Below are positions 1 through 64,000 of a stretch of 64,000 nt of DNA, piece after piece. Where the stretch lies: assembly GCA_019322375.1 (NCBI GenBank), contig JAHWIP010000003.1, positions 6,792 to 70,791 of the forward strand, given 5' to 3'. Both the position numbers and the translations under genes were made by a program. The DNA is from Candidatus Woesearchaeota archaeon. Lineage in GTDB: Archaea > Nanobdellota > Nanobdellia > Woesearchaeales > SM23-78. A model generated the notes under the pieces. The model had not been told where the DNA came from and did no database searches. It was given only the letters and a program-made list of their open reading frames with translations. Within the stretch, counting starts at the first letter, position 1, and every line of letters starts with the position of its first letter.

Positions 1-25
1 GGATAGAGCTAAACAGGATAAGAAA

Positions 26-1891
26 TTGGATCTTATAAAAATATATGCCATAGGGGAGGACCTCCCTTTTTCATTCTCAGTCCCTGCGATAGATAGAAAA
101 CTTAAATTTGTAGAGTTCCCTTACACCAGCAAAGGGGTATTCGGAGTGTCTCTCTCGTTTCTATTTATCTTTGGCTTTTTCACTCTGATCTCGCTCATAA
201 TAAAGTTATCATCTTTTTTTATTTATTCATTTTTTTTCATAGGACTTATCCTGGTCCTTATCTCTTACATGTATCCTGTTCACATATTCTACACCCAGAG
301 AATGATGAGTTATAGAGAAGAGATGCTTAAATCAATTATGAGAATAGCAACCTTTATCTCAATGAACACCAGCATGGAATATGCAATTATTAATACAAGG
401 CGGCATTTGTGGGGCACTCTGAAAACCCAGTTCACAGATATAGTGAACAAACTCCAAAGAAGAGACTACAACACACTGGGTGATGCTTTTGAACACTACA
501 CTCCCATATGGAACGAGGTTAACCCTGATTTTGTAAAATCCCTTAGATTGATAGAGACCGCAGCCATGTCAAAAGAAGAGGACAGGATGAAAATCCTGGA
601 TGAAGTTCAGGAAACATTAATCATAAGCTATCACACAATGGGCAAGCGGTTTGCAGAAGACCTGTCATCAAAAGCAAAATCATTAGTAACCATAGGAGTT
701 CTTTTTCCTGTAATCTCTTTAATGCTTCTTCCATTAGTATCAGTGTTTCTTCCAGAAGTGGTCAGCACTCCCTTGGTAACCTTCTTCTATACTATCCTGT
801 TTCCTGTGTTGCTCTTGGTCATGGCTCTTAATTTTTCAGCTTTGAGAATACAAGTAGATACTATTCGTATATCAGACTCTCCCTTATACAAGAAACCTTC
901 TGCATGGCTGCTTCTTATAGGAGCAATAATAATCCTTGTTTTTTCAGCACCCACAATAGCCCACCTGCTAACAATTGACATGGCAATACCTGAGAGTGTT
1001 GAGAATGAATACAAATTTGTCTCAATAATTATTTGCCTGCTTTTAGGACTTGGAGTTGCCTTGGCAATTTTTGTTCTAAGCCAGATATATGTAAGGAAAT
1101 ATCATAAGCTATGGAAAGACGTGGATATGACCGAGAGAGACCTGCCTCATCTGTTACAATCCTTTTCAACCTATCTGACCCTGAACCGGTCTGTTGAGAG
1201 CATAATATCTGATATTGTTGATGATTACAAGATTCATGGGTTTTCAAAACACCCTGTTGTAAAATTTTTCTCAAATATTATTCTCCAGTTAAAAGTAAGC
1301 AAAAAGTCAGTTGCAAATCTTGCCAAGACTCTTTTACCCAAGATTTGCCCTTCAAGAAAAGTGAGCGGAACCCTGTCCCAGATAATCTCTTTCACAGACA
1401 TTTCCCAGGAGAGCGCTGCAAAAGCTGCCAAGATGATAAGAAAACAAACCATATCCATTTATCAGCTGGATGATTACATACAAACCATGCTGAGTGAGAC
1501 CATTTCCTTAATCAACATCACAGTATCCCTGCTTGCACCCATATTATGTGCAGCTGCTGTGCTAATGTCAATGGCAATTGTGAAGTCCCTGGTATTTGTA
1601 GAGAAAATACTCTCAGCCCTGGCCTTTGGAGCCAAGATAGATCTGGCCCTGGCAAAAGTGGAATTAATCATTCCCCCAACCATAATCGAAGTTGTAGTGG
1701 CAATCTACCTCTTGGAAATGATACTGGTGCTTTCCTTATTCTCATCAAACATAAAGTATGGTCATGACATGTTTCAATTTGTTAAAACCCTGCTCTCAAA
1801 CCTGATGGGCTTTCTTATCTTTGTGGTAATCCTGGTCCTGGGTTACTACTTTCTTGAAACCCTGGTGTTTGGCGAAATCTTTGCTACGTAG
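26..1891 (+). CDS. Polytopic membrane protein, FlaJ/TadC/PilC-like (T2SS-F-type) pilus platform protein. The frame is open to the window edge, so the true start may lie upstream
   Basis: 621-aa ORF with two soluble helical segments (about aa 95-210 and 375-480), each followed by clusters of long hydrophobic helices. This is the duplicated architecture of FlaJ/TadC/GspF proteins. It heads a run of pilin-like genes. No stop codon lies between position 2 and the listed TTG start. Call is by architecture only. Confidence 0.5.
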   Translation: MDLIKIYAIGEDLPFSFSVPAIDRKLKFVEFPYTSKGVFGVSLSFLFIFGFFTLISLIIKLSSFFIYSFFFIGLILVLISYMYPVHIFYTQRMMSYREEMLKSIMRIATFISMNTSMEYAIINTRRHLWGTLKTQFTDIVNKLQRRDYNTLGDAFEHYTPIWNEVNPDFVKSLRLIETAAMSKEEDRMKILDEVQETLIISYHTMGKRFAEDLSSKAKSLVTIGVLFPVISLMLLPLVSVFLPEVVSTPLVTFFYTILFPVLLLVMALNFSALRIQVDTIRISDSPLYKKPSAWLLLIGAIIILVFSAPTIAHLLTIDMAIPESVENEYKFVSIIICLLLGLGVALAIFVLSQIYVRKYHKLWKDVDMTERDLPHLLQSFSTYLTLNRSVESIISDIVDDYKIHGFSKHPVVKFFSNIILQLKVSKKSVANLAKTLLPKICPSRKVSGTLSQIISFTDISQESAAKAAKMIRKQTISIYQLDDYIQTMLSETISLINITVSLLAPILCAAAVLMSMAIVKSLVFVEKILSALAFGAKIDLALAKVELIIPPTIIEVVVAIYLLEMILVLSLFSSNIKYGHDMFQFVKTLLSNLMGFLIFVVILVLGYYFLETLVFGEIFAT

Positions 1892-1919
1892 CGATTAATG
1901 TGCATTTCTTCTGAGTTAG

Positions 1920-2100
1920 GGGTATCTATGTTGGAGCAAGGGTGGGTGAGGCCGATTCGCGAGGGCATCCCTTAGCTTAACAATCAGAGCGGAGTCGGGG
2001 GACGCCCCAGCCGGGGGAACGGAGCCCTAGGAAAAATAACTAGGCCCGAGCTGGCCCCACCCTTGCGAAGCAACGGCTTGGAGAAATCAGGGCTAATTAG
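1920..2100. ncRNA. G+C-rich structured element of unknown class in a convergent intergenic gap
   Basis: Visibly more G+C-rich than the flanks. An 11-bp perfect outer helix (gcaagggtggg 1936-1946 with cccacccttgc 2056-2066) encloses several short hairpins: agggcatccct, ggggacgcccc, ccgggggaacgg and cctaggaaaaataactagg. No coding potential seen. Confidence 0.35.
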
Positions 2101-2161
2101 CTAAAAATTTATTTTATCTATACAGAATAATAAACAAAATATTTTTCTTTGATAATTCCAT

Positions 2162-2782
2162 TCATATTGTTTTTACAAGGTAGTCTTGCATTATTGTTTC
2201 TCCAGTATTGCCAACTAAGAAATTTTTTGGTAATCCACATCCACCGCCTTTTGCAAACTCTCCAGAATTCGGGTCAAACTCAACCAGATAACAATAATTT
2301 CTTCCAATTACTGGCACCATGTAGTACCATGGCTCTGTTCCACCATTATTTTTTATACCGAATTTAAGGATTGGCTCCTTAATTTCTTCAACTTCTTTAT
2401 CTATATTATCCCTTCCTAGAAGAATCACATTTCCTTGCACAATATCTCCTGCTTTTATCTTTAAATCTTGAAGTCCTTCTTCAGTTAAACCAGTCTCAGT
2501 TTCTATAGGCAGTATATTCTGATTTATTGTTTCTTCAACTTCATTTTTAGAAAGAACAGTTCCTATCTCATACCTACCACCTTCTACACGATTTTTTCCA
2601 ACCACCAGGTAATACCTATCCTGTCCATTTACATCAATTTTAAATAACCAACCACTTAAATACGAATAAGGCCCTTGTGGTATCTGGGTACTTAAAAGAG
2701 AGGAACTTGAAAGAAGGTACAATCCAATGATAGCACAAATCACTATTTCAATTCCAATTATTATCTTATGTGAAGTCTTCAT
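2162..2782 (-). CDS. Hypothetical N-terminally anchored extracellular protein
   Basis: 206-aa ORF. N-terminus MKTSHKIIIGIEIVICAIIGLYLLSS is a signal-anchor-type helix. No recognised domain. Confidence 0.5.
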   Translation of the reverse strand: MKTSHKIIIGIEIVICAIIGLYLLSSSSLLSTQIPQGPYSYLSGWLFKIDVNGQDRYYLVVGKNRVEGGRYEIGTVLSKNEVEETINQNILPIETETGLTEEGLQDLKIKAGDIVQGNVILLGRDNIDKEVEEIKEPILKFGIKNNGGTEPWYYMVPVIGRNYCYLVEFDPNSGEFAKGGGCGLPKNFLVGNTGETIMQDYLVKTI

Positions 2783-2922
2783 ATCTATTCTAATTTTACT
2801 GTTATCTCTATAAAAAACTTTTGTTTAAATTAGAATTATCCTGTGAACCAGCTTTGACTGGATTTATTTCTCAAGCCTCCTAAGCACAAAAGTTATAAAG
2901 GATAAAGCCAGAAATCTAGTGT

Positions 2923-3018
2923 ATGAATCGTACTTTGATTGAGATTATTGGCCTGGTGATAGCTGTGATTGCTATTGGCTTTGCTATTTACAAGGTTATC
3001 CAGGTGCTGGGTGGTTGA
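2923..3018 (+). CDS. 31-aa helix-only micro-protein (pilin-like N-terminal helix with no globular domain)
   Basis: ATG 2923 to TGA 3016-3018 gives MNRTLIEIIGLVIAVIAIGFAIYKVIQVLGG. The stop abuts the ATG of the next gene (tgaATG at 3016-3021). Below the ORF-track size cutoff. Confidence 0.4.
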   Translation: MNRTLIEIIGLVIAVIAIGFAIYKVIQVLGG

Positions 3019-3441
3019 ATGGAAACTGTTGAAATCATTGTGTTCATAGTATTTGCTTTTATGGTTGGCTTTTTAATACTGGGTGTTGTTACTGGCTGGG
3101 ATTTTGGAAAGTATAATGAGGGCTTGAAAAAAGTCTTTTCAGGTGGAGAAGGCGGGGATTTTAAGAAAACCAGTAAAGAAGAATTTGCAGCAGAGGTTTA
3201 TTCTTTTTTTCAGGAATGCAAGGATAAAGGAACCAATATATCCACTTCGTTTTATTTAAAAGAAGAAGGCTCTTTTTCAAAGCAGGAATTATTCCAGGTG
3301 TACAAGGGTTTTGGCTGGTGCAAGTCAATCCAGTCCTTGGAGAATGAGTGCGGCCAGAGAGAGGATGTGACTATGCAGGACCTCCAGCTGCCCAGAGTTG
3401 TGCGTCTGGAATGCAGAGACGAGCACTTAACCATATCTTAG
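3019..3441 (+). CDS. Small N-terminally anchored (pseudopilin-like) protein, paralog family member 1
   Basis: The hydrophobic helix starts right after Met (METVEIIVFIVFAFMVGFLILGVV). Four Cys. C-terminus RLECRDEHLTIS. Similar size and layout to 3481 and 3902. Confidence 0.6.
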   Translation: METVEIIVFIVFAFMVGFLILGVVTGWDFGKYNEGLKKVFSGGEGGDFKKTSKEEFAAEVYSFFQECKDKGTNISTSFYLKEEGSFSKQELFQVYKGFGWCKSIQSLENECGQREDVTMQDLQLPRVVRLECRDEHLTIS

Positions 3442-3480
3442 TCCATATTGGAATGAAATGTAGAGAGGAATTAAGATAAA

Positions 3481-3891
3481 ATGCAGGTAGCAGAAATTAT
3501 GATTTATGTGATAGTAGCCATTCTTGTCGGCTCTTTAATACTCCTGGCTATGAGGATTGATTATTCAAAGCAGCATTCTGGTTATCAAGAAGCTTTTGCT
3601 AATGAAGAAAAGCCTGTTTTTAAAGTAGAGTCAAAGGATTTTCCTTTGGAAGTTGCTAAGAGATGGGAGGAGTGCGGCTTGGGCACCATGAACAAGTCTT
3701 CTTCTGTTTATGTTCATGATGATGCTCTTATTAATGAGAGTTTTGTGATTACAGAACTAAAAAGGCTTGATAAATGCGATATTATTGATTGTTATAATAC
3801 AGAAAACAGATTTATACTCACAAACTTTCCTATAACCACACCAAAAATTATAAATATCCGTTGTTTTAATAATACTTTAATAATAGGATAG
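3481..3891 (+). CDS. Small N-terminally anchored (pseudopilin-like) protein, paralog family member 2
   Basis: MQVAEIMIYVIVAILVGSLILLAM helix. Motif EVAKRWEECG parallels EVYSFFQECK in 3019. Ends INIRCFNNTLIIG. Confidence 0.6.
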   Translation: MQVAEIMIYVIVAILVGSLILLAMRIDYSKQHSGYQEAFANEEKPVFKVESKDFPLEVAKRWEECGLGTMNKSSSVYVHDDALINESFVITELKRLDKCDIIDCYNTENRFILTNFPITTPKIINIRCFNNTLIIG

Positions 3892-3901
3892 GAACTTTCA
3901 A

Positions 3902-4327
3902 ATGGAACTACCAATAAGAATAATGATAATATTGTTTGTTGCAATTGTTGTAGGTGTGATGATAATAGCTTTTTCAAGAAATATCCTGGAAAGGTCCAAG
4001 GAAAAATTGGACAATCCTCCTGGCTTGGATTTATCAGATGCTGAGGAGCAAAAGATTGTTGAATTAAACAATCTGGATAATTCGCAGTTAATAGAGATGG
4101 TAAGGGCTTGTTATGAGATGCATCATGCAAAGACTTTTAACAGAGAGCTCTGCTTTGTGGTGATAGCCAGCACTTCTTCATGGACCCAGGGTGGTGTGCA
4201 AGGCTATTTTCAGCAGCCAGACAACCTGATTAGTGCCAGTATTGAGTTTGTAGGAAACCCGGATTATGCATTAAAAATATACTATGAAGCCTCTCCTGAT
4301 ATTGAGCAAATCGAGATTTCAAGATAA
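3902..4327 (+). CDS. Small N-terminally anchored (pseudopilin-like) protein, paralog family member 3
   Basis: MELPIRIMIILFVAIVVGVMIIAF helix. 141 aa, same size class as its neighbours. Confidence 0.55.
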   Translation: MELPIRIMIILFVAIVVGVMIIAFSRNILERSKEKLDNPPGLDLSDAEEQKIVELNNLDNSQLIEMVRACYEMHHAKTFNRELCFVVIASTSSWTQGGVQGYFQQPDNLISASIEFVGNPDYALKIYYEASPDIEQIEISR

Positions 4328-4440
4328 ATAATAGATAAAAATATATAAAAAACAGATAAAAATAACAAACTATATTAATAAGGATTATAATAAACTAATA
4401 ATATATAAGAATAATACATAATAAAAGAAGAGGTGATAAA

Positions 4441-5037
4441 ATGACATTAAAGGTTTCTAGAGGAAAAAAAGGCACAGACAAGCCAATTGAAATCTTTATT
4501 GCTTTATTCGTAATACTGGCAGTGGCAATGGTGCTGTTAAAGATGTTCTCCAGCCAGATAGAGTCTAAGAAGAGAGAAATGGAGGAACAACAGCTACAAG
4601 AGGCTGCAAGAGCAGCCATGGAAGACCTTAACACGTTCTGTGATTCTCAGTGCACGCATGCACACCGTTCATTAAAGGACAAAGTAACTTTTTGCACAAG
4701 CTACTATCGAGAGCACGTTGATATAAATAAAAACAATGTTGTTGATTACACAATGGCATTGGATAATATATACGGCTATTGCGAGGATAGGATTTACTGC
4801 GCTGTTTACAGGCCCTGCAGCAATCTTAACATGGAAAATTGCATTGAAATTCTATGTGATTATTTGGGTGTCAATGCTAATTTAAGAGTCTTTGACATAC
4901 AATACGGCCTTATACTGCCAGGAGATTGTTATGACGCAATAAGAACCTCTGCTGACCAGGATGACATTTTTAAAAAGGCAAATCACTGGTATACAAGCTT
5001 GCTGTCTTCATTTGGCGATCCACCAACCTGCCCTTAA
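4441..5037 (+). CDS. Pilin-like Cys-rich secreted protein
   Basis: GAGGTGA motif lies just upstream of the ATG. Leader MTLKVSRGKKGTDKP is followed by IEIFIALFVILAVAMVLL. Ten Cys in the ectodomain (hand count). Confidence 0.6.
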   Translation: MTLKVSRGKKGTDKPIEIFIALFVILAVAMVLLKMFSSQIESKKREMEEQQLQEAARAAMEDLNTFCDSQCTHAHRSLKDKVTFCTSYYREHVDINKNNVVDYTMALDNIYGYCEDRIYCAVYRPCSNLNMENCIEILCDYLGVNANLRVFDIQYGLILPGDCYDAIRTSADQDDIFKKANHWYTSLLSSFGDPPTCP

Positions 5038-5086
5038 TCATTATAATAAAGCAAGAAAAAAGCTATCTGTAGGAGCATGACTCAAG

Positions 5087-5515
5087 ATGGACCAGGCAGT
5101 TTGGGCAGTTTTTGGTATTATAGCAGTTCTTATTGGAATCGGGATTTTATTAAATGTGCTTGGAGAGAACAAGGATGAATCAAAGTATATTCTTTTTAAA
5201 CAATCCTTAGACTCACTAAAGAACCAGTGCGATTTTGTGTGCAACTCGCCTGCAGAAACTTATTTATCAATAATGGTTGAGCTGCCTTCTGGCATGCGCC
5301 TCTACACAGACCAGAACAGGATTTGCGCTCATCTGAATATTTATAAAAAATAATCTGATGAAACCAAGTGCGTGTTATGCAGTTGCCAGGTTGTAGTAAA
5401 AAACAATGAACTCAATCTCCAAACCCCGGCTGCTCTGAAAGCTTTTTCTTCTCATAAATATTCTTGCTTTTTTGAAAGAAAAGAAAATGAGATTGAAATC
5501 GAATGTAAGGGCTGA
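5087..5515 (+). pseudogene. Pilin-like paralog interrupted by an in-frame TAA at 5351-5353 (pseudogene, readthrough or sequence error)
   Basis: The track ORF 5087-5353 (88 aa) is shorter than its 136-141-aa paralogs. The same frame continues after TAA for 53 more codons (SDETKCVLCSCQVVVKNNELNLQTPAALKAFSSHKYSCFFERKENEIEIECKG) to TGA 5513-5515. That restores a 142-residue product whose C-terminus resembles the paralog ending RLECRDE. Confidence 0.5.
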
Positions 5516-6119
5516 TATCCTTGCTAATACTGTTTTATGGTTTGGAATCCTTATAGCAGCCATGATTTGCATGGCATGGCTAGTCAAGAATCTTCGCTCG
5601 CCTTATCTTCCAACAAAAGAACTGGATAATGAGCTTGACCAGTTGCAGCTGGATTTAAACAAGGCCTGCACAATGGATTATTTTTGGAAAAGATACTATC
5701 CCAAGGTTAACAAGGGCAAGCTGATATTCAATGACTTCCAGGTGTGCATGAATGCAGGAGAATGCAAAGTGCTTTTTTTTAAGCCAACCATGCCCAATGC
5801 ATCAGGGCACTTACTTGAAGGAAAAGATATCCTTCTGCCCAATGCAACAGAATGCGAGAATATTGAGCTTTGCCAAGCACTTTTTTTTACATCAGACAAT
5901 GAACCCCCTCTTATTGATTATATTGATGATGCTCAGGGCAGCAGGATAAGGATTAATAATGCTAATGTTTGTGAGCTTAAACCAAAACCAATAACAAGAT
6001 GCAGGCTGCTTACATGTTCATTAAATATAACAGAACATTTTTCCCTGGATAAAATTGTTTACCTTAACATAACAAGAGATAAAAGTGGTGTTTTCAGTGT
6101 TCAGCCAAAAGAATCCTAA
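5487..6119 (+). CDS. Pilin-like Cys-containing secreted protein
   Basis: The track starts at TTG 5472. ATG 5487 gives MRLKSNVRADILANTVLWFGILIAAMICMAWL, a basic leader plus a hydrophobic helix. Confidence 0.55.
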   Translation: MRLKSNVRADILANTVLWFGILIAAMICMAWLVKNLRSPYLPTKELDNELDQLQLDLNKACTMDYFWKRYYPKVNKGKLIFNDFQVCMNAGECKVLFFKPTMPNASGHLLEGKDILLPNATECENIELCQALFFTSDNEPPLIDYIDDAQGSRIRINNANVCELKPKPITRCRLLTCSLNITEHFSLDKIVYLNITRDKSGVFSVQPKES

Positions 6120-6147
6120 GCAGAATAAGTCTGGAAAGAAAAAGCCT

Positions 6148-6597
6148 ATGCAAAAAAAATCCAGGCAAAACAAGGGCATATATTCCTTAGCCACTTCCTT
6201 CTTATTTATTATCATATTAATATTTGTGGTCATAGCTGTGGTTTTCTTTTTTAACCTGTTAAAAGCCAAGAGAATGCAGGCAAGTGATGAGCTAGTAAAA
6301 TATGTGCATATAAGGGATGCTAAGAACAAGATTCTTTCATCTGAGTGCTATACGCATATTATAGAAGAAGCAGATGCTGAGCAGGAGTGCTTTCTGCCTG
6401 AAGGCTTTATCAAGGGATATGTTATTGAGATGCTGGTTTATCCTAACTGCACAACCCAGCACAAGACATGGGAGCATATGCTTGTTGAAGATGAAGCAGG
6501 GGCTGGTGAAGAAGGAGAAATTTATCCTTACTTTGTGCCTGTTCAAGCCAATACCACAGGCAATATTTGCCCTGGAAAACTAAAGGTGATATATTAA
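6148..6597 (+). CDS. Pilin-like secreted protein
   Basis: Internal ATG 6148 gives MQKKSRQNKG-IYSLATSFLFIIILIFVVIAVVFFF. The track start 6085 overlaps the previous gene. Confidence 0.5.
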   Translation: MQKKSRQNKGIYSLATSFLFIIILIFVVIAVVFFFNLLKAKRMQASDELVKYVHIRDAKNKILSSECYTHIIEEADAEQECFLPEGFIKGYVIEMLVYPNCTTQHKTWEHMLVEDEAGAGEEGEIYPYFVPVQANTTGNICPGKLKVIY

Positions 6598-6628
6598 AAG
6601 ACAGTATATTAAAAGGTGGTTCACTAAA

Positions 6629-8074
6629 ATGGGAGTTGTTGACAATATAATGGGAGCGGTTCTTGTTGTCCTTATACTATTGATTGCTGGCATTATTTAT
6701 CTGTCCCTTTTTGCACGCGAAGCATCACAGGATATTAGTGTGACCAGCACTGCTTTTTTTAATGGTATAAACACAAATAATTTTAACACTGTTCTTAAAA
6801 TAACAGAGGAGAATTCCCAAAAATCTTTGGGTGTTTTAATTTCAGAAATAACTTATTACAGGTCTTTGCCTGCGCAGTCAGATGACGGACCTAATGTAAC
6901 AGGGACTTTAAAGGATTTGCTGGATACTGCTTTTTCCACTAATGATTATTATTTCAAAGCAGAACCAGAACTAACACAGATTAGTCTGAACTTTGTTTTT
7001 GACGGCACACCCAGCTCTATGCTTAAGAGAAATGTATTAGCAAACAATCTGGTGAATATAATAGACTTTACCCAGGAAAAAATGGATAATAAAAGCAGAA
7101 GCGAGGGGCGTATTCCAAAAAACTCGGTTACAGCAGATGTATACATCATGGGTCCAAGAGGTGACAAATGCAATATCTTTGATGATTTAAACAGGGTTGA
7201 TATAAACTGCCATGGCATTCGCAGCAATGAGATATATTTAAGCGAGGACATGATGCAAGGACTTTTTGTGCCTGGTTTTCTGCTTGACTATGAAATGTAT
7301 CCTCCTTTTGGTTTTGAATGGATTGAGGAGGATGCTAACAGAGAAGACTCATACGTGGCTAATGAAGAAGATTATTATCAAGCTGACTGGGGTTTTGGAA
7401 CAGCTTATGTATCGCATAAACTAAGCAGTGCAGCTTATAGGAATCGTTTAAACCTTATTTTTCCTGTGAGTGATGAACTATCCACCAGCTCTATACCTGA
7501 TGATTGTTTTTACAAGACATTTATTCCTGACTGGGTTGTGTGCGCTCTTTGCGAGGATGAATGCCCTGTTGAAAGAGCTAACATATCCATTAGCAAGGCA
7601 ATAGAAGTGGCAACAGATTATAATCATGTGCTCATACCTGTTTATGGTTATGGAGGTGATTATGAAATAACCCATCCCCAGATTTATGATTGGAATGGCC
7701 TTGCAGGCACTTCAAGATATGTTGATGGTTTTGGAAGCCCTGGAAATACCTGGTGTGATGCTTCTGGGTGTGGTGGTTGTTCAGAACAACAAGGAGGCAT
7801 ATGCTTTCATCCTGATTGTGCAAGCATTCTGCAGGAGCACATGAACAGAATGGCTGATGAAACCAATGGAATATTCATTGACCTGACTGCTAGCCAGCAG
7901 GAATTTGCAGACACCATCTTTTCAACAATAAGCAATATCATGGACCAGTTCACAATAGAGATTGGGGTGAAAAATGAGAGCAGGGAAAGGGATGTGGTGG
8001 AAGTGAAACAGCCCCTGCCAGATGGAAATTCTCTTCCCTTGAAGTTATGGGTGTATAAGAATCAAAACATTTAA
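6629..8074 (+). CDS. N-terminally anchored large ectoprotein with a possible vWA-like (MIDAS-like) core
   Basis: MGVVDNIMGAVLVVLILLIAGIIYLSLF helix. A beta-strand-then-DxTxSSM pattern (ISLNFVFDGTPSSM) and later hydrophobic strand motifs (LIFPVSDE, VLIPVYGYGGD) resemble a vWA fold. Weak, by eye. Confidence 0.55.
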   Translation: MGVVDNIMGAVLVVLILLIAGIIYLSLFAREASQDISVTSTAFFNGINTNNFNTVLKITEENSQKSLGVLISEITYYRSLPAQSDDGPNVTGTLKDLLDTAFSTNDYYFKAEPELTQISLNFVFDGTPSSMLKRNVLANNLVNIIDFTQEKMDNKSRSEGRIPKNSVTADVYIMGPRGDKCNIFDDLNRVDINCHGIRSNEIYLSEDMMQGLFVPGFLLDYEMYPPFGFEWIEEDANREDSYVANEEDYYQADWGFGTAYVSHKLSSAAYRNRLNLIFPVSDELSTSSIPDDCFYKTFIPDWVVCALCEDECPVERANISISKAIEVATDYNHVLIPVYGYGGDYEITHPQIYDWNGLAGTSRYVDGFGSPGNTWCDASGCGGCSEQQGGICFHPDCASILQEHMNRMADETNGIFIDLTASQQEFADTIFSTISNIMDQFTIEIGVKNESRERDVVEVKQPLPDGNSLPLKLWVYKNQNI

Positions 8075-8127
8075 ATCAGAATAAATTAAATATATAGAAA
8101 GAAATAATATATAACGAGGTTGGTACT

Positions 8128-16805: not shown

Positions 16806-16868
16806 CTAAATCTACCTCCCAATTTTTTTCCTTCTGCCAGGTAATTTTTATCATGAGCCGACCGGGCT

Positions 16869-17510
16869 TCACCTCAGCCTCATCTGCCTTAGCTTCAAAT
16901 ACTTCTTATCTGGTCTGAAGGCATAGGCTGTATGCTCATCAAAGTATCCACACATTATCCTGTTTAAGGGTATGCCTGTTCTTCTGCTCAGCATCAGGGC
17001 ATAGAAAAAGACCTGTGTAGAAGCATATTTTTCCTGCTCTGCTCTTGGCTTGTAATCCCAGACCCATACTTTGTCATTATCAATTCTTAGAACATCTATG
17101 TGTCCTGATAAAGGCTCTTTGCTCTGAAATAATTCCTCATGCTTCCTGCCCAGCTCATATGCTTTAAGCCAGATAGGAACCTCAACTCCTACAGTAGAGT
17201 TATCATAGCTTAGCATGAACACCTGAACATTGCTGTGGGCATTTGTGTATTTATTCCAGTCAAGCCCTTCTCTTGCCAGCATTGATACTTCGTGGTTGTC
17301 TATCTGCCTGGGCCTTATTCCTATATCAAACCTTAGCCTGCTTCCCCTGGGTCCTGCTAGAAAAGGCTCTTGAGGGCAGTTTTCAAAAACCCTGTTAAGG
17401 TAGGTGTGCAGAGGAGAGAGACCATTATCTCTGAGCAAGCCCAGCTTTGCCCTGTGCAGCCTGTAGTGATAATACCATCCATGGTCTAGAGAAACGTGTT
17501 GCAGCATCAT
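16869..17510 (-). CDS. PD-(D/E)XK (RecB/Cas4-like fold) nuclease superfamily protein
   Basis: GHIDVLRIDNDKVWVWDYKP (D...D-x-K) followed by TQVFFYALML (QxxxY-like). Confidence 0.5.
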   Translation of the reverse strand: MMLQHVSLDHGWYYHYRLHRAKLGLLRDNGLSPLHTYLNRVFENCPQEPFLAGPRGSRLRFDIGIRPRQIDNHEVSMLAREGLDWNKYTNAHSNVQVFMLSYDNSTVGVEVPIWLKAYELGRKHEELFQSKEPLSGHIDVLRIDNDKVWVWDYKPRAEQEKYASTQVFFYALMLSRRTGIPLNRIMCGYFDEHTAYAFRPDKKYLKLRQMRLR

Positions 17511-17554
17511 GATATATATGAAATTAATTAAAATAAAAATTTTTTGAAAAGAAT

Positions 17555-17764
17555 TTATCTTTTCTTCTTTCTAAGCATCCTCTCAATCTTGAGCTCTTCT
17601 GCTTCTATCTTTTTTTCCTCAGCAGCAATCTTCAACACAATCCTTTCAAGATTAAGGTCAATTTTGGCAATCCTTCTCTCCATTAAAACCAGAATCCTGA
17701 GGCTGTACACAATTGCTGCCAGTGTGCCAATAATGATTGCAAGTATCACAGTGTCCATTCCCAT
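17555..17764 (-). CDS. Small membrane-anchored coiled-coil protein
   Basis: 69 aa: an N-terminal hydrophobic helix followed by a charged heptad-like tail. Confidence 0.4.
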   Translation of the reverse strand: MGMDTVILAIIIGTLAAIVYSLRILVLMERRIAKIDLNLERIVLKIAAEEKKIEAEELKIERMLRKKKR

Positions 17765-17928
17765 TTTAAAATACCTCCACCTCTTTTTTATTAAATGTCT
17801 CTTGTTTTAACTTATCTTACGAGGTTTAAATATTTTTTCTTTTTTTGGCGTTACGTCCAGATGAATATCAAAACCTTTATATATTCCTGCCTCTTTATCT
17901 TCTTCATAAATGATTAAAGGTGGTATGA

Positions 17929-18195
17929 ATGCTTAAGATGAAAAGAATATCTGAAACCTTTGAAATGAGAGTTTTTACTGATACTGGTGATTATTTTGGT
18001 GATGTGGAAGAAGCTATTCTGACTCAGAACAAGGTGTTTGGCTGGAGAGTGAGAGCTACCAAGAACAGTTTCTTGAACAAAGTCCTGGGTAGTGCCAAAG
18101 GCGTTATTGTGCCTCACCAGCTGGTAAAAAGCATTGGCGACATAATGATTATTAACAAGTCAGCAGTGCCAAGCTATGGGCCAGAGGAAGAATAA
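17929..18195 (+). CDS. PRC-barrel domain protein
   Basis: AAAGGTGG upstream. VFTDTGDYFGDVEEAIL...GVIVPHQLVKSIGDIMII is typical of small archaeal PRC-barrel proteins. Confidence 0.55.
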   Translation: MLKMKRISETFEMRVFTDTGDYFGDVEEAILTQNKVFGWRVRATKNSFLNKVLGSAKGVIVPHQLVKSIGDIMIINKSAVPSYGPEEE

Positions 18196-18227
18196 ATTTT
18201 TTATTTATCTTATTTCTCTTGTTTTTT

Positions 18228-19388
18228 TTAAATTATGTGCTCTATTTCATGCACCTGCATTAGCTTGCTCTTAGTATAATTCTTTTCCAGTGCTTTCATC
18301 CTTTCGTATAGTGTTGTTAAGCAGATAAATTTCTGGTCTTCTTCTTTTTTCAAATGGTACTGCGGGGTGAATGGAAACTCTTCTAGAACTCTGAGATTGT
18401 TTTCAAGCCCATAGTAAAAAATAACCAGCTCTCCAATATTCCCTTCTAATGATGTCCATTTTTTTAAAGAAAATTCTAAGGTTGGCTTATAATCTTCAAG
18501 AAGCCGGATATAATTCTCTGGCCTGGCAATAACAGGCAGTTCTGTGCTTCCTTTTGGTTTTTGTTTCTGTGGAATTTTAAACAAGCGGTGGATTGTTTTT
18601 CCAGCCTGTCTTCTTGACTGGGGAATGCTTATTACTCTGTAAAGCAGTTTTGAGAATTGTTCCCAGTATAATTGTTTTTCTTTTGGCATTTTTTTCTTTG
18701 TTATGCCTGTTCTTTTGGCCATCTCTTTTTTTACAGGCTCTATTGTTTCCTCTGTTACTTCATCATAAAATCGGCTTGCTAGGTACCATAATTTTGCGCT
18801 TCCAGGTTTTTCTATATCAAAATCTTTTGCTATGTTTGCAGGTATAACCAGTTCTTCAAGTTTCATTTCTTTCATTTCTTTTGGAGAAATAATTTTTTCT
18901 ATTTCATTTGTCACTCTTAGATCTGTTGCATTTGAAACATATCCCAGCATATTGGTCATTAGGCATTTCCATTCAAGAAAAGGCGCTTTTTCTAATGTTT
19001 TTTTGCCTCTTCTTGTAACTTCTATTTCATAGGTTCTCATGACGTTCATTTCAACTCCTTGCTTCCAAAGGTCGGTCATGTGTTTTACAAATATGGACAT
19101 TTCATCAAATACATCCTGATATTTTGGGTTTATTACCTGCACATCTGTTACTAATCCAAAACTGATTCCATCCAGGCTAAAGTCTTTTGGTCTTATTGGT
19201 GATTCTTTTGGAAGGTGTTTATCATCATACCCTGTTTTTGCTTTTAGCTGTGCTGTGCCTAAATCTATTATTCCTTCTTTTATATCAGAAAGAACATCTC
19301 TGTCTGCCCTTACCCTTTCTTTGGTTGCTTTTTCCCCCATTTCCTCATAAGCTTGGGGTTTTACCAGAATTGCATGTTCTAAATTCAT
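18228..19388 (-). CDS. Hypothetical protein
   Basis: 386-aa ORF with lysine/glutamate-rich coding style like its neighbours. No motif recognised. Confidence 0.5.
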   Translation of the reverse strand: MNLEHAILVKPQAYEEMGEKATKERVRADRDVLSDIKEGIIDLGTAQLKAKTGYDDKHLPKESPIRPKDFSLDGISFGLVTDVQVINPKYQDVFDEMSIFVKHMTDLWKQGVEMNVMRTYEIEVTRRGKKTLEKAPFLEWKCLMTNMLGYVSNATDLRVTNEIEKIISPKEMKEMKLEELVIPANIAKDFDIEKPGSAKLWYLASRFYDEVTEETIEPVKKEMAKRTGITKKKMPKEKQLYWEQFSKLLYRVISIPQSRRQAGKTIHRLFKIPQKQKPKGSTELPVIARPENYIRLLEDYKPTLEFSLKKWTSLEGNIGELVIFYYGLENNLRVLEEFPFTPQYHLKKEEDQKFICLTTLYERMKALEKNYTKSKLMQVHEIEHII

Positions 19389-19569
19389 TTTAACTACCTC
19401 TTCTTTGGTTAGGTCTAACCTTTTATCATATCCTCCTAATCATTTCTCAAAGTCTTTTAGGTAATACTGTAATTTTTATTAAACTATCTAATCTATTTAA
19501 ATTTTTGAGGTGATAAACTTCACCACACTATTCAAAAGCTTTTTAAACCAAGTCCTCTTTCTGAGCAGT

Positions 19570-20289
19570 ATGAACCAGCACTTCCTGGAACAAGCAGGAT
19601 TAACATCAACAGAAGCAAAAATATACCTGTGCCTGCTGGAAAAAGGCTCAATAAGAGCAGGAGAGATATCAACACACACAGGCATACACAGGAGAAGCGT
19701 GTATGACTCTGTTGAACGCCTGATACAAAAAGGCCTGGCATCGTATATAAAAACTAACAACAGAAGGTATTACAAGGCAGCTGACCCTGAGAAGCTGCTG
19801 GAACTGCTCAAAGAAAAACAAGACAACATAAAGCAGATAATGCCAGAGCTAGAACTCCTGAGAAAATATTCAGAAGAAAAAAAAGAAACTGTTTTTTTCA
19901 GGGGCAAACAAGCCATAAAAACAGTTTTTGACGACCAGATAAAAGCAGGCAAGGAAATACTGGTGTTTGGAGACGCAGTTAATGTAAACGAGATAATAAA
20001 ATACTATTTCCTGCACTTTGACAAGCAAAGAATAGACAAGAAGATAAGAGTAAAAATGCTTTTTGATGAGAGCGCAAGAAAAGAAAAATACCTGAAAAAA
20101 ATCCCCTTGGCAGAGATAAGATTCATAAAAAAAGGAAGCAAAGCATCCACATCAACAAACATATACGGCGATAAAGTGTCCATAATCATGTGGGAAAAGA
20201 ATCCCAAAGCTATATTAATAAAAGAAGCCTCCCTGGCCCAGAGCTTTAAAAGCTATTTTGAATTCATGTGGGGGTTTGCAAGGAAATGA
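19570..20289 (+). CDS. TrmB-family transcriptional regulator
   Basis: ATG 19570 gives MNQHFLEQAGLTSTEAKIYLCLLEKGSIRAGEISTHTGIHRRSVYDSVERLIQKGL, the TrmB N-terminal wHTH. Confidence 0.75.
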   Translation: MNQHFLEQAGLTSTEAKIYLCLLEKGSIRAGEISTHTGIHRRSVYDSVERLIQKGLASYIKTNNRRYYKAADPEKLLELLKEKQDNIKQIMPELELLRKYSEEKKETVFFRGKQAIKTVFDDQIKAGKEILVFGDAVNVNEIIKYYFLHFDKQRIDKKIRVKMLFDESARKEKYLKKIPLAEIRFIKKGSKASTSTNIYGDKVSIIMWEKNPKAILIKEASLAQSFKSYFEFMWGFARK

Positions 20290-21788
20290 AAAAACCCAAA
20301 AACGGAAAAAAGAAATTTTCAAGAGAATACTTCTTTGTAATCCTGCTCTTCCTGATAATCCTGGGTGCAAGGCTCTTTATTACTTTAAATGAGCCAGGCT
20401 TTGAATATGATGCTTATGATGCTCTTAGGCAGGCAGAGCATATAAAACAAACAGGGCTTCCATTATTCCAGGACTCTCTTAGTTACTCTGGCAGAATCCT
20501 GGTCTTTCCTCCGTTTTTCTATTACTTGCTGGCTGGTTTTAGCTTTATCCTTCCTTTGACCCTTGTTGCCAAGCTAATACCCAGCATTGCATTCTCTGCT
20601 TTGGTCATAGTGATATATCTCATAGCAAAGCATATTACCAAGAACAGAACAGCTGCTTTTATTGCAGCATTGTTTTCAGGCTTTGTGCCTGTACTGTACA
20701 CCACTCTTAACCAGGTGTCTGTTTATTCATTAAGCCTTTTGCTCATCTTTCTTCTTAGCTATGCATTTCTACGCATAGAGGAAAAAGGCTTTGTAATTCT
20801 GAGCATAGTTTTAACAGCAGTACTATTACTAACCCACACCTCTATTTTTGTTCTGCTCATAAGCTTTCTGGTATATTTCCTTATCTTAAGGCTTGAAAAG
20901 CAAAAACTTAGCATAAAAGAAGTTGAGACAACCCTGTTCCTGTTTTTTCTAGCCCTTTGGTTAAATATTTTATTATATAAAAAAGCCTTTTTTTTACATG
21001 GGATAAGCTTTATACGGCAGAACATTCCTGCGCCCTTGTTATCTGCTTATTTTATGGATATAAGCTTTTTAGGGGTGATATATGCTGTTGGACTAATCCC
21101 TCTTCTGCTTGGAGTGTATGCTGTTTATCATGTTCTCTTTAAAACCAGGAGCAGAGCAGCAACCCTGTTCATCAGTTTTGCTCTTGTCTCTTTCATTATG
21201 CTCTGGCTTAAACTAATACCTTTTAGAGCAGGCTTATTGTTCCTAAGCCTAAACCTCATAATCCTTTCTGCTTATTCAATAAAGATAATTCTGGTCAGCA
21301 TAAGCAAAACAAGAATGCCCCGCTTGTCAATAATAGCAATAACCTTTATTATAATCCTTTTTGTGCTAACAACTGCAACTCCTTTTGTTTCCACCCTGAC
21401 CATCCACAGACCCCCTGCCGAGGATATTAAGGCTTTGGAATGGATTAAGGAGAACACACATGAAGATGATATTGTTCTTGGCAGAGTTGAAGAAGGCTTT
21501 TTAATTAATTATATAGCAGAAAGAAAGAATGTTGCTGATTCCAACTTCTTATTTATCAAGAATATTAATCAAAGATACGAGGATGTTAATCATTTGTTTA
21601 CTCTGAGACTAAAATCAGAAGCTGTCAGGCTTATTAACAAGTATGACATTGATTACATCTTTTTATCAACTCGGAGCATGGATGAATACAGCATGGCTGA
21701 GCTCTTTTATGCAGAGGAGGACTGCCTTGAACTGGTTTATGACAAGGATGCCCTTATATACGAGTTCCTGAGGTGCAATATAGAATGA
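20286..21788 (+). CDS. Polytopic GT-C-type membrane glycosyltransferase-like protein (PMT/ArnT-like)
   Basis: More than ten hydrophobic helices plus a C-terminal soluble domain. ATGA overlap with the trmB-like stop. No WWDYG motif seen, so not called AglB. Confidence 0.45.
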   Translation: MKKPKNGKKKFSREYFFVILLFLIILGARLFITLNEPGFEYDAYDALRQAEHIKQTGLPLFQDSLSYSGRILVFPPFFYYLLAGFSFILPLTLVAKLIPSIAFSALVIVIYLIAKHITKNRTAAFIAALFSGFVPVLYTTLNQVSVYSLSLLLIFLLSYAFLRIEEKGFVILSIVLTAVLLLTHTSIFVLLISFLVYFLILRLEKQKLSIKEVETTLFLFFLALWLNILLYKKAFFLHGISFIRQNIPAPLLSAYFMDISFLGVIYAVGLIPLLLGVYAVYHVLFKTRSRAATLFISFALVSFIMLWLKLIPFRAGLLFLSLNLIILSAYSIKIILVSISKTRMPRLSIIAITFIIILFVLTTATPFVSTLTIHRPPAEDIKALEWIKENTHEDDIVLGRVEEGFLINYIAERKNVADSNFLFIKNINQRYEDVNHLFTLRLKSEAVRLINKYDIDYIFLSTRSMDEYSMAELFYAEEDCLELVYDKDALIYEFLRCNIE

Positions 21789-23254
21789 AAAAATCAGCTG
21801 ATAATAAAACCATTCAGACTGAAAGAACAATAAAGAACAAGCACAGGATATTAATCTTTGCATTAGTATTGCTGGTCATTGTATTGTCACTGGTAATCAT
21901 TATACGTCTTAAACAGCACCAGCCAATTTTCCCGGCAGGCGAGTCTTATTATAATCTTAGGATGGCGCAAGCCTTGAAATCTGATTTCTTGTTAACCAAG
22001 GACCCTGTCCAGGGAACCCTTTATGAACCCAACCCTTACCACTACTTGCTGGCCCTGCTGTTATTTTTATTCCCTGTTGAAATAGTATCCTTGTTCCTCC
22101 CATTAATCCTAGGAGTGGTTTGCGCAGCCCTTTTCTATAAATTACTCTTATTAATCAGGGTTAAGCAGAAGATGGCAGCTTTTTCCCTTATAATATTGTC
22201 AGTTACTCCTGCTTTTATCAGTTTGTTCACCGGGGTATACATGCCTGGCTTTGTAATCTTTGTGAGCCTGCTCATTCTTGTGCTTTCTCTTAATAAGAGG
22301 CATGCTTATCAGGCTCTGTGTGTTTTGTTATTCATACTCCTGGCTTTAACCAGCCTGACAGGTTTTGTTATAACCTTGCTAATACTATTATTTCTTTGCC
22401 TGGTTCTTAAGAGGAAAGTCAAAGTCTTTTATGTTCCTTTAATAATTTCAGGCCTGCTGATTGCTCTCTTAACCATTTTCTCAAATCATACTAATTATAC
22501 TCCCAGGATGCTTGGGTTTCATGGGTTTGCTTTTAAGAGCATATTATCGGTTCTGCAGGCAACTCTTGGGTTTGACTTGTTTCTTATTCTTTTGTTCTGC
22601 TCTGGCTTTGTCATTGTATGGATTAAGGCAAAGGAAAAAAAACTGTTTCACCTGCCAGTCCTGCTTTTTGTAATTCTCTCTTTTTTTAACATCATTGCAA
22701 GGGCTTATGCTAGTGTTATAATAACTGTTTACTGTGTTAGTGCAATAACTTATTTTTATAACAGGAAATGGGACTTAAAGGTTATCAGAACAGGCACTTT
22801 GCTCTTGGTATTCTGCAGCCTGGTATTCTCAGTTCTGAACCAGGTCAACATACTCTCAGCTGCTCAGCCAGATATAGAAATGGAAAAGGCTCTTTTATTT
22901 CTCAGAGATTTGGATGAGGGCAGGGTTTTAACTGTTGAAGAAAACGGCTTTTTAGTTGAGTTTTACTCTGGGAAAAAAGTACTGCTTGACTCAAATTCAT
23001 TCATGTATTCAGATTATCCTGTGTTAAAAAAAGATTCAGATGATTTATTCAGTGCTACAAGGCTTAAGGAAGCAGAGCCTTTGCTTGAAAAGCATGATTT
23101 GCATTATATATTGATAACCCCTGCTATGAAGGAAGAGTTATGGGAGGGCCGTGAGCAGGAACTCTGGTTCCTGGTCATGCACAGCGAGAGCTTTACCAAG
23201 AAGTATGATAAGCAGGATGTGGAGATATGGGAATACACATCAACACCTGTTTAG
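21785..23254 (+). CDS. Second polytopic GT-C-type membrane glycosyltransferase-like protein
   Basis: Same architecture as 20286-21788. ATGA start/stop overlap with the upstream gene. Confidence 0.45.
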   Translation: MKKSADNKTIQTERTIKNKHRILIFALVLLVIVLSLVIIIRLKQHQPIFPAGESYYNLRMAQALKSDFLLTKDPVQGTLYEPNPYHYLLALLLFLFPVEIVSLFLPLILGVVCAALFYKLLLLIRVKQKMAAFSLIILSVTPAFISLFTGVYMPGFVIFVSLLILVLSLNKRHAYQALCVLLFILLALTSLTGFVITLLILLFLCLVLKRKVKVFYVPLIISGLLIALLTIFSNHTNYTPRMLGFHGFAFKSILSVLQATLGFDLFLILLFCSGFVIVWIKAKEKKLFHLPVLLFVILSFFNIIARAYASVIITVYCVSAITYFYNRKWDLKVIRTGTLLLVFCSLVFSVLNQVNILSAAQPDIEMEKALLFLRDLDEGRVLTVEENGFLVEFYSGKKVLLDSNSFMYSDYPVLKKDSDDLFSATRLKEAEPLLEKHDLHYILITPAMKEELWEGREQELWFLVMHSESFTKKYDKQDVEIWEYTSTPV

Positions 23255-23267
23255 AGGAGGATTGTTA

Positions 23268-24530
23268 ATGCTGGAATTCGGAGAGGTCCTGATATCTGTA
23301 ATTGCTTTTGTTAGTTTGTACACTGCTATTTTCTTTATAATTACTCTTCTTGAGCATAAAAACAACATCACCAGGCCAGAGCATCGCTTAAAAAATCCTT
23401 TTGTGTGCATAATTGTTCCTTGCTATAATGAAGAAGCAACTCTTGCAAAAACTCTTGACTCGCTTTTAAAACTTGATTATCCAAGAAATAAATTGGATAT
23501 ACTTGTTGTTGATGACGGCTCAACAGATAATACTTACAAAGTTGCAAAGAAGTATGTTTCAAAAGGCATAAGAGTATTTAGAAAAAAAAATGAAGGAAAA
23601 TACACTGCTCTTAACCTTGGGCTTTCAAAAACCAAAGCAGAGTTTGTAGGGGCGCTTGATGCTGATTCATTTGTCCATCCCAAAGCGCTTAAAAGAATAA
23701 TTGCTTATTTTGATAATCCAAAAGTAATGGCAGTAACCCCGTCTTTAAGAGTTTACAAGCCCAAAAAATTAATTCAAAAAATCCAGATGATTGAATATGC
23801 TTTTGGCATCTTTTTTAGAAAGATGTATTCGTTAATCGGGAGTGTGCATGTAACTCCAGGTCCTCTTTCAATTTACAGGAAAAGCTTTTTTGACAAGCAC
23901 GGCATTTACAAAAAAGCTCACTTAACAGAAGATATTGAAATGGCTCTTAGAATTCAGTCTCATAATTACCTTATTGAGAATGCAGTCAATGCATATGTTT
24001 TTACTGTCAGCCCCCAGAACTTCAGGGACCTTTATAACCAGCGAAAAAGGTGGTACAATGGTTTTTTAAAAAACATAATAGATTATAAGCACATGATGTT
24101 CTCAAAAAGGCATGGCAATCTGGGGATGTACACCCTTCCTCTTGCATTTATCTCGATAGGGCTTCTAATAGTTACCTTAAGTTATGTGGTTTACAAATTT
24201 GTAAAAGGAACATGGGATAATTATCTGTATGCAAGAGCAGTTGACTTTGACATTTTCAGATTTAATTTTGACTTTGACCTGTTCTTGGTAAACGTGAACA
24301 CAGCCATTATACTGGGATTAATAACAATATTAATAGGAGTGGTGCTCTTTATCCTCTCTGTCAAGTATTCAGAAGAAAAAAAGAAAATAGTTTTTTCATA
24401 CATAATATACACTCTTACGTATGCCTTTTTTTTTGGTTTTTGGTGGCTTGCTGTGATTTTTAATAATATAATCGGAAGAAAGGTTGTTTGGAAACCCAAA
24501 AAAGCAATTGATAAGAAATCAATTACCTGA
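23268..24530 (+). CDS. Family-2 glycosyltransferase, processive beta-glycan-synthase type
   Basis: GAGGAGG lies upstream of ATG 23268. Motifs VVDDGSTDNT, DADS and QRKRWYNG (QxxRW), with N- and C-terminal TM helices. Confidence 0.75.
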   Translation: MLEFGEVLISVIAFVSLYTAIFFIITLLEHKNNITRPEHRLKNPFVCIIVPCYNEEATLAKTLDSLLKLDYPRNKLDILVVDDGSTDNTYKVAKKYVSKGIRVFRKKNEGKYTALNLGLSKTKAEFVGALDADSFVHPKALKRIIAYFDNPKVMAVTPSLRVYKPKKLIQKIQMIEYAFGIFFRKMYSLIGSVHVTPGPLSIYRKSFFDKHGIYKKAHLTEDIEMALRIQSHNYLIENAVNAYVFTVSPQNFRDLYNQRKRWYNGFLKNIIDYKHMMFSKRHGNLGMYTLPLAFISIGLLIVTLSYVVYKFVKGTWDNYLYARAVDFDIFRFNFDFDLFLVNVNTAIILGLITILIGVVLFILSVKYSEEKKKIVFSYIIYTLTYAFFFGFWWLAVIFNNIIGRKVVWKPKKAIDKKSIT

Positions 24531-24608
24531 CCTTACCTGATATTGCCTGACAGTTGGTGGCTGTTCAATAGAAAATATTTATAAAAAGAACCGGTTTTGT
24601 GTGTTAAG

Positions 24609-25319
24609 ATGGCAAAGAAAAAACATCCCAGAAATATTGATTTACAAAAATATGTTCTGGTATTAGCACTTACAATAATTATCTTTGGCTCAGGAGTGGC
24701 GCTTGGTAACTGGGTTGCTTCAAAAAAATTCACAAGCGTGGAAAACCTGGGCCAGGAACTGAGAACAGACATTATTGCCCTTGAGCTCCAGCAGGACCTT
24801 ATAGAAGCTGACCCTTGCAGGGAAACAGGCCTGGGCCCTCTTTCACAGCAACTTTACACCCTGGGCACAAGGCTGGATTTTATGGAGAGCCGGCTTGGGA
24901 CTAATAACGAGGAGGTTATACGCTTAAAACAGTATTATTCATTAATTGAGATAAGGCACTGGCTTTTTATGAGAGAGATTAACCAGGGATGCAACCAGAG
25001 CAATGTGTTAATACTCTATTTTTATTCCAACCTGAACGACTGTTCTAAGTGCGAGGAGCAAGGATATGTTTTGTCTTATCTTCACAAAAAGCATCCTGAT
25101 GTTATGATTTACTCTTTTGACAAGAACATGAATAATCCTGCTCTTGACACTATCAAAGAAGAATTTAATATCCATCAAGCCCCTACTATTGTGATTAACA
25201 CTGATGCTTATCCTGGCTATCAGAGCAGGAACTTTATAGAAAGAATGATAAGCTATTACCAGGGAGAAGAAGAACGAGAAGAAGAAGCTGTTGAACAGCA
25301 GGAGCAGCAAGAACAATAG
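24609..25319 (+). CDS. Membrane-anchored thioredoxin-fold protein with a CxxC motif
   Basis: N-terminal anchor VLVLALTIIIFGSGVALG. VLILYFYSNLNDCSKCEEQG ... APTIVIN is a Trx-like pattern. Acidic C-terminal tail. Confidence 0.6.
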   Translation: MAKKKHPRNIDLQKYVLVLALTIIIFGSGVALGNWVASKKFTSVENLGQELRTDIIALELQQDLIEADPCRETGLGPLSQQLYTLGTRLDFMESRLGTNNEEVIRLKQYYSLIEIRHWLFMREINQGCNQSNVLILYFYSNLNDCSKCEEQGYVLSYLHKKHPDVMIYSFDKNMNNPALDTIKEEFNIHQAPTIVINTDAYPGYQSRNFIERMISYYQGEEEREEEAVEQQEQQEQ

Positions 25320-25329
25320 AAACTTTTAT

Positions 25330-25815
25330 TCATTTTATGTTTATCAAGTCACCAATGGTTATATCCCCTGACAAACCCTTTTTCTTACTGCTGATTCCTG
25401 GATCATCAAGCTCAACTTCTTCTATCACTTTTATTCTTAAGAATTTCTCAAGCTTTCTGGCTAAAGGAATGCCTGGCTTTATTCTCCCAGACTCAAGCTT
25501 GTGAATAACACTCTCTTTTTCAGCAATCTTTTTAGCAAGCTCTTTTTGCTTTAACCCTAGTTTTTCCCTTTTTTTCTTAATTAATCCTGGGTAAGTAGAA
25601 GTGATAATCTGCACTGTTTCAGATTCTTTCTTAGGCTTGATATCCATGTGCTCAAACATGCCTTGTTTTTTCTTCTTGCTTTTCTTAACAGGCTCTTCCC
25701 TCTTAAGCCTGGCAATAATCCTGCCATAAGAAGAACATTTCTCGCAAACATTTAATCTGGAACCTTCTAATTCAATCCTATAAACACTTTCAGGAGAAGA
25801 ACACATGTCGCACAT
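25330..25815 (-). CDS. Archaeal multiprotein-bridging factor 1 (aMBF1): Zn-ribbon plus HTH
   Basis: CDMCSS...CEKCSSYG zinc ribbon, then KKKREKLGLKQKELAKKIAEKESVIHKLESGRIKP (cro/C1-type HTH). Confidence 0.8.
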   Translation of the reverse strand: MCDMCSSPESVYRIELEGSRLNVCEKCSSYGRIIARLKREEPVKKSKKKKQGMFEHMDIKPKKESETVQIITSTYPGLIKKKREKLGLKQKELAKKIAEKESVIHKLESGRIKPGIPLARKLEKFLRIKVIEEVELDDPGISSKKKGLSGDITIGDLINIK

Positions 25816-25877
25816 GCTATCACCCCACTTACAGGTATCATGGCTTGAGCCATATATAAAATTATTGGTAGTTAGTT

Positions 25878-26279
25878 CTATATATATTCAAGTAATTTAT
25901 TAATTTGGTGTTTATAAACATGGTTGTTCGGTAGCTTTCCAAACATTTCTTCTAAAGCATCTAACGAAACCCATTTTAATGCACTAATTTCATCTTTTTT
26001 TCTACTTTCTTTTCCTCTGCTTACTTTAGCATGATAATCAAATCTTTCAAGAATATCTCCTTTGGAGCCTGAATGAAAATAATGATCAAGTAATTTAACA
26101 ATTTCAATTAAATATCCTGTTTCTTCCTTTATACCTCTTTTAATTCCTTCTTCTGGTGTTTCCGCAGGTTTAATTGTTTCTGATGGAATTTTCCATTTTT
26201 TAGAATCTATTTCTTTAACTAATAGATATTCTCCTTTATTATTTTCAACAAAGGCACTGCTTATTATGACTTTATTCAT
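25878..26279 (-). CDS. Nudix hydrolase
   Basis: The Nudix-box-like stretch ETPEEGIKRGIKEETGY supplies the REx2EEtG core. I could not place the leading Gly of the full GX5EX7REUXEEXGU box. Confidence 0.7.
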   Translation of the reverse strand: MNKVIISSAFVENNKGEYLLVKEIDSKKWKIPSETIKPAETPEEGIKRGIKEETGYLIEIVKLLDHYFHSGSKGDILERFDYHAKVSRGKESRKKDEISALKWVSLDALEEMFGKLPNNHVYKHQINKLLEYI

Positions 26280-26359
26280 AAAAACCTAAGAACAAGGCGC
26301 CATATTTAAATTTTACTATTATGAAGTAATAAATTAATTTGTTATTGAATACAACGTAT

Positions 26360-27526
26360 TCATACTTTTTCAACCACCACAACCTCATACCTCTGCTTGC
26401 CAGCCCAGAGTTCATATTCTTTTATTAATTTGAAGGCCTTGGTTATCATTTGTTTGAGCAGGCTGGTGTTTTCTGTTAACAAAACCATTAATCCTTGCTT
26501 TTTCATCACAAACTCTGCTTGGTAAAACAATTCTTTGTAAAGCTTGGTTATGAATGATTTAGATGTGTGCTTGCTTGGGCATGGTATTCTTGAGGCAATA
26601 ATATCAACACTTGCCTTGTCTAGCTTGGTGTCAAGCCATTCAACATCCATTTTAGAGAATCCAATGATTTTATCAACTCCTGCAAGCTTTGAGTTCTTTT
26701 TAGAAGCCTCAACATTTCTTAGCATTGAATCCAGGCCTAATATATTTAACTTTGTTTTTGTATCTGCTTTTGAATCAAGTTTTTTAAAAAAACCATCCCA
26801 GTTATTTTTTTTGTATGGCTTTAGTTTTTTAAAAGCAAAATCCTTTGAATAATAATTAACACTTAGCTTGGAGGCATAAAGAGCAGCTTCTATGCACACA
26901 AGCCCTGACTTGCAAATAACATCAACCAACTTCTTTTTGCCATCAAACCCTGCAATCCTTGAAATGGCATAGCTAAGATTAGCATTAACAATTCCTGGTG
27001 CAGAAAAGATTTTGTACTGGCGCTTGCTTAAATCCCTGCCAATCAGGTCAACTCCAAGATAAGCCTTGTTATTGTTTATAAAAACATAAAAAATAGTATC
27101 AGGCGATTCCATTTTAGCCTTAGGAGCAAAGCCAAGCTCTTTTTTCACTCTTAAAATGATTTTTTCTCCCAAGTCCTGCTCAACAGTGCTGCTCCCAAAT
27201 CTGTGCCTGCCCATGCGCTTGCACTCAACCTTAAAAGTGGTGTTTTTATCAAACCACTCCTTAAACTTGATTTTATTTATTTCTTTCTCAAACTTTGATA
27301 ATAAGTCTTTAGACTCTTTAAACTCAAAGTTTGCAAATAATAATAAAACTCTTTCAATGCTCTGGGCAAAGTAGCAGAACTTAAACAAATCCTGAAAGGA
27401 TTTGCAATTAAAAATAACAGCGCAATCCTCTGCTTTTACTTCTTTACCTTTGACCTTTATAAGTTCATCTAGTTCTAAGAGAGCAATCCTTTCTAAGCCT
27501 TTGTCAGTGATGGTGAAGGCTTGCAT
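26360..27526 (-). CDS. THUMP-domain RNA (tRNA guanine-N2-type) methyltransferase
   Basis: N-terminal THUMP-like region. RQYKIFSAPGIVNANLSYAISRIAG resembles the UPF0020 methylase entry motif. Confidence 0.6.
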   Translation of the reverse strand: MQAFTITDKGLERIALLELDELIKVKGKEVKAEDCAVIFNCKSFQDLFKFCYFAQSIERVLLLFANFEFKESKDLLSKFEKEINKIKFKEWFDKNTTFKVECKRMGRHRFGSSTVEQDLGEKIILRVKKELGFAPKAKMESPDTIFYVFINNNKAYLGVDLIGRDLSKRQYKIFSAPGIVNANLSYAISRIAGFDGKKKLVDVICKSGLVCIEAALYASKLSVNYYSKDFAFKKLKPYKKNNWDGFFKKLDSKADTKTKLNILGLDSMLRNVEASKKNSKLAGVDKIIGFSKMDVEWLDTKLDKASVDIIASRIPCPSKHTSKSFITKLYKELFYQAEFVMKKQGLMVLLTENTSLLKQMITKAFKLIKEYELWAGKQRYEVVVVEKV

Positions 27527-27568
27527 GGTAAAAAAGAGAAAATCTGATGTTTATAAAAAGTTTGTTTA

Positions 27569-28780
27569 TTAGAGTAATTCTTCAGGAAAAGGATATTGCT
27601 CTTTTTCCCATATCTCTTTTCCATCACTAGATTTATAATAGTAATTAGCCAAGTAGTTCTCAGTAAAACAAACTACTAATTTATTAAACCAATAAAGATT
27701 GCAGGCTTCTGTTTTTTCTATTTTAAAGCAAACCAAGCCGTCATCCAAAACAACCTTTTCGATCTCTTCTTCAGGACATTCTTCATATTGGTATATACGT
27801 TTTAATACATTAAAGAGAAATAGTTTTTGCATTTGTTCAGGATTCTCTTCAAATAGTGTACTATTTCGGATAATTCTTTTCTCTCCTGTTTCTTCATTAG
27901 TTTTTAATAATAAATACTGGATATACTCTCCATTACAGAAGTAAGCATGTTCTTTATTAATTTCAATAGAAAACTCAGAGCCAGGGAAATAATTGTGTGT
28001 GGTTTGGTTAACTTTAAAGCAATCTTCAGAAGGATTTCCAAGATAACTGATTAATTCTGGATAAACCGACTCCTTGCAATCTCCTTCGCAGCCTTTGAGT
28101 TGCTCACTAATCTTAAAATCAAAAATTAATTGTTCAAAGGTTTTCTTTATATCATTAATTTGATTTGTATCTAATTCATATCCTACAAGCTTCCATCTAA
28201 CCAGATTTCCACAATGTCCTCCATAATCCTCATAATACATTAATTCATCATTATTATTAAAACATATCATAAAAGTCGGTTTATCTAATTCCAGAATAGA
28301 AAAACAGTTTATACCATTAATTGGAACTTTTGAAAAATGAATATCTAGCTTTGGTTGAAGCTTGTTCTTCAATATGTTAATGATTCTATCAATAGATAGT
28401 GGTGTAGTACGTAAACTAATTTCGTCAGATAAATTAACGTTTTCATATAAAGGTTCACACTCTTCATGGCTTTTACACGAATATTTTTCTTCATCTTTAT
28501 ATCCTTCGCGTCCATAAAAACCATCTATTTTATGAAATTCTACTAACCGACCATCTTCAAATCTTCCAGACATATTTTTTTCTATTGTTCCTCCTGACCA
28601 TGAGCATCTATAAAATTGTGTGAATTGATAATCACCTGGGATTCCAACAGATTCCAGTTTATCGTAGAATTCTTTATTCTCACCAACCAAATTAGAAGCA
28701 TCTTCTGGTGGCTTAGAACCACATCCAGTAATCAAGAAAAGAAGGCATATTATTAAGATTCCATTTAATATTTTGTGCAT
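27569..28780 (-). CDS. Putative lipoprotein, Cys-containing
   Basis: MHKILNGILIICLLFLITGCGS carries a lipobox-like LITGC. Confidence 0.5.
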   Translation of the reverse strand: MHKILNGILIICLLFLITGCGSKPPEDASNLVGENKEFYDKLESVGIPGDYQFTQFYRCSWSGGTIEKNMSGRFEDGRLVEFHKIDGFYGREGYKDEEKYSCKSHEECEPLYENVNLSDEISLRTTPLSIDRIINILKNKLQPKLDIHFSKVPINGINCFSILELDKPTFMICFNNNDELMYYEDYGGHCGNLVRWKLVGYELDTNQINDIKKTFEQLIFDFKISEQLKGCEGDCKESVYPELISYLGNPSEDCFKVNQTTHNYFPGSEFSIEINKEHAYFCNGEYIQYLLLKTNEETGEKRIIRNSTLFEENPEQMQKLFLFNVLKRIYQYEECPEEEIEKVVLDDGLVCFKIEKTEACNLYWFNKLVVCFTENYLANYYYKSSDGKEIWEKEQYPFPEELL

Positions 28781-28820
28781 ATTACATATTTATTTTCTTT
28801 TTTTAAATTATTTTCTATTA

Positions 28821-29609
28821 TTACTCCCCCAACCCCATCTCTTTTAGCACATAATCCTGCATGCTTCTGCTCTTCTTGTTTATACTTGAAAAATATTTTT
28901 CTCCTAGAAGAAGTCCTGCCACTCTTTCATACTCTTTGCTGGCTTTGCTTTTTGGATGGCTGTGAGTAACAGGATACTTTTTCTTTTGGGCTTTTCTCAC
29001 GCTTTTATCATAAGGTATTGCTCCGATAACAGGAATATTCAGGAGTTTTTCAACTTCATTAACTTTTAATTCGTGCTTATCCTCTTTGACTTTGTTAACA
29101 ACAACTCCAAGAATGGTTTTTCCAAGCTCCTGCGCTACCTGGATTGTTTTCTGGGCATCAAGCACAGAGCTGAGCTCAGGATTAATTATAATTAATACTT
29201 CATCACTTGCTTCTATTGCACTAATCGCTTCTCTGCTAAGCCCTGCTCCGCTGTCTAATAAGATAATATCTGCTTCTCCTTCAAGGTCTCTGATAGTGTT
29301 TTTTAGTTTTTCAAACTTTAATCTTTTTAAGTCATGCACATTGCTTATAGTGGGAACAAGCCTTAAGCCTGATTCATGAGTGTATATTGCTTGTTTTAGA
29401 GAAGCTTCATCTCTTAACACACTCATCAAAGTCTTTCTTAGAACAGGAGCTCCTAAATGGATATTAACATTAGGGGTTGTAAGATTAGCGTCCACTAATA
29501 ATGTTTTTTTATGCTTGCCCATGGCATGAGCCAGGCTAATGGCGCTGGTAGTCTTGCCTACTCCTCCTTTGCCACTAACAATGCAGATGTAACGGCTCAA
29601 AAAAAACAC
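28821..29609 (-). CDS. MinD/ParA-family P-loop ATPase
   Basis: IVSGKGGVGKTTSAISLAHAMGK is a deviant Walker A. ~260 aa. Confidence 0.8.
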   Translation of the reverse strand: MFFLSRYICIVSGKGGVGKTTSAISLAHAMGKHKKTLLVDANLTTPNVNIHLGAPVLRKTLMSVLRDEASLKQAIYTHESGLRLVPTISNVHDLKRLKFEKLKNTIRDLEGEADIILLDSGAGLSREAISAIEASDEVLIIINPELSSVLDAQKTIQVAQELGKTILGVVVNKVKEDKHELKVNEVEKLLNIPVIGAIPYDKSVRKAQKKKYPVTHSHPKSKASKEYERVAGLLLGEKYFSSINKKSRSMQDYVLKEMGLGE

Positions 29610-29623
29610 CTCTTTTTTTATGG

Positions 29624-30079
29624 TTACTCATTAACCTTGTTCTCAACCCATTCATGAAACTCTTTTATCATGTTATAGTAATCTGTTGCTATATCTATAT
29701 CCACTGTGACTTCTTTATCATCAATTATTGTTCTCAGAGTGACGTGCCGTCTGAATTCCTGCTCTTTTTTAGGATTAGTTTTAATAATCTTTCTTAGTAA
29801 AAAGTAGAGCTCCATGTTCTTCTGAACAATATCATCTGTAAAGAGCTGTTTTACAAGATTGCCTTTTTCCAAAGGGGTCTTGGGTATGTGCTCTTCTAGT
29901 CTCATTTTTTTATCAACAGCCAGTTTTAACAAGCAGTCTATCAAGCAGTTATAAGCATCTATCATTCTGCCAATAGTATTCATAAGCACATCCACTGTTC
30001 TTGTGTATTTCAAACTAACATATATCTGGTGGTCTACTCTTTTCAGCTCATCAAGGGCTTCTTGTAAAGATTCTTTCAT
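29624..30079 (-). CDS. Hypothetical helical protein (paralog of 30051-30545)
   Basis: LDELKRVDHQIYVSLKYT here versus LQKIKVADHMLFMTYPLV in the neighbour. Overlapping gene ends. Confidence 0.45.
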   Translation of the reverse strand: MKESLQEALDELKRVDHQIYVSLKYTRTVDVLMNTIGRMIDAYNCLIDCLLKLAVDKKMRLEEHIPKTPLEKGNLVKQLFTDDIVQKNMELYFLLRKIIKTNPKKEQEFRRHVTLRTIIDDKEVTVDIDIATDYYNMIKEFHEWVENKVNE

Positions 30080-30545
30080 GCTGGCTCACGATTTTGTTTA
30101 TATTATCCACAAAAACCTTGGTTTCAAAAATATATTTTTTTACCAGGTTAATATCAATGGTTTTTAAGCTGTAGCTAGGAGAGCAGATAACAAACTTGTC
30201 TTTTCTTGCGAATTCAACAGGGCTTTTTTTATGCTCAGAGATTATTGTTCTTACATCATTTATCAGCTTGGCATGGCTTGGGCTGAGCTTGTACCTGGGC
30301 ACCATCTTGCTCTTAAAAATATCAAACCTGGAAGGGAAGGTATCATGATAAGGAGGAATCCTCTTAAACAGTCTTTCATGCTGCAATAAAGCACTCATGC
30401 CAAAATCAAGGCTTGCAAATATATTTTCAATAATAGCCAGCAATAACTTAGGGTCTTTTACCAGGGGATAAGTCATAAAAAGCATGTGGTCAGCTACTTT
30501 TATCTTTTGTAGAGCCTTATCTCTCAGAATCTGGAATTCTTCCAT
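30051..30545 (-). CDS. Hypothetical helical protein (paralog of 29624-30079)
   Basis: See 29624-30079. It is first in the apparent operon with the MinD-like gene. Confidence 0.45.
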   Translation of the reverse strand: MEEFQILRDKALQKIKVADHMLFMTYPLVKDPKLLLAIIENIFASLDFGMSALLQHERLFKRIPPYHDTFPSRFDIFKSKMVPRYKLSPSHAKLINDVRTIISEHKKSPVEFARKDKFVICSPSYSLKTIDINLVKKYIFETKVFVDNINKIVSQHERIFTRSP

Positions 30546-30634
30546 GCTAATTCATTTCACCCTCAAGAATATTAAGCACAGAAAGTATATAAATCTTTGT
30601 GTTGGGAAGTATTTCTTTGTGTTAAGAACTAGTT

Positions 30635-30976
30635 TTACTCCTTCTTCAACTTTAAAATAGCTTCTGCAAGGTCTCCTTTGCATTCCTCAATAGCAGCTTT
30701 AGCATCCTTTTCAGAAGCATCTGTCTGCTCCATCACAGTTTTGACATCATCATCACTAATATCAGGTGTAGAATCAAGTTCTCTGATCTCTTCTTCACCA
30801 ACAACCTGGTAAGTCTGTTGCCCCATCATGTTAACCTTGGACACACTAGGGTTAGAAATAACAATCTCTTTGTCCTCAAGCTTAATAATAACTTCTTTAG
30901 CATCTATTTCCTGCTGCTGAATACCCATACGTTTCATGGCCTGCTTCATTTGTCTAGGATTCATACCCGGGATCAT
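30635..30976 (-). CDS. nac: Nascent polypeptide-associated complex protein (archaeal NAC alpha)
   Basis: MIPGMNPRQMKQAMKRMGIQQQEIDAKEVIIKL start and a C-terminal UBA-like AAIEECKGDLAEAILKL. Confidence 0.85.
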   Translation of the reverse strand: MIPGMNPRQMKQAMKRMGIQQQEIDAKEVIIKLEDKEIVISNPSVSKVNMMGQQTYQVVGEEEIRELDSTPDISDDDVKTVMEQTDASEKDAKAAIEECKGDLAEAILKLKKE

Positions 30977-30992
30977 TTAAACACCTCTTAAT

Positions 30993-31160
30993 CTAAAAGC
31001 CTCCACCTTGAAGATGAAGAATAATAACAATAATAACAACAAGAATTACAAGAACAATTACATGCTCTGGCTTGAACTCAATCTTAGACTTATAATCATC
31101 AAAATACCTGGTAATACCTGCTCCTGAGCTAGGCATCTGAATCTTGTCTTGTTTTCCCAT
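30993..31160 (-). CDS. secG: Preprotein translocase subunit Sec61-beta (archaeal SecG), 55 aa, missed by the ORF track
   Basis: MGKQDKIQMPSSGAGITRYFDDYKSKIEFKPEHVIVLVILVVIIVIILHLQGGGF. The SGAGI.RYFDD motif plus a single C-terminal TM is diagnostic. Confidence 0.75.
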   Translation of the reverse strand: MGKQDKIQMPSSGAGITRYFDDYKSKIEFKPEHVIVLVILVVIIVIILHLQGGGF

Positions 31161-31195
31161 AGTTTTAAGGAGTTAAAAGGTGTTTAAAAAGGTTA

Positions 31196-31633
31196 TTATT
31201 TAAACAGATGTTCTTTTATTTTTTCAATCCTTTTTTGGTTGCATTCTATTATTTCTAATTCACACATATTTATGAATTCATTTATGGTTTCAAGGTTTGG
31301 AGGCTTTGGCTTTTTTAGATAGTACTGTGTGTTAATTCTGTTTTCTTTTAAGCCTTCAAGGAAATCTGTGAATCTTTTGAGTCTTTCATAGTGTTGTGTT
31401 AGAAGAATACTGCATGAATGTATTTCGCTTTTGATCCCATACCTAATGAGTAAAGCAGATAACGCATTGTAGCATGCATAATAAGAGATTATTACCTTCC
31501 AAATAGGATTTTGTCTTTCTATGTTTTCCTGGTCTAATTTTGCTCTTTTAAGGTATGAATCTGAAAGGTTTTTGTTTGGATGAATTAGTTTTATTCCTTT
31601 TGGTTGTTTTAAGCACCATTTTAATTGTTCCAT
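31196..31633 (-). CDS. HEPN-domain protein (partner of the upstream nucleotidyltransferase)
   Basis: 145 aa, helical. YYACYNALSALLIRYGIKSEIHS pattern. 13-nt overlap with the MNT gene. Confidence 0.6.
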   Translation of the reverse strand: MEQLKWCLKQPKGIKLIHPNKNLSDSYLKRAKLDQENIERQNPIWKVIISYYACYNALSALLIRYGIKSEIHSCSILLTQHYERLKRFTDFLEGLKENRINTQYYLKKPKPPNLETINEFINMCELEIIECNQKRIEKIKEHLFK

Positions 31634-32199
31634 TCCAGCACCATTTTTGCGAATTCATTATAATTACCAAACAAGACATGGTTTTTTATTACCTCAACTG
31701 CTAATGTATTCTTGTTTTTATAGAGTTTCCTGAATTCGTTTAAGGTGATGAAATGAGCATGTGCTTTATTAATCTTGCCAAGAATTTTTCGTATTTTTTG
31801 ACTTTTTTTCGCAAAAATTACTAAATCCAAGTCTGAATCTTTTATATTGGTTTTTAAGGCGTGACTCCCGAATATTACAAAATCTGCTTCTTTATGAAGT
31901 TCAGTTAAGATTGGTTTTAATAAAGGGTTTTTCTCTAGGAATTCCAGAGCTCTGTATGTTTCTGTCATTGTAAGGACAAATTCTGTGTTAAGGTTCTTTT
32001 TTAGGAAGTATTGTTTTATTTTTCCTTTAATTTCATAATCAAGAATGTTGTTTTCAACCAGCCCGCTTAGTTCTTTGCTGATTATTTTAATATCTGTCTT
32101 TGTAATCCTTTCTAGTTCTCTCATATAAGCTTCTTTTTTTTCTTTTTCAATAAGAGCCTGCATTATTTTAAAAATATTATTGTTGAATTTATTCATCAT
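31621..32199 (-). CDS. Minimal nucleotidyltransferase (MNT) with an N-terminal wHTH-like region
   Basis: DFVIFGSHALKTNIKDSDLDLVIF matches the GS...D.D nucleotidyltransferase motif. Confidence 0.65.
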   Translation of the reverse strand: MMNKFNNNIFKIMQALIEKEKKEAYMRELERITKTDIKIISKELSGLVENNILDYEIKGKIKQYFLKKNLNTEFVLTMTETYRALEFLEKNPLLKPILTELHKEADFVIFGSHALKTNIKDSDLDLVIFAKKSQKIRKILGKINKAHAHFITLNEFRKLYKNKNTLAVEVIKNHVLFGNYNEFAKMVLEWNN

Positions 32200-32266
32200 A
32201 TGTTGAAATAATTCAACAAAGTTTATAAATTTTGCTGAAAATTGATGCGTAATTTAGAAAACTTAA

Positions 32267-32626
32267 GGTAGAGCAGTTATAAGCCGCCTTTTGTCAGCCT
32301 CCACGTCTTGCATGGGCAGGCTGTGCTTAACATTCTACTAAGCGTCTCAAAGGACTTGCACCAGTGAGGACTCGCCGTTTCACCCATTCCCATGGCTTAA
32401 AGCGGTCGGGTTGTTAACTCGCGCCCTGTTGCCAGAGTGCTTCATTACCCTCATTCCTATCCATAGGTGGTCTCGTTTCTGAGCCGTTGCCCTGGCTTTC
32501 ACCAGCTAGCTTCCACTAGTCACTTTTCATGGTGGGCGGACTTTCCTAAGCAGAACAAGTCAAAACCGCGCCTTTGAAAGCGCAGGAAATGATAGGTCCT
32601 ACCTGCTGTTAAGCCACTGCCCTACC
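32267..32626 (-). ncRNA. rnpB: RNase P RNA, archaeal type A
   Basis: On the minus strand: P1 pairing GGTAGGGCAGT (5') with ACTGCTCTACC (3'). CR-I GGAAAGTCCGCCC, GGGTGAAACGGCG, and CR-V ACAAAAGGCGGCTTATA. A G+C-rich island with no ORF. Confidence 0.85.
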
Positions 32627-32754
32627 TGTGCATAAGAGGGTTTTAAGGGTTTAAAAAGCTTATCTTTTTTCGCCTCTATAGTAACATTTAAATACTAATA
32701 ATTTCAAGGATAAGAGATAGGATTTAATACTTAAAAAAATAGAGGTGATTATCC

Positions 32755-33042
32755 ATGGATAAAAAAGCCCAGGGTCTGAGTATGAATGTTATTATAATAG
32801 CAGCAATAGCTCTTTTAGTGCTTATCATTCTTGCTGTTCTTATCCTGAGAGCAGGTAAAGGAGTGACTGAAGGTACAGGGTGCAGAGGTGTTGGAGGAAT
32901 TTGTTATTCTAGCTGCACAGACTTGATTGAGGACAGAGGCGGAATGTGGGTTAAGAATCTTCCTAACAGCGGAAAGAATGGTGGCTGTTCAATAGACCAG
33001 GTTTGCTGTGTTGAACTATTAGAAACACCTGAGGATTACTAA
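32755..33042 (+). CDS. Type IV pilin-like protein with a six-Cys module (paralog A)
   Basis: GAGGTGA lies 6 nt upstream. MDKKAQG-LSMNVIIIAAIALLVLIILAVLIL. Module CRGVGGICYSSC...GGCSIDQVCCVE. Confidence 0.7.
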   Translation: MDKKAQGLSMNVIIIAAIALLVLIILAVLILRAGKGVTEGTGCRGVGGICYSSCTDLIEDRGGMWVKNLPNSGKNGGCSIDQVCCVELLETPEDY

Positions 33043-33044
33043 AA

Positions 33045-33335
33045 ATGAAGTTCTTGAATAATAAGAAAGGAGTCCAGCTAACCCTTTCTACAGTGGTTAT
33101 TGCAGTGCTTGTAATCATTGTGCTCATAGTGTTGATAGTGATTTTTACCCAGGGAACAGGCTTGTTCAACATAGGAATAACCAGCTGCGCTGATAGGGGA
33201 GGTAATTGTAATTACGAATCAGCAGATCAATGCGTTGATACTGGCGGCAGTGTTTACAGGTTTGGCAAGTGCACCGACGGGGTTTGCTGTATTCCTAAGG
33301 ACAAGCTTTCAGGGCAAGATGATAATCAAGACTAA
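33045..33335 (+). CDS. Type IV pilin-like protein with a six-Cys module (paralog B)
   Basis: MKFLNNKKG-VQLTLSTVVIAVLVIIVLIVLIV. Module SCADRGGNCNYESADQC...GKCTDGVCCIP. Confidence 0.7.
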   Translation: MKFLNNKKGVQLTLSTVVIAVLVIIVLIVLIVIFTQGTGLFNIGITSCADRGGNCNYESADQCVDTGGSVYRFGKCTDGVCCIPKDKLSGQDDNQD

Positions 33336-35157
33336 TAAGAAGAGGGCTGAGCTCACTATAACCCAAGTAGTACTCATGGTTCTGGGTGTAGTTGTTCTTA
33401 TTGTGCTGCTTTTTGTTTTGAAAATAATACCCACAGGAATTAGAAGTCTTACGAGCTGCTCTGACTGGGGGCAGTGCAGGCCAGGAAATGTTTGCGCACC
33501 AAATGAATACATAAAATTTGAAGCAAAGGATGACTGTCCTGCAAACCATGTGTGCTGCGTGCCTACAACCACAAGGCCAGGACCTCTTCAGGATTTTAAT
33601 GAAAAAGAGCTTGAATACCTGAGAAATGCTATTATCATAAAGCTTAACAATGACCCTACGCCTATAAGCGATGTAGCAAGCCTTAACTTAAAAGTTGATA
33701 CTAATTATACATTTCGTATAAGTATTAATGATAAGCTCACCAAGGATAAAAAAACAAGTGAAAAGCTTGGCCCTTGCGCTGTTTATGTGGTTGACACAAG
33801 AGAAGCAGGCAAGAAATATTTATTAACAAATAAAGGCTGGGACTTGATTCTTTCTGACAAAGAGATTGATTTGAGCGGCATAGAGCTGGCTGAGTGCACT
33901 GAAGAAAGCATTAGGTTAAAAAAATATTCTCCTTCACTAAATGATGTTTACAAGGACTTGGTGCTGTATGTTATTCTTTTGGATAAGGAAGTTGTTGATG
34001 CACTTGAAGTATTAGAAACACACGACCCTGGCTTTGTTAAACTAACTGCTCCTGGGTTTGGCAGTGGAATTAATCTCCCTGATAGGGGGATGGCAGCTTT
34101 TTATAATCTCACAACAATGTACAGCAATGTTGACCACTGGCTTGCTTACAGAGCCATAAGACTTAATGTTGAGCCAGTAGTCCAGATTAGTGGTATGAGC
34201 GGAATATGGGTTGACAAGGACCCAATAACCATATCCTGCCCTGATGTTACCTGCATCAGGTTTGGCTTAAAACTAGTGAAACTAAAAGACAATGATTATT
34301 TACAGTTGGTAGAAGAGTGCAAGAAGCCAGAAGGCTTTAAGTACACTCTTGATTATGTTGCAGGAACAACAACAAAAACAACAGGCATACCATTGAACAT
34401 TAATATTGGAGGTTTCAGGATTCCTCCTCAAAGACAAAAACTCCAGTACATTGTAAGCCAAAAACCAATAACTGTTGTTAATAATAAAGCAGATGTTTTG
34501 ATTGACAGGGCTACCATGCTAAAAACCTTTTACTCAGGAGACCACGAGTTATTAATCGAGGACACTACTTATCTTTGCGTAGAAGCCACCAAGGATGACG
34601 GCTCAAAGGTTCATGGGCTCTCAGAGCAGCCTATTAAAGTGGATGTTTTTCCGCCCATGGTTGACCCTGACAAGGATGTGCAGTTATTTTATCCAGACCC
34701 AGTGATCTCATCAGACATATCAACCCCTTATTATTACAGGAAGTACCCTAAGATTGTTGTTTCTGGATGCTATGATTATGGCCAGAGCGGATGCACTAAT
34801 TATGATTACTATATTCATTCAGGAGAATTTGTTAATCTAAGGTCTCTGACAGCAGAGTGGGAGATAGGAATTGCTTCTTTGATACTAACAGAGGGCTTGA
34901 ATGCCCTGCTCACTTATTTTGCAGAAAAAGATGCTGTCAACACTATATGCCCGTTTATAACCAGCCATTCTTACACAAGAAACACCCGCAATGAGATAAG
35001 AATCCCAAGGCAAGGGCAGGGCATAATATGCATCAGGGTTAGTGACAAAGTAGGCAACAAAGACATTATCTGGAAGGTGCTCTGGACACCTGAAGAGATG
35101 TTCAAGAAAATTATTGCAGAAGGAGTGGCAGAGGCAGAAGAAGCAGTGACTGGATAG
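33319..35157 (+). CDS. Large pilin-like protein: class III-type N-terminus, six-Cys module, ~530-aa unassigned ectodomain
   Basis: The track start 33235 lies inside the previous gene. ATG 33319 gives MIIKTNKKRA-ELTITQVVLMVLGVVVLIVLLFVL, then SCSDWGQCRPGNVC...DCPANHVCCVP. Confidence 0.65.
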   Translation: MIIKTNKKRAELTITQVVLMVLGVVVLIVLLFVLKIIPTGIRSLTSCSDWGQCRPGNVCAPNEYIKFEAKDDCPANHVCCVPTTTRPGPLQDFNEKELEYLRNAIIIKLNNDPTPISDVASLNLKVDTNYTFRISINDKLTKDKKTSEKLGPCAVYVVDTREAGKKYLLTNKGWDLILSDKEIDLSGIELAECTEESIRLKKYSPSLNDVYKDLVLYVILLDKEVVDALEVLETHDPGFVKLTAPGFGSGINLPDRGMAAFYNLTTMYSNVDHWLAYRAIRLNVEPVVQISGMSGIWVDKDPITISCPDVTCIRFGLKLVKLKDNDYLQLVEECKKPEGFKYTLDYVAGTTTKTTGIPLNINIGGFRIPPQRQKLQYIVSQKPITVVNNKADVLIDRATMLKTFYSGDHELLIEDTTYLCVEATKDDGSKVHGLSEQPIKVDVFPPMVDPDKDVQLFYPDPVISSDISTPYYYRKYPKIVVSGCYDYGQSGCTNYDYYIHSGEFVNLRSLTAEWEIGIASLILTEGLNALLTYFAEKDAVNTICPFITSHSYTRNTRNEIRIPRQGQGIICIRVSDKVGNKDIIWKVLWTPEEMFKKIIAEGVAEAEEAVTG

Positions 35158-35229
35158 CAAGTTAACTTAACATCTCCCTTCTTAATAAAACCGAAAGTTT
35201 ATTATAATTCTGTTATGATAGATTAGGAT

Positions 35230-35334
35230 ATGAAAAAAGGAGATTTGTCAACACTGGCAACTGTTATAATTATATTATTAACTCTTGTGTTTATAATCTT
35301 TATTTTCGGAAGAATCTATGGGTGGTGGGGTTGA
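35230..35334 (+). CDS. 34-aa helix-only micro-pilin-like ORF
   Basis: MKKG-DLSTLATVIIILLTLVFIIFIFGRIYGWWG. Ends 5 nt before the ATG of the next pilin-like gene. Below the track cutoff. Confidence 0.45.
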   Translation: MKKGDLSTLATVIIILLTLVFIIFIFGRIYGWWG

Positions 35335-35339
35335 AAAGG

Positions 35340-36299
35340 ATGAGCAGGATTAATAAAAAAGCAGGATTAAGCACATTACAAACAATTATCATTATCCTGC
35401 TCATATTTGTTGTTCTATTAATCTTTTACCAGGACTTAAGAGCAACTCTGTTAAAAAAATCTAACAGAGAGATATGCAGGGCTACTGCTCTTGCCCAGTC
35501 TGTTGCTGTGTGGGCGCCTGAAGGAGAGAATTTGGTTAGTCTTGAATGCAAGACTTACAAGGTTGTGTTTTTTGAAGACCATGTTGAGATTAATGATGAA
35601 ATAATTGAGGTGTATGACCCCAGGAAAAAAGATGTTGTTAAAAAGTTTAATGGCTTAACAGAGGACATTGTTAACTGGGTGATTGCAGAGGAGCTCAGAT
35701 GGTGCTGGTGGCAGTTTCTTGAAGGAAAAAAAAGCTTGTTAAACATGAAGAACTTTTTTGGCTCAGCAGAAAGAACCTGTTTTTTATGCACTGAAATAAC
35801 TTTTGATGAATCAGTTAAGACTGATGAATTCAAAAACTTCTTTAAGTACACCAAGGAAAAAACAATGCCTAATTCTGAAATGACTTATTACCAGTACTAT
35901 GCTGAGGAGCCCAGGAAGTGCATCTGGAGGTATGAAGAGATTATTGATGCAGATAATTGCTGGGAAGCCTATGCACAGGGCATCTCGCCTAATATAATAA
36001 CCAGCACTGTACAGCATTTTAAAGAGGCATTTAGCCATTGCTCAGGCATAATACCTGCTCTTTCAACTTACTGGTCTTCTGTAACGCATTATAGTGTTGT
36101 TAAAAACATAACCTTTGAGAAAGATAAAAAGTATGCTGTGACTTTTGTAAGGGAAGGAGCAACCTCAAGGCATCTTGAGCTAGAAAAATTAGTAAAAGGA
36201 GAGACTGATTGTTTTTTTGAAACTTATTTTTCATATGTAATCCCTTCTGATGAACTAGGAAAGCACTGCGGCCCTGTGAGAAGAGGCTCTATGAAATAA
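35340..36299 (+). CDS. Pilin-like Cys-containing protein (paralog of 36301-37197)
   Basis: ATG 35340 gives MSRINKKAG-LSTLQTIIIILLIFVVLLIF. Shared blocks with its neighbour: IAEELRWCWWQF/IADSLKTCWGTW, TCFLCTEITFDE/YCHVCSVIDFDD, KYAVTFV/PYAVMFV. Confidence 0.65.
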   Translation: MSRINKKAGLSTLQTIIIILLIFVVLLIFYQDLRATLLKKSNREICRATALAQSVAVWAPEGENLVSLECKTYKVVFFEDHVEINDEIIEVYDPRKKDVVKKFNGLTEDIVNWVIAEELRWCWWQFLEGKKSLLNMKNFFGSAERTCFLCTEITFDESVKTDEFKNFFKYTKEKTMPNSEMTYYQYYAEEPRKCIWRYEEIIDADNCWEAYAQGISPNIITSTVQHFKEAFSHCSGIIPALSTYWSSVTHYSVVKNITFEKDKKYAVTFVREGATSRHLELEKLVKGETDCFFETYFSYVIPSDELGKHCGPVRRGSMK

Positions 36300-36300
36300 A

Positions 36301-37197
36301 ATGAACAAGAAAGCCATTGTGTTTGACAAACTCATGACAGCTGTTCTGATAATCATTGTGCTGGCTGTTTTTATTTTTTTCCTGGTAAAGATAAAAATCC
36401 ATGCCTTAAAAATTGTTGAGGATTCTGAGTGCAAAGCAAGCATTATCAGCCATGCAACTCTTTTAAGGGTGACTGGAGAAGACACAACACCAGACATTCA
36501 CTGCCCTACCAAATATTATACTCTTCCAAAAGAAAGCAATGAAGAAATAAAGCATTATATTGCTGATTCATTAAAGACCTGCTGGGGAACCTGGGGCAAA
36601 GGAGAGCTTCAGTTATTTAACCAGCAAGGCTATTACTGCCATGTGTGCTCTGTGATTGATTTTGATGATAAAACAAAAAAAATACAAGGCCTGAACAATT
36701 ACCTGATTAATACGCCAACAGATAAAGATACCCCTCTCACATACATGGACTACCTCACAGGTTATGCATCTGAAAAAGCAGACCCTGCATTAATACAAGA
36801 GGTTCAGGAAAAAGGTTTTTCAGACACCATACACACTTCAAAGCCTTATGCAGTCATGTTTGTTTATGCCAAAGGAAAAACAGGTGTTAAAGCATTTCTT
36901 GATGGCATGGATGCTCTTGGCCTGGGAACAACAGGAGGAGGAATCACTACAGGGCTTGCACTGGGCTCAGCAGCAGGCATAGGGCTGGCAGCAGCAGGAG
37001 TGGCAAGTGGTGGAGCAGCAATTGTTATAGCAGGAGCAGTCACAGCTGCTGGCGGAGTGATAGGCTATATAACAGCAGATGATACTCACTGGATAGCCCT
37101 TACATTGTTCACAGAATACAATGCTGAAACCCTGAAAAGCATTGGGTGCGAGATAGCCCCTGCAAAGCAGGACAGAAAAACTGATGAAACTGGTTAA
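36301..37197 (+). CDS. Pilin-like protein with a Gly/Ala-rich hydrophobic C-terminal segment
   Basis: MNKKA-IVFDKLMTAVLIIIVLAVFIFFLV. C-terminal GLGTTGGGITTGLALGSAAGIGLAAAGVASGGAAIVIAGAVTAAGGVIGYI is glycine-zipper-like. Confidence 0.65.
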   Translation: MNKKAIVFDKLMTAVLIIIVLAVFIFFLVKIKIHALKIVEDSECKASIISHATLLRVTGEDTTPDIHCPTKYYTLPKESNEEIKHYIADSLKTCWGTWGKGELQLFNQQGYYCHVCSVIDFDDKTKKIQGLNNYLINTPTDKDTPLTYMDYLTGYASEKADPALIQEVQEKGFSDTIHTSKPYAVMFVYAKGKTGVKAFLDGMDALGLGTTGGGITTGLALGSAAGIGLAAAGVASGGAAIVIAGAVTAAGGVIGYITADDTHWIALTLFTEYNAETLKSIGCEIAPAKQDRKTDETG

Positions 37198-37280
37198 AAA
37201 ACTTAATTTGGTGATTTAGTTAAAGCGAAAGCATTAAAAAACACAAAAGCATAAAAAATCTTGAAACAAGAGGTTTTAAC

Positions 37281-37442
37281 ATGAGTTATGGCATGAACCG
37301 TATGAACAAGAAAGCCCAGGAAACAATGAGTCCTGAAGGCGGCACACTAAGAATAATATGGTTTGTGATTGTCTTATTAGTACTTATTATTATTGTTTAT
37401 TTTGTTGCAACAAATTTTAAACTAATCAAACTGCCATTTTGA
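37281..37442 (+). CDS. 53-aa helix-only micro-pilin-like ORF
   Basis: MSYGMNRMNKKA-QETMSPEGGTLRIIWFVIVLLVLIIIVYFVATNFKLIKLPF. Ends 9 nt before the amidase gene. Below the track cutoff. Confidence 0.4.
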   Translation: MSYGMNRMNKKAQETMSPEGGTLRIIWFVIVLLVLIIIVYFVATNFKLIKLPF

Positions 37443-37451
37443 GGTTAAGAA

Positions 37452-38285
37452 ATGAAGCTGATAAATGCTATTGGTGCCATTGTTTTAGGATTGTTTGTAT
37501 TAATTATACTAATCCTGATATTTGTTCCAAACACATTCAAAATTGTTAATAATATCTTTCTTATTATTGGCCAACAATTAGGCTTTAACCCAGCAGTTCC
37601 TGGAGGTGAAGACTATGGCTTTGGAGGGCTTTATGGAAGCACACCATCAACTATTCCAACTGATGCTGAGCCAGAGCGTATTAAAAAAGTCAAAACAAAG
37701 CCAGGCATTCCTGTTGATGAAAAATATTTTGGAGAGCTCTACTCTTATTCCAGGGAAGGAGCACTTGTTGACACCATTGTACTGCACCACACAGGGGATA
37801 ATAAAGCTTCGCAAACATTCAATACTCTGAAAAAAAGAGAGCTTTCAGTGCATTATGTTGTTGACAAGGACGGCACAATATATTACTTGATAGATGAGAG
37901 CACAAAAGGCGCTCATTGCGGTTGCTGCCCGCCAAGCAACCCGACTTGTTGCAAAGCAGGAGAAAACTGTCCTGTTTGCCTGAATGAAGAATTAAGAGAA
38001 ATGAATGCCAAATCAATAGGCATTGAAATTGTTAACACAGGATATGCAGATGATTACTACACTAATGAGCAATATGTTTCAATAGATAAACTGATAAATG
38101 ATATTGCAAGCAGATGGACTGCTATTGCTGTTGATAATGAGCATGTGCTTGGGCATTACCAGATTACACTGGGTAAGTGGGATCCTTCACCTGTTTTTAA
38201 ATGGGCAAGAATACAAGGATTGTCAGGCCACTTAATGCTTGCAGACATAGGAAAAAAAGCACCCTCTGAATACGGCTATACATGA
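37452..38285 (+). CDS. Membrane-anchored N-acetylmuramoyl-L-alanine amidase (Amidase_2 / PGRP fold)
   Basis: N-terminus MKLINAIGAIVLGLFVLIILILIFV. Catalytic-domain pattern IVLHHTG ... SVHYVVDKDGTIY ... AKSIGIEIVNTG ... VLGHYQITLGKWDPSPVF (GH....K.DP..F). Cys-rich insert CGCCPPSNPTCCKAGENCPVC. Confidence 0.7.
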   Translation: MKLINAIGAIVLGLFVLIILILIFVPNTFKIVNNIFLIIGQQLGFNPAVPGGEDYGFGGLYGSTPSTIPTDAEPERIKKVKTKPGIPVDEKYFGELYSYSREGALVDTIVLHHTGDNKASQTFNTLKKRELSVHYVVDKDGTIYYLIDESTKGAHCGCCPPSNPTCCKAGENCPVCLNEELREMNAKSIGIEIVNTGYADDYYTNEQYVSIDKLINDIASRWTAIAVDNEHVLGHYQITLGKWDPSPVFKWARIQGLSGHLMLADIGKKAPSEYGYT

Positions 38286-38370
38286 GTTTGTGACAGAGCA
38301 TTAAAATACACTGAGACACATTAAAATAATAGCAAAGTTTATATACAAAGATTTGCAAGAATTATATGAG

Positions 38371-39081
38371 ATGAAACCCTTGTTTTCAAAGAATAAAAAA
38401 AAGAAAGGCTTGTCAACCCTTGGAACCATTATAGGACTAATACTTTTACTAGCAGTCCTGGCAATCTTTCTTCCGGTTATTCTTCGCGCAGGCAAAACAA
38501 CTGATGAAGTCCCCAAAGACATAATGGACCCTGTCAAGGCATGCCATGGAAAAGAGAGTGGTGAGGAATGTTATCTTGGCGGAATAGCTGGTTTTTGCAG
38601 GGATTTCAGGTGTGTTATAGAGACTTCAGCAAAAAACATGAAAGAATCAATAACTATTTTCAAGACAACTTTCAAGGACAGCATTGAGAATTGCCAGAAA
38701 GATGTAGCCCAGTGCCCTGAGGCAACAAAGGCTCTGGACTTAATGATTGGTTATTTCACAGATGCAGGGCTTGTTGTTCATAGATTAGCCTCAGACAGAG
38801 CAGAGTTCAGGCTATACCAGGAAAAAAACTTTTTAGGTATTGGAGGGCATAAAGCCTCTTTTGTTTTTTACGGCGATACTTGTGTAATAGAGAAGAAAGG
38901 GGATAATGATGTTCCTACATCGGGCAAAAACTTTAAGCTTGGGATCAAAAAAGAAAGCAAAGGTTTTGTAGTATATGACCTTGAAAAAACTGCTGCTGAA
39001 CTAGGCACTTTTATATCTTTCAGGCATCAAACCCAGAATGATGCAACCACCCCGGTCTGTGTTTATTACACTACAGATTAG
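38371..39081 (+). CDS. Type IV pilin-like protein
   Basis: ATG 38371 gives MKPLFSKNKKKKG-LSTLGTIIGLILLLAVLAIFL, then ACHGKESGEECYLGGIAGFCRDFRCV. Confidence 0.65.
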   Translation: MKPLFSKNKKKKGLSTLGTIIGLILLLAVLAIFLPVILRAGKTTDEVPKDIMDPVKACHGKESGEECYLGGIAGFCRDFRCVIETSAKNMKESITIFKTTFKDSIENCQKDVAQCPEATKALDLMIGYFTDAGLVVHRLASDRAEFRLYQEKNFLGIGGHKASFVFYGDTCVIEKKGDNDVPTSGKNFKLGIKKESKGFVVYDLEKTAAELGTFISFRHQTQNDATTPVCVYYTTD

Positions 39082-39154
39082 CAATGCTAAAATAAATTTT
39101 ATTATCATAAAATATTTAATTATTAAAAAAAATTGATTGCAAAGGTGAACTATT

Positions 39155-39808
39155 TTGTTAACAAAATCAAGAAAAGGACTTTCCCTTTTAGGAATGCTTG
39201 GTGGTGTAATCATAGTAGTTGTACTGGTTATTGTTCTAATCAATATTTTCATTAACAGAGGAGCCAAGCCTCTGGAGAACATCACTGGAGAGATAATTAC
39301 CTGCGGAGGACTTGCAGGTGTTATTGGCGGGGGAGAAGGGGTTTGTATAAGCAAAAGCACTCTTTGCGACGGCCCAAAGCTTCCTAATCCTGAGTGCAAG
39401 GCTAGCAATCCTGACAAGCCTTATTGCTGTTTTAAACAAGCAGAGGGTGCTGAAGGCCCTCCTGGTTCTGGCCCGACGGCTTGTGTTAAGGATGTTGACC
39501 CCTGGGAACCTGTAATTGTTGAAGACGATTATGTTTGCGCTTCTAGTAAGGAGGCGTGCGAGCAGACTATGAATTTTGTTAATGTTCTGAATGAATGTGC
39601 TCAATTTAGTGAAGGTTGTGAATGCAAGGATGAAGTAGAAGGAATTGAGCACCCTTGTGAAGGCAATCTTAAATGGGCTCTTTTTGGCCTTGATAAATCT
39701 GAGCCTAAACATGAAGTTGTTATGAAATGCTATCCTGCTGTTAAGGAATGCGAGGATTCAAATGAATGTGAGCGTTGTGTTCCAAACCATTTTGAATGTG
39801 CAGAATAA
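39155..39808 (+). CDS. Type IV pilin-like Cys-rich protein with a six-Cys module
   Basis: TTG start with AAAGGTGA 6 nt upstream. LTKSRKG-LSLLGMLGGVIIVVVLVIVLINIF. Module TCGGLAG...GVCISKSTLC...PECKASNPDKPYCCFK. Confidence 0.6.
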   Translation: MLTKSRKGLSLLGMLGGVIIVVVLVIVLINIFINRGAKPLENITGEIITCGGLAGVIGGGEGVCISKSTLCDGPKLPNPECKASNPDKPYCCFKQAEGAEGPPGSGPTACVKDVDPWEPVIVEDDYVCASSKEACEQTMNFVNVLNECAQFSEGCECKDEVEGIEHPCEGNLKWALFGLDKSEPKHEVVMKCYPAVKECEDSNECERCVPNHFECAE

Positions 39809-39872
39809 TAACTCTGTTAATTCTTCCCCACCGAAACAAATTTATACTTATTAAGCAAGTTTCTTATGTATT

Positions 39873-41027
39873 ATGGCTTGGATGAATAAAAAAGGCGGTG
39901 AAAGACAGATTGGACTTAGCGAACTTACGCTTTATGTGTTTGTCATTCTGCTTATAGTTGTCTTATTTATTGTTAGCTATAGGTTTATCGGAGCTTTTCT
40001 CAGAGGAGGAGTTGATAAAGACACTGAGTCTAATTTTGTGTCACTGGCAGAGAACCTTGAGTTAATGATTGAGAAAGACGCAGGGTTTGAATACCAGACC
40101 ATGATTTTTTATATGAAAGAAAAGCATTTTGTGTTTGGCTTTACATCCAAGCAGGCTCTTTCCTCTTCTCCAGCAAAGCATTTTATGCCTGAGAAATGCA
40201 ATGAGCACTCATGCCTTTGCCTGTATAAAGAACCTGATGATGTAGCAGATGACAAGCCTGTCAAGTGCATATCTTTTGGGCACAAGGTTATTTTTCATGG
40301 CTATGACTTAAAAAAAGTGTCTGCTGCTCAGCTGGTTTATCCTGACCTAGGAGCAGAGCTGGGTGCGCGTGAGCAAGGAGAATCTTATTATTTATCTGAT
40401 TATCCTGAAACTATTTCTTTTTATATAGAAGGCTTGTTTATTGGCCCTTCACTAGACAATCCTCATGACCTTTACCTGGAAAAAATAGTTGCTAATAACA
40501 GGGTGCATGTTTTTGTGACTCCTGGCCTTAAGCAGGAAATGATAGAGACAAGGATTGAACTGTTATCTCCCTGCCCTTTTGATTCTGATGAAGAATGCAT
40601 GGGCAAGAGAAGAAACTCTGTTCTGGGCAGTAATGATTATTGTTTTTATGATGAGAGCCAGGCTAAGTGCTTGTTAAAAAAAGATGTGGATGCCTGTTCT
40701 TTCTCAGACAGAATTACACAGCCCTGTCTTTGCGGCTCTACATTTATAGACCCAGACACCAGGACAGAAGAAACCTATTGTTATCAAAAATCTGATAAAA
40801 GGATTTTTGTCCTTCCATTTGACTGCGATTCAGAGGAATTAAGAGAAAAAAAATGCCTTGCTTACTGCAGGGCAATCACTGATACAGAGGACTGCGACAC
40901 AAGAGAACAGGATTACTGTGATAAAGACCCTTGCGAGTTTGCTTCTAAAGAAAAGCCGTGCGAAGTGCGCCCATTAGGCAAAAAAACTTATTGTGCTTCT
41001 TACTCAAGGGATTACAGCATGGATTAA
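39873..41027 (+). CDS. Pilin-like, very Cys-rich ectoprotein
   Basis: MAWMNKKGGERQIG-LSELTLYVFVILLIVVLFIV. Many Cys in the C-terminal two thirds (e.g. DCDSEELREKKCLAYCRAITDTEDCDTREQDYCDKDPCEF). Confidence 0.65.
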   Translation: MAWMNKKGGERQIGLSELTLYVFVILLIVVLFIVSYRFIGAFLRGGVDKDTESNFVSLAENLELMIEKDAGFEYQTMIFYMKEKHFVFGFTSKQALSSSPAKHFMPEKCNEHSCLCLYKEPDDVADDKPVKCISFGHKVIFHGYDLKKVSAAQLVYPDLGAELGAREQGESYYLSDYPETISFYIEGLFIGPSLDNPHDLYLEKIVANNRVHVFVTPGLKQEMIETRIELLSPCPFDSDEECMGKRRNSVLGSNDYCFYDESQAKCLLKKDVDACSFSDRITQPCLCGSTFIDPDTRTEETYCYQKSDKRIFVLPFDCDSEELREKKCLAYCRAITDTEDCDTREQDYCDKDPCEFASKEKPCEVRPLGKKTYCASYSRDYSMD

Positions 41028-41113
41028 TAATAGTTGCTTGGATTAATAATAATTATTAGTAATTGTTCTAAAAACCTAAATCTTTTTAAACTCGTTTATC
41101 AACAATTTAAGTT

Positions 41114-41596
41114 ATGAGTTTTTATGATTTTAATAACAAGAAAGCCAGGAGCATGATTGCAACTTCTTTTTATGTATTATTTGGCTTGATGCTGGGAGCC
41201 TTTTTTGTGATAGCTGTTCTTGGAAGAGTTAAGGATGCTGTTGGTGATTCTGCTTATCATAAAAAGTTTTATTCCAGGGACCTGGCCTTGCTTGTTGATG
41301 CCTTGCATGCCAGCAATGGAAAGTTTGTTGTTGATTATGATGTTAATCTTCCAGACAACATGCTCCTGGACTTTGGTCTTGAGCCTGGAGCAGTCATCTT
41401 AACAGACCGCTCTGACACACTCATGGATAACAGGCATAAAACTGCTTTTTTGTTTGGGCATAATGATTATGTAAAAATAATTCCTGTCACAATTGACAAG
41501 AACATGCTTAAATTGTTAGTGGTGGCTGATAACAACACCATTACATTTGAAGAGAAAGGGATGGATGATTTAAGTACAAATGATAAAGAGGAGTGA
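41114..41596 (+). CDS. Pilin-like protein
   Basis: MSFYDFNNKKA-RSMIATSFYVLFGLMLGAFFVIAVLG. Confidence 0.55.
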   Translation: MSFYDFNNKKARSMIATSFYVLFGLMLGAFFVIAVLGRVKDAVGDSAYHKKFYSRDLALLVDALHASNGKFVVDYDVNLPDNMLLDFGLEPGAVILTDRSDTLMDNRHKTAFLFGHNDYVKIIPVTIDKNMLKLLVVADNNTITFEEKGMDDLSTNDKEE

Positions 41597-41629
41597 TTTA
41601 AGTATAAATGATTTAAGCAAAGAATAAGG

Positions 41630-42169
41630 ATGAGAATAATAAAAAAGAGGCTGAGCCTGAATAACAAAAAGGGGTTGGGAACTGAGGAGTGGCTTGAACT
41701 TCTGCCTTACATAGTGTTAACAGTGGTTGTAATGGTGGCTATTTTTGCCCTGATAAACCTTTTTGTTAATATTTCTGTTGATGTTAAGCCTGTTCAAAGG
41801 GAAGTTCTTTTCTACAGGCTGATGTATGCTCCTAACTCAATTATGTATATGGATAATCTTACTGGCAGGGTTCACCCTGGTGTTATTAGCTGGGATAATT
41901 TTACCAACCAGACCCTTGACAAATCTATTGCTTATGATTATGAAAGGCATATATCTGCAAAATTGATATTATATAACCTGGAAAAAGAGCCAATCAAAAC
42001 AGCTTATCTTAATGGGCTGTGGTTTAACCGCTTAGAGCCTTTGGCCAGGAGCAGGATTAAGGGTGCAGGCAGTGCAGAGCTCTACACCAAGAAAATCCCT
42101 GTTGTTTACAGGAGAAATGATGTGAACAGGGCAGGCTATCTTAAAGTTGAGATTATCATTCCAAACTAA
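41630..42169 (+). CDS. Pilin-like protein
   Basis: MRIIKKRLSLNNKKG-LGTEEWLELLPYIVLTVVVMVAIFALINLF. Confidence 0.55.
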   Translation: MRIIKKRLSLNNKKGLGTEEWLELLPYIVLTVVVMVAIFALINLFVNISVDVKPVQREVLFYRLMYAPNSIMYMDNLTGRVHPGVISWDNFTNQTLDKSIAYDYERHISAKLILYNLEKEPIKTAYLNGLWFNRLEPLARSRIKGAGSAELYTKKIPVVYRRNDVNRAGYLKVEIIIPN

Positions 42170-42184
42170 CAGCGAGTGATTTGA

Positions 42185-42853
42185 ATGAGCAGTTTGATTA
42201 ATTCAAGAAAAGGCATGAAAACCATTGTGACAATATTATCAGTTGTCTTGTTAGTATTCATATTCATAATATTTATTTTTCTTTTCAGGCTTGGCGCCAG
42301 GAACAAGGCAGAAAGCATAGAATCAGATTTTTCCTCTGTAAGAACAGAGTTTTTGCTTAAAACCTTTTTAAGAACACCAGCTGTTATTAGTGATGATTAC
42401 CCTGTTGAAGACTTGTTCCCTGGCATAGGAGAAGGCATTACCAATGCAGACCTGGTATCATGGACATGTAGTAAGGATAAAGACAGGAATTACAAGACCT
42501 TGAAAAACTCAATAAACACTTTTTTTGATGAGGCATATGAAGATGACTGGGAAGCATGGATAATCTATTCTAATCCTAAAGTAAAAAAGAAGGGCTTTGG
42601 GCACAAGAGTTATCTTGAAGGGATTGAGAAAAGCATAAACCGCTTGCTAACAGCAGGACAGCTGGCTTTGCTAGCAGCCAAATCATCAGACCCAGCCAGC
42701 AGGGGATTAATCTTCAAGCTTTTTATAACTCCTTATCGTGAAGCAGGCTTTGGCTCCCAGGTGGTTCCTTGCCCAGACGGAGAACTAGCCCAGATAATGC
42801 TTTACTCCCACACAGCATTTATTGAAATAAAACACCTGAAAGGCTTAACATAA
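42185..42853 (+). CDS. Pilin-like protein
   Basis: MSSLINSRKG-MKTIVTILSVVLLVFIFIIFIFLF. Confidence 0.55.
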   Translation: MSSLINSRKGMKTIVTILSVVLLVFIFIIFIFLFRLGARNKAESIESDFSSVRTEFLLKTFLRTPAVISDDYPVEDLFPGIGEGITNADLVSWTCSKDKDRNYKTLKNSINTFFDEAYEDDWEAWIIYSNPKVKKKGFGHKSYLEGIEKSINRLLTAGQLALLAAKSSDPASRGLIFKLFITPYREAGFGSQVVPCPDGELAQIMLYSHTAFIEIKHLKGLT

Positions 42854-42865
42854 GATAAAATAAAA

Positions 42866-45800
42866 ATGGATAAAGTAAAACTGAGATTAAAAAACAGAAA
42901 AGCACAGGTTTACCCGCTTTTTGTAGTGGTCTTTACAATAGTGGCCTTGACAACAGCCCTTATTGGCTTGAGCAATGCAAAAGAGGTTACTGATTTATCT
43001 GGCAGGGAAATGCTTATCGGCACCAAGCAATCAGCTGTTTTTGCATCTCTTCAAGACGCAGATGCTGTTAGTTTATTCATAGAGCAGGCAGCAGAATTTG
43101 CAGGCCAGCAAGCCCTGGATAAAATAAGAAAATCATGCTTTTTTGGAGTTGATGAGGAACAAGAAGTTGATGAGTGGGAGTCTCCATGCGGCAAGTTTGT
43201 TTATCCTCTTTGGAGCACTAATGAAAATCTTTGCCTTCCTGATTGTGAAACAGCTTTTGTCAATGCCTTTAACAAGGATTTTTTAAGCCGAACAAACAAG
43301 TATTATGAGTTCACAAACATAGAGCTGCCTATTTCTTATAACATGAGCCTGGAAATACATGACAATCATTTTTTTGTTCATGGAACCTCTGACACAGAAC
43401 TAAGGATTAATGTGGTTGATATTCAGAGCAGGATTAAGTCTCCCCTGGCAATAGCCCAGACTTATGAGGAAGGCAGGCTTATCTGGCCTGTTGATTACTC
43501 TGACCACACAATCACCTCTTGCTTTGGTGAAAGAGATGTTGTTGGGGGGAGCAAATACCATCCTGCTGTTGATATCCGGGCTCCAAAAGGAACACCAGTG
43601 CTGGCAGCTGCTTTAGGAAAAGTGATTCTTACTGACCCTTGCTGGGGAAGAATTGTTATTAATCATGGCTCTGGCTTAAGCACAGAGTATCTTCACTTGG
43701 AAAAAATTGATGTTAAGGTTAATGATGATGTGGTGCAGGGACAAAGAATAGGAACTTCTGGCAGCAATGGCTGTGACACAAGAGAGTTTGTTCCGCACCT
43801 GCATTTTGGGGTTATATATCAAGGTGTTCAGTCACCCATGCATTATAAAGGGCAGGAAATAGTTTTGAGCAACAACCATATCCAGCCCATGTGCTTGATT
43901 GAAAAAGGGTATGCTGCTAAGCCAGAAAGCAACTGCAACCAGCTTGTGAACACAGACTTAGACAAGATTTGTGAATTGTATAATCTGCCAGAAGAATTTT
44001 TTGAATCATCAGAATCATCAAAGCCATCAGAGCCATCAGAACCAGACCAAGACACTTCTTCTGAAGAAAGTGCTGATGCAGAGAATGCTGGTGCAGAAAG
44101 TGTTAATGCAGAAAGCACTGAGCTGGATTATTCTCTGGCACAGGCTCCTGGCAGCTATGCTTTTAAACCATCTTTTACCTTGAGGGTTAACAAGAAAATA
44201 GAAAACCCTATTGAGCCAGTAACAGAGTGGTTTGAGAACACCTGGAACGAGTGCGAGGATGACCCTTGGAAATGTTTAAGAGAAAAAATGAGTGAGTTTA
44301 ATGAGCAGGACTATGATTACAAGCTCATGTTTGCTGACAGGTGCGAGGAAGGCTATCACTTGTTCTATGACATACTGGAGTTTTTTGAGGACTGCTTTTC
44401 AAACCAGAAGTATGGGTGCTCATGCGAGTTTAATTTATCAGATGCTTTTTCAATAACTGACTTGCGAATAGTTTTTGACACACAAGCAAACACAGCCTCT
44501 CTTTTTTCCAAGCAGGGAGATAAGCCTGGTGATGAATATGAATTAATTGATTCATACCAGTTCTATTATGGAAGCATAACCAAGCCAGCCCCTGCTTCTC
44601 CTTATAGGTATTATGTGTATCAGCTTGATTATGATGATTATGGGGAGCTGGAAAATGCAGAGCTTATGCAAATGAAGTCATTGCTTGATGTATTTGATGT
44701 TGTGCCTTTTTTTGATTACAAAGAACTAAGACTGGCAAAGCCAGGAGAGGCTGAGCAAGGATATTTTGTGAACACAGAAACAATTCAGTGCAAGTACAAG
44801 AAGAACAAGTTCAGGCTGTGTGCAAAGCCAGCACAGGAAAGAGAAGACTTGTTCCCTATAAGGTTTGCTTTTCACTTAAAAGACAAGCCTCCTGAGCCTG
44901 TTAAAAAAGGAGATGTGGAAATTATAGAGGTGGAGGAGAGTTCTGAGTCAGATGTTGACAAGGTAATGCAGGCAGCAGGCTTTCTAGGAACCATATTCCC
45001 TCCTCTAGGCTACTTGTTCACAGCAATTAATATTCTCAGTGTGTTGGAAGACTTTAAACCAAGAAAGTTCGAGGTAATAGTTGATGTTCCTCTTGACAAG
45101 GATGGCAAACCCCTGGATGTTGCTGGCTATGAAGTTTATTGCAGTGATTACCTGACAAACATCCTGCCAGTGGATGTTTTGGATAAATATAATCCAAGTC
45201 ATTTTGTTGTGATGGCTAATGATGAGATGAATAAAAAAGTAAGCCAGCTAGACCAGTATGTTAAGAAGAACCCTTACACAGACTTTCTGAATCTTGAGAG
45301 CTGTGATGTGCCTGTGAGCAAGTTCACAGGAGAAACCATTCTTGTGCCTGGAATCAAAGGGGTTGTTAAGGACGGTAAAATGGTTTTCAACCTTCATAAA
45401 TGCGGGGACTTGGCAATAATTATAGATAAACTAATAAGAAAAGACTACTGTGTATCACTAATACCTGTTGACAAGAATGGCAACAAGATAATGGAGCATG
45501 CTGTGAGCAACTGCGCGCAAACCAATTCACTGCTTGACCTGGTTATTAGTGAGATGATAGAGGAACAGCTAGGAGAATTTATTCCTGCAAGCCTTATACC
45601 TGATAATTTAAAGCCTTATATCAAGCTGCCTGACACAAGCGATATTGTTAATGCAGTAACAGGGGAAGGCAGTTTTGACATGATAGACATTGTTAATCTT
45701 GACAAGCTGGACGCAGACATAAAAAATTATCTTGAGGAATTCGTGGTTGGAACTATTAATGAAGACATAATAGGCACTTCTGTTGTTAATTCTATTGATG

Positions 45801-46639
45801 ACTTAAAGCTCTGGGAAAAACAAACAGTGCTTAACACCCTGTCAAACCAGATAAAAAATGATGATGCAAAAACCTTGTTTGATGCCTTTGTAACAGGAGA
45901 AGGTGTTGCTGAGTCTGCCAAGCGCATGGCTTATGAAAAAGGAGTAGGATATATAGACCAGACAAAAACACCTGAGATACTTAAGGAGATAGCCAAAGGA
46001 GAAGACCCTAAAAGCCTTGCATACCAGGAACTGGTAAAAGCAGCTGAGAAAGAGCTCAGCACTGACGAGAAAAAACAGGCTCTGCTGGAGATAGCCAGGA
46101 GCAGCAGTGGAAGAGAGGTAAAAGATAAGATAATAGAAAAAGCCCTTGAAAAAGGATGCGGCGAGTCATATGGAATAAGTGCAGAGCAGGCAATCAACTG
46201 CCTTGACAATGAAGAGGTAGAAAATATTTATCACAAAGTTCTGACAGACTACAGCACACCAGACAAGGTAAAACAGTTTTTGCTTGACAAGGCAATTGAC
46301 AAGTTTGATGAAAAAACACCAGACGTGCTAAAAGAGATTGTTCTGAAAAGAGACTTTAAAGGAGCAGCAAAGGACATGCTTGAGAAAGAGCTTGACAAGC
46401 TTCCAGACGCTGTTAAGAAAGAGTTTATTACTGATATACTTGAAGGCAGGCTTCCAGATGTTGAGTACTTGCAGCAGGAACTAGTGAAAATGATACCAGC
46501 AGTAAACAATGAATATGTGAATGCCCTGCTAAAAGACGGCAATGTTAAAAACCTGATAGAATCAACCCTTAAATCAGAGATAGAAAAACAACTAGGCTCA
46601 TTCTTCTCAGATGAATGCGTGGCAATTAATAAGGATTGA
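42866..46639 (+). CDS. Giant (1257-aa) pilin-like protein with an M23 (LytM-type) metallopeptidase domain
   Basis: KNRKA-QVYPLFVVVFTIVALTTALIGL N-terminus. M23 motifs YHPAVDIRAP (HxxxD) and PHLHFGV (HxH) at about nt 43478-43841. Acidic S/E linker, an internal hydrophobic segment at about nt 44972-45046, and a K/E-rich repetitive helical C-terminus. Confidence 0.7.
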   Translation: MDKVKLRLKNRKAQVYPLFVVVFTIVALTTALIGLSNAKEVTDLSGREMLIGTKQSAVFASLQDADAVSLFIEQAAEFAGQQALDKIRKSCFFGVDEEQEVDEWESPCGKFVYPLWSTNENLCLPDCETAFVNAFNKDFLSRTNKYYEFTNIELPISYNMSLEIHDNHFFVHGTSDTELRINVVDIQSRIKSPLAIAQTYEEGRLIWPVDYSDHTITSCFGERDVVGGSKYHPAVDIRAPKGTPVLAAALGKVILTDPCWGRIVINHGSGLSTEYLHLEKIDVKVNDDVVQGQRIGTSGSNGCDTREFVPHLHFGVIYQGVQSPMHYKGQEIVLSNNHIQPMCLIEKGYAAKPESNCNQLVNTDLDKICELYNLPEEFFESSESSKPSEPSEPDQDTSSEESADAENAGAESVNAESTELDYSLAQAPGSYAFKPSFTLRVNKKIENPIEPVTEWFENTWNECEDDPWKCLREKMSEFNEQDYDYKLMFADRCEEGYHLFYDILEFFEDCFSNQKYGCSCEFNLSDAFSITDLRIVFDTQANTASLFSKQGDKPGDEYELIDSYQFYYGSITKPAPASPYRYYVYQLDYDDYGELENAELMQMKSLLDVFDVVPFFDYKELRLAKPGEAEQGYFVNTETIQCKYKKNKFRLCAKPAQEREDLFPIRFAFHLKDKPPEPVKKGDVEIIEVEESSESDVDKVMQAAGFLGTIFPPLGYLFTAINILSVLEDFKPRKFEVIVDVPLDKDGKPLDVAGYEVYCSDYLTNILPVDVLDKYNPSHFVVMANDEMNKKVSQLDQYVKKNPYTDFLNLESCDVPVSKFTGETILVPGIKGVVKDGKMVFNLHKCGDLAIIIDKLIRKDYCVSLIPVDKNGNKIMEHAVSNCAQTNSLLDLVISEMIEEQLGEFIPASLIPDNLKPYIKLPDTSDIVNAVTGEGSFDMIDIVNLDKLDADIKNYLEEFVVGTINEDIIGTSVVNSIDDLKLWEKQTVLNTLSNQIKNDDAKTLFDAFVTGEGVAESAKRMAYEKGVGYIDQTKTPEILKEIAKGEDPKSLAYQELVKAAEKELSTDEKKQALLEIARSSSGREVKDKIIEKALEKGCGESYGISAEQAINCLDNEEVENIYHKVLTDYSTPDKVKQFLLDKAIDKFDEKTPDVLKEIVLKRDFKGAAKDMLEKELDKLPDAVKKEFITDILEGRLPDVEYLQQELVKMIPAVNNEYVNALLKDGNVKNLIESTLKSEIEKQLGSFFSDECVAINKD

Positions 46640-46755
46640 TAAAGCTAATTCTTGCAACAAAAAGCCCATCCTGTGAATTATCCGGCTCTACTATGGAAAA
46701 GTTTTTAAAAAACCCCTCAGTTGTTCTTTTGAAAGAGTTATTAGGGTGGTATTTA

Positions 46756-48078
46756 ATGATTAACATGCCTTTAGAACAGATTAAGAGCAGGATTTCTGAA
46801 AAAACAGGCTTGTCAGATGAGGAGCTGGATGACAAGATTAAGGCTAAGCTTAAGCAGTTGTCAGGGCTTATTTCTGAGCAAGGAGCTGCTCATATAATTG
46901 CTAATGAGCTTGGTGTGAAGCTGTTTGAGATTGGTGAAAAGCTCCAGATAAAAAATGTGTTGACTGGCATGCGCAATGTTGATGTTGTTGGCAAGATACT
47001 GCAGAAATACGAGCTTAGAGAGTTTCAGACAGAAAAGCATTCTGGAAAGGTTTCTAACATGCTCATAGGTGATGAGACAGGTGTTATTCGTGTTGTTATG
47101 TGGCACAAGCAGGCAGAGAATATTAATAGTGTTAAAGAAGGAGATGTGGTCAAGATAAGAGGTGGCTATGTAAGGGATAACCAGGGCAGAAAAGAAATTC
47201 ATCTGAGCGAGCTCTCAAAATTCATTATTAATCCTCCTGGTGTTGAAGTAGAAGCAAAGCCTTATGAGCGCCCTGTTGCTGTTAGAAAGAGCATTGCTGA
47301 TATAAAAGAAGATGATGCTAGTGTTGAAATCTTAGCCACTATTGTGCAGGTGTTTGATATAAACTTTTTTGAGGTGTGCCCGCAGTGCAGCAAGAGGATA
47401 AGGCTTGGGGACCAAGGCTTTTTATGCCCGACCCACAGTATTGTGGAGCCGGATTATAATTATGTATTAAACCTTTACCTTGATGATGGAAGTGATAATA
47501 TAAGAGCTGTTTTCTGGAGGCAGCAGGCAGAGCAACTATTAGATATGGACAAATCCAAGGTAATGGTTTTTAAAGATGACCCTGCCAAGTTTGAGCCAAT
47601 AAAAACAGAGCTCCTGGGAAATATTATTTTGGTGAGTGGAAGAGCTAATAAGAATCAGAACTTTGACAGGATTGAGCTGGTTGCTAATAAGATTGACAAA
47701 AGCCCTGACCCTGATGAAGAGATAAAGAAGTTAAAACAAGAAGCAGACAAAGCAGTTGCGCAGGATGAAGGTGGGGATGAAGAGCAACAGAAATCGAAGA
47801 TTTCTGAGGGTTCCTACGGAACCGAAGAGGAAATAAAGCAGGAAGTAGCTGGTGGGGATGAAGAGGAAGAGATTAAGCAAGAGGAAGTAAAGGCAGAGGA
47901 AATTAAGGAAGAAGAACCTGTTGAAGAGGAAGTAAAAGAAGAAAAAATAGAAGAAGAGCCTATTAAAAAGAAAACAAAAGAAAAAGAAGATTCATTGCTC
48001 GCTCGCCAAGGCTCGCGAGAAAGCCAGGATGACTTAGAAAACCTTGACCTGGATAAAGAGTTAGAGGATATTGAGTGA
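46756..48078 (+). CDS. Replication protein A-like ssDNA-binding protein (OB folds plus Zn ribbon) with an acidic tail
   Basis: ATG 46756/46765 (MINMPLEQIKSRISEKTGLSDEELDDKIKAKL) is preferred over the track start. CPQCSKRIRLGDQGFLCPTH zinc ribbon lies between OB-like segments. E-rich C-terminus. Confidence 0.65.
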   Translation: MINMPLEQIKSRISEKTGLSDEELDDKIKAKLKQLSGLISEQGAAHIIANELGVKLFEIGEKLQIKNVLTGMRNVDVVGKILQKYELREFQTEKHSGKVSNMLIGDETGVIRVVMWHKQAENINSVKEGDVVKIRGGYVRDNQGRKEIHLSELSKFIINPPGVEVEAKPYERPVAVRKSIADIKEDDASVEILATIVQVFDINFFEVCPQCSKRIRLGDQGFLCPTHSIVEPDYNYVLNLYLDDGSDNIRAVFWRQQAEQLLDMDKSKVMVFKDDPAKFEPIKTELLGNIILVSGRANKNQNFDRIELVANKIDKSPDPDEEIKKLKQEADKAVAQDEGGDEEQQKSKISEGSYGTEEEIKQEVAGGDEEEEIKQEEVKAEEIKEEEPVEEEVKEEKIEEEPIKKKTKEKEDSLLARQGSRESQDDLENLDLDKELEDIE

Positions 48079-48091
48079 ATTAAAAATGTAC

Positions 48092-50200
48092 TTATCTTAC
48101 AACCCTGTCAAGACCAGCTTTTATAAAGGGCTCTTTTAATTTGTTTAATGCTTTTAATTCAATCTGTCTTATTCTTTCCCTGGTAACTTTGAATTCTATA
48201 CCAACTTCGTCCAAGGTATGGAAATTATACTTACCAATTCCAAAGCGCATGTAAAGAATTTTAATTTTTCTTTTACGGTCAGGATCCTTTTTAAAAGTGT
48301 CATGGATAACTTTTCTGACCTGATAACCTACTAATGATTGTGCAGCAGCATGTTCAGTATCAGCTTTTGGATCCTCAACAAGCTCACCTATTTCAACCTC
48401 TACTTCTTCTCCTATTGTTGTTGATAGTGAGATTGGTTTTTCAGCCCATTTTTTATACTTCTCAACTCTTTCCTCAGCAACATTCATTTCTTTAGCAACT
48501 TCTTCTGTTGTTGGCTCTCTGCCTAACCTGCCAAATAATTTCCTGGCAATTCCCAAGTACTTGTTTATTTTTTCCACTGAATGCACAGGAGTCCTGATAG
48601 TCCTTGCCTGGTCTGCTATAGCCCTTGTTATTGACTGTTTAATCCACCAAGTAGCATATGTTGAAAATTTATACCCTCTTCTGTATTCCCAGCTGTCTAT
48701 TGCTCTTAGAGCTCCCATGTTTCCCTCCTGAATCAGGTCAGTAAATTCCATACCCCTGTGCTGGTATTTTTTTGCTATACTCACAACCAGTTTTGTATTT
48801 GAACTTGCAAGCTCATTTTTGTTAGATATAAGCTCATCATGAAGCTTTTCTATTTCAGGGCTAACAGGGTCAAGATGAGGAAATATTGATTTGTAAGTTT
48901 CATAAGTTTTTTTCCAGTATTTTTTTTTGAATTTAAGTTTGCTAAGAAGCTTTTTCAGTGCAAAATCTCCTTTTTCTTTGGCATTATGAAAGTTCTCTAT
49001 AAATTCTATTTTTTCCCGAGCAGTCTTCTCATAACCTTTCCAAAGTCGTACTATTTCATCCGGGTGATTTATTTTAATAGCCTTTTCTATATCTTTTACA
49101 ACATAATCAACCAGGCATTCTGGCTTCTTATTGTCGCCTTGCAGGGAGCGCTCTTCAGACAATCCATTGTACAAGAAATTCCTGCTCTCAATTGTTTTGA
49201 ACTCATTAAACAGTTCTGTTAAGTATTTTGTTACAAACAAGTATTTTCCTAGAAAAGATTTTAGGGCTTTCTCCCTTCTTTTCTCAGCCTTTTCAAACTT
49301 TTTTTTGAAGACGTTCACATCTTCACAACAAATAATATCTTCAAGGTCTTTTCCCTTGTTTTCAAGGGTTTCATCCAAGCTTTCACCATGTTTTTTATTC
49401 AAGGCTTCCTGGGCTTCCAGGGCTTCATTAATATCCTTTCTTATTTTATTTAAGATATATTTTTTCTCAATAATATGCTTGAATATTTCTTCTCTTTTCT
49501 GCTCTATTTTTTTTCCAAAAGCATATTCCTGCTCTCTTGTTAGCAAGGCGTGCTTGCCCATGGAACTTAAAATAAAACTTGTTTCACTGCCAATATATGT
49601 CTTTCTCAAGTCTACTTTATCCTCCTCAAGGTCAGAGTACTCTTTTATCAAGAACTTATAATTATCATTAAAAATCTTATTTTTGTTTTCCAGAGCAGTT
49701 CTGTGCATGTCAAGAAGCAAGTTATAATAGAACTTTCTAACATCTGCCCTGTCATATTTTTTTCCATAGTCTAACTTAACAGGGTCGACATACCTGCTTA
49801 GTATAATGTCATGTTTTTTCATGTATGGGTCTCCGAATTCTTTTGGAGTCTTGGTTTCAATCTCTCTTTTTTTTTGCATCAGGTATGCCATAAATCCCCT
49901 TAACGAGATATAACTGTCTCTGTTTATATAGTCCAGGCAGAAAAAAGGATTTTTCTTAGCAAGCTTGATAAGAGCGCTGTTTTCAATATGAAATACTTTA
50001 GCAAGGTCAGCTGTTCTGAGCCTTTGGGAGTATCCAACTTCTTGTTTTAGAACAGAACCTTTTTGTATCAGGTCAAGAAAGAATTTTGAATCCATCTCTA
50101 TGTTTTCCCAGACAGAGGCTCCGAATTTTTCTTTGATTTGAGCAGGGCGCAGGTATATACCTTTGCTCTCTTCTAGAAAAGCATGGGCTGCTTCTTGCAT
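48092..50200 (-). CDS. Bacterial-type sigma-70 family protein (regions 1.2, 2, 3, 4) with a long N-terminal extension
   Basis: [53 protein letters not shown] (regions 2.1-2.4), [14 protein letters not shown] (1.2-like) and [18 protein letters not shown] (4.2 HTH). Confidence 0.8.
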
Positions 50201-50266
50201 TTTACTTTTTCACATAATTTAAAATATGTTTTAAATATATTTAAAATAATATATTCATATTTATTT

Positions 50267-52498
50267 TTAAACAATTTGGTATTCTTGCCTTACCTTCTTG
50301 TTTTTTTCAATGATAGGGATGAGCTGCTCTACAGCGCTTTTATGAAAAGCCTTTAAGTAGGTGTCTGTTGATGTCATTTTTAAGAAAGGAAAATCAGGGT
50401 CTGTGCTCATTCTGCTAAGCTGTTTGGGCTGAATCCTCATGCCAGTTGCTTCATATATATAATTTGAAGCTTGATGCACTCCAATTGTTTCTTTCTTGTC
50501 TTTTTTTATTAGTTCTATTTTTTCATCAAAGAACTTGGTAATAAAGATTTCTTCAAAACCGTTTTTTACAAGATAAACAGGCATGGTATTGCCTAGTTTT
50601 TCTATGTAGCTTATTTTCTTTTCAGGGTTATTGAACTCGTATCTTCTGAGATTCTTGATTAGTTTGGTTTCTATATGCTGGAACCGGGTTACACTTGTCC
50701 TTGCAAAGTTCTCTCTTATTATCTCAACCAGAAGTTTGTGCCCCCTAATTTTCTGAAGAATTTCAATTGCTTCAGCTCCCTTGTAAGTTTCGCTTGGTCT
50801 TTGATTAAAGAGACCTGCTTCTGCAAGCCTTCTGAAAACCAAAAGATTTCTTCCAGTGATTTCTGAAAGTTCTGACCCAGGGTACAGCCTTAAAGGATAA
50901 ATCTCTAGCATGTCTGGCCTGGTTTCAAGCCTTAAATCACCAATGCCTTCAAAAATCTGGGCAAGAGTCCTGCTGTTTTTAGATATAAGATTGTCATCTT
51001 CTTCAAAATACATTTCATCCAGCATGTCTATGAAACGCTTCATACCAAACTCTTTGAACTGCTCTGCTCTGTGCTTTGCAATAGCATACCCACAGTCCCT
51101 GCGAAATTCTGCTTTGAGGTGAGCCAAAAGATTTCTATCATCCTCAATTCTTTTTTCCTTATTTATGTAAATAACAGCACCATCTTCCTCTGTTTCCATA
51201 TATTTAGCAAAAGGGCCGGAAACTGATGGTTCTGCCAGCTCAATTTTAGTTTTTTTGTCTAATCTTTTTTCAACCCAGTCTGTTGCTTCTTTAAGAAAAT
51301 TTCTTAGCTTTGCTTCTTCTTTTTTTTCCTGCTCTCTCTTTATGTTTGTATAGATTCCGCGAGCAATATTTTTTATATGACTTTTTAGTTCTAAAAGCTC
51401 CTCAGTCCCTTTTTGTATGCGCTGCTTGTCAAATCCAAGATCTGGCTTTAATGATTCTACTTCTATAAACCCATATGTGCGTGCTGCAAAACCCAGAGCC
51501 ATTTCTTCCAGCTTGACAATTCCTCCTTCGCCCAGGGTTCTTCCAACCACAAGATGAATTCCACGCACATCCTTTTCTATTGTTTTATGCGGAAGATAAT
51601 ATATATGCCCTCTAATAGGACCGCATTTTTCTAGGGCATCCTTGATTTCATAAACAATTGCTTCTTTTGGAATAGGGGTTTCTATCTCTATATCATTCAT
51701 TTTTACTCTAAAAGCAGGGCTGAGCTGGAGTGCAAACTTTTGTTTAATCAAATCAGCAAGCTTGTCTGTTTCAATTGTGATTTTTCCTTTTTTAGAACCC
51801 AAAGGCTTCATAATGATTTCTGTGCCATGTTTTTTTTGGTCAGTTATTCTTTCTTCACTATAACTAACCTTTCCCCATAAGCCCTGATTAATTATTTTTT
51901 CTAAAGAACCATACTCTTCCTCAACATCCTCTATAAGCAGACTGGTGTTTAACTCAGGTATGGTGTGAGGGGATTCTCTTTTATCAAGAACTCTTTTGAC
52001 AATCCGCTCAATATATTTATCTTTTTGCTTCTCATTAAGATTCATCTCTTCAAACTTAGGGCTGGTTAAGATGGAGTGCTGAATGGTTTTTCTTACAAAC
52101 ACCTCTTTGGTATGATATTTTTTTCCTTTTCCTTTTTTTACTGTGCTCATTTGATAGCCAAAACAAAGGTATCTTATGAACTCCTTGCCTACTCCTGCAT
52201 CACCTATTTTTAGTCTTCCAGTGCGGGTTCTGGGGTTAAGCTTCTTAATATTAGTGCCATAAGTATTGAAGTGCTTAAGGTCTTCAAGATTCATGCCTTC
52301 CCCATTATCTCTTATGAGAAGACTTTTATTTTTATCATCAATTATTATTTCCACAAGAGGAGCATCTGCATCCCAGGCATTATCAATGCCCTGTATTATT
52401 GCTTCATAAGGGCTTAGAAATAGGGATTTGCCAAGATTCTCATGAAACTCTTTTGAGATTCCTCTCCTTACTTTAACAGTTTTCTTTGTCATCAACAC
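50267..52498 (-). CDS. GHKL-superfamily (HATPase_c_3 / MORC-like) ATPase with a large unassigned C-terminal region
   Basis: N-box IDNAWDADA, G1 box IRDNGEGM and G2-like GDAGVGKEF in the first ~110 aa. 743 aa in total. Confidence 0.65.
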   Translation of the reverse strand: MLMTKKTVKVRRGISKEFHENLGKSLFLSPYEAIIQGIDNAWDADAPLVEIIIDDKNKSLLIRDNGEGMNLEDLKHFNTYGTNIKKLNPRTRTGRLKIGDAGVGKEFIRYLCFGYQMSTVKKGKGKKYHTKEVFVRKTIQHSILTSPKFEEMNLNEKQKDKYIERIVKRVLDKRESPHTIPELNTSLLIEDVEEEYGSLEKIINQGLWGKVSYSEERITDQKKHGTEIIMKPLGSKKGKITIETDKLADLIKQKFALQLSPAFRVKMNDIEIETPIPKEAIVYEIKDALEKCGPIRGHIYYLPHKTIEKDVRGIHLVVGRTLGEGGIVKLEEMALGFAARTYGFIEVESLKPDLGFDKQRIQKGTEELLELKSHIKNIARGIYTNIKREQEKKEEAKLRNFLKEATDWVEKRLDKKTKIELAEPSVSGPFAKYMETEEDGAVIYINKEKRIEDDRNLLAHLKAEFRRDCGYAIAKHRAEQFKEFGMKRFIDMLDEMYFEEDDNLISKNSRTLAQIFEGIGDLRLETRPDMLEIYPLRLYPGSELSEITGRNLLVFRRLAEAGLFNQRPSETYKGAEAIEILQKIRGHKLLVEIIRENFARTSVTRFQHIETKLIKNLRRYEFNNPEKKISYIEKLGNTMPVYLVKNGFEEIFITKFFDEKIELIKKDKKETIGVHQASNYIYEATGMRIQPKQLSRMSTDPDFPFLKMTSTDTYLKAFHKSAVEQLIPIIEKNKKVRQEYQIV

Positions 52499-52676
52499 CC
52501 CCCGCGCCCCTCTGTTTTGCTACTGAATAATAGATATTTTATTTAAACCTTTCTATTTTAGAGACACAGATTTGACAGATAATAATTGCAAGCCATGTTT
52601 ATATACTTTACTCAGGGATGTCCAGTGCCTATTTTAGAAAATTTTTTAAACTACTGTTCTTATACCATATACTAGA

Positions 52677-53210
52677 ATGCCTAAAAAAAAGGATTCAAGC
52701 CCTGTTTTTGAAATATTCGTTGTTCTGGCCATAGTAGCTATTGTGGCTGTTACAGGACAGGTGCTGTTGCGTTATGAAAACACAGGCAGTTCTGCCAATG
52801 CTATTACTGGCTTTGCAGTTGCTGAGTATGAAGAGGAAATGGTTGAAGAAGAATTTCTTGATGTGGGTGTAGATGATATAAAGGTTAATCCTCCAAGCCC
52901 GTTAATAGGAGAGCCGTTTGAAATCAGGGTGATAGTTGCTAACAAAGGCTTTGTGGAGATAAACACTCCTTTTTATGTGCAGGCAAAACTAATACCTAAT
53001 GCAGAGAATGTTAAGCCCACGCTTCTCAACAGCGTGATAACCCAGATATTAAAGCCAGGAGAAACCTCAACAGCTGTTTTCAGGATAGCAACAGTAACAA
53101 AGGAAGGTCCTATGAAGATAATAGCAACAGCTGATTCTACTGCCAAACTAGGAGATGATAATCCTTCAAATGACCAAAGAAGCAAAACAATTATATTAAC
53201 CAATCAATAG
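52677..53210 (+). CDS. N-terminally anchored CARDB-like (Ig-like) surface protein
   Basis: VFEIFVVLAIVAIVAVTG anchor. DIKVNPPSPLIGEPFEIRVIVANKGFVE ... GETSTAVFRI resembles CARDB domains. Confidence 0.5.
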   Translation: MPKKKDSSPVFEIFVVLAIVAIVAVTGQVLLRYENTGSSANAITGFAVAEYEEEMVEEEFLDVGVDDIKVNPPSPLIGEPFEIRVIVANKGFVEINTPFYVQAKLIPNAENVKPTLLNSVITQILKPGETSTAVFRIATVTKEGPMKIIATADSTAKLGDDNPSNDQRSKTIILTNQ

Positions 53211-53223
53211 ATTATTTCTTAAA

Positions 53224-53682
53224 ATGATGTATATAACCCATATGGCAGTTGCATTATTTGCAGGGCTTTTAAAAGTAAAAATAATCCCTTTGCCCATAAA
53301 CAAATATGTTTTTCTATCAATCGTGGTGGTATCAGCTCTTCTGCCAGACATAGATTATGACTCATTCATAGCCAGGAAACTAAAACTAAGATTTGTGCGT
53401 TTCTTTTTTGCACACAGAGGCTTTTTCCACAGCATCCTGCCCATGGTATTCTTTATGATACTAGCCTTTTTAATCACAGGCAATCCTTACTACTCCTTAG
53501 CTGTTCTGATAGGCTTTGGCTCCCACCTGGCCTTTGACAGCATAACCATGAAAGGAATAGCATGGTTCTGGCCAAGCAAACTAAGAGCAAAAGGCCCCTT
53601 AAAAACAGGAGGAATAGTAGATTGGATACTGCTGTTAGTATTTATACTAATGGATGCAGTGATGGTGGTGGTTGTTTTCTGA
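53224..53682 (+). CDS. YdjM-like membrane-bound metal-dependent hydrolase (DUF457 family)
   Basis: LPDIDY, HRGFFHS and GSHLAFDSITMKGIAWFWP motifs within four TM helices. Confidence 0.6.
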   Translation: MMYITHMAVALFAGLLKVKIIPLPINKYVFLSIVVVSALLPDIDYDSFIARKLKLRFVRFFFAHRGFFHSILPMVFFMILAFLITGNPYYSLAVLIGFGSHLAFDSITMKGIAWFWPSKLRAKGPLKTGGIVDWILLLVFILMDAVMVVVVF

Positions 53683-53739
53683 ATTGGTTATTTTGAAGAG
53701 AAAGAGTTAATAAAAAAAGAAATAATTTATAATTTTAAC

Positions 53740-54135
53740 TTAATAAAGATAGTCCGGAGTTCCCCAGTACCCTCCGCAGCCTTTACAAGCAGATTCTGAG
53801 CTACATGCACGGTTATACTTGCAGCATCCAGGAGTTTTTCTTGAAGTTGCATAACAAAAACATGTCACCCGACCACAATGAGGATCTCCCCCGCCAGATT
53901 CCATTGGCTTTCCCACCACGTTTTCTTCTTCCATTACTTCAGAAAGCATGTCATATTCCTCATCAGTAAGCCCAGACACAACATATGCCTTTTGTAATTC
54001 AGGTTCAGATGTTGTTGTAATTGTGGCTGCCTCTTCCCCTCTATTCATAAACATAACTACTATTGCCACTATGGCTACTATTGCTACCATTGCTATTAGT
54101 GCGAATAAGTAGTTGCCTTTGTCTTTTTCTGCCAT
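53740..54135 (-). CDS. Small N-terminally anchored protein with a Cys-rich C-terminus
   Basis: NYLFALIAMVAIVAIVAIVVMF anchor. C-terminus CGRVTCFCYATSRKTPGCCKYNRACSSESACKGCGGYW. Confidence 0.5.
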   Translation of the reverse strand: MAEKDKGNYLFALIAMVAIVAIVAIVVMFMNRGEEAATITTTSEPELQKAYVVSGLTDEEYDMLSEVMEEENVVGKPMESGGGDPHCGRVTCFCYATSRKTPGCCKYNRACSSESACKGCGGYWGTPDYLY

Positions 54136-54264
54136 TTATTCACCTCGTTTTGTTGAATATAAGCTCTTTATTTTTGTTTTTTGGTTTGGGTTTATAAAAA
54201 GCTTTCGCAGGAATAAGCCACAAATTAGTTACTACTTTAGAATGGATAACATATTTAAATGTAG

Positions 54265-57200
54265 ATGTTTTCCTGGGCTTGTATGGCACAATCATCCATG
54301 TTTATTGGCAAGTTTGAATTTGAAGGGCCAGGCTCACACCTAACCATGACTCTTTGGCAGGGTAACAAGGCTTACCAGTTCTCAACTAATTTCATAGGGG
54401 TTTATCCTAATGACCAGACCAAGCTTAAGAAGAAAAAAACCATTTGGCCTGCAAGCAGGGAAAAAAAGATTTCTCTTGAAAAAATACTTGTGGAACAGGG
54501 CTTGGAAAAATCAGATTCTTTTGATATAAAACAGGGAGAATACGCCTTTGATATAATAGACAAAAGAATTGTGCAGCTTTTTCTGGATAAAAGAGATTAT
54601 GACAAGCTTCCGGAAGAAGCAACCAATGAGCTGATCACCTGCCACACTCAAAGCATGAAATGGGATTTTGGAATCATGCAAAAAGCAGAGATAGAGTCCT
54701 GGTTGTTAAAGATACTAAAGGAAAAGAGCAAGTTAGACCAGGAAATTGATTCCTTGTACAAGGCAATGCTCAGGACCAATAAGAAACAATTAACAGGTTC
54801 ATTAGATGATATAACGAGTTTTATTAAAAAAGATTATCATAAAGATGACTTTGATAAAAAAATTATTCCTTTGCTTTTTGAAAGCATTGGGTACAGATTT
54901 AAACAACAAGAAGATAAAAATTTATTGATTCACCTATTTCAGCAGACCAGGTATTCTTTTAAGCACAAGCATCATTATATTAATGCACAGAAAAAAGTGT
55001 TTGAGCCTTTAGACATAGAGATTGATTACCCTAAATTAACAGACAAGAAAAATGATGCTTATTATAAAAAGATATTAAAAAAGCCTTTTGGCAGAAGATT
55101 TCTTGAAAACAGCAAGCAGGTGCTTGGTGAAAAAGGCATAGATGCAATATTTTCCAAAGATAAGGAGATATACATCCTTAAATCAGAGCAGGAAGAATTG
55201 TTTAATACCTTTAAGAGACTGCTGAGCCATAAAGCAGAGTATCCTGATGTAGAGGACTATGTGGAGAGCATAAAATACCAGCTGGAAGACTTGTTCTGCA
55301 GAGTACAATACTTTAATCTTCACAGCAAGACACGCAAAGACCTTAGGAAGCTGGTTAAGGAAAAACTAGAAGAAATAGGGGGCGAAGAGAGAGACAAAGA
55401 TAATTTGAATTATGATAAAAAGATTTTTGAACGTGCACAAAGACTCAGGCAAAAAAAGCAGGACTTGGAGAGCAGGATTAAGCAGATAAAAAGCTCCAAC
55501 ACCCTGAAGTATGACTTTGACTACCAGAGAACAATGCTCTTTCTTGACATAATGCACAGGCATCCTGAAGTAAAAGGAGATGATAAGCTTAAAAAAAAGC
55601 TTAGAAAAAAGATTTATTTTGAAGGAATAAAACCAAAAGGAATGATTAATGAGCATGAATGGCTTGACCAGACACCCAGTGTTTTCCTGGACATAGAAAA
55701 ATTTCAGTATGGAACACCAGAAGAGGTTATTAATGCAATTATATCTTCTGTAAGAAGAGTAGATGGAGAATACATAGGGCGGATAGATACTGATATTGAT
55801 TCAGGAGAAAAAAATATTCTTGGTTTTCAAATAAAACACCACCATAATAATATGAACCTGATGCTATCCTCTGCTGATTTTATTAATCCAGAAAGATGCT
55901 ATACTTACTTTACCCAGGGCGACTATGATTTTAAGCATTTAAGCAAAACCAGGCTTTTTAGGACTGGCAAGGAAAAAGTGATTGTTCCAAGGCAAAAGGT
56001 GCATGAGGAGTTTATCAGGCGTTATGACATACCAGGCGTATCTATTAACACAGTCACGCTTGCAAAAATAATTTGGCCTCACCTGCTTAATCACAGATTA
56101 GCAACTCTTGTCAACAAATTATATCAAAAAGAAGGAACAGAAAAAGTATTTGAAAAATCATTTGACTATGAAGAATTAAGAGAACAAGCAGGGTTGGCCA
56201 AAAAAGGAGATAAAGAAAAAGCTTATGACATACTATATTATGGAGGGGATGATGTTGATAAACCATTCAAAGCCTGGCTTCATCCAAAAGCCAGATACAT
56301 CTTTAAAGACCTGCTGGAAGTGTGCAACACCTTTGGCATAACACCTGACCAGGCAAGCTCTAATGCTAACACAGCAGCCCATCTTTTTGAAAAAAGATTT
56401 TATGAAAAATCCGGAGGCATACTCTCTCCAGGCATCTTTAGGCAGAAACACCAGGAATTGGCCAAGGAGTTCAGAAACAAATATACTGAGTACAGAACCA
56501 AACATTTGCTAGAGCAAGGCCTGAAAATAGATTTTGAAAGAGGAGTCCAGGACAATGTCAGCCAGCTCTACTTTTCTCCAGAACTGTTCATATGCAAAGT
56601 GCTTTACCCTGATTTTCCAGGAGTAAAAGCCTTTGTTGACAGAACCATGCGCATGAAAAACCCTGAAAGAAAGGTCAGCAGGCTGCAGTATGTAAAACCC
56701 TTTGTGGTAAGCATGCTAACAGATTTATACGGAATTCATAAGATACAAGACGAGATAAAAGTGCTTGAGAAAGAAAAAGCTGAACTTCTTGAGGAAATAA
56801 GAGGAATGCCTGAAAGCCAGGAAAAACAGTCGGAAAAAGAACAAAAAATAAAGGCTTTTGGAGGGAAATGGGAAAAAATCATTGACAAATTAATAAGCAT
56901 GAATAATAAGAAGTATTTCTTTGGACAACTATTCGGAGTTAAATGCGAAAAAGTAGAGGAAAGAGTACAGCAGGCATACAAAACAATAGCAGATGTAATC
57001 AATGAGAATGATATTCATCCCTTGCAAATAAAAGGCAACTTTATCTATGCAAAAGAAAATCTTCCTGACAAGGTGCTGAGAAAAGCAGGCTTGTTCAGGA
57101 TGAGGAATATGCGAATATTTAATATGCAGAAAAATGAACTCACTTTTCATGCAGAAGACCAGTACGCAGGCTACCCGCCCAGGCTTGACCGCCCGGGTTT

Positions 57201-57738
57201 TCATTACAGCATGTTCCAGACAAGAATAATCAAAGAAGCCCTGGACAGGCTTTTGCAAAAAAAAGAAGACTATCTTGGAGTCCTTAATATTATAAACACA
57301 AGCTCAACCAAATTATCTGCAGACCTGCCAACAGCCCTTGTTAATCCTAAATTAGAAAAAAACCAGGCATTTATACAGGACTTGTTAAAATACAATAGAA
57401 CCAAGAACCGCTATGTGGGCAATGATGAAAAAGGAAAAAGAGAATTTACAGAGCACAACAAAAAATTCTACAGGCCAGATCCCAAGTACTTTATGAGAAA
57501 GTTCTATGGAAAAACAAGCAAAGACATAGATGTTCATGCTCCTATAGCCAAGCTCTTTGGAGGAATAATAAACCTGGGAGAAGACAATTCCAGTGATACA
57601 AAAAAAGAATTTTGGCGTCAAAGACAGATGTACAGGCAGCTAATATCTGAGACTATGCTGAGCAGGCAGGAATTAAAGCAGATTTTAAACCAAGAGCTTG
57701 CAGTGCATGAACCAGGCGGACAGTTTATTATTATGTAA
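54265..57738 (+). CDS. Divergent family-B DNA polymerase-like protein (exonuclease motifs present, polymerase motif C not recognisable)
   Basis: Exo I VFLDIEKF, Exo II YFTQGDYDFKHL, Exo III YDILYYGGDDVDK, motif-A-like VQDNVSQLYFSPE. Where YGDTDS is expected I read IKGNFIYAKE, and where KKRYAG is expected I read EDQYAGY. Start codon uncertain. Confidence 0.45.
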   Translation: MFSWACMAQSSMFIGKFEFEGPGSHLTMTLWQGNKAYQFSTNFIGVYPNDQTKLKKKKTIWPASREKKISLEKILVEQGLEKSDSFDIKQGEYAFDIIDKRIVQLFLDKRDYDKLPEEATNELITCHTQSMKWDFGIMQKAEIESWLLKILKEKSKLDQEIDSLYKAMLRTNKKQLTGSLDDITSFIKKDYHKDDFDKKIIPLLFESIGYRFKQQEDKNLLIHLFQQTRYSFKHKHHYINAQKKVFEPLDIEIDYPKLTDKKNDAYYKKILKKPFGRRFLENSKQVLGEKGIDAIFSKDKEIYILKSEQEELFNTFKRLLSHKAEYPDVEDYVESIKYQLEDLFCRVQYFNLHSKTRKDLRKLVKEKLEEIGGEERDKDNLNYDKKIFERAQRLRQKKQDLESRIKQIKSSNTLKYDFDYQRTMLFLDIMHRHPEVKGDDKLKKKLRKKIYFEGIKPKGMINEHEWLDQTPSVFLDIEKFQYGTPEEVINAIISSVRRVDGEYIGRIDTDIDSGEKNILGFQIKHHHNNMNLMLSSADFINPERCYTYFTQGDYDFKHLSKTRLFRTGKEKVIVPRQKVHEEFIRRYDIPGVSINTVTLAKIIWPHLLNHRLATLVNKLYQKEGTEKVFEKSFDYEELREQAGLAKKGDKEKAYDILYYGGDDVDKPFKAWLHPKARYIFKDLLEVCNTFGITPDQASSNANTAAHLFEKRFYEKSGGILSPGIFRQKHQELAKEFRNKYTEYRTKHLLEQGLKIDFERGVQDNVSQLYFSPELFICKVLYPDFPGVKAFVDRTMRMKNPERKVSRLQYVKPFVVSMLTDLYGIHKIQDEIKVLEKEKAELLEEIRGMPESQEKQSEKEQKIKAFGGKWEKIIDKLISMNNKKYFFGQLFGVKCEKVEERVQQAYKTIADVINENDIHPLQIKGNFIYAKENLPDKVLRKAGLFRMRNMRIFNMQKNELTFHAEDQYAGYPPRLDRPGFHYSMFQTRIIKEALDRLLQKKEDYLGVLNIINTSSTKLSADLPTALVNPKLEKNQAFIQDLLKYNRTKNRYVGNDEKGKREFTEHNKKFYRPDPKYFMRKFYGKTSKDIDVHAPIAKLFGGIINLGEDNSSDTKKEFWRQRQMYRQLISETMLSRQELKQILNQELAVHEPGGQFIIM

Positions 57739-57767
57739 AAGAAATAAAAATAATAACCCAGAAATTT

Positions 57768-58808
57768 TTATGTAAACATCATGCTAAGCATATAAATCTT
57801 GTTAAGAATCTCAACCTTGTTAAGAACAATGGTTTCTACTAATGCGCCGATAATGAATATAATAATCGCTATTATGAACAAGGTGTAATTATTAGCAAAC
57901 ACTTTTTTCAGTCTTTTCTGCTGAAACAAGTTTCCAATAAAATGAATCATGCTGGTAATTACTATAACACAGATTAAGCTGAAGATTAAAGGGCTTGTTA
58001 TTCCAAATCCATACCCAAGGATTAGTTTTAAAAACACAATCAGGGCAAAGCCGCAGATAAGATAAAAAATAAAATTTCTAATATCCTTTCTCTCCTTAAT
58101 AATCTCATCAGATATAATGCCCCCAGAAATAGCAGCCAATATATAGGCTCCGCCTTCAAGTATTAAATGAGGCAGGGTAATGATAAATATCAAGAATAAG
58201 TACCCCCAAGGGCTGACACCAGCAGCACTGCCAGCTGCAAAAGCCCTGTACCCAAACAAAGCACCCCAGCTGCTGGCATTCCAGGTTATAAAAAAGATAG
58301 CTCCGTCACCAGCAACAATAGCCAGTAAAAAGCAGGCAAGCAAAACCCACCAGTTATTAGCCAGGATGCTCACAAAAGTGTCGAAAATATAAGCCCTTCC
58401 CCTAAGAGCAGGGTCAACAAACAACTGCTCCTTAAAGATGTTAAAAGTGTTGACTCCGAGCTGAGGAAGGATAAAGGAATAAAAAGTATAAGTCAGATAA
58501 ATGCCAAAGAAAATAGCAAAATAAACCCTTATAGCCTGGTTGTTCTTAAAAAAATGCTTAACAGAAGCAAAATTCTTTAAAGAAAGCCTTTTCTCAGTCT
58601 CCTCTTCTTTTTCCTCCTTCTTAAACATTTTCTGCAGATAAGGAAGAATAAGCAGAGAAGTAAAAATAACACTAACAATGCCAGAATTAGCCCCAAACAA
58701 CAACCTGGCAGCAATAATCCCAACAGTAGAATAGATAACAGCAATAAGAAAAGCATAACCAACCCTTTTCTCAAGCCAGTTCTCAGGGAATAAGTGTTCT
58801 AGGACCAT
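57768..58808 (-). CDS. Polytopic membrane protein, SpoIIM/DUF95-like
   Basis: Eight or so hydrophobic helices. LPHLILEGGAYILAAISGG resembles the SpoIIM HG..E motif region. Confidence 0.4.
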   Translation of the reverse strand: MVLEHLFPENWLEKRVGYAFLIAVIYSTVGIIAARLLFGANSGIVSVIFTSLLILPYLQKMFKKEEKEEETEKRLSLKNFASVKHFFKNNQAIRVYFAIFFGIYLTYTFYSFILPQLGVNTFNIFKEQLFVDPALRGRAYIFDTFVSILANNWWVLLACFLLAIVAGDGAIFFITWNASSWGALFGYRAFAAGSAAGVSPWGYLFLIFIITLPHLILEGGAYILAAISGGIISDEIIKERKDIRNFIFYLICGFALIVFLKLILGYGFGITSPLIFSLICVIVITSMIHFIGNLFQQKRLKKVFANNYTLFIIAIIIFIIGALVETIVLNKVEILNKIYMLSMMFT

Positions 58809-58922
58809 AAAATAATTTTTTGATTATGTTATATAAAAAGTTTTAGGTTGGTGAGGTTCAGGTTGGGGAAAGAAATAATAAAAAATTTTGTTGGCATTGG
58901 GGGGTGTTTCTCTAGAAAAATC

Positions 58923-61412
58923 TTACTTTTCAAAGATTAGATTGCAGTTTGATTCTACAATTAAAGCAGCAGCTTTTTGCAGAGAGCTAATCCTGTTCTG
59001 GTTGGCATCAAGTATTACTCCTTCTGAAGAGCTAAGCAGATTTCGTATTTCATTATAATTAATCATATTAATATTAGCCAATCTTTGTAGCTGTGCCAAA
59101 TTGTTTATTATAATCATCCTTCCACAATCTCCCTCAAATCTTATATTGTAGGTGCTGAATGGAGATGACACAAGGTTAATCATTCCACTGAAAAGAGGGA
59201 CTGCTCTCTGGTTTTCTGTTCCCATTAGAGAAGCTGATACATCAAAAGCACTAGCAGCCATGTAAGAAGGATGATTATTACCATAACTCACAAGAGGATC
59301 TCCTATCAACTCCATTTGAGAGGGTATGTTTGGGTTAATTTCTCCGTAAGGCCAGGCTATAGTAATGAAATAATCTCTTGAATCCTGGAGTGCAAATCTT
59401 ATCACATCTCCTATCTTATGTCCTTGATTAAAGTAAGGCATAATCCAACTAGCCCAACCGGATCCTGTTCCTAAAAGATCCACGCTGCCATATACATTTG
59501 TTGATAATGATCTAAGAGTGCTGTCAAGATTATTATCATAATTAACATGTTTGATTGTGCTGCATGCATGCAAGTACCATAAAGATGGCTTATGAGGTCT
59601 CCTGCTCAGAATTGAATCTGCATTAACATGGGGTTCAGTTGCACTTAAATAATTTGGACCTCCATGGCCCTTGAGTATTACAAATTCACTATTTTTTGCC
59701 AAATCAAGAATTAAATCCAACGGAGGATTATTAATCAAACTGTTGGTGTCAGTTGGATCTCCATAAGAATCAACCTTGCTTGCACCATACATTTTATTGA
59801 GGTTTTCTATAATTGATTTTGAATCCCAACACCTATATCCTATTGAGCAATTCGCAGTCCAAGTTATGTCCCAGTCAGAAGAAAAAACAGCTTTCTTACT
59901 TATTTGTATAAGATTGTTTTCTTTTAGCCAGCCAAGATTTAATAGTATTGAAGCACTGGTTAAATCATAACCTGTTATTCTTCCAACACCCATGTCAGGA
60001 ATAAAATATTTATCTTGGTCTCCAATATCACTAGAGCTCCAAGCACTGTTTCTATCAGCATACAAAATATCAGCACTGAATTGCTGTAAGAAAGGGTTGT
60101 CACTCATATTTATGATTTCAATCGGCATCCTGTAAGTATATGGAATTTTAAGTCTGTCAGCAACTATGGTCATGTACTTGAATTCCTGGTTATTATTGTA
60201 AGGTCTTAACAAGTTAAGTTGTCTATCAATATCATTATCAAAGCTGAAAGTACTGCCTGCTGCATCACCCTCTACAGATATCAAAGCAGTATTTCGGTAT
60301 AATACATAGAGAACTCCAAGTTTTGAGTAATCTGAAGTTACTTTAGGAATAACAGTAACAATCTTTTCACTGGAAATACCTTGGTTTAGTTTTATTTCTG
60401 CATTCCTAATATCAGGAACTTGCTCTATGTTGCTGGAATAAGAGTAAAGATATCTTCTTGTATAATCATTGTTACCAAAATAAATTATTTTTCTTGAAGG
60501 TATTTTTTCAATATATCTACTAACATCCAGCACAGAGTCCAGAAACAAACCATTGTTTTTACCAGCCCAAGCAGACGCATAAGGCTTTAACTCTTCATTG
60601 TCTGAGAAGGAGATTAGTCGAAATGGGGATACTAGCATTTCATTAACTGTAGATTTCTGATATTCAATGCCTTCATTTGTTAGATAACGTTCAATATTAT
60701 TGAAATTTTCATTATCTTCATAAACAATTTTTACCAAGACATCTTTTGTAAGGGCTTTTAAGAACAGTATTATCTCGTATTCCCGACCTTCAGTATATAT
60801 TATCACAGGAACCTTATCATTATTAACAGCAAGAGGAGCGATTTTTAGCAAGGTATCTGTGTTTTTTACTATGAACACGTATGATAAAGTGTCACAATCC
60901 TCATCTATTTGTCCATCACAGTCATTATCCTTTCCATCACACACTTCAGGAACACAAGCAGATATACATTGGTTGTTTTGGCATGTTTGGCTGCTTTGGC
61001 ATGTTCCGCAACTTCCTCCGCAGCCGTCGTTACCGCATTCTTTGTCAGCACAGTTAGGGGTGCAAGCAGATACACACTGGCCATTCTGGCAGCCATTTTC
61101 ACAGCTATAAGATGTACTTCTAATCCTATTTCTTCTACAATAATACTCTGTAAGATCCTTACTGCCAGTGCACCCATCAGTTTTAGTCGTAGAACCTGCT
61201 CTGGTAGTTCCTCTCTCATAATAATCCCTGCCCCCATCAGAATCAGTGCATGTTGTTCTACCCCCTCTCCTGGCTTCACCAATAATATTGCCTTGTTCAT
61301 CAACCAATAGAACTGTTGCATTAGCAGCCATCATAAAGCCAATTAATGCTACCAGGGCTACCATCAGCACCAGGCCAATCATTGCACGATTAGGATTAAT
61401 GGTTTTTTTCAA
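58923..61412 (-). CDS. Secreted/anchored Cys-rich protein with a clan-CD (gingipain C25-like) cysteine peptidase-like C-terminal region
   Basis: Signal anchor AMIGLVLMVALVALIGFMMAANA. Cys-rich modules include CDGKDNDCDGQIDEDCD (MopE-like metal-binding motif). H-G ... C dyad candidates VILKGHGGPNY and LWYLHACST lie ~35 aa apart. Confidence 0.45.
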   Translation of the reverse strand: MKKTINPNRAMIGLVLMVALVALIGFMMAANATVLLVDEQGNIIGEARRGGRTTCTDSDGGRDYYERGTTRAGSTTKTDGCTGSKDLTEYYCRRNRIRSTSYSCENGCQNGQCVSACTPNCADKECGNDGCGGSCGTCQSSQTCQNNQCISACVPEVCDGKDNDCDGQIDEDCDTLSYVFIVKNTDTLLKIAPLAVNNDKVPVIIYTEGREYEIILFLKALTKDVLVKIVYEDNENFNNIERYLTNEGIEYQKSTVNEMLVSPFRLISFSDNEELKPYASAWAGKNNGLFLDSVLDVSRYIEKIPSRKIIYFGNNDYTRRYLYSYSSNIEQVPDIRNAEIKLNQGISSEKIVTVIPKVTSDYSKLGVLYVLYRNTALISVEGDAAGSTFSFDNDIDRQLNLLRPYNNNQEFKYMTIVADRLKIPYTYRMPIEIINMSDNPFLQQFSADILYADRNSAWSSSDIGDQDKYFIPDMGVGRITGYDLTSASILLNLGWLKENNLIQISKKAVFSSDWDITWTANCSIGYRCWDSKSIIENLNKMYGASKVDSYGDPTDTNSLINNPPLDLILDLAKNSEFVILKGHGGPNYLSATEPHVNADSILSRRPHKPSLWYLHACSTIKHVNYDNNLDSTLRSLSTNVYGSVDLLGTGSGWASWIMPYFNQGHKIGDVIRFALQDSRDYFITIAWPYGEINPNIPSQMELIGDPLVSYGNNHPSYMAASAFDVSASLMGTENQRAVPLFSGMINLVSSPFSTYNIRFEGDCGRMIIINNLAQLQRLANINMINYNEIRNLLSSSEGVILDANQNRISSLQKAAALIVESNCNLIFEK

Positions 61413-61579
61413 TTTCTTTTTTTCTCGCGAACATAGTGAGCGAGCAAATAATTATTTTTAACTTAATTTTTAATTCAATTCTTGTTTTAATCTTATAAAA
61501 ATTTTCCGAAAATCTGCACTGGACACACTGGACATGGGGACGTAGGATATATAAAGGACTCTGGCTTCTCTATATGTAA

Positions 61580-61724
61580 GGTAAGCACGTAATTCTTACC
61601 TTTTCTTTCCTTTTTTGGAAAGAAAACCTCCGGCTCTCCGGCGCCTTGACAGCGCCTAAATAAGAGAGCTATGAAACAGGCAAATCTTTGATTTGACGGT
61701 TCAAAGAAAGTTTGTTTCTTTGAA
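61580..61724 (+). promoter_or_regulatory. Series of four perfect stem-loops in the leader/promoter region upstream of the small-gene/radA pair
   Basis: GGTAAG-n9-CTTACC (61580-61600), CTTTCC-n6-GGAAAG (61605-61622), GGCGC-n7-GCGCC (61640-61656), TTCAAAGAAA-n5-TTTCTTTGAA (61700-61724). A TATA-like atatataaagg lies at about 61548. Confidence 0.3.
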
Positions 61725-61756
61725 ATAAAATGCGATAAGCAAAGGAGGCGGTGAAT

Positions 61757-62029
61757 ATGGAAAAAAAGACAGCATCAGGCAACTTGCCTGTAAAGAAATT
61801 TAAGGCAGGAGCTATTTCTGCAACAATTTGGGAAAACCAAGCCCAGAATAAACAAGGAGAGGAAGTAACCTATAACAGTGTCAGCTTTGACAGGACTTAT
61901 AAGGATGCTAATGGTGAATGGCAAAAGACTAATTCTTTAAGAACATCTGATTTGCCCAAAGCAGCCCTTGTTCTTAACAAAGCTTACGAGTTTCTGGCCC
62001 TTAACAGGCCAGAAGCTGCTGAGGCTTAA
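61757..62029 (+). CDS. Small conserved-looking hypothetical protein, possibly an ssDNA-binding (PC4-like) fold
   Basis: GGAGG lies 8 nt upstream of ATG 61757. KKFKAGAISATIWENQ ... TYNSVSFDRTYKDANGEWQKTNSLRTSDLPKAALVLNKAYEFL. Sits 18 nt upstream of radA. The fold suggestion is speculative. Confidence 0.4.
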   Translation: MEKKTASGNLPVKKFKAGAISATIWENQAQNKQGEEVTYNSVSFDRTYKDANGEWQKTNSLRTSDLPKAALVLNKAYEFLALNRPEAAEA

Positions 62030-62046
62030 TAATTGAGGTGATATTC

Positions 62047-63063
62047 ATGCAGAAGTTACAATCTGTTAAAAAAGTGGAAAGATTTAAAATGAAAAAAGAA
62101 GTTCCAAGGTTAATGCCTTCTAAAAAGCGAGAAAAAGAGACTGAAATCCAGGATTTGCCTGGCATAGGAGCAGCAACAGCTGAAAAATTAAAACTATCTG
62201 GTTTTGACAGCCTTATGAGTATAGCAGTGGCTACTCCTGGAGAAATAATAAATGTTGCAGGAGTAACAGAGGCAACTGCTAGAAAAGTTATTAAGTCTGC
62301 CAGGGACAGCCTGGACATGGGTTTTCAGTCAGGTATTGATTTAATGAAGAAAAGAGAGGGTGTTCAAAAGATTAGTACTGGAAGTAAGAATTTTGATACT
62401 TTGTTAGCTGGAGGCATGGAAACAGGTGCTATTACAGAATGTTTTGGTCCTTATGGCAGTGGTAAGACCCAGATAGGGCATGTTCTTGCTGTTCAAACTG
62501 TTGCTAATGACCCTGATGCAGTAGCGGTTTATATTGACACAGAAAACACTTTCAGGCCTAATAGGATTAAGCAGTTTGCAGAGGCTCTTGGTTTAAAACC
62601 AGAAAATGTTCTTAAAAATATTAAGGTTGCAAGGGCTTTTAACTCAGACCATCAAATGCTTCTTGTTGAAAAAGCAGAAGAACTGCTAAAACAAGGATTA
62701 AAAGTTAAATTAGTAGTTGTTGACTCATTAACAGCTCATTTTAGAGCAGAGTTTGTTGGCAGAGGAACTCTTGCTGAAAGGCAGCAAAAGCTTAACAAGC
62801 ACATGCACGCCCTTTCAAAGCTTGCAGACGTGCACAATCTTGCTGTTTATGTGACTAACCAAGTAATGGCAAAGCCAGACATGTTCTTTGGAGACCCAAC
62901 AGAAGCAATAGGAGGACATATAGTAGCTCATAACAGCACATACAGGATTTACCTGAGAAGAGGCAGAAAAGGAACAAGAGTAGGCAAGCTGGTAGATGCT
63001 CCTGACTTGGCAGATGATGAGTGTATATTTAAGATTACTGAGAAAGGCATTGAGGATGCATAA
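62047..63063 (+). CDS. radA: DNA repair and recombination protein RadA
   Basis: HhH N-domain IQDLPGIGAATAEKLKLSGF. Walker A GPYGSGKTQ, Walker B KLVVVDSL. GAGGTGA lies 5 nt upstream of ATG 62047; a later ATG at 62089 is also possible. Confidence 0.9.
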   Translation: MQKLQSVKKVERFKMKKEVPRLMPSKKREKETEIQDLPGIGAATAEKLKLSGFDSLMSIAVATPGEIINVAGVTEATARKVIKSARDSLDMGFQSGIDLMKKREGVQKISTGSKNFDTLLAGGMETGAITECFGPYGSGKTQIGHVLAVQTVANDPDAVAVYIDTENTFRPNRIKQFAEALGLKPENVLKNIKVARAFNSDHQMLLVEKAEELLKQGLKVKLVVVDSLTAHFRAEFVGRGTLAERQQKLNKHMHALSKLADVHNLAVYVTNQVMAKPDMFFGDPTEAIGGHIVAHNSTYRIYLRRGRKGTRVGKLVDAPDLADDECIFKITEKGIEDA

Positions 63064-63145
63064 ATTTTTTTCTTCTCTTTTTTTAAATAACTTTATAAAT
63101 AATCAAAAGTTCTATTGTATTAAATACATAAGGAGGGTTAGATAA

Positions 63146-63658
63146 ATGTTTGGAAGAAGACGTTTTGCCCCTGTTAGGGAGGGCGATGAGTTGGATGTAA
63201 AGATAGAGGCTGTTGGTGAGAAAGGCGATGGCATTGCTAAAAAGCAAGGCTTTGTTTTGTTTGTGCCTAACACCAAGGAAGGCGATGAGGTGAGAGTTAA
63301 GGTTACCCGTGTTCTTAGGAATGCTGGGTTTGCAGAGGTTATTGGTGGTGCAAAAGCTACTCCTGTTGAAGAGAAGCCAGCTGAGGAAGAAAAAGCAGAG
63401 GAAGAAGTTGCAGTGCTTGAAAAAGAATCTGAAGAAATGGACTCAGAGTCTTTTGGTGAAGAAACTCCGGAAGAGCCTGTTAAGGAAGAGCCAGTGGTAG
63501 AAGAAGAGCCTATAGAGGAACCAGCAGAAGAACCTGTGGTAGAAGAAGAGCCTGTAGTTGAAGAAGAGCCTATAGCAGAACCTGAAGCAGAGGAAATAGC
63601 AGAGAAACCAGAGCCGCCTGAAGAAGAGAAACCTAAAAAAAAGGGGAAAAAGAAGTAA
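63146..63658 (+). CDS. TRAM-domain protein with a repetitive acidic tail
   Basis: EGDELDVKIEAVGEKGDGIAKKQGFVLFVPNTKEGDEVRVKVTRVLRNAGFAEVI is a TRAM fold pattern. The tail repeats EEPVVEEEPIEEPAEEP. Confidence 0.7.
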   Translation: MFGRRRFAPVREGDELDVKIEAVGEKGDGIAKKQGFVLFVPNTKEGDEVRVKVTRVLRNAGFAEVIGGAKATPVEEKPAEEEKAEEEVAVLEKESEEMDSESFGEETPEEPVKEEPVVEEEPIEEPAEEPVVEEEPVVEEEPIAEPEAEEIAEKPEPPEEEKPKKKGKKK

Positions 63659-63704
63659 CTCAATAAAAAGTTTTTAATATTATTCTTTTTTTCTATTATT
63701 TCTT

Positions 63705-64000: not shown

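What the first reader, a model, noticed from the sequence alone, without database searches (positions are those of the whole stretch)
2923..37442. Three helix-only micro-ORFs (31, 34 and 53 aa) tucked immediately upstream of larger pilin-like genes
These ORFs are not in the ORF track. 2923-3018: MNRTLIEIIGLVIAVIAIGFAIYKVIQVLGG. 35230-35334: MKKGDLSTLATVIIILLTLVFIIFIFGRIYGWWG. 37281-37442: MSYGMNRMNKKAQETMSPEGGTLRIIWFVIVLLVLIIIVYFVATNFKLIKLPF. Each is essentially a pilin-type leader plus one TM helix with no globular domain. Each ends 0-9 nt before the start of the next pilin-like gene, and the first gives a tgaATG junction. Seeing the same arrangement three times argues against chance ORFs. 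Possible roles (inference) are minimal pilins, assembly primers, or membrane chaperones or regulators for the downstream protein.
Basis: seen in the sequence. Interest (0 to 1): 0.5.

Follow-up and report, generated by a model that had tools for sequence, protein, structure and literature searches.

The report
Conserved one-helix micro-genes beside pilus genes
Three tiny genes (31, 34 and 53 codons), each coding for little more than one membrane-spanning helix, are real and conserved in many DPANN archaea; each heads an operon in a pilus-type gene cluster and two were never annotated, but what they do in the membrane is still inferred.

Summary
All three ORFs exist exactly as described. They are not chance ORFs. 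The window is from a Candidatus Woesearchaeota (DPANN) archaeon. Each micro-ORF belongs to its own conserved family found at the same position in related genomes: family 1 in 21 species-level genomes, plus 3 with longer forms; family 2 in 14 of 14 loci that reach the position; family 3 in 18 of 18. The frames stay open. Substitutions are three-periodic, with second codon positions most conserved. Each family has its own peptide motifs. ORF1 and ORF2 sit 23 nt behind a TATA box, the geometry of leaderless genes in this window. ORF3 has a GAGGT ribosome-binding site. ORF1 follows a PilC/GspF-type platform gene, which in relatives follows a T2SSE ATPase gene. ORF2 and ORF3 flank a conserved Cys-rich gene pair. 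ORF3 always precedes a membrane-anchored peptidoglycan hydrolase whose catalytic domain differs between lineages. The best reading is headless, pilin-like one-helix membrane peptides that pair with their downstream partner inside a type IV filament system. Processing, topology and incorporation into a filament are untested. Families 2 and 3 carry the KK[G/A] class III-type motif; family 1 does not. These are a new variant of a known kind and of moderate interest.

The parts
2923..3018 (+). Micro-ORF 1, 31 aa (MNRTLIEIIGLVIAVIAIGFAIYKVIQVLGG). Family 1 consensus is MN[RK]T[IL]..II[EG][LV][VI]IA.., 30-41 aa.
   Evidence: Homologues lie at the same position in 21 GTDB loci. The frame is open in 22/22 sequences, while the +1 frame has stops in 22/22. 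Mean pairwise differences per codon position are 0.51/0.33/0.71; window versus L011 gives pS 0.75 and pN 0.16.
2892..2899 (+). TATA-like box GTTATAAA, 23 nt upstream of the ORF1 ATG (leaderless geometry)
   Evidence: In this window, most genes with a strong TATA match (>=7/8) have a 21-25 nt gap. Relatives with their own promoter show TATA boxes at the same place.
26..1891 (+). 621-aa polytopic membrane protein: a PilC/GspF/TadC-type platform protein of a type IV filament system
3019..3441 (+). Partner of ORF1: 140-aa N-terminally anchored protein (METVEI...), first of three paralogues (3481-3891, 3902-4327)
   Evidence: It co-occurs with the short form of family 1 in all 21 loci plus the window. 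The median gap from stop to start is 1 nt.
4441..5037 (+). 198-aa protein with a canonical KKG|TDKPIEIFIALFVILAVAMV start: candidate major pilin of cluster 1
   Evidence: Its N-terminus is almost invariant across loci. Weak ComGE minor-pilin N-terminal match, E 8.5e-4, below the cutoff.
35191..35208 (+). BRE/TATA element CCGAAAGTTTATTATAAT, ending 21 nt upstream of the ORF2 ATG (its TATA octamer ends 23 nt upstream)
   Evidence: Unique in the window. Nearly invariant in most of the 12 close loci that carry family 2 (three or four show several changes), always about 22-26 nt before the ATG.
35230..35334 (+). Micro-ORF 2, 34 aa (MKKGDLSTLATVIIILLTLVFIIFIFGRIYGWWG). Family 2 is MKKA.(L/F)(S/N).. 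- helix - (Y/W)(R/K)(R/K)(I/V)F(G/F).
   Evidence: Present in 14/14 loci that reach the position. Codon-position differences are 0.55/0.37/0.68, with pS 0.78 and pN 0.46.
35340..36299 (+). Partner of ORF2: 319-aa Cys-rich protein with a NKKAG-LSTL start, paralogue of the next gene
36301..37197 (+). 298-aa Cys-rich protein lying between ORF2's partner and ORF3. Its sequence has a C-terminal Gly/Ala-rich hydrophobic stretch.
37225..37240 (+). BRE/TATA element GCGAAAGCATTAAAAA upstream of ORF3
   Evidence: The same element, GCGAAAATATTAAAAAC, is conserved in most family 3 loci.
37270..37274 (+). GAGGT ribosome-binding site, 6 nt before ATG 37281
   Evidence: The same aGAGGTg motif precedes several other genes in the window.
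37281..37442 (+). Micro-ORF 3, 53 aa (alternative homologous start at 37299 gives 47 aa). Family 3 is ..MNKK(A/G) - polar spacer - helix - short tail ending (L/I)..(I/L)F.
   Evidence: Present in 18/18 loci that reach the position. A profile search of 1.84 billion representatives finds only 48-62 aa proteins of the same build.
37452..38285 (+). Partner of ORF3: 277-aa membrane-anchored N-acetylmuramoyl-L-alanine amidase (Amidase_2)
   Evidence: The equivalent gene in other lineages carries Amidase_2, a weak (below-cutoff) Glucosaminidase match, SLT or no recognised domain, behind a similar N-terminal anchor.

Best explanation
The three ORFs are genuine, translated micro-genes of a Woesearchaeota (DPANN) archaeon. 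Each encodes a bitopic peptide that is essentially one transmembrane helix with a few polar residues at each end. Each is the first cistron of a transcription unit inside gene clusters of a type IV filament (pilus-like) system. The steps shown are as follows. The three are separate, conserved families. Each is tied to one particular downstream partner: family 1 to a 140-aa ME.VEI protein right after the PilC-type platform gene, family 2 to a Cys-rich 319-aa protein, and family 3 to a membrane-anchored peptidoglycan hydrolase. The steps inferred are as follows. The micro-protein is made together with its partner through tight translational coupling. In the window, the partner's ribosome-binding site lies in the last codons of the micro-ORF or straddles its stop codon. 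The micro-protein inserts in the membrane. In families 2 and 3 it may be trimmed after KK[G/A] by the class III signal peptidase. Its helix then packs against the N-terminal helix of the partner and/or docks on the platform. In this reading it acts as a headless, alpha1N-only pilin-like subunit: an adaptor, primer or anchor. It is not a surface-forming filament subunit, because a mature peptide of 27-30 residues has nothing hydrophilic to cover a filament.
For: Real genes. Shuffles give at most 0.24%. Syntenic ORFs occur in genomes whose neighbouring proteins are only 40-67% identical. Substitutions are three-periodic and pN is lower than pS in all three families. The family 1 frame is open in 22/22 sequences while the +1 frame is closed in 22/22. 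Stop codons and partner frames vary, so these are separate cistrons and not read-through fusions. Expression signals. The TATA box lies 23 nt before the ORF1 and ORF2 ATGs, as for most strong-TATA genes of this window, including the histone gene (22 nt). Family 2 has a largely invariant promoter element. ORF3 has a GAGGT site. In many relatives family 1 abuts the platform gene, preceded by a GGGGG-type site. Pilus context. There is a T2SSE ATPase and a PilC/GspF-fold platform. Neighbours start with KK[G/A] followed by a hydrophobic stretch. Makarova et al. describe such DPANN loci with unrecognisable pilins (PMC6393860). Pilin-likeness. KK[G/A/S] precedes the helix in 12/14 family 2 and 15/18 family 3 members. 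Glu occurs within residues 5-10 in 12/21 family 1 members. Three loci carry 93-116 aa long forms with the same family 1 N-terminus plus a C-terminal extension. Partner specificity. Family 1 co-occurs with its partner in 21 of 21 loci. The catalytic domain of family 3's partner changes while its N-terminal anchor and the micro-ORF stay.
Against: No experimental evidence of translation, processing, topology or interaction exists. None of the three matches any Pfam or NCBIfam pilin or class III signal model, even at E<=5. Family 1 starts MN[RK]T, which is not a canonical [KR][GA] cleavage site. Both ends of the peptides carry basic residues; family 2 has a conserved C-terminal dibasic motif, and two members lack the N-terminal KK. 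The N-in topology required of a prepilin is therefore not established. In ORF3, 11 polar residues separate KKA from the helix. No class III signal peptidase gene is in the window. Cluster 2 has no ATPase or platform gene within reach. The modelled 298-aa neighbour of the partner genes gave no pilin fold hit.
Confidence: 0.55

Rival explanations
1. They are generic small accessory subunits in the manner of KdpF, CydX or AcrZ in bacteria (own knowledge). Under this reading they are unprocessed one-helix peptides that stay in the membrane and stabilise or regulate the membrane protein encoded next to them. They have no pilin-type processing and no place in a filament.
For: Each is the first cistron and tightly coupled to one partner. 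Charge distribution is ambiguous, and family 2 has a conserved C-terminal aromatic-dibasic motif. There are no pilin-model hits. The partner of ORF3 is an enzyme and not a pilin. The sequence of the 298-aa neighbour has a C-terminal Gly/Ala-rich hydrophobic stretch, which suggests a permanently membrane-embedded protein (the stretch is modelled below pLDDT 50).
Against: Families 2 and 3 share the KK[G/A] start of the neighbouring class III-type proteins. Family 1 sits exactly where pilin genes start, after the ATPase and platform genes. It also has long forms with extra-membrane domains.
Confidence: 0.3
2. They are leader or coupling ORFs. Under this reading their main role is to load ribosomes on a leaderless mRNA and hand them to the downstream gene, or to bring the mRNA to the membrane through SRP, and the peptide itself is dispensable.
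For: The geometry is that of leaderless transcripts. Stops abut or overlap the partner's start (median gap 1 nt). In the window, the partner's ribosome-binding site lies within the last codons of the micro-ORF or straddles its stop codon (GGTGGttgaATG, GGTGGTGGGGttgaaaaggATG, tGAGGTtaagaaATG).
Against: Peptide-level motifs are conserved at both termini, and second codon positions are the most conserved. In many relatives family 1 has no promoter of its own and simply follows the platform gene, so no leader function is needed there. The downstream proteins have their own membrane anchors.
Confidence: 0.07
3. This rival applies to ORF3 only. It is a holin-like or release-controlling partner of the peptidoglycan hydrolase that follows it, as in phage holin-endolysin pairs with signal-anchored endolysins (own knowledge).
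For: A small one-helix protein lies directly upstream of an N-terminally anchored murein hydrolase. The catalytic domain is swapped between lineages (Amidase_2, a weak Glucosaminidase match, SLT) as in lysis cassettes.
Against: The pair sits in a conserved chromosomal cluster of class III-type surface proteins with no phage genes. Archaea of this group are not known to have murein, so the hydrolase needs no hole to reach its substrate (own knowledge; PMC8204110, interprets such enzymes as acting on bacterial walls). The peptide shares its NKK[G/A] start with the neighbouring proteins.
Confidence: 0.05
4. They are chance ORFs, or decayed 5' fragments of duplicated pilin genes.
For: AT-rich, T-rich DNA readily yields short hydrophobic ORFs. 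The N-terminus of ORF2 resembles that of its partner (KKGDLSTLATVIIILL versus KKAGLSTLQTIIIILL).
Against: Shuffle statistics argue against chance. So do the conserved frames, motifs and promoters across dozens of species-level genomes.
Confidence: 0.02

Closest known systems
Tad/Flp (type IVc) pilins, e.g. Caulobacter PilA
   Same: They are helix-only pilins with no globular domain, thought to be of archaeal origin, and are encoded with an ATPase and platform genes (PMC10710030; PMC6668835). Family 3 would give a mature peptide of about 40 residues if cut after KK[G/A], the lower end of the Tad range.
   Different: Tad pilins are 40-60 residues with a hydrophilic C-terminal half that forms the filament surface, and they carry the Flp G/XXXXEY motif. 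Families 1 and 2 would be 27-30 residues with almost no hydrophilic part. None of the three has an EY motif or a hit to an Flp/Fap model.
Geobacter split pilin PilA-N / PilA-C and truncated pilins of Desulfuromonadales
   Same: A short helix-only pilin gene is directly followed by a gene for the rest of the unit (PMC5174107; discussed in PMC10710030).
   Different: PilA-N is about 60 residues and is a full alpha1 helix. Here the downstream partners keep their own N-terminal hydrophobic helix, so this is not a simple head/helix split.
Small archaeal major pilins of the Epd type (about 70 aa, e.g. M. maripaludis MMP1685)
   Same: They are archaeal, have a class III signal and are very small; they are the smallest archaeal pilins listed by Makarova et al. 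2016 (PMC4858521).
   Different: They are usually stand-alone genes and more than twice the size. No sequence relationship was detected.
DPANN type IV pilus loci with 'dark matter' pilins (Makarova, Wolf & Koonin 2019)
   Same: The context is the same: an ATPase, a TadC-like protein and a run of unrecognisable signal-peptide proteins (PMC6393860).
   Different: In the passages I read, that work does not describe micro-genes of about 30 codons. Two of the three here are not even called as genes.
Bacterial small membrane-protein subunits (KdpF, CydX, AcrZ)
   Same: They are under 50 aa, have one helix, are co-operonic with the complex they bind, and are often missed by annotation (own knowledge).
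   Different: They are unrelated in sequence and system. They have no class III-type N-terminus and no pilus context.

Membership tests
Archaeal type IV pilin / class III signal-peptide protein | Short basic leader ending in [KR]-[G/A(/S)] directly before the hydrophobic stretch | tested here: inconclusive
   ORF2 has MKKG then DLSTL plus the helix, which fits. ORF3 has NKKA, but 11 polar residues precede the helix. ORF1 has MNRT, which has no G/A at -1. Family counts are 12/14 (family 2) and 15/18 (family 3) with [KR][KR][GAS]. Family 1 has T/S at residue 4 in 20/21.
Archaeal type IV pilin / class III signal-peptide protein | Cleavage by a PibD/FlaK/EppA-type prepilin peptidase | not testable with these tools
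   No peptidase gene is in the window, and no biochemical data are available.
Archaeal type IV pilin / class III signal-peptide protein | Hydrophobic N-terminal alpha1 helix of about 20 residues | tested here: met
   The best 19-residue Kyte-Doolittle window scores 2.7-3.4 in all three ORFs, and this holds in all homologues.
Archaeal type IV pilin / class III signal-peptide protein | C-terminal globular (head) domain | tested here: not met
   Only 8-11 residues follow the helix. Long forms exist in just 3 family 1 loci.
Archaeal type IV pilin / class III signal-peptide protein | Encoded with a secretion ATPase and a PilC/TadC/FlaJ platform protein | tested here: met
   This is met for ORF1: the platform is at 26-1891 and a T2SSE ATPase lies upstream in L011. 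It is not met locally for ORF2 and ORF3, because cluster 2 has no ATPase or platform gene in the window.
Archaeal type IV pilin / class III signal-peptide protein | Match to curated pilin or class III signal models | tested here: not met
   There are no pilin-family hits in Pfam at E<=5 or NCBIfam at E<=1 for any micro-ORF.
Tad/Flp (type IVc) pilin | Mature length 40-60 residues, helix only | tested here: inconclusive
   ORF3 would give about 41 residues if cut after KKA. ORF1 and ORF2 would give about 27-30 residues, below the range quoted in PMC10710030.
Tad/Flp (type IVc) pilin | Flp motif G/XXXXEY and a match to an Flp/Fap model | tested here: not met
   No EY motif is present in any family alignment, and there is no Flp-family hit.
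Split pilin (PilA-N/PilA-C type) | The downstream gene supplies the head domain for the helix-only chain | tested here: inconclusive
   Adjacency and co-occurrence are met. However, the partners have their own N-terminal helix, and interaction could not be modelled with the tools available.
Holin (ORF3 only) | Small membrane protein next to a murein hydrolase within a phage or lysis cassette | tested here: not met
   Adjacency to a hydrolase is met. The context is a conserved chromosomal surface-protein cluster without phage genes.
Small membrane-protein subunit (KdpF/CydX-like, a functional class) | Under 50 aa, one helix, co-operonic with and bound to a membrane complex | tested here: inconclusive
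   Size, helix and operon position are met. Binding is not testable here.

The most novel reading that the evidence does not exclude
DPANN type IV filament systems use separate, alpha1N-only 'micro-pilins' of about 30-40 residues as detachable pilin helices. Each pairs in the membrane with the plain N-terminal anchor of a non-pilin cargo encoded next to it. One such cargo is a slot for peptidoglycan hydrolases with interchangeable catalytic domains. The pairing lets the platform/ATPase machine load that cargo onto, or push it out with, a filament. This would be a two-chain pilin/effector-display system that small archaea use to attack bacterial cell walls.
Probability: 0.12. Interest if true: 0.8.

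Novelty: new variant of a known kind. Interest (0 to 1): 0.5.

Why it matters
If the reading holds, three things follow. First, the lower size limit of pilin-like proteins drops from 40-60 residues (Tad pilins) to about 30. It would also show that pilus-type machines can have dedicated helix-only partner subunits. Second, it adds three conserved and mostly unannotated protein families to the poorly understood surface apparatus of DPANN archaea, organisms thought to live attached to other cells. Third, family 3 marks a conserved slot for membrane-anchored peptidoglycan hydrolases with swapped catalytic domains. That gives a concrete handle on how Woesearchaeota might engage bacterial hosts. On the practical side, gene callers miss two of the three genes, so these families are absent from protein databases.

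Tried and rejected
A genome-contig scan with the single amidase protein found no relative. The six-sequence alignment of the Cys-rich family was too diverse for a pattern search. It was replaced by an 18-sequence alignment.

Pfam and NCBIfam scans of the micro-ORFs at lenient thresholds gave only noise from other one-helix proteins. A profile search with family 3 against 1.84 billion representatives found only six small proteins. Peptides this short are near the limit of sequence searching.

I considered read-through or recoding fusion of ORF1 with the next gene, because they are in the same frame with a tgaATG junction. I rejected it because homologues use all three stop codons and sit in all three relative frames.

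I considered a structured RNA instead of a coding region. Rfam finds nothing there, and the substitution pattern is that of coding sequence.

I considered an N-glycosylation sequon (N-X-T/S at residues 2-4 of family 1). I did not adopt it because the site would lie within 3 residues of the membrane and is absent from about a third of members.

Topology from the positive-inside rule is ambiguous for all three families.

Full report
OBSERVATION. ORF1 is 2923-3018 (31 aa), ORF2 is 35230-35334 (34 aa) and ORF3 is 37281-37442 (53 aa). ORF1 ends in tgaATG at the start of the 140-aa gene 3019-3441. ORF2 ends 5 nt before ATG 35340. ORF3 ends 9 nt before ATG 37452. After a rough gene map of the window, each micro-ORF is the only sizeable ORF in its intergenic gap and fills the gap up to the next gene. 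In 5000 dinucleotide-preserving shuffles of each gap, an ATG-ORF of at least 30 aa with a transmembrane-grade hydrophobic window appeared anywhere in at most 0.24% of shuffles. It never appeared within 10 nt of the next gene.

ORGANISM AND CONTEXT. The window is archaeal. It carries RadA, tRNA-intron endonuclease, RPA, a histone, Sec61-beta and an archaeal RNase P RNA. The same proteins occur on a 71,427-nt NCBI contig of a Candidatus Woesearchaeota archaeon. Most neighbours of the micro-ORFs have no Pfam domain.

Cluster 2 (32755-46639) is a run of at least 13 genes. Nearly all their products begin with [N/S][K/R]K[G/A] followed by a hydrophobic stretch, which is the look of archaeal class III (prepilin-type) signals. 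The cluster includes an Amidase_2 protein and a 1257-aa Peptidase_M23 protein. This matches the description by Makarova, Wolf and Koonin of DPANN pilus loci whose pilins are unrecognisable 'dark matter' (PMC6393860).

CONSERVATION OF ORF2 AND ORF3. Homologues of the amidase led to fully syntenic contigs L003-L005, with neighbouring proteins about 50% identical. Both positions there hold an uncalled small helix-coding ORF. More distant loci L007 and L008 have only one copy of the Cys-rich gene. There it is flanked by a 42-44 aa ORF upstream and a 39-52 aa ORF downstream, and both are called as genes in L007. A pattern scan of JGI metagenomes with an 18-sequence alignment of the 298-aa family gave 20 more loci. 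Family 2 is present in 14 of 14 loci that reach the position. Family 3 is present in 18 of 18.

CONSERVATION OF ORF1. An alignment of the platform protein retrieved 45 species-level genomes. In 21 of them a 30-41 aa ORF with the consensus MN[RK]T[IL]..II[EG][LV][VI]IA lies between the platform gene and a protein of about 140 aa that starts ME.VEI. Three further loci carry 93-116 aa proteins with the same N-terminus plus a C-terminal extension, and these loci lack the 140-aa partner. The loci are labelled Woesearchaeota, Iainarchaeum, Micrarchaeota, Nanoarchaeota and Nanobdellota.

CODING SIGNATURE. In family 1, mean pairwise differences per codon position are 0.51, 0.33 and 0.71. pS is near saturation (mean 0.77) while pN is lower (mean 0.43; window versus L011 gives 0.75 versus 0.16). 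The reading frame is open in 22 of 22 sequences, whereas the +1 frame has stops in all 22. Families 2 and 3 give 0.55/0.37/0.68 and 0.60/0.45/0.66, with pS 0.78 and 0.75 against pN 0.46 and 0.52. The peptides evolve fast but keep family-specific features. Family 2 keeps MKKA at the start and (Y/W)(R/K)(R/K)(I/V)F(G/F) at the end. Family 3 keeps MNKK(A/G), a polar spacer, the helix and a tail ending (L/I)..(I/L)F. In family 1 the stop codons are TAA 13, TGA 5 and TAG 3, and the partner lies in relative frame 0, 1 or 2 in 10, 8 and 3 loci. The same-frame tgaATG junction of the window is therefore not a read-through fusion.

EXPRESSION SIGNALS. Many genes of this window have a TTTATATA-like box 21-25 nt before the start codon, the geometry of leaderless archaeal mRNAs. 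Among them is the histone gene (22 nt). ORF1 and ORF2 each have such a box 23 nt upstream. For family 2 the element AAAACCGAAAGTTTATTATAATTCT is nearly invariant in most of the 12 close loci, although the adjacent proteins are only 40-64% identical, and it always lies about 22-26 nt before the ATG. It is unique in the window. Family 3 has a conserved GCGAAAATATTAAAAAC element. In the window a GAGGT site sits 6 nt before ATG 37281. Homology suggests that MNKKAQ (ATG 37299) could be the real start, and some first ATGs in other loci lie inside the TATA box, so the N-terminal limit of family 3 is uncertain. In many relatives family 1 has no promoter of its own and abuts the platform gene, preceded by a GGGGG-type site. 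In the window, the ribosome-binding site of each downstream gene lies within the last codons of the micro-ORF or straddles its stop codon. In family 1 the median distance from stop to partner start is 1 nt. These are first or internal cistrons, tightly coupled to the next gene.

ANNOTATION STATUS. ORF3 is MBW2990157.1, 'hypothetical protein KY348_00460'. ORF1 and ORF2 are not in a collection of about 15 billion predicted proteins. Several homologues are in it, all unnamed. No Pfam or NCBIfam family matches any of them. A profile of family 3 finds only six proteins of 48-62 aa with the same build among 1.84 billion representatives.

PARTNERS. Family 1 in its short form and the ME.VEI protein co-occur without exception in 21 loci plus the window. 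Family 2 always precedes the CR.S.LAQ-type Cys-rich protein. Family 3 always precedes a protein with a plain N-terminal anchor, mostly without KK[G/A]. That protein's catalytic domain differs between lineages. It is Amidase_2 in the window, L003, L006, L056 and L070. L058 and L059 give a weak Glucosaminidase match, below the curated cutoff. L073 has SLT, and five others have no recognised domain. The constant parts are the micro-gene and the anchor; the enzyme head is exchangeable.

INTERPRETATION. What is shown: three conserved micro-genes for one-helix membrane peptides, each dedicated to a downstream partner, inside type IV filament-type clusters of DPANN archaea. What is inferred: they act as headless, pilin-like (alpha1N-only) subunits whose helix packs with the partner's N-terminal helix and/or the platform.

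- In favour: the pilus context; the shared KK[G/A] start of families 2 and 3 (12/14 and 15/18); the frequent membrane-embedded Glu near the N-terminus of family 1 (12/21); and the long forms of family 1.
- Against: no pilin-model match; the non-canonical MN[RK]T start of family 1; basic residues at both ends, so that topology is open; and no signal peptidase gene in view.

A mature peptide of 27-30 residues has no hydrophilic surface, so I do not think families 1 and 2 build a filament by themselves. Family 3, at about 40 residues after a putative cut, is at the lower edge of the Tad/Flp range of 40-60 residues (PMC10710030).

The main rival is a generic small accessory subunit of KdpF/CydX type that never leaves the membrane. 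Leader-ORF, holin-like (ORF3 only) and chance explanations are much less likely, for the reasons given under the rivals.

COMPARISON AND NOVELTY. The closest known things are:
- Tad/Flp helix-only pilins.
- The Geobacter PilA-N/PilA-C split pilin.
- The small major pilins of about 70 aa in methanogens (PMC4858521).
- Small bacterial membrane-protein subunits.

Membership in the pilin or Flp families is not established. The head domain is absent, curated models do not match, the Flp motif is absent, and cleavage is untestable here. A recent census of archaeal type IV filament systems (bioRxiv 10.64898/2026.04.22.720090) and the 2016 census do not mention components of this size in the passages I read. 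I rate this as a new variant of a known kind. It is a solid, mostly unannotated set of micro-protein families with a plausible but untested role, and of moderate interest.

Noticed in passing
window 37452-38285; L056 4440-5264, L070 1005-1772, L058 5081-5752, L059 5113-5832, L073 5148-6041: The gene after micro-ORF 3 keeps a similar N-terminal anchor but carries different peptidoglycan-hydrolase domains in different lineages. These are Amidase_2, a weak (below-cutoff) Glucosaminidase match, an SLT lytic transglycosylase, or no recognised domain. It looks like an exchangeable 'effector slot'. A 1257-aa Peptidase_M23 protein (42866-46639) closes the same cluster. Murein hydrolases in Woesearchaeota were reported before (PMC8204110).
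   Followed up: partly
window 48092-50200 (-): A 702-aa protein has bacterial sigma-70 regions 1.2, 2, 3 and 4 in an otherwise archaeal window. This is already reported as common in Woesearchaeota (PMC8204110).
   Followed up: partly
window 35187-35212 and the same element in L054-L073: A 25-nt BRE/TATA element, AAAACCGAAAGTTTATTATAATTCT, is nearly invariant in most of the 12 close loci whose flanking proteins are only 40-64% identical. It is far more conserved than the coding sequence behind it, which suggests a specific regulator or an unusually constrained promoter.
   Followed up: partly
window 32269-32573 (-): Archaeal RNase P RNA (Rfam RF00373, 121 bits) lies in the 555-nt gap just upstream of cluster 2.
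   Followed up: no
window 5087-5353 and 5372-5515 (+): The 88-aa MDQAVW... ORF followed by a 47-aa ORF looks like a disrupted copy of the MEQAVW gene of about 139 aa in L011-L013. This could be a frameshift, a pseudogene or an assembly error. L009 shows a similar split of the gene equivalent to the 198-aa gene.
   Followed up: no
window 17555-17764 (-), 30993-31160 (-), 14765-14983 (-): Other short genes lie below an 80-aa cut-off. One is a 69-aa helix plus coiled-coil protein with a strong GAGGTGGAGGT site. One is Sec61-beta (55 aa; the Pfam hit is on the homologue in L003). One is a 72-aa histone.
   Followed up: no
window 2162-2782 (-): A 206-aa minus-strand gene sits between the platform gene and micro-ORF 1 in the window only. 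In the related loci the micro-ORF follows the platform gene directly or after a short promoter gap.
   Followed up: no
L044 4086-4367, L047 1537-1818, L050 7907-8257: These loci carry long forms (93-116 aa) of family 1, with the same MN[RK][TA] start and helix plus a C-terminal extension, and they lack the 140-aa partner. The relation of the extension to the partner's domain was not tested.
   Followed up: no
L010, L012, L013, L016 (titles 'uncultured Methanosarcinales archaeon'), L024 ('Bdellovibrionales bacterium'), L030 ('Chloroflexi bacterium'): Several GTDB records that carry this DPANN-type platform/pilin locus have organism titles from unrelated lineages. These are probably mislabelled or contaminated bins.
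   Followed up: no
window 35230-35334 versus 35340-35440: The ORF2 peptide and the N-terminus of its partner are unusually alike in the window (KKGDLSTLATVIIILL versus KKAGLSTLQTIIIILL) but use different codons. In other loci the two are much less alike. This could reflect an old partial duplication or a shared constraint.
   Followed up: no

What the first reader, a model, noticed from the sequence alone, without database searches (positions are those of the whole stretch)
5087..5515. In-frame TAA splits a pilin-like paralog; the downstream half still looks coding
The ORF 5087-5353 ends ...ICAHLNIYKK-TAA inside an A-run (ttataaaaaataatct). Reading on in the same frame gives 53 further sense codons (SDETKCVLCSCQVVVKNNELNLQTPAALKAFSSHKYSCFFERKENEIEIECKG) before TGA at 5513-5515. 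The joined product of ~142 residues matches the 136-141-aa paralogs at 3019, 3481 and 3902. It also regains the paralog-style C-terminus (IEIECKG versus RLECRDE and NIRCFNN). Possible explanations are a recent nonsense mutation, a sequencing or assembly error in the homopolymer, or programmed readthrough. TAA is used as a normal stop elsewhere in the window, so this is not a genome-wide reassignment.
Basis: seen in the sequence. Interest (0 to 1): 0.55.

Follow-up and report, generated by a model that had tools for sequence, protein, structure and literature searches.

The report
Pilin-like gene broken by one stop
A small pilin-shaped surface-protein gene of a Woesearchaeota archaeon is cut in two by a single C-to-A change that turned a tyrosine codon into a TAA stop; this looks like an ordinary, recent gene-inactivating mutation (or a base error in the assembly), not a special decoding mechanism.

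Summary
ORF 5087-5353 ends at TAA (5351-5353), and the same frame runs 53 more sense codons to TGA 5513-5515. The two pieces are one gene. Seven distinct orthologs from other Woesearchaeota assemblies are uninterrupted, at 137-142 aa. About 115 of 127 family representatives are also single full-length proteins. All six orthologs that keep this loop have TAC (Tyr) where the window has TAA, so the cause is one C-to-A substitution and not a homopolymer indel. The downstream half shows no decay: dN/dS is 0.15 against the closest relative, and the window lineage shows no rate acceleration. The change is therefore recent, or an assembly error. Programmed readthrough has no support: the stop is not conserved in any relative, there is no downstream RNA structure, and TAA is the commonest terminator in the window (29 of 57 ORFs). 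The truncated product would lose five of eight strands and five of eight cysteines, including the partner of a perfectly co-varying Cys pair. The protein has a high-confidence pilin-like shape and sits in a conserved type-IV-pilus-like locus. It is not detectably a sequence paralog of its neighbours. Read support could not be tested. Verdict: ordinary, low interest.

The parts
5087..5353 (+). N-terminal 88 codons of the interrupted gene plus the premature TAA. It is annotated at NCBI as the hypothetical protein KY348_00245 / MBW2990115.1.
   Evidence: It aligns to residues 1-88 of the intact orthologs.
5351..5353 (+). Premature TAA stop. It sits at the column where all six orthologs that keep this loop have TAC (Tyr).
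   Evidence: Codon alignment.
5354..5515 (+). C-terminal 53 codons plus the original TGA of the same gene. No start codon with a ribosome-binding site precedes them.
   Evidence: dN/dS is 0.15 against L001. This part holds five of the eight family cysteines.
5487..6119 (+). Next gene of the cluster (210 aa). Its ATG lies 29 nt before the TGA of the interrupted gene, and this overlap is conserved in every ortholog locus.
26..1891 (+). 621-aa polytopic membrane protein that heads the cluster in the window. In L008 its ortholog follows a T2SSE-type ATPase.
   Evidence: 65% identity to L008 1447-3339.
2923..5037 (+). Upstream small genes of the cluster (31, 140, 136, 141 and 198 aa), each with an N-terminal hydrophobic helix. 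All are full length compared with their orthologs.
6148..9744 (+). Downstream genes of the cluster (149, 481 and 538 aa). They are syntenic with L002, L007, L008 and L009.

Best explanation
5087-5515 is one gene for a roughly 142-residue protein with a pilin-like shape: a 51-residue N-terminal helix followed by a beta-sheet with four probable disulfides. It belongs to a conserved type-IV-pilus-like cluster of Woesearchaeota. In this genome a single C-to-A substitution at 5353 changed a conserved TAC (Tyr) codon, in the turn between strands 3 and 4, into TAA. Translation ends there and gives an 88-residue fragment that lacks five strands and five cysteines and is very probably non-functional. 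The mutation is recent, so the downstream 53 codons have not yet decayed. Shown: the two halves are one gene, the ancestral codon was TAC, the downstream half is not decayed, and the stop is not conserved. Inferred: the A at 5353 is really in the organism's DNA, and the fragment is non-functional.
For: Seven distinct orthologs are uninterrupted at 137-142 aa. All six that keep the loop have TAC at the stop column. An HMM search of 1.84 billion representatives found 127 family members. About 115 are single full-length matches of 120-151 aa, and the window's 88-aa product is a truncated outlier. Against L001, dN/dS is 0.15 downstream (Fisher p = 2e-6 for dN below dS) and 0.25 upstream. Window-lineage amino-acid changes downstream number 2, against 5 on the L001 lineage, and distances to outgroups are equal, so there is no relaxation. 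AlphaFold2 with 90 sequences gives pLDDT 95.6, and residue 89 lies in the turn between strands 78-84 and 90-97. C48 (before the stop) and C98 (after it) co-occur perfectly, 92 both and 28 neither, p = 6e-28. Six other Cys are nearly invariant. Every other gene of the cluster is full length. There is no start codon with a Shine-Dalgarno-like motif after the stop. The first candidate is GTG 5372, which would drop the invariant C95.
Against: No reads and no second assembly of this population were available. The 88-aa protein is seen on one contig only, and neither collection scan found the window's own genome. An assembly base error would therefore look identical. The complete absence of decay downstream also fits an artefact, or a stop that is tolerated.
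Confidence: 0.68

Rival explanations
1. The TAA is an error of sequencing, consensus calling or binning: a substitution at 5353, or a minor allele taken into the MAG consensus. On this view the organism has an intact TAC or TAT codon and a normal 142-aa protein.
For: The downstream half is perfectly intact and shows purifying selection with no relaxation. Only one contig carries this sequence. The site lies next to a low-complexity A-rich stretch.
Against: A homopolymer-length error is excluded, because frame and alignment are kept on both sides. Substitution errors in short-read consensus are rare (general knowledge). All other cluster genes in the window are full length, so there is no sign of poor sequence quality.
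Confidence: 0.2
2. The UAA is read through at a useful rate, for example by near-cognate tRNA-Tyr. Full-length protein is then still made, and selection keeps the downstream half.
For: The downstream half is undecayed. The ancestral residue is Tyr, and from general knowledge of eukaryotic readthrough, Tyr is one of the amino acids that near-cognate decoding inserts at UAA. The site is a variable surface turn that would tolerate any residue; the L004 group deletes it altogether.
Against: No ortholog or family representative carries a stop at this place, so nothing is 'programmed' or conserved. The RNA downstream folds no better than shuffles, z = -0.02. UAA followed by U is used at 7 of 29 normal TAA terminators, and AAA AAA TAA also ends a normal ORF at 15040-15630. 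In Archaea, readthrough is established only for Sec (UGA) and Pyl (UAG) (PMC8211752; PMC8037382 abstract).
Confidence: 0.05
3. The gene is functionally split. The 88-aa N-terminal piece and a separately initiated C-terminal piece are both made and work together or alone.
For: Both pieces are open reading frames. A GTG at 5372 opens a 47-codon ORF.
Against: No ribosome-binding motif precedes GTG 5372, and that start would remove the invariant C95. The C-terminal piece would have no signal or anchor helix. The C48-C98 co-variation and the single beta-sheet spanning both parts argue for one folding unit. No other family member shows a clean split at this loop; the short representatives are scattered fragments.
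Confidence: 0.03
4. TAA is reassigned to a sense codon in this organism.
For: None beyond this single in-frame TAA at a Tyr column.
Against: TAA ends 29 of 57 long ORFs in the window, including six genes of this same cluster. The other same-frame ORF pairs found were chance pairs or adjacent genes with their own start codon.
Confidence: 0.01

Closest known systems
Ordinary nonsense-mutation pseudogene, or a segregating loss-of-function allele, in a prokaryotic genome
   Same: A single-base change creates a premature stop relative to intact orthologs. The rest of the gene is still intact because the event is young.
   Different: Nothing is different in kind. What is missing is read-level confirmation that the change is real.
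Divergent 'dark-matter' pilins of DPANN type IV pili loci (Makarova, Wolf and Koonin 2019, PMC6393860; Makarova, Koonin and Albers 2016, cited there)
   Same: A cluster of small proteins with N-terminal hydrophobic helices lies next to a FlaI/PilB-type ATPase and a polytopic membrane protein. The proteins have no detectable sequence similarity to known pilins.
Recoding by stop-codon readthrough in Archaea (selenocysteine at UGA, pyrrolysine at UAG)
   Same: An in-frame stop inside a conserved coding sequence.
   Different: The codon here is UAA, the stop is not conserved in any relative, and there is no downstream element.

Membership tests
Gene disrupted by a nonsense mutation (pseudogene) | Premature in-frame stop at a sense position of intact orthologs | tested here: met
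   TAA aligns with TAC in six orthologs, and seven orthologs are uninterrupted. About 115 of 127 family representatives are full length.
Gene disrupted by a nonsense mutation (pseudogene) | The stop is present in the organism's DNA (read support) | not testable with these tools
   No reads were available. Only one contig carries the sequence, and the window's genome was not found in the two collection scans.
Gene disrupted by a nonsense mutation (pseudogene) | Relaxed selection or decay downstream of the stop | tested here: not met
   Downstream dN/dS is 0.15, there is no lineage acceleration, and there are no further stops or indels. This fits only a very young event or an artefact.
Programmed stop-codon readthrough | The stop codon is conserved at the site among relatives | tested here: not met
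   No relative has a stop there.
Programmed stop-codon readthrough | A stimulatory sequence context or RNA structure 3' of the stop | tested here: not met
   The fold of 5345-5450 has z = -0.02 against shuffles. The UAA-U and AAA-AAA-UAA contexts also occur at normal terminators.
Programmed stop-codon readthrough | An extended protein product is observed | not testable with these tools
   This needs proteomics or a reporter assay.
Stop-codon reassignment (TAA as a sense codon) | TAA is not used as a terminator, and in-frame TAA recurs in many genes | tested here: not met
   29 of 57 ORFs end in TAA. No other convincing TAA-split gene was found in the window.
Type IV pilin / archaeal pilin (class III signal peptide protein) | A long hydrophobic N-terminal alpha-helix followed by a beta-sheet head | tested here: met
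   The AlphaFold2 model of ortholog P0001 with 90 sequences has pLDDT 95.6, helix 2-52 and then eight strands.
Type IV pilin / archaeal pilin (class III signal peptide protein) | A class III signal peptide: a short charged leader with a prepilin-peptidase cleavage site before the helix | tested here: not met
   The family starts directly M-[DE]-[EQ]-x-[VI]-W with no leader. This was judged by eye; no predictor was run.
Type IV pilin / archaeal pilin (class III signal peptide protein) | A match to a curated pilin sequence model | tested here: not met
   There was no Pfam or NCBIfam hit for the protein or for 90 family members.
Type IV pilin / archaeal pilin (class III signal peptide protein) | Structural similarity to solved pilins | tested here: inconclusive
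Type IV pilin / archaeal pilin (class III signal peptide protein) | Encoded beside a T4P-type ATPase and a platform membrane protein | tested here: met
   In the syntenic locus L008 a T2SSE ATPase (PF00437, E = 2.5e-17) precedes the 630-aa membrane protein, which is orthologous to window 26-1891. The membrane protein itself has no Pfam match. The ATPase lies outside the window.
Paralog of the neighbouring 136-141-aa genes (3019, 3481, 3902) | Detectable sequence homology beyond the N-terminal helix | tested here: not met
   hhalign aligns residues 1-26 only, at probability 7%. There are no tblastn cross-hits. Pairwise identity is 13-21%.

The most novel reading that the evidence does not exclude
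The UAA at 5351 is decoded at a physiologically useful rate by a standard near-cognate tRNA (Tyr), so the full-length pilin-like protein is still made. This would be stop-codon readthrough with a canonical amino acid in an archaeon, which has not been established (PMC8211752).
Probability: 0.04. Interest if true: 0.6.

Novelty: new member of a known kind. Interest (0 to 1): 0.13.

Why it matters
For annotation, KY348_00245 (the 88-aa 'hypothetical protein') should be labelled as the front part of a disrupted 142-codon gene. If the change is real, one minor component of this archaeon's pilus-like surface apparatus has been lost in this strain. That is routine strain-level variation in surface genes. 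A side result is more useful than the stop itself. The gene belongs to an undescribed family, with at least 127 clusters at 50% identity and no Pfam or NCBIfam model. The family has a very confident pilin-shaped fold, eight patterned cysteines and no class III leader. It lies in a conserved DPANN type-IV-pilus-like locus.

Tried and rejected
- **Homopolymer indel error:** rejected. The codon alignment to L001 has no gap, and the frame is the same on both sides.
- **Slippage in the A6 run as a rescue or phase switch:** rejected by reading the sequence. Adding or removing one A leads to a new stop within 3 to 17 codons.
- **Genome-wide TAA reassignment:** rejected.
- **Other split genes in the window:** a scan for same-frame open segments separated by one stop gave only chance pairs and adjacent genes with their own ATG, such as 42185-42853 and 42866-46639.
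- **Readthrough-stimulating RNA structure:** none found.
- **Independent assemblies of the same population:** none found. The protein search, cluster look-up, genome-contig scan and metagenome-contig scan gave only relatives at 80% identity or less.
- **Sequence paralogy with the neighbours:** not detectable.
- **Pfam and NCBIfam identification of the small proteins and of the 621-aa membrane protein:** no hits.
- **Foldseek against PDB with the first, shallow model:** nothing significant.

Full report
**Observation.** The window is archaeal: it holds an archaeal RNase P RNA at 32269-32573. It matches an NCBI contig of a Candidatus Woesearchaeota MAG. The 88-aa ORF is identical to MBW2990115.1 / KY348_00245, on a contig of 71,427 nt. 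Translating 5087-5515 gives 88 sense codons, TAA at 5351-5353 directly after an A6 run, 53 further sense codons, and TGA at 5513-5515. A random sequence of this composition would stay open for 53 codons about 2.3% of the time, so the open frame alone is only suggestive.

**The two halves are one gene.** A protein search with the joined sequence returned three uninterrupted homologs that cover 100% of it. They are P0001 (142 aa, 80% identity), P0002 (139 aa, 59%) and P0004 (137 aa, 44%). The window's own 88-aa fragment also came back. Scans of species-representative genomes and of JGI metagenomes added four more loci (L007-L010), representing three further distinct sequences. One of them lies on a complete 1.84-Mb Woesearchaeota chromosome. 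All are uninterrupted. A profile search of 1.84 billion cluster representatives found 127 family members. About 115 are single full-length matches of 120-151 aa. The window's product is a truncated outlier among a handful of fragments.

**What happened at the site.** In the codon alignment, all six distinct orthologs that keep this loop have TAC (Tyr) exactly where the window has TAA. The most distant group (L004-L006) has a six-codon deletion there. Across 120 full-length family members the column is Tyr, Phe or Leu. The defect is therefore one C-to-A substitution at 5353.
- There is no gap on either side of the stop, so it is not a length error in the A-run.
- Adding or removing one A would not restore a long frame.

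**State of the downstream half.** Nei-Gojobori estimates against the closest relative L001 give dN/dS 0.25 upstream and 0.15 downstream.
- Downstream, 17.5 non-synonymous differences fall on 128 sites and 17.5 synonymous differences on 31 sites, Fisher p = 2e-6.
- Using the other orthologs as outgroups, the window lineage has 2 unambiguous amino-acid changes downstream, against 5 on the L001 lineage.
- dN from the window and dN from L001 to each outgroup are the same.
- Of 18 downstream columns invariant among the intact orthologs, the window departs at one, a conservative Tyr to Phe change.

There is thus no sign of relaxed selection. The stop is very young relative to the split from L001, or it is not real, or it is tolerated.

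The locus is conserved gene for gene in L002, L007, L008 and L009. In L008 it is headed by a T2SSE-type ATPase (PF00437, E = 2.5e-17), followed by the ortholog of the window's 621-aa membrane protein. This agrees with the published description of DPANN pilus loci whose pilins are unrecognisable by sequence (PMC6393860). The family starts M-[DE]-[EQ]-x-[VI]-W without a class III leader, so strict membership among prepilins is not established. The claim of paralogy with the neighbours at 3019, 3481 and 3902 is not supported, because only the N-terminal helix aligns (hhalign probability 7%).

**Consequence of the stop.** Residue 89 lies in the turn between strands 78-84 and 90-97. The 88-residue product keeps the helix and three strands, and it loses five strands and five of eight cysteines. 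Six cysteines are nearly invariant. The other two, C48 before the stop and C98 after it, are present together in 92 members and absent together in 28 (p = 6e-28). That pattern suggests a disulfide joining the two halves. The fragment is therefore very unlikely to fold; this step is inferred. No start codon with a ribosome-binding motif follows the stop. GTG 5372 would remove the invariant C95, so a functional two-piece arrangement is unlikely. The next gene's ATG lies exactly 29 nt before the gene's TGA in all eight loci. A premature stop 136 nt upstream might weaken any translational coupling, which is also inference.

**Rivals.**
- **Programmed readthrough.** It lacks every hallmark I could test. 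The stop is not conserved. The downstream RNA folds no better than shuffles, z = -0.02. UAA-U and AAA-AAA-UAA also occur at normal terminators in the window. In Archaea, readthrough is established only for Sec and Pyl (PMC8211752).
- **Reassignment of TAA.** It is excluded by 29 of 57 ORFs ending in TAA.
- **Substitution error or minority allele in the MAG consensus.** This cannot be excluded, because no reads or second assembly of this population could be found. I give it about 0.2 and a real young nonsense allele about 0.68. That weighting rests on general knowledge that consensus substitution errors are rarer than real pseudogenes, and on the absence of other damage in the cluster.

**Verdict.** The feature is an ordinary single-base disruption of a gene from an undescribed pilin-shaped family. 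Interest is low.

Noticed in passing
window 8128-9744; L008 8943-12224; L002 5606-8941: The last large cluster protein carries two Hint/intein-like modules in L008 (1093 aa; PF01079, PF14890) and in L002 (1111 aa). The window's ortholog (538 aa) lacks them and aligns only to the N-terminal ~410 residues. The residue after the first 'HN' is Lys, so these may be autoprocessing Hint domains rather than classical inteins.
   Followed up: partly
window 5487-5515, and the same place in L001, L002, L004, L007-L010: The ATG of the next gene lies exactly 29 nt before the TGA of the target gene in all eight loci. It is formed by the invariant Glu-Asn codons (GAA AAT G), so the last nine codons are dual-coding.
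   Followed up: yes
window 5087-5515 and family alignment A6: The gene belongs to an undescribed family with at least 127 clusters at 50% identity and no Pfam or NCBIfam model. The fold is very confident, pLDDT 95.6. Six cysteines are nearly invariant, and one further pair (C48/C98) is gained or lost strictly together. The N-terminus is M-[DE]-[EQ]-x-[VI]-W with no leader peptide.
   Followed up: partly
window 1892-2922: About 1 kb lies between the membrane-protein gene and the 31-aa gene, and it holds a minus-strand 206-aa ORF (2162-2782). In L008 and L009 the corresponding gap is under 200 nt. This may be an insertion in the window's lineage.
   Followed up: no
window 3441-3481 versus L008 3931-4374, L002 680-1120: The window lacks the 146/147-aa paralog that sits between the 140-aa and 136-aa genes in L002, L007, L008 and L009. 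The 198-aa gene (4441-5037) is also 37-45 residues shorter at its C-terminus than its orthologs (235-243 aa).
   Followed up: partly
window 5342-5356 versus L001: Five of the nucleotide differences from the closest ortholog cluster in the four codons around the stop: TCT GAA AAA TAC AGT becomes TAT AAA AAA TAA TCT. Three are changes to A, and one is a Ser codon-family switch (AGT/TCT). This is a variable surface turn, so clustering is expected, but a single multi-nucleotide event cannot be excluded.
   Followed up: no
proteins P0082, P0103, P0109, P0123 (family representatives): A few other family representatives are fragments or look frameshifted. For example, P0082 matches the profile only to position 102 and then diverges. 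They could be contig-edge partials or further broken copies; their contigs could not be inspected.
   Followed up: no
window 32269-32573 (-): Archaeal RNase P RNA (RF00373, 121 bits). No tRNA genes were found in the whole 64-kb window.
   Followed up: no

What the first reader, a model, noticed from the sequence alone, without database searches (positions are those of the whole stretch)
32755..46639. Fifteen-gene single-strand array of class-III-signal (type IV pilin-like) proteins that includes murein hydrolases, in an archaeal genome
There are fifteen consecutive plus-strand ORFs, 12 in the track plus 3 shorter ones found by eye, with tiny or overlapping gaps. Fourteen of the fifteen begin with a short basic leader, mostly ending K/R-G or K/R-A, followed by ~20 uninterrupted hydrophobic residues. 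Examples: KKAQG-LSMNVIIIAAIAL, NKKG-VQLTLSTVVIAVL, KKRA-ELTITQVVLMVL, KKG-DLSTLATVIIIL, KKAG-LSTLQTIIIIL, KKKKG-LSTLGTIIGLIL, SRKG-LSLLGMLGGVII, SRKG-MKTIVTILSVVL, NRKA-QVYPLFVVVFTIV. This is the archaeal prepilin (class III signal) pattern. The exception is the amidase gene 37452, whose N-terminus MKLINAIGAIVLGLFVL is a plain hydrophobic anchor with no K/R-G or K/R-A site. Apart from two enzymes, I cannot assign any ectodomain to a known family, and many are Cys-rich. The two enzymes are an Amidase_2 domain (37452-38285) and an M23 domain (in 42866-46639), both of which cut bacterial peptidoglycan. The surrounding genes (histone, RadA, Hjc, EndA, NAC, aMBF1, RNase P RNA type A) are archaeal, and archaea do not make murein. 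Working model (inference): a multi-subunit pilus-like surface apparatus that attaches to, and locally digests the wall of, a bacterial partner or prey. A locus of this size and composition is not something I can match to a described archaeal pilus system (Aap, Ups, Bas, Epd or archaellum).
Basis: partly seen in the sequence, partly recalled or inferred. Interest (0 to 1): 0.9.

Follow-up and report, generated by a model that had tools for sequence, protein, structure and literature searches.

The report
Woesearchaeal prepilin-like operon carrying murein hydrolases
A small symbiotic-type archaeon (Woesearchaeota) carries a conserved 15-gene operon of membrane-anchored, pilin-signal-bearing surface proteins that includes interchangeable enzymes for cutting bacterial cell wall. 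It is a concrete candidate for the apparatus these archaea use on bacterial partners or prey.

Summary
Window 32755-46639 holds 15 collinear + strand genes. Fourteen start with a basic leader, a K/R-G/A site and a hydrophobic helix. P8 is an Amidase_2 enzyme and P15 an M23 enzyme, both well above Pfam cut-offs and with catalytic residues intact. The flanking genes are archaeal (Candidatus Woesearchaeota MAG).

New findings:
- The array is conserved in the same order in the 13 related loci I compared (29-67% identity), next to the RPA gene wherever the downstream flank was annotated.
- The K/R-G/A site is kept in 60 of 65 orthologues, and in none of the P8 family.
- Two enzyme "slots" swap murein-hydrolase domains (M23, Amidase_2, SLT, GH73-like), so murein cleavage is the selected function.
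- A type IV filament ATPase and a platform protein lie about 31 kb upstream on the same contig.

Not shown:
- Pilin identity: there are no pilin-family HMM hits, and the P13 model does not match solved pilins.
- A prepilin peptidase.
- Any filament.

Large extracellular murein hydrolases in Woese-/Pacearchaeota and archaeal peptidoglycan hydrolases are already published. The class-III-signal operon and the swapping enzyme slots were not found in the searchable literature. Verdict: a new variant of known kinds.

The parts
32755..33042 (+). P1, 95 aa. Leader MDKKA|QG, TM helix, then a 6-Cys head (C-x6-C-x3-C-x23-C-x5-CC).
   Evidence: Paralogue of P2 (E 1e-8). Orthologues in L002, L007, L010, L011 and others.
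33045..33335 (+). P2, 96 aa. Leader ..NKKG|VQ, TM helix, 6-Cys head.
   Evidence: The module profile gives only weak PDB hits, mostly beta-defensin-fold proteins.
33319..35157 (+). P3, 612 aa. Leader ..KKRA|E, TM helix, the same Cys module, then about 500 aa of unknown fold.
35230..35334 (+). P4, 34 aa. MKKG|DLSTLATVIIIL...; little more than leader plus helix.
35340..36299 (+). P5, 319 aa. Leader ..NKKA|G, TM helix, Cys/Trp-motif ectodomain of unknown fold.
   Evidence: Paralogue of P6 (E 2e-9).
36301..37197 (+). P6, 298 aa. Leader MNKKA, TM helix, P5-like ectodomain, plus a conserved 45-50 aa Gly/Ala-rich hydrophobic segment near the C-terminus.
37281..37442 (+). P7, 53 aa. ..NKKA|QE.., a polar spacer, then a TM helix.
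   Evidence: site kept in 5 of 5 orthologues.
37452..38285 (+). P8 ('slot 8'), 277 aa. Plain N-terminal anchor without a K/R-G/A site. Amidase_2 domain at aa 106-247 (nt 37767-38192) with a Cys-rich insert.
   Evidence: Pfam 89 bits. Aligns to AmpDh2 (4bj4, E 3e-11) with LHHT, IEI, GHY and K-WDP residues kept. The same slot carries a GH73-like domain in L002, L004, L007, L024 and L026.
38371..39081 (+). P9, 236 aa. ..KKKKG|LSTLGT, TM helix, 8-Cys ectodomain.
39155..39808 (+). P10, 217 aa (TTG start). ..SRKG|LSLLG, TM helix, the Cys module, then a further Cys-rich region (18 Cys in all).
   Evidence: The L004 orthologue has a PPC domain hit.
39873..41027 (+). P11, 384 aa. ..NKKG|GE.., spacer, TM helix, 20-Cys ectodomain.
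41114..41596 (+). P12, 160 aa. ..NKKA|R, TM helix, Cys-free ectodomain. Present in all loci, including the most distant one (L014).
41630..42169 (+). P13, 179 aa. ..NKKG|LGTEEWLE.., with Glu conserved at +4/+5. TM helix 18-45, then an alpha/beta head.
42185..42853 (+). P14, 222 aa. ..SRKG|MK, TM helix, ectodomain of unknown fold.
   Evidence: The site is kept in 7 of 7 orthologues.
42866..46639 (+). P15, 1257 aa. Leader ..NRKA|QVYPLF (strictly conserved), TM helix, a conserved 4-Cys N-domain, M23 domain aa 231-321 (nt 43556-43828), a variable insert site near aa 385-428, beta-rich domains, and an alpha-helical repeat tail of about 290 aa.
   Evidence: The insert site carries SLT or Amidase_2 in orthologues.
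26..1891 (+). Candidate assembly machinery (not adjacent): a 621-aa polytopic protein related to T2SSF-domain (FlaJ/TadC/PilC-type) platform proteins. A 576-aa T2SSE ATPase gene ends 35 nt upstream, just outside the window.
   Evidence: distant relative P0095 hits T2SSF at 36 bits; T2SSE 62.9 bits; L017 overlaps window 1-2017 with 0 mismatches.

Best explanation
This is a vertically inherited Woesearchaeal operon for a cell-surface complex that cuts bacterial murein.

Shown:
- There are 15 co-oriented genes. All products have one N-terminal membrane helix and are predicted to have an extracellular body.
- Two positions in the operon are enzyme slots. Slot 8 (P8) carries either an Amidase_2 or a GH73-like glucosaminidase domain. 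The giant last protein (P15) carries M23, with an optional SLT or Amidase_2 insert, on a constant scaffold of about 830 aa.
- The catalytic residues are intact.

Inferred:
- Fourteen of the proteins, including the giant hydrolase, are made as class III (prepilin-type) precursors. A PibD/EppA-like peptidase would cut them after the conserved K/R-G/A.
- Their N-terminal helices would then be assembled at the membrane, probably by the type IV filament ATPase and platform encoded 31 kb upstream. The product would be a short pseudopilus or a bindosome-like array rather than a long pilus.
- This array would present the hydrolase modules, Cys-rich heads and unknown ectodomains beyond the archaeal surface.
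- Because the archaeon has no murein of its own, the target would be the sacculus of a bacterium it attaches to. The amidase, endopeptidase and glycan-cleaving activities would open the wall locally, for contact or feeding.
For: - The gene array and the N-terminal pattern are confirmed.
- The K/R-G/A site is kept in 60 of 65 orthologues of 14 families and in 0 of 5 of the P8 family.
- P15 orthologues strictly keep [KR][KR]AQxYP.
- P13 orthologues keep Glu at +4/+5 after KKG.
- Order and content are conserved in 13 further loci at 29-67% identity. The RPA gene follows the array in the four loci whose downstream genes were annotated; RadA and TRAM genes lie a few kb further on in three of them, as in the window.
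- Both enzymes exceed Pfam cut-offs and keep catalytic residues.
- The slot contents vary among M23, Amidase_2, SLT and GH73-like domains, and the amidase never occurs twice in one locus.
- A T2SSE ATPase and a T2SSF-related platform protein lie on the same contig.
- No phage structural families match, and IMG/VR holds no relatives.
- The literature supports bacterial-wall targeting by Woese-/Pacearchaeota (PMC8204110, PMC9723730) and killing of bacteria by archaeal peptidoglycan hydrolases (PMC12352652).
Against: - No pilin or class-III family HMM matches any member.
- The P13 model does not resemble solved pilins.
- In P6, P7, P11 and P13 the putative cleavage site is separated from the hydrophobic stretch by 7-14 residues.
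- The ATPase and platform are 31 kb away and have their own adjacent array of helix-anchored proteins.
- No GxGD-type polytopic peptidase occurs in the window or fetched flanks.
- No ectodomain shows a recognisable murein-binding domain.
- There is no experimental evidence for processing, assembly, activity or a bacterial host.
Confidence: 0.55

Rival explanations
1. The proteins are ordinary signal-anchored (type II) membrane proteins. The K/R-G/A motif is a lineage-specific membrane-insertion or oligomerisation motif that is not cleaved. The products form a membrane-bound surface enzyme complex with no involvement of type IV filament machinery.
For: - No pilin-family hits.
- The P13 head is not pilin-like.
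- There is no adjacent ATPase, platform or peptidase.
- Four members have a spacer between the site and the helix.
- P8 works in the same operon with a plain anchor.
Against: - Conservation of G/A after K/R in 60 of 65 orthologues, against 0 of 5 in the P8 family, is hard to explain by the positive-inside rule alone.
- Tiny members (P4, 34 aa; P7, 53 aa) consist of little more than leader plus helix.
- Glu at +4/+5 is conserved in P13.
- Type IV filament machinery is present in the genome.
Confidence: 0.25
2. The structure is as in the best explanation, but the purpose differs. The enzymes scavenge murein from dead bacteria (necromass) or kill competitors at a distance, as sources of amino acids and amino sugars. 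They do not serve attachment to, or penetration of, a specific bacterial host.
For: - Necromass and peptidoglycan use has been proposed for Pacearchaeota (PMC11537232).
- Archaeal peptidoglycan hydrolases can act as antibacterial weapons (PMC12352652).
- No recognisable adhesin or murein-binding domain was found in the locus.
Against: - All the enzymes are membrane-anchored, not secreted. They can therefore act only on material touching the cell.
- Twelve conserved non-enzymatic partners are a large investment for simple scavenging.
- No muropeptide transporter or catabolic gene lies in or beside the operon in any annotated locus.
Confidence: 0.2
3. The hydrolases are autolysins that remodel a murein-like or pseudomurein-like wall made by the archaeon itself.
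For: The enzymes are membrane-anchored, like many bacterial autolysins. The operon sits in a conserved chromosomal position.
Against: - No Mur-ligase or wall-synthesis genes are in the window.
- Known pseudomurein-cleaving enzymes are of other families (my background knowledge).
- Published surveys find that archaeal peptidoglycan hydrolases are nearly absent from pseudomurein producers (PMC12352652).
- Free swapping among four bond specificities is unlike housekeeping autolysins.
Confidence: 0.03
4. The array is an integrated virus, a tailocin or another mobile element, and its lysins (like phage tape-measure or virion-associated hydrolases) came along with it.
For: The M23, SLT and amidase domains have their nearest PHROG and some PDB matches in phage lysins, tape-measure and ejection proteins.
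Against: - Only the catalytic domains match. No capsid, tail, portal, integrase or terminase families are present.
- Gene order is the same in all 13 related loci, and the RPA gene follows the array wherever the flank was annotated.
- IMG/VR holds no relatives.
- GC content is close to that of the rest of the window.
Confidence: 0.02

Closest known systems
[quoted passage not shown] 2021, PMC8204110; AR20, Castelle 2015; Vigneron et al. 2022, PMC9723730)
   Same: The lineage is the same, and both are very large extracellular proteins with a bacterial murein-hydrolase domain. P15 orthologues P0006, P0008, P0009 and P0010, and those in L011, L021, L024 and L025, do carry an SLT (GH23) domain. 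Both are interpreted as acting on bacterial walls.
   Different: - The window's P15 has M23 only and no SLT.
- Those papers do not mention the pilin or class III signal, the 15-gene operon or the interchangeable enzyme slots. In the three papers I searched, the terms 'pili' and 'pilin' were absent.
- I could not test whether P15 belongs to fam00969 itself.
Sulfolobus bindosome (Bas system)
   Same: Large functional, non-pilin ectodomains carry class III signal peptides and are thought to be assembled at the surface by a type IV filament ATPase and platform (background in PMC4858521). This is the best analogy for how the locus may work.
   Different: - The bindosome displays sugar-binding proteins, not enzymes.
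- Its basEF ATPase and platform genes sit next to its pilin-like genes.
- It belongs to a different phylum, and there is no sequence relationship.
- Membership is not claimed.
Bacterial modular type IV pilins (e.g. Streptococcus sanguinis PilB/PilC; PMC8179133)
   Same: A class III signal plus an N-terminal helix is fused to a bulky functional module that the filament presents. Many architectures exist.
   Different: - In those proteins a canonical pilin module (IPR012902) is demonstrable. Here no pilin module is detectable.
- P15 has 1257 aa and carries hydrolase modules.
- The setting is archaeal.
Archaeal peptidoglycan hydrolases that kill bacteria (Strock et al. 2025, PMC12352652)
   Same: Archaeal M23-domain and other peptidoglycan hydrolases are acquired from bacteria and aimed at bacterial walls. 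That paper reports them as prominent in Nanoarchaeota.
   Different: - Those are modular secreted enzymes with a murein-binding domain (e.g. M23 plus PG_binding_1), and their distribution is patchy.
- Here there is no binding domain. The proteins are membrane-anchored, and they sit in a conserved multi-gene operon.
Machine-associated murein hydrolases: phage tape-measure and virion-associated lysins; FlgJ (my own recollection)
   Same: Combinations of M23, SLT, GH73 and amidase domains are attached to a structural scaffold so that a machine can cross a sacculus locally. Phage PDB and PHROG matches to the P15 domains include Gp16, tape-measure and internal proteins.
   Different: Those machines cross the wall of the phage's host or of the bacterium that makes them. 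Here the producer has no murein. No homology exists outside the catalytic domains.

Membership tests
Archaeal type IV pilin-like / class III signal peptide proteins | Short basic leader ending in K/R-G/A, followed by about 20 hydrophobic residues | tested here: met
   Met in 14 of 15 proteins and in 60 of 65 orthologues. In P6, P7, P11 and P13 the site is 7-14 residues from the helix. The test is by pattern only; no FlaFind or PilFind program was available.
Archaeal type IV pilin-like / class III signal peptide proteins | Match to a curated pilin, archaellin or class III HMM (Pfam Pilin_N, Class_IIIsignal, Arch_flagellin; NCBIfam equivalents) | tested here: not met
   No such hit at E up to 0.1-1 in Pfam or NCBIfam for any member.
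Archaeal type IV pilin-like / class III signal peptide proteins | Pilin 'lollipop' fold: a long N-terminal helix packed on a beta-sheet head, resembling solved pilins | tested here: inconclusive
Archaeal type IV pilin-like / class III signal peptide proteins | Cleavage by a prepilin peptidase (PibD/FlaK/EppA) encoded in the genome | not testable with these tools
   No GxGD polytopic protein occurs in the 64-kb window or the fetched flanks. The rest of the genome could not be reached.
Type IV filament system (ATPase + platform + pilins) | T2SSE-family ATPase and T2SSF-family platform protein in the genome | tested here: met
   The ATPase scores 62.9 bits for PF00437 on L017, which is contiguous with the window. 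Window gene 26-1891 has relatives that hit PF00482, one above the cut-off at 36.1 bits and two just below it. These genes are not adjacent to the array; they lie 31 kb upstream.
Peptidase_M23 (lysostaphin/LytM-type murein endopeptidase) | Domain HMM above the curated cut-off, and the HxxxD ... H ... HxH zinc/catalytic residues | tested here: met
   76.5 bits against a cut-off of 28.7. H232, D236, H277, H311 and H313 are invariant in 10 orthologues. PDB profile hits to M23 enzymes reach E 8e-20.
Amidase_2 (N-acetylmuramoyl-L-alanine amidase, AmpD/T7-lysozyme type) | Domain HMM above the cut-off, with zinc ligands and catalytic residues aligned to a solved amidase | tested here: met
   89 bits against a cut-off of 26. 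The alignment to AmpDh2 (4bj4) keeps the His of LHHT, the Glu of IEI, the His of GHY and the Lys/Asp of K-WDP.
Woese-/Pacearchaeotal large lytic-transglycosylase proteins (fam00969) | SLT/GH23 domain in a very large extracellular protein | tested here: not met
   The window's P15 has no SLT domain. Its orthologues in other loci do have one, at the insert site. The window protein is therefore a relative of such proteins rather than one of them by this criterion.
Sulfolobus bindosome | basEF ATPase and platform genes adjacent to the pilin-like genes; substrates are sugar-binding proteins | tested here: not met
   No ATPase or platform lies within 10 kb of the array in the annotated loci (window, L002-L005). 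No solute-binding domains were found.

The most novel reading that the evidence does not exclude
The operon builds a type-IV-filament-derived 'murein drill'. In this reading, a short pseudopilus is polymerised from the tiny and Cys-capped subunits (P1, P2, P4, P7) and tipped or decorated by the giant modular hydrolase P15 and its partners. The archaeon would push it into the wall of a living bacterium to open a port for cross-domain parasitism. That would be the first dedicated archaeal machine for attacking bacteria. The Cys-rich heads would be prokaryotic beta-defensin-like modules that recognise envelope components.
Probability: 0.2. Interest if true: 0.9.

Novelty: new variant of a known kind. 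Interest (0 to 1): 0.64.

Why it matters
Who the hosts of Woesearchaeota and Pacearchaeota are, and how DPANN archaea physically engage them, are open questions. Published work notes isolated 'large murein hydrolase' genes in these lineages.

This locus adds three things:
- The hydrolase is the last gene of a conserved 15-gene operon of prepilin-like surface proteins.
- The enzyme modules are exchanged between lineages while the scaffold stays fixed.
- A type IV filament motor is available in the genome.

That yields a defined and testable parts list for a cross-domain (archaeon-on-bacterium) interaction apparatus. The parts could be used as antigens for localisation, as catalytic domains for sacculus assays that might reveal host wall chemotype, and as N-termini for processing assays. 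It would also extend the 'modular pilin' and bindosome idea to enzymes.

Tried and rejected
- Pfam, NCBIfam and PHROGs scans of all members and of 51 orthologues found no family other than the two enzymes and one PPC hit.
- PDB sequence and profile searches for P3, P5, P6, P11 and the P5/P6 profile found nothing.
- The AF2 model of the P15 C-terminal 833 aa had only moderate confidence (pLDDT 66.8, pTM 0.41). Foldseek found no match below E 0.05.
- Fold searches with the P13 model returned no pilins. The afdb50 library was unavailable.
- Attempts to walk off the window ends failed because the NCBI contig is not indexed. Only a Logan contig at the 5' end could be used.
- The hydrophobic stretch at P15 aa 705-725 was considered as a second TM helix. 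I rejected this because it is not conserved and carries charges in orthologues.
- The viral or mobile-element origin was rejected.
- A motif search for a GxGD polytopic peptidase found nothing in any held sequence.
- Array 2 (3019-9744) was tested for relatedness to the finding's array and showed none.

Full report
**1. What is there**

Window 32755-46639 carries 15 consecutive + strand ORFs, which I call P1 to P15. They are separated by -17 to +86 nt. I refined two starts. P3 most plausibly starts at ATG 33319, which gives MIIKTNKKRAELT.... P10 starts at TTG 39155, which gives MLTKSRKGLS....

Fourteen of the 15 have a short basic leader containing [KR][GA], followed by an uncharged hydrophobic stretch. 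P8 has a plain hydrophobic N-terminus. Among the other N-terminally anchored proteins of the same window the motif occurs in 5 of 16. Three of those five lie in a second array next to type IV filament machinery (Fisher p = 6e-4). In P6, P7, P11 and P13 the site lies 7-14 residues upstream of the helix, which is atypical for class III signals.

P8 scores 89 bits for Amidase_2 (cut-off 26). P15 scores 76.5 bits for Peptidase_M23 at aa 231-321 (cut-off 28.7). NCBIfam and PDB searches agree.

The catalytic residues are intact:
- In P15, H232 and D236 (HxxxD), H277, and H311 and H313 (HxH) are invariant in ten orthologues.
- P8 aligns to the periplasmic amidase AmpDh2 and keeps the His, Glu, His and Lys/Asp positions.

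Nothing else in the array matches Pfam, NCBIfam, PHROGs or PDB sequences.

**2. Whose genome**

The flanks are archaeal:
- RNase P RNA directly upstream (32269-32573, 121 bits);
- EndA, histone, Hjc, NAC, an RPA-like protein and RadA.

P15 is identical to an 'M23 family metallopeptidase [Candidatus Woesearchaeota archaeon]' on a 71.4-kb NCBI contig. GC content across the array (0.38-0.41) is close to that of the rest of the window. The locus is therefore not bacterial contamination.

**3. Conservation**

P15 has orthologues of 1254-1489 aa at 39-56% identity in Woesearchaeota/Nanoarchaeota MAGs. Fetching their neighbourhoods and mapping P1-P15 onto them shows the array in the same order in 13 further loci, at 29-67% identity per protein. 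Where contigs are short, only part of the array is visible. The RPA gene follows the array in all four loci whose downstream genes were annotated. RadA and TRAM genes lie a few kb further on in three of them, as in the window. This is a vertically inherited chromosomal operon.

PHROGs matches only the two catalytic domains, and IMG/VR holds no relative of P15. I therefore reject a viral or mobile origin.

**4. The N-terminal sites are under selection**

Across the orthologues of the 14 families, 60 of 65 keep a [KR][GA] site in the 15 residues before the helix. The P8 family has none (0 of 5, plus the window copy). Two family-specific patterns stand out:
- P15 orthologues strictly keep [KR][KR]-A-Q-x-Y-P.
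- P13 orthologues keep KKG-x2-G[AT]EEWLEQIPYI, which places a near-invariant Glu at +4/+5 after the putative cut. From my own background knowledge, this recalls Glu5 of bacterial type IV pilins.

P4 (34 aa) and P7 (53 aa) are little more than leader plus helix. Such a clean split between the 14 families and the P8 family within one operon is not what the positive-inside rule alone predicts. It is the best evidence that the site is functional. A prepilin-peptidase cleavage site is the obvious reading, though not a proven one.

**5. The enzymes are swappable modules**

Pfam scans and local HMMs built from the domains give the following table.

| Locus | Slot 8 | Giant protein |
|---|---|---|
| window | Amidase_2 | M23 |
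| L011, L021, L025 | Amidase_2 | M23+SLT |
| L002, L007 | GH73-like | M23 |
| L004, L026 | GH73-like | M23+Amidase_2 |
| L024 | GH73-like | M23+SLT |
| L010, L020, L018, L009 | not detected or not covered | M23 |
| L014 | not covered | Amidase_2 only |

The GH73-like call rests on four observations:
- sub-threshold Pfam Glucosaminidase hits in two orthologues (21.6 and 19.8 bits);
- a homologue at E 7.5e-42 that carries PF01832;
- an ALAFFxQESxFG motif, which I recall as resembling the GH73 catalytic-Glu motif;
- no support from a PDB profile search.

In P15 the insert sits at one fixed site, between M23 and a constant C-terminal scaffold of about 830 aa. Amidase_2 never occurs twice in one locus. 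A fixed scaffold with enzymes for different bonds of murein (peptide cross-link, MurNAc-L-Ala, and glycan strand cut two ways) means that murein degradation is the selected function.

**6. Is it a pilus?**

A type IV filament motor exists in this genome. Window gene 26-1891 (621 aa, polytopic) has 361 relatives. Three of the ten distant relatives I scanned hit Pfam T2SSF, one above the cut-off and two just below it (36.1, 23.1 and 22.6 bits against 25.2).

A Logan contig from the same sample (L017) overlaps window 1-2017 with no mismatch. It places a 576-aa T2SSE ATPase (62.9 bits) 35 nt upstream of that gene. However, the motor has its own adjacent array of nine helix-anchored proteins (3019-9744), which is unrelated in sequence to P1-P15. 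It also lies 31 kb from the finding.

No prepilin peptidase candidate (a polytopic GxGD protein) occurs in the window or in any fetched flank. The rest of the genome was unreachable.

Structure gave no positive support:
- The P15 C-terminal model (pLDDT 66.8) shows beta-rich domains followed by an alpha-helical repeat tail of about 290 aa (pLDDT 80-88). It has no significant structural neighbour.

'Class-III-signal proteins' is thus supported by pattern and conservation. 'Pilins' and 'filament' are not shown.

**7. Most likely mechanism**

Shown:
- a conserved operon of single-pass proteins whose bodies are predicted to face outward;
- catalytically competent murein hydrolases in two slots;
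- a type IV filament ATPase and platform in the genome.

Inferred:
- Fourteen proteins are processed at K/R-G/A.
- Their N-terminal helices are assembled into a short pseudopilus or a bindosome-like surface array.
- That array holds P15 and its partners beyond the archaeal envelope.
- On contact with a bacterium, the amidase, endopeptidase and glycan-cleaving modules open the sacculus locally.

I put about 0.55 on this overall. Broken down, I put about 0.85 on 'acts on bacterial murein', about 0.65 on 'class III processed' and about 0.4 on 'polymerises'.

Rivals:
- plain signal-anchored complex without type IV filament involvement (0.25);
- the same structure used for necromass scavenging or competition rather than host attachment (0.2);
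- autolysins for a wall of the archaeon's own (0.03);
- viral or mobile origin (0.02).

**8. Relation to what is known**

- Castelle et al. [quoted passage not shown]
- Vigneron et al. 2022 (PMC9723730) proposed 'vampiristic' Woesearchaeota.
- Strock et al. 2025 (PMC12352652) showed that archaeal peptidoglycan hydrolases kill bacteria and are prominent in Nanoarchaeota.
- Class III signals on non-pilin functional proteins are known from the Sulfolobus bindosome (PMC4858521).
- Modular pilins with grafted functional modules are widespread in bacteria (PMC8179133).

None of the papers I searched links these things. In the three DPANN papers I searched, the terms 'pili' and 'pilin' were absent. 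Combined searches for pilin or class III signal with murein or peptidoglycan and DPANN, Woesearchaeota or Nanoarchaeota returned nothing relevant. A 2026 preprint that classifies archaeal type IV filament systems does not mention hydrolases or peptidoglycan.

I therefore rate this a new variant of known kinds. The enzymes and the idea of bacterial-wall attack are known. The conserved class-III-signal operon with exchangeable enzyme slots appears undescribed, within the limits of the searchable library.

**9. Side observations**

- The 6-Cys head shared by P1, P2, the N-terminus of P3, and P10 has the pattern C-x5-14-C-x3-7-C-x9-23-C-x4-9-CC. Its profile gives only weak PDB hits (E 0.03-6). Eight of the 19 are beta-defensin-fold proteins: tick carboxypeptidase inhibitor, Defensin-BvL, gallinacin-11, big defensin, beta-defensin 104, crotamine and helianthamide. 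Most of the others match only the TM helix. This is suggestive but not significant.
- P5 and P6 are paralogues. The P6 family has a conserved Gly/Ala-rich hydrophobic segment of 45-50 aa near its C-terminus.
- A bacterial-type sigma-70 gene lies just downstream of the array (48092-50200). This is already reported for Woesearchaeota (PMC8204110).

Noticed in passing
window 26-1891 (+), plus L017:1347-3077 (just upstream of the window start): A type IV filament motor. The 621-aa polytopic protein has distant relatives that hit Pfam T2SSF. It is preceded by a 576-aa T2SSE ATPase on a contig that overlaps the window with 0 mismatches.
   Followed up: yes
window 3019-9744 (+): A second array of nine genes whose products begin with a hydrophobic helix. 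Three have a K/R-G/A site. Three have no leader at all (METVEII.., MQVAEIM.., MELPIRIM..). None has a family hit, and none is related in sequence to P1-P15. These are probably the motor's own pilin set.
   Followed up: partly
window 48092-50200 (-): A 702-aa bacterial-type sigma-70 factor (regions 1.2, 2, 3 and 4 all above Pfam cut-offs) in an archaeal genome. It sits next to a 741-aa HATPase_c_3 protein (50267-52492). Sigma-70 in Woesearchaeota is already reported (PMC8204110).
   Followed up: partly
window 32755-33618 and 39155-39430 (heads of P1, P2, P3 N-terminus, P10): A shared 6-Cys module ending in CC. Its profile's weak PDB hits (E 0.03-6) are mostly beta-defensin-fold proteins (TCI, gallinacin-11, big defensin, hBD104, crotamine, helianthamide). 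If real, this would be an unexpected fold in archaea.
   Followed up: partly
window 36301-37197 (P6), aa ~205-255: A Gly/Ala-rich hydrophobic segment of 45-50 aa (glycine-zipper-like), conserved in all six orthologues. It is followed by a conserved tail (EYxAExLKxIGCEI). It could be a second membrane hairpin or a membrane-inserting element.
   Followed up: partly
window 58923-61412 (-): An 829-aa Peptidase_C25-like protein with Cys-rich MopE-like motifs and the N-terminus MKKTINPNRA|MIGLVLMVAL. This is another possible class III substrate outside the array. The 131-aa protein at 53740-54135 (-) (MAEKDKG|NYLFALIAM..) is similar.
   Followed up: no
window 31196-32199 (-): A HEPN / nucleotidyltransferase gene pair (toxin-antitoxin-like), next to the RNase P RNA gene (32269-32573, -) that lies immediately upstream of the array.
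   Followed up: no
window 54265-57738 (+): A 1157-aa ORF with no Pfam match. Its start and function are unclear.
   Followed up: no
window 1-64000: ARAGORN found no tRNA gene in 64 kb.
   Followed up: no
L014:1915-5889 and L004/L026 giant proteins: In the most distant locus the giant protein has lost M23 and carries only Amidase_2. Across 14 loci, the amidase is never present in both slots at once.
   Followed up: yes

What the first reader, a model, noticed from the sequence alone, without database searches (positions are those of the whole stretch)
32755..33600. Recurrent six-cysteine module placed directly after the pilin helix in at least four genes
Immediately after the N-terminal helix, four proteins carry the same spacing class of six Cys, ending in a CC doublet. 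32755: CRGVGGICYSSC...GGCSIDQVCCVE. 33045: SCADRGGNCNYESADQC...GKCTDGVCCIP. 33319: SCSDWGQCRPGNVC...DCPANHVCCVP. 39155 (nt ~39296-39440): TCGGLAG..GVCISKSTLC...PECKASNPDKPYCCFK. The approximate pattern is C-x(4-12)-C-x(4-6)-C-x(8-15)-C-x(5-8)-CC. It looks like a small disulfide-knotted domain used as a common adaptor or head. I cannot place it in a named family. The two ~95-aa proteins consist of little else, so they are candidates for the major filament subunit.
Basis: seen in the sequence. Interest (0 to 1): 0.6.

Follow-up and report, generated by a model that had tools for sequence, protein, structure and literature searches.

The report
Defensin-like knot heading archaeal mini-pilins
Tiny pilin-like surface proteins of a Woesearchaeota (DPANN) archaeon have, as their whole outer part, a 40-50-residue six-cysteine knot that looks like the beta-defensin fold known from animals, and they open a gene cluster that also encodes enzymes that cut bacterial cell walls.

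Summary
The six-Cys pattern is real. It occurs 4 times in the six-frame translation (0.27 expected), each time just after a pilin-like N-terminal helix. Three copies (genes 32755, 33045, 33319) are homologous by module-only profile comparison. The fourth (39155) matches the pattern only.

The family is large: more than 160 proteins, and 71 of 79 Woesearchaeota/Nanoarchaeota species loci. Most members are 80-100 aa and lie in tandem. They head same-strand clusters that often end in a peptidoglycan hydrolase; here these are Amidase_2 and M23.

Best reading: a disulfide-knotted head or adaptor for subunits of a type-IV-pilin-like filament tied to bacterial cell-wall attack. Filament assembly is inferred. 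No assembly ATPase, platform protein or prepilin peptidase lies in the window or within 10 kb of any locus.

The parts
32687..32749 (+). Putative expression signals of the first gene: a TATA-like TTTAAATA at 32687-32694 and a Shine-Dalgarno-like GAGGTGAT at 32742-32749
   Evidence: Read directly from the sequence. Inference only; not tested.
32755..33042 (+). P1, a 95-aa mini pilin-like protein. It has the leader MDKKA(QG), a hydrophobic helix (model residues 7-41) and a six-Cys head.
   Evidence: ORF. Identical to NCBI KY348_00435. AlphaFold pLDDT 84.5. At least 161 homologues; 129 of the 134 proteins returned by the P1 and P2 searches have exactly six Cys.
32881..33009 (+). Six-Cys module of P1 (C-x6-C-x3-C-x23-C-x5-CC)
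33045..33335 (+). P2, a 96-aa mini pilin-like paralogue (leader ...NKKG|VQLTLS), identical to KY348_00440
33186..33290 (+). Six-Cys module of P2 (C-x6-C-x7-C-x12-C-x4-CC)
   Evidence: hhalign against the P1 family gives 97%
33319..35157 (+). P3, a 612-aa modular pilin-like protein: leader KKRA|ELTIT, helix, six-Cys module, then a ~530-aa C-terminal region with no known domain
   Evidence: Orthologues of 580-690 aa with the module occur in many related loci.
33457..33558 (+). Six-Cys module of P3 (C-x5-C-x5-C-x13-C-x5-CC)
   Evidence: hhalign 94.6%, E 6.7e-8
35322..37442 (+). Three further genes with a KKA leader plus helix and no six-Cys module: 35322-36299, 36301-37197, and a 53-aa head-less one at 37281-37442
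   Evidence: No Pfam or NCBIfam family.
37452..38285 (+). N-terminally anchored N-acetylmuramoyl-L-alanine amidase (Amidase_2)
   Evidence: Pfam PF01510, E 4e-25; AmpD-like by NCBIfam
38353..39081 (+). Pilin-like protein (leader KKKKG|LSTLG) with a different four-Cys stretch after the helix
   Evidence: Scores 4 bits against the module HMM.
39155..39808 (+). P4, a 217-aa pilin-like protein (leader SRKG|LSLLG). The stretch at nt 39302-39430 has the C...CC pattern but no profile support.
39873..42853 (+). Four further genes with a [KR][AG] leader plus helix (39873-41027, 41114-41596, 41630-42169, 42185-42853)
   Evidence: No family hits.
42866..46639 (+). Terminal 1257-aa protein with the leader NRKA|QVYPLF plus helix and a Peptidase_M23 (lysostaphin-type peptidoglycan endopeptidase) domain at residues ~231-321
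   Evidence: Pfam PF01551, E 1.8e-21; NCBIfam M23 peptidoglycan hydrolase models. Orthologous terminal proteins in relatives carry M23, SLT or NlpC/P60.
24597..25319 (+). Possible partner, by inference only: a membrane-anchored thioredoxin-like protein with a CSKC motif that could oxidise extracellular cysteines
   Evidence: Sequence. Weak TraF (thioredoxin-fold) hit, E 0.0055. A neighbouring, non-orthologous gene in L001 (405-1109) has a weak Thioredoxin_4 hit.

Best explanation
The module is a 40-50-residue, three-disulfide mini-domain of the beta-defensin (trans-defensin) structural type. It forms the whole extracellular head of very small type-IV-pilin-like proteins (P1, P2). It is also the helix-proximal adaptor of a larger modular subunit (P3).

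Proposed mechanism:
1. The precursors are inserted with the K/R-rich N-terminus inside the cell. A class-III signal peptidase cuts after K-K-[A/G].
2. The very conserved hydrophobic helices pack into the core of a thin filament or pseudopilus.
3. The acidic, disulfide-locked knots coat its surface. A tiny head held by three disulfides should be stable and protease-resistant.
4. Larger cluster proteins join the same structure through the same helix, and P3 also through the same knot. These include the M23 peptidase, which has the same kind of N-terminus.
5. The archaeon thereby presents adhesin and peptidoglycan-cutting domains to a bacterial partner or prey.

Shown here:
- The pattern and its homology in three genes.
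- The fold class and the likely disulfide pairing.
- The family's size and its restriction to Woesearchaeota/Nanoarchaeota-type archaea.
- The conserved leader and helix.
- The conserved linkage to peptidoglycan hydrolases.

Inferred:
- Signal cleavage.
- Filament assembly.
- Disulfide formation in vivo.
- The bacterial target.
For: Fold class:
- A module-only profile (no helix) finds six PDB sequences at E<=10, and all are beta-defensin-fold proteins. They are the tick carboxypeptidase inhibitor C-domain (E 6.8e-5, all six Cys in register), platypus Int-DLP, human beta-defensin 6 and DLP-1.
- Family members give sub-threshold Pfam hits to Inhibitor_I68, Defensin_beta_2, Defensin_int and Defensin_big.
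- An exhaustive profile search also picks up arthropod multi-CLIP_1 proteins.

Disulfide pairing:
- Three variants lack C3 and C6 together: P0106, L030:9914 and L070:9998.
- Two variants lack C2 and C4 together: L011:10300 and L014:10254.

Pilin-like character:
- The leader is M-x-[KR][KR][AG] in 123-127 of 129 family members.
- The helix is more conserved than the head, with mean major-residue frequency 0.84 against 0.43.
- The model shows one long helix plus a head.
- 13 of the 14 consecutive cluster genes have a [KR][AG] leader plus helix.

Context:
- 71 of 79 species-representative loci carry the helix+module gene and 57 carry two or more. Of 189 such genes, 156 are <=130 aa.
- Peptidoglycan hydrolase domains lie downstream on the same strand in at least 28 of 79 loci, and none lie upstream.
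- Further SLT, Amidase_3, glucosaminidase, muramidase, M15 and NlpC domains occur in 35 more large downstream proteins.

Literature:
- DPANN archaea have type-IV-filament machineries, and pilin genes can lie far from them (bioRxiv 10.64898/2026.04.22.720090).
- Large murein-hydrolase proteins of Woesearchaeota have been proposed to act on bacterial walls (PMC8204110, PMC12352652).
Against: - No secretion ATPase, platform protein or prepilin peptidase was found in the 64-kb window or within 10 kb of any of the 85 related loci. This rests on Pfam scans and motif scans.
- No curated pilin or class-III-signal model in Pfam or NCBIfam matches.
- AlphaFold may have learnt the defensin pattern, and I could not read disulfide distances from the model.
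- The pair-loss evidence rests on five sequences from perhaps two or three lineages.
- Woesearchaeota are mostly anaerobes, so extracellular disulfide formation needs an oxidising system that has not been shown.
- The fourth copy (P4) is not supported.
Confidence: 0.5

Rival explanations
1. The proteins are not filament subunits. They are single-pass, N-terminally anchored surface proteins. The knot is a binding module that recognises a component of the bacterial envelope (peptidoglycan, lipid II or another glycopolymer) and so targets the cluster's hydrolases.
For: - No assembly genes lie nearby, and no pilin HMM matches.
- The same module occurs as nine tandem repeats N-terminal to a GH25 lysozyme in a metagenomic protein (P0138). 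That is the position cell-wall-binding repeats occupy in lysins.
- The module also occurs in tandem in lipoprotein-like proteins that look bacterial (P0149, P0151).
- The clusters are tightly linked to peptidoglycan hydrolases.
- From general knowledge: some defensins bind lipid II.
Against: - A plain membrane anchor would not be expected to be the most conserved part of the protein (0.84 against 0.43), nor to keep an almost invariant K-K-[A/G] leader.
- Two to five tandem paralogues plus larger proteins with the same N-terminus is the usual layout of major and minor pilins.
- Binding has not been tested.
- This explanation is compatible with the filament model; the heads could do both.
Confidence: 0.25
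2. They are archaeal defensin-type antibacterial peptides. They are anchored or released, and kill bacteria as beta-defensins do.
For: - The Cys framework and fold are beta-defensin-like.
- The genes lie in a cluster with bacteriolytic enzymes.
Against: - The heads are acidic. Mean net charge is -4.3, and only 2% of 129 are positive. Membrane-active defensins are cationic.
- The domain stays attached to a long hydrophobic helix.
- No propeptide or release site is evident.
Confidence: 0.07
3. The knot is a protease inhibitor like the tick carboxypeptidase inhibitor, which is its closest solved relative by sequence.
Against: - From general knowledge, TCI inhibits through its free C-terminal tail directly after the CC.
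- In this family the tail after CC-[VI]-P-L varies in length and sequence and is often acidic.
- No carboxypeptidase is encoded nearby.
Confidence: 0.05
4. The cysteines bind metal (zinc or an iron-sulfur cluster) rather than forming disulfides.
For: - Six invariant Cys lie within 40 residues.
- The organism probably lives without oxygen (general knowledge).
Against: - There are no CxxC pairs typical of zinc ribbons or Fe-S sites, and the C2-C3 spacing varies from 3 to 11.
- Cys are lost in the pairs expected for disulfides.
- The domain is predicted to be outside the cell.
- All sequence and fold matches are to disulfide-bonded proteins.
Confidence: 0.03

Closest known systems
Beta-defensin fold / trans-defensin superfamily (vertebrate beta-defensins, platypus DLPs, crotamine, tick carboxypeptidase inhibitor domains)
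   Same: - Six Cys ending in CC with similar spacing. P2 is 6-7-12-4-0 and P3 is 5-5-13-5-0, against C-x6-C-x4-C-x9-C-x6-CC.
- Gly two residues before Cys 2, and often G-x-C at Cys 4.
- A predicted three-stranded sheet.
- The Cys pair-loss variants fit C1-C5, C2-C4, C3-C6.
   Different: - Archaeal, whereas trans-defensins are described only from animals (PMC11561630).
- Acidic rather than cationic.
- Fused to a pilin-like signal and helix rather than being a free secreted peptide.
- P1 has a 23-residue C3-C4 loop with an extra helix.
- Scores are below every curated Pfam threshold.
- Common descent and convergence cannot be told apart.
Arthropod clip domain (Pfam CLIP_1, PF18322)
   Same: The module profile scores highly, summed over repeats, on mosquito proteins made of up to 17 clip-type repeats. 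From general knowledge, clip domains have the same six-Cys pairing.
   Different: - Clip domains precede serine-protease domains in animal immune cascades.
- The window proteins do not hit CLIP_1.
Pfam DUF6719 (PF20477)
   Same: A distant homologue of P1 (P0134: 85 aa, helix plus six Cys) passes the curated cut-off (27.9 against 27 bits), and P0131 falls just below it. The cluster architecture is the same, ending in an NlpC/P60 protein.
   Different: - P1-P4 and nearly all other family members do not match it.
- The family has no known function, and I found no paper on it.
Archaeal type IV pilins and other class-III-signal proteins (for example the short Epd pilins of Methanococcus); modular pilins of bacteria
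   Same: - A short basic leader ending in [KR][GA], followed by a conserved hydrophobic helix and a small variable head.
- Several paralogues in a row, and larger proteins with the same N-terminus carrying extra domains.
   Different: - The head is a disulfide knot, not the beta-sandwich or alpha-beta roll of known pilins (general knowledge).
- No match to Pilin_N, Class_IIIsignal or the NCBIfam pilin models.
- No assembly genes lie nearby.
Large extracellular murein-hydrolase proteins of Woesearchaeota and Pacearchaeota (Castelle et al. 2021, PMC8204110)
   Same: The terminal gene of the cluster (M23 here; SLT, NlpC/P60 and others in relatives) is this kind of protein.
   Different: That paper does not mention pili or pilins. 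The finding that these hydrolases carry pilin-like N-termini and sit at the end of clusters headed by the knot-bearing mini-pilins comes from this analysis.

Membership tests
Beta-defensin fold (trans-defensin) | Six Cys in the order C...C...C...C...CC with short loops | tested here: met
   P1-P3 have it, as do 129 of the 134 proteins returned by the P1 and P2 searches. 207 of 224 short family proteins align all six Cys columns.
Beta-defensin fold (trans-defensin) | Disulfide pairing C1-C5, C2-C4, C3-C6 | tested here: inconclusive
   The evidence is indirect. Variants lose C3+C6 (three sequences) or C2+C4 (two sequences) together. All six Cys align with those of TCI.
Beta-defensin fold (trans-defensin) | Three-stranded antiparallel sheet; structural similarity to solved members | tested here: met
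Beta-defensin fold (trans-defensin) | Passes a curated family model (Defensin_beta_2, Inhibitor_I68 and others) | tested here: not met
   Only sub-threshold hits: best E 5e-5 for Defensin_beta_2, and 16.6-18 bits against a cut-off of 25 for Inhibitor_I68 in the two members scanned individually. The window proteins themselves give no hit.
Beta-defensin (functional class: cationic secreted antimicrobial peptide) | Net positive charge; free mature peptide | tested here: not met
   Mean net charge is -4.3, and 2% of heads are positive. The domain follows a hydrophobic helix.
Cis-defensin (CS-alpha-beta) | Fixed CxxxC in a helix, paired with CxC in the last strand | tested here: not met
Inhibitor cystine knot (knottin) | CC doublet in the middle of the framework (C-C-CC-C-C) | tested here: not met
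   The doublet is at the C-terminal end in all members.
Archaeal type IV pilin-like (class III signal peptide) proteins | Short basic leader ending in [KR][GA], directly followed by a hydrophobic helix of ~20 or more residues | tested here: met
   Leader positions 3-5 are [KR] in 125, [KR] in 123 and [AG] in 127 of 129 members. The model has a helix at residues 7-41. 13 of the 14 cluster genes have the motif.
Archaeal type IV pilin-like (class III signal peptide) proteins | N-terminal helix more conserved than the exposed domain | tested here: met
   0.84 against 0.43. Caveat: the word-based homologue search favours the conserved helix. The helix-free profile search nevertheless recovered about 90 short proteins, most of them with the same helix.
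Archaeal type IV pilin-like (class III signal peptide) proteins | Match to curated pilin or class-III-signal models | tested here: not met
   No such hit in Pfam or NCBIfam. There are only weak Flp1_like hits, E 0.018-0.067, at the N-termini of P2 and the amidase.
Archaeal type IV pilin-like (class III signal peptide) proteins | Assembly ATPase, platform protein and prepilin peptidase in the genome (often nearby) | tested here: inconclusive
   None is present in the window or within 10 kb of the 85 loci. The rest of the genome could not be searched.
Archaeal type IV pilin-like (class III signal peptide) proteins | Signal cleavage and polymerisation into a filament | not testable with these tools
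   Needs proteomics and microscopy.
Pfam DUF6719 | Score at or above the gathering cut-off (27 bits) | tested here: not met
   P1-P4 give no hit at E<=1. Only the distant homologue P0134 passes, at 27.9 bits.
Clip domain (CLIP_1) | Match to PF18322; position N-terminal to a serine-protease domain | tested here: not met
   The window proteins give no CLIP hit. The resemblance appears only in the reverse direction, when the module profile is searched against insect proteins.

The most novel reading that the evidence does not exclude
Woesearchaeota-type DPANN archaea build a type-IV-pilin-like surface filament whose subunit heads are true trans-defensin (beta-defensin-fold) domains. This would be the first occurrence of that fold outside animals. 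The filament would be the scaffold that carries pilin-tethered peptidoglycan hydrolases to bacterial hosts or prey, and the knots may themselves bind the bacterial envelope. It would give the beta-defensin, clip and TCI fold a prokaryotic root, or a striking case of convergence. It would also identify the contact organelle of a large uncultured archaeal group that may live on bacteria.
Probability: 0.25. Interest if true: 0.8.

Novelty: new variant of a known kind. Interest (0 to 1): 0.6.

Why it matters
**Fold distribution.** Trans-defensins (beta-defensins, big defensins, clip-like and TCI-like domains) are described only from animals, and only cis-defensins have been reported from bacteria (PMC11561630). 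A large archaeal family with the same cysteine framework, predicted fold and likely pairing reopens the question of where this fold came from. So do the tandem-repeat versions in proteins that look bacterial. The question becomes testable with one NMR structure and one disulfide map.

**Woesearchaeota biology.**
- These organisms are abundant and uncultured, and their hosts are unknown.
- A conserved cluster of pilin-like proteins ending in varied peptidoglycan hydrolases (M23, SLT, NlpC/P60, amidases, muramidase, M15) is a concrete candidate for the apparatus with which they touch or attack bacteria.
- It may also explain why many archaeal peptidoglycan hydrolases lack a recognised Sec or Tat signal (PMC12352652). 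In this cluster the M23 protein carries a class-III-type N-terminus, and the amidase has a plain N-terminal hydrophobic anchor.

**Pilin structure.** The mini-pilins would be among the smallest pilins with a folded head, and the first with a disulfide-knot head.

Tried and rejected
- **Foldseek of the module model against the PDB:** no meaningful hit. This is expected for so small a domain.
- **Pfam and NCBIfam on P1-P4 and the other cluster proteins:** nothing except the amidase and M23 domains.
- **PDB sequence search with P3:** no hit.
- **Homologue search with P4:** only itself. Together with the hhalign result, I dropped P4 as a supported copy.
- **The 242-aa protein at 38353,** which has a four-Cys stretch after the helix: 4 bits against the module HMM. 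Not a copy.
- **Pilus machinery** in all window ORFs and, by Walker-A/B and A24 motifs, in 7184 ORFs of the window and 85 loci: none found. The motif scan is crude.
- **Literature searches** for Woesearchaeota or DPANN with pilin, cysteine or defensin, for the beta-defensin fold in archaea, and for DUF6719: nothing on this family.
- **Rejected as fold classes:** chance, knottin, the cis-defensin fold and metal binding. Rejected as functions: antimicrobial peptide and protease inhibitor. Reasons are given under the rival explanations and the membership tests.
- **Caveat:** The TCI sequence is the one printed.
Full report
**Where the window comes from.** P1 and P2 are identical to hypothetical proteins KY348_00435 and KY348_00440 of a Candidatus Woesearchaeota archaeon. 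The surroundings are archaeal. They include the nascent-polypeptide-associated complex and Sec61-beta (by synteny with L001), RPA-like OB-fold protein, RadA, tRNA-splicing endonuclease, Hjc and an archaeal RNase P RNA.

**The observation.** A loose pattern for six Cys ending in CC occurs exactly four times in the six-frame translation.

| Copy | Gene | Module (nt) |
|---|---|---|
| P1 | 32755-33042 | 32881-33009 |
| P2 | 33045-33335 | 33186-33290 |
| P3 | 33319-35157 | 33457-33558 |
| P4 | 39155-39808 | 39302-39430 |

- Residue-shuffled ORFs give 0.27 matches on average.
- Each copy starts about ten residues after a hydrophobic helix that follows a K/R-rich leader.
- With the helices removed, the P1-family and P2-family profiles align all six Cys (hhalign 97%, E 4e-11).
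- The P3 module matches the P1-family profile (94.6%, E 6.7e-8).
- P4 does not match (0.6%, E 0.099). Its Cys 1 and 4 fall out of register, and it has no homologues but itself.
- So three copies are homologous, and the fourth is a look-alike.

**The family.**
- P1 has at least 161 homologues. Of the 134 proteins returned by the P1 and P2 searches together, 129 have exactly six Cys, and nearly all are 78-100 aa.
- A helix-free profile search of 1.84 billion representative proteins found 134 hits at E<=1e-3. About 90 of them are short proteins of the same build.
- A scan of one genome per GTDB species found 118 relatives. The 79 loci kept are titled Woesearchaeota, Nanoarchaeota, Nanobdellota or Pacearchaeota, apart from some records auto-labelled 'uncultured Methanosarcinales'.
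- 71 of the 79 loci have at least one helix+module gene, 57 have two or more, and 39 have three or more.
- Of 189 such genes, 156 are <=130 aa and 17 exceed 300 aa.
- The P1-P2-P3 order recurs in related loci.

**What the module is.**
- No curated family matches P1-P4.
- The module-only profile hits six PDB sequences at E<=10, and every one is a beta-defensin-fold protein. They are three versions of the tick carboxypeptidase inhibitor (best E 6.8e-5, all six Cys aligned), platypus Int-DLP, human beta-defensin 6 and platypus DLP-1.
- AlphaFold gives confident models for full-length P1 (pLDDT 84.5: helix 7-41, then strand, helix, strand, strand) and for the module alone (pLDDT 82.8).
- Individual members give sub-threshold Pfam hits to Inhibitor_I68, Defensin_beta_2, Defensin_int and Defensin_big. 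One distant member passes DUF6719.
- The highest-scoring proteins in the exhaustive search are mosquito proteins made of many CLIP_1 repeats, plus a shrimp and a moth protein. From general knowledge, clip domains share the defensin disulfide pairing.

**Disulfide pairing.**
- I could not read the model's coordinates, so I looked for natural experiments.
- Aligned to the module HMM, three proteins lack Cys 3 and Cys 6 together: P0106, L030:9914 and L070:9998.
- Two proteins lack Cys 2 and Cys 4 together: L011:10300 and L014:10254.
- This is what C1-C5, C2-C4, C3-C6 predicts.
- The sample is small and the lineages are few, so I treat the pairing as likely rather than shown.

**How it differs from defensins.**
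- The heads are acidic, with mean net charge -4.3, and only 2% are positive.
- They remain attached to a hydrophobic helix.
- A membrane-active antimicrobial role is therefore unlikely.
- The tail after CC is variable, which argues against TCI-type inhibition.

**Pilin-like character.**
- The leader is M-x-[KR][KR][AG]-Q-G-L-S in almost all members. This fits the [KR][GA] cleavage motif of archaeal class-III signals (general knowledge).
- The helix is the most conserved part of the protein, 0.84 against 0.43 for the non-Cys head positions, as in type IV pilins.
- In the window, 13 of the 14 consecutive + strand genes from 32755 to 46639 have such a leader and helix. The M23 protein is one of them.
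- Against membership: no curated pilin model matches.
- Also against: no ATPase, platform protein or prepilin peptidase lies in the window or within 10 kb of any of the 85 loci.
- A recent preprint reports that DPANN archaea have type-IV-filament systems, and that pilin genes can lie far from the machinery (10.64898/2026.04.22.720090). Their absence nearby is therefore not decisive.

**Context.**
- The cluster contains an Amidase_2 enzyme (37452-38285) and ends in a 1257-aa Peptidase_M23 protein.
- In relatives the terminal large protein carries M23 plus SLT, SLT alone, or NlpC/P60.
- Single-sequence searches find such domains downstream on the same strand in 28 of 79 species loci, and never upstream.
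- A Pfam scan of 35 further large downstream proteins adds SLT (5), Amidase_3 (2), glucosaminidase (2), muramidase, Amidase_2, M15 and NlpC.
- Large murein hydrolases of Woesearchaeota are already known and have been proposed to act on bacteria (PMC8204110; PMC12352652). Those papers do not connect them with pilin-like clusters.

**Most likely mechanism.**
- The knot is a compact, disulfide-locked head for the small subunits. It is also a common helix-proximal adaptor for larger subunits of one filament or pseudopilus that presents wall-degrading enzymes to bacteria.
- The main rival keeps everything except polymerisation. In it, the proteins are anchored surface proteins whose knot binds the bacterial envelope.
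- A metagenomic protein with nine such modules in front of a GH25 lysozyme (P0138) gives that rival some weight.
- The two readings are not exclusive.

**Novelty and scores.**
- The pilin-like architecture and the defensin-like fold are each known kinds. Their fusion, its occurrence in Archaea, and its place at the head of a peptidoglycan-hydrolase cluster appear not to have been described.
- I rate it a new variant of a known kind, interest 0.6.

Noticed in passing
window 32269-32573 (-): Archaeal RNase P RNA (Rfam RF00373, 121 bits), directly upstream of the pilin-like cluster and on the opposite strand. It explains the GC-rich non-coding stretch before P1.
   Followed up: yes
window 48092-50200 (-): A 702-aa bacterial-type sigma-70 factor (regions 1.2, 2, 3 and 4) in an archaeal genome. 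Already reported as prevalent in Woesearchaeota, with no known anti-sigma partner (PMC8204110).
   Followed up: partly
window 50267-52498 (-): A 743-aa protein with an N-terminal HATPase_c_3 (GHKL ATPase) domain next to the sigma-70 gene. Its function is unknown.
   Followed up: no
window 24597-25319 (+): A membrane-anchored thioredoxin-like protein with a CSKC motif and a weak TraF hit. It is a candidate extracellular thiol-disulfide oxidoreductase that could serve the many Cys-rich surface proteins.
   Followed up: partly
window 37452-38285 and 42866-46639 (+); L001, L003, L005, L006 and many of L007-L085: The peptidoglycan hydrolases carry an N-terminal hydrophobic helix; the M23 protein and the large terminal proteins also have a pilin-like [KR][AG] leader, while the amidase does not. 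They lie at the end of the pilin-like clusters. The catalytic domain is swapped between lineages (M23, SLT, NlpC/P60, Amidase_2/3, glucosaminidase, muramidase, M15), while the N-terminal part of the large terminal protein looks conserved.
   Followed up: partly
window 37281-37442 (+); small ORFs in L001, L003, L005, L006: A 53-aa head-less pilin-like ORF (leader KKA plus helix only). Small called genes of 37-64 aa (sequences not inspected) recur inside the related clusters.
   Followed up: no
L028:10767-11948 (+): In one relative, a cluster protein carries two six-Cys modules in tandem in its middle. From its Gly/Ala-rich C-terminal segment, I take it to correspond to the window gene 36301-37197. 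The module is therefore also used internally.
   Followed up: no
proteins P0138, P0149, P0151: The same six-Cys module occurs as tandem repeats outside archaea: nine copies in front of a GH25 lysozyme, and four to six copies in lipoprotein-like proteins from metagenomes. The organisms are unknown.
   Followed up: partly
window 31196-32199 (-): An adjacent HEPN and nucleotidyltransferase gene pair, the typical layout of a toxin-antitoxin module, between Sec61-beta and the RNase P RNA.
   Followed up: no
window 58923-61412 (-) and 54265-57738 (+): An 829-aa Peptidase_C25 (gingipain-like) protein with a MopE-type metal-binding motif, and a 1157-aa protein with no recognisable domain. Both are probably further surface proteins.
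   Followed up: no
window 46636-48078 (+) and 53224-53682 (+); L003 17299-19094: An RPA-like OB-fold gene directly follows the terminal hydrolase gene, both here and in a distant relative, with a YdjM gene nearby in both. This is conserved synteny with no obvious functional link.
   Followed up: no
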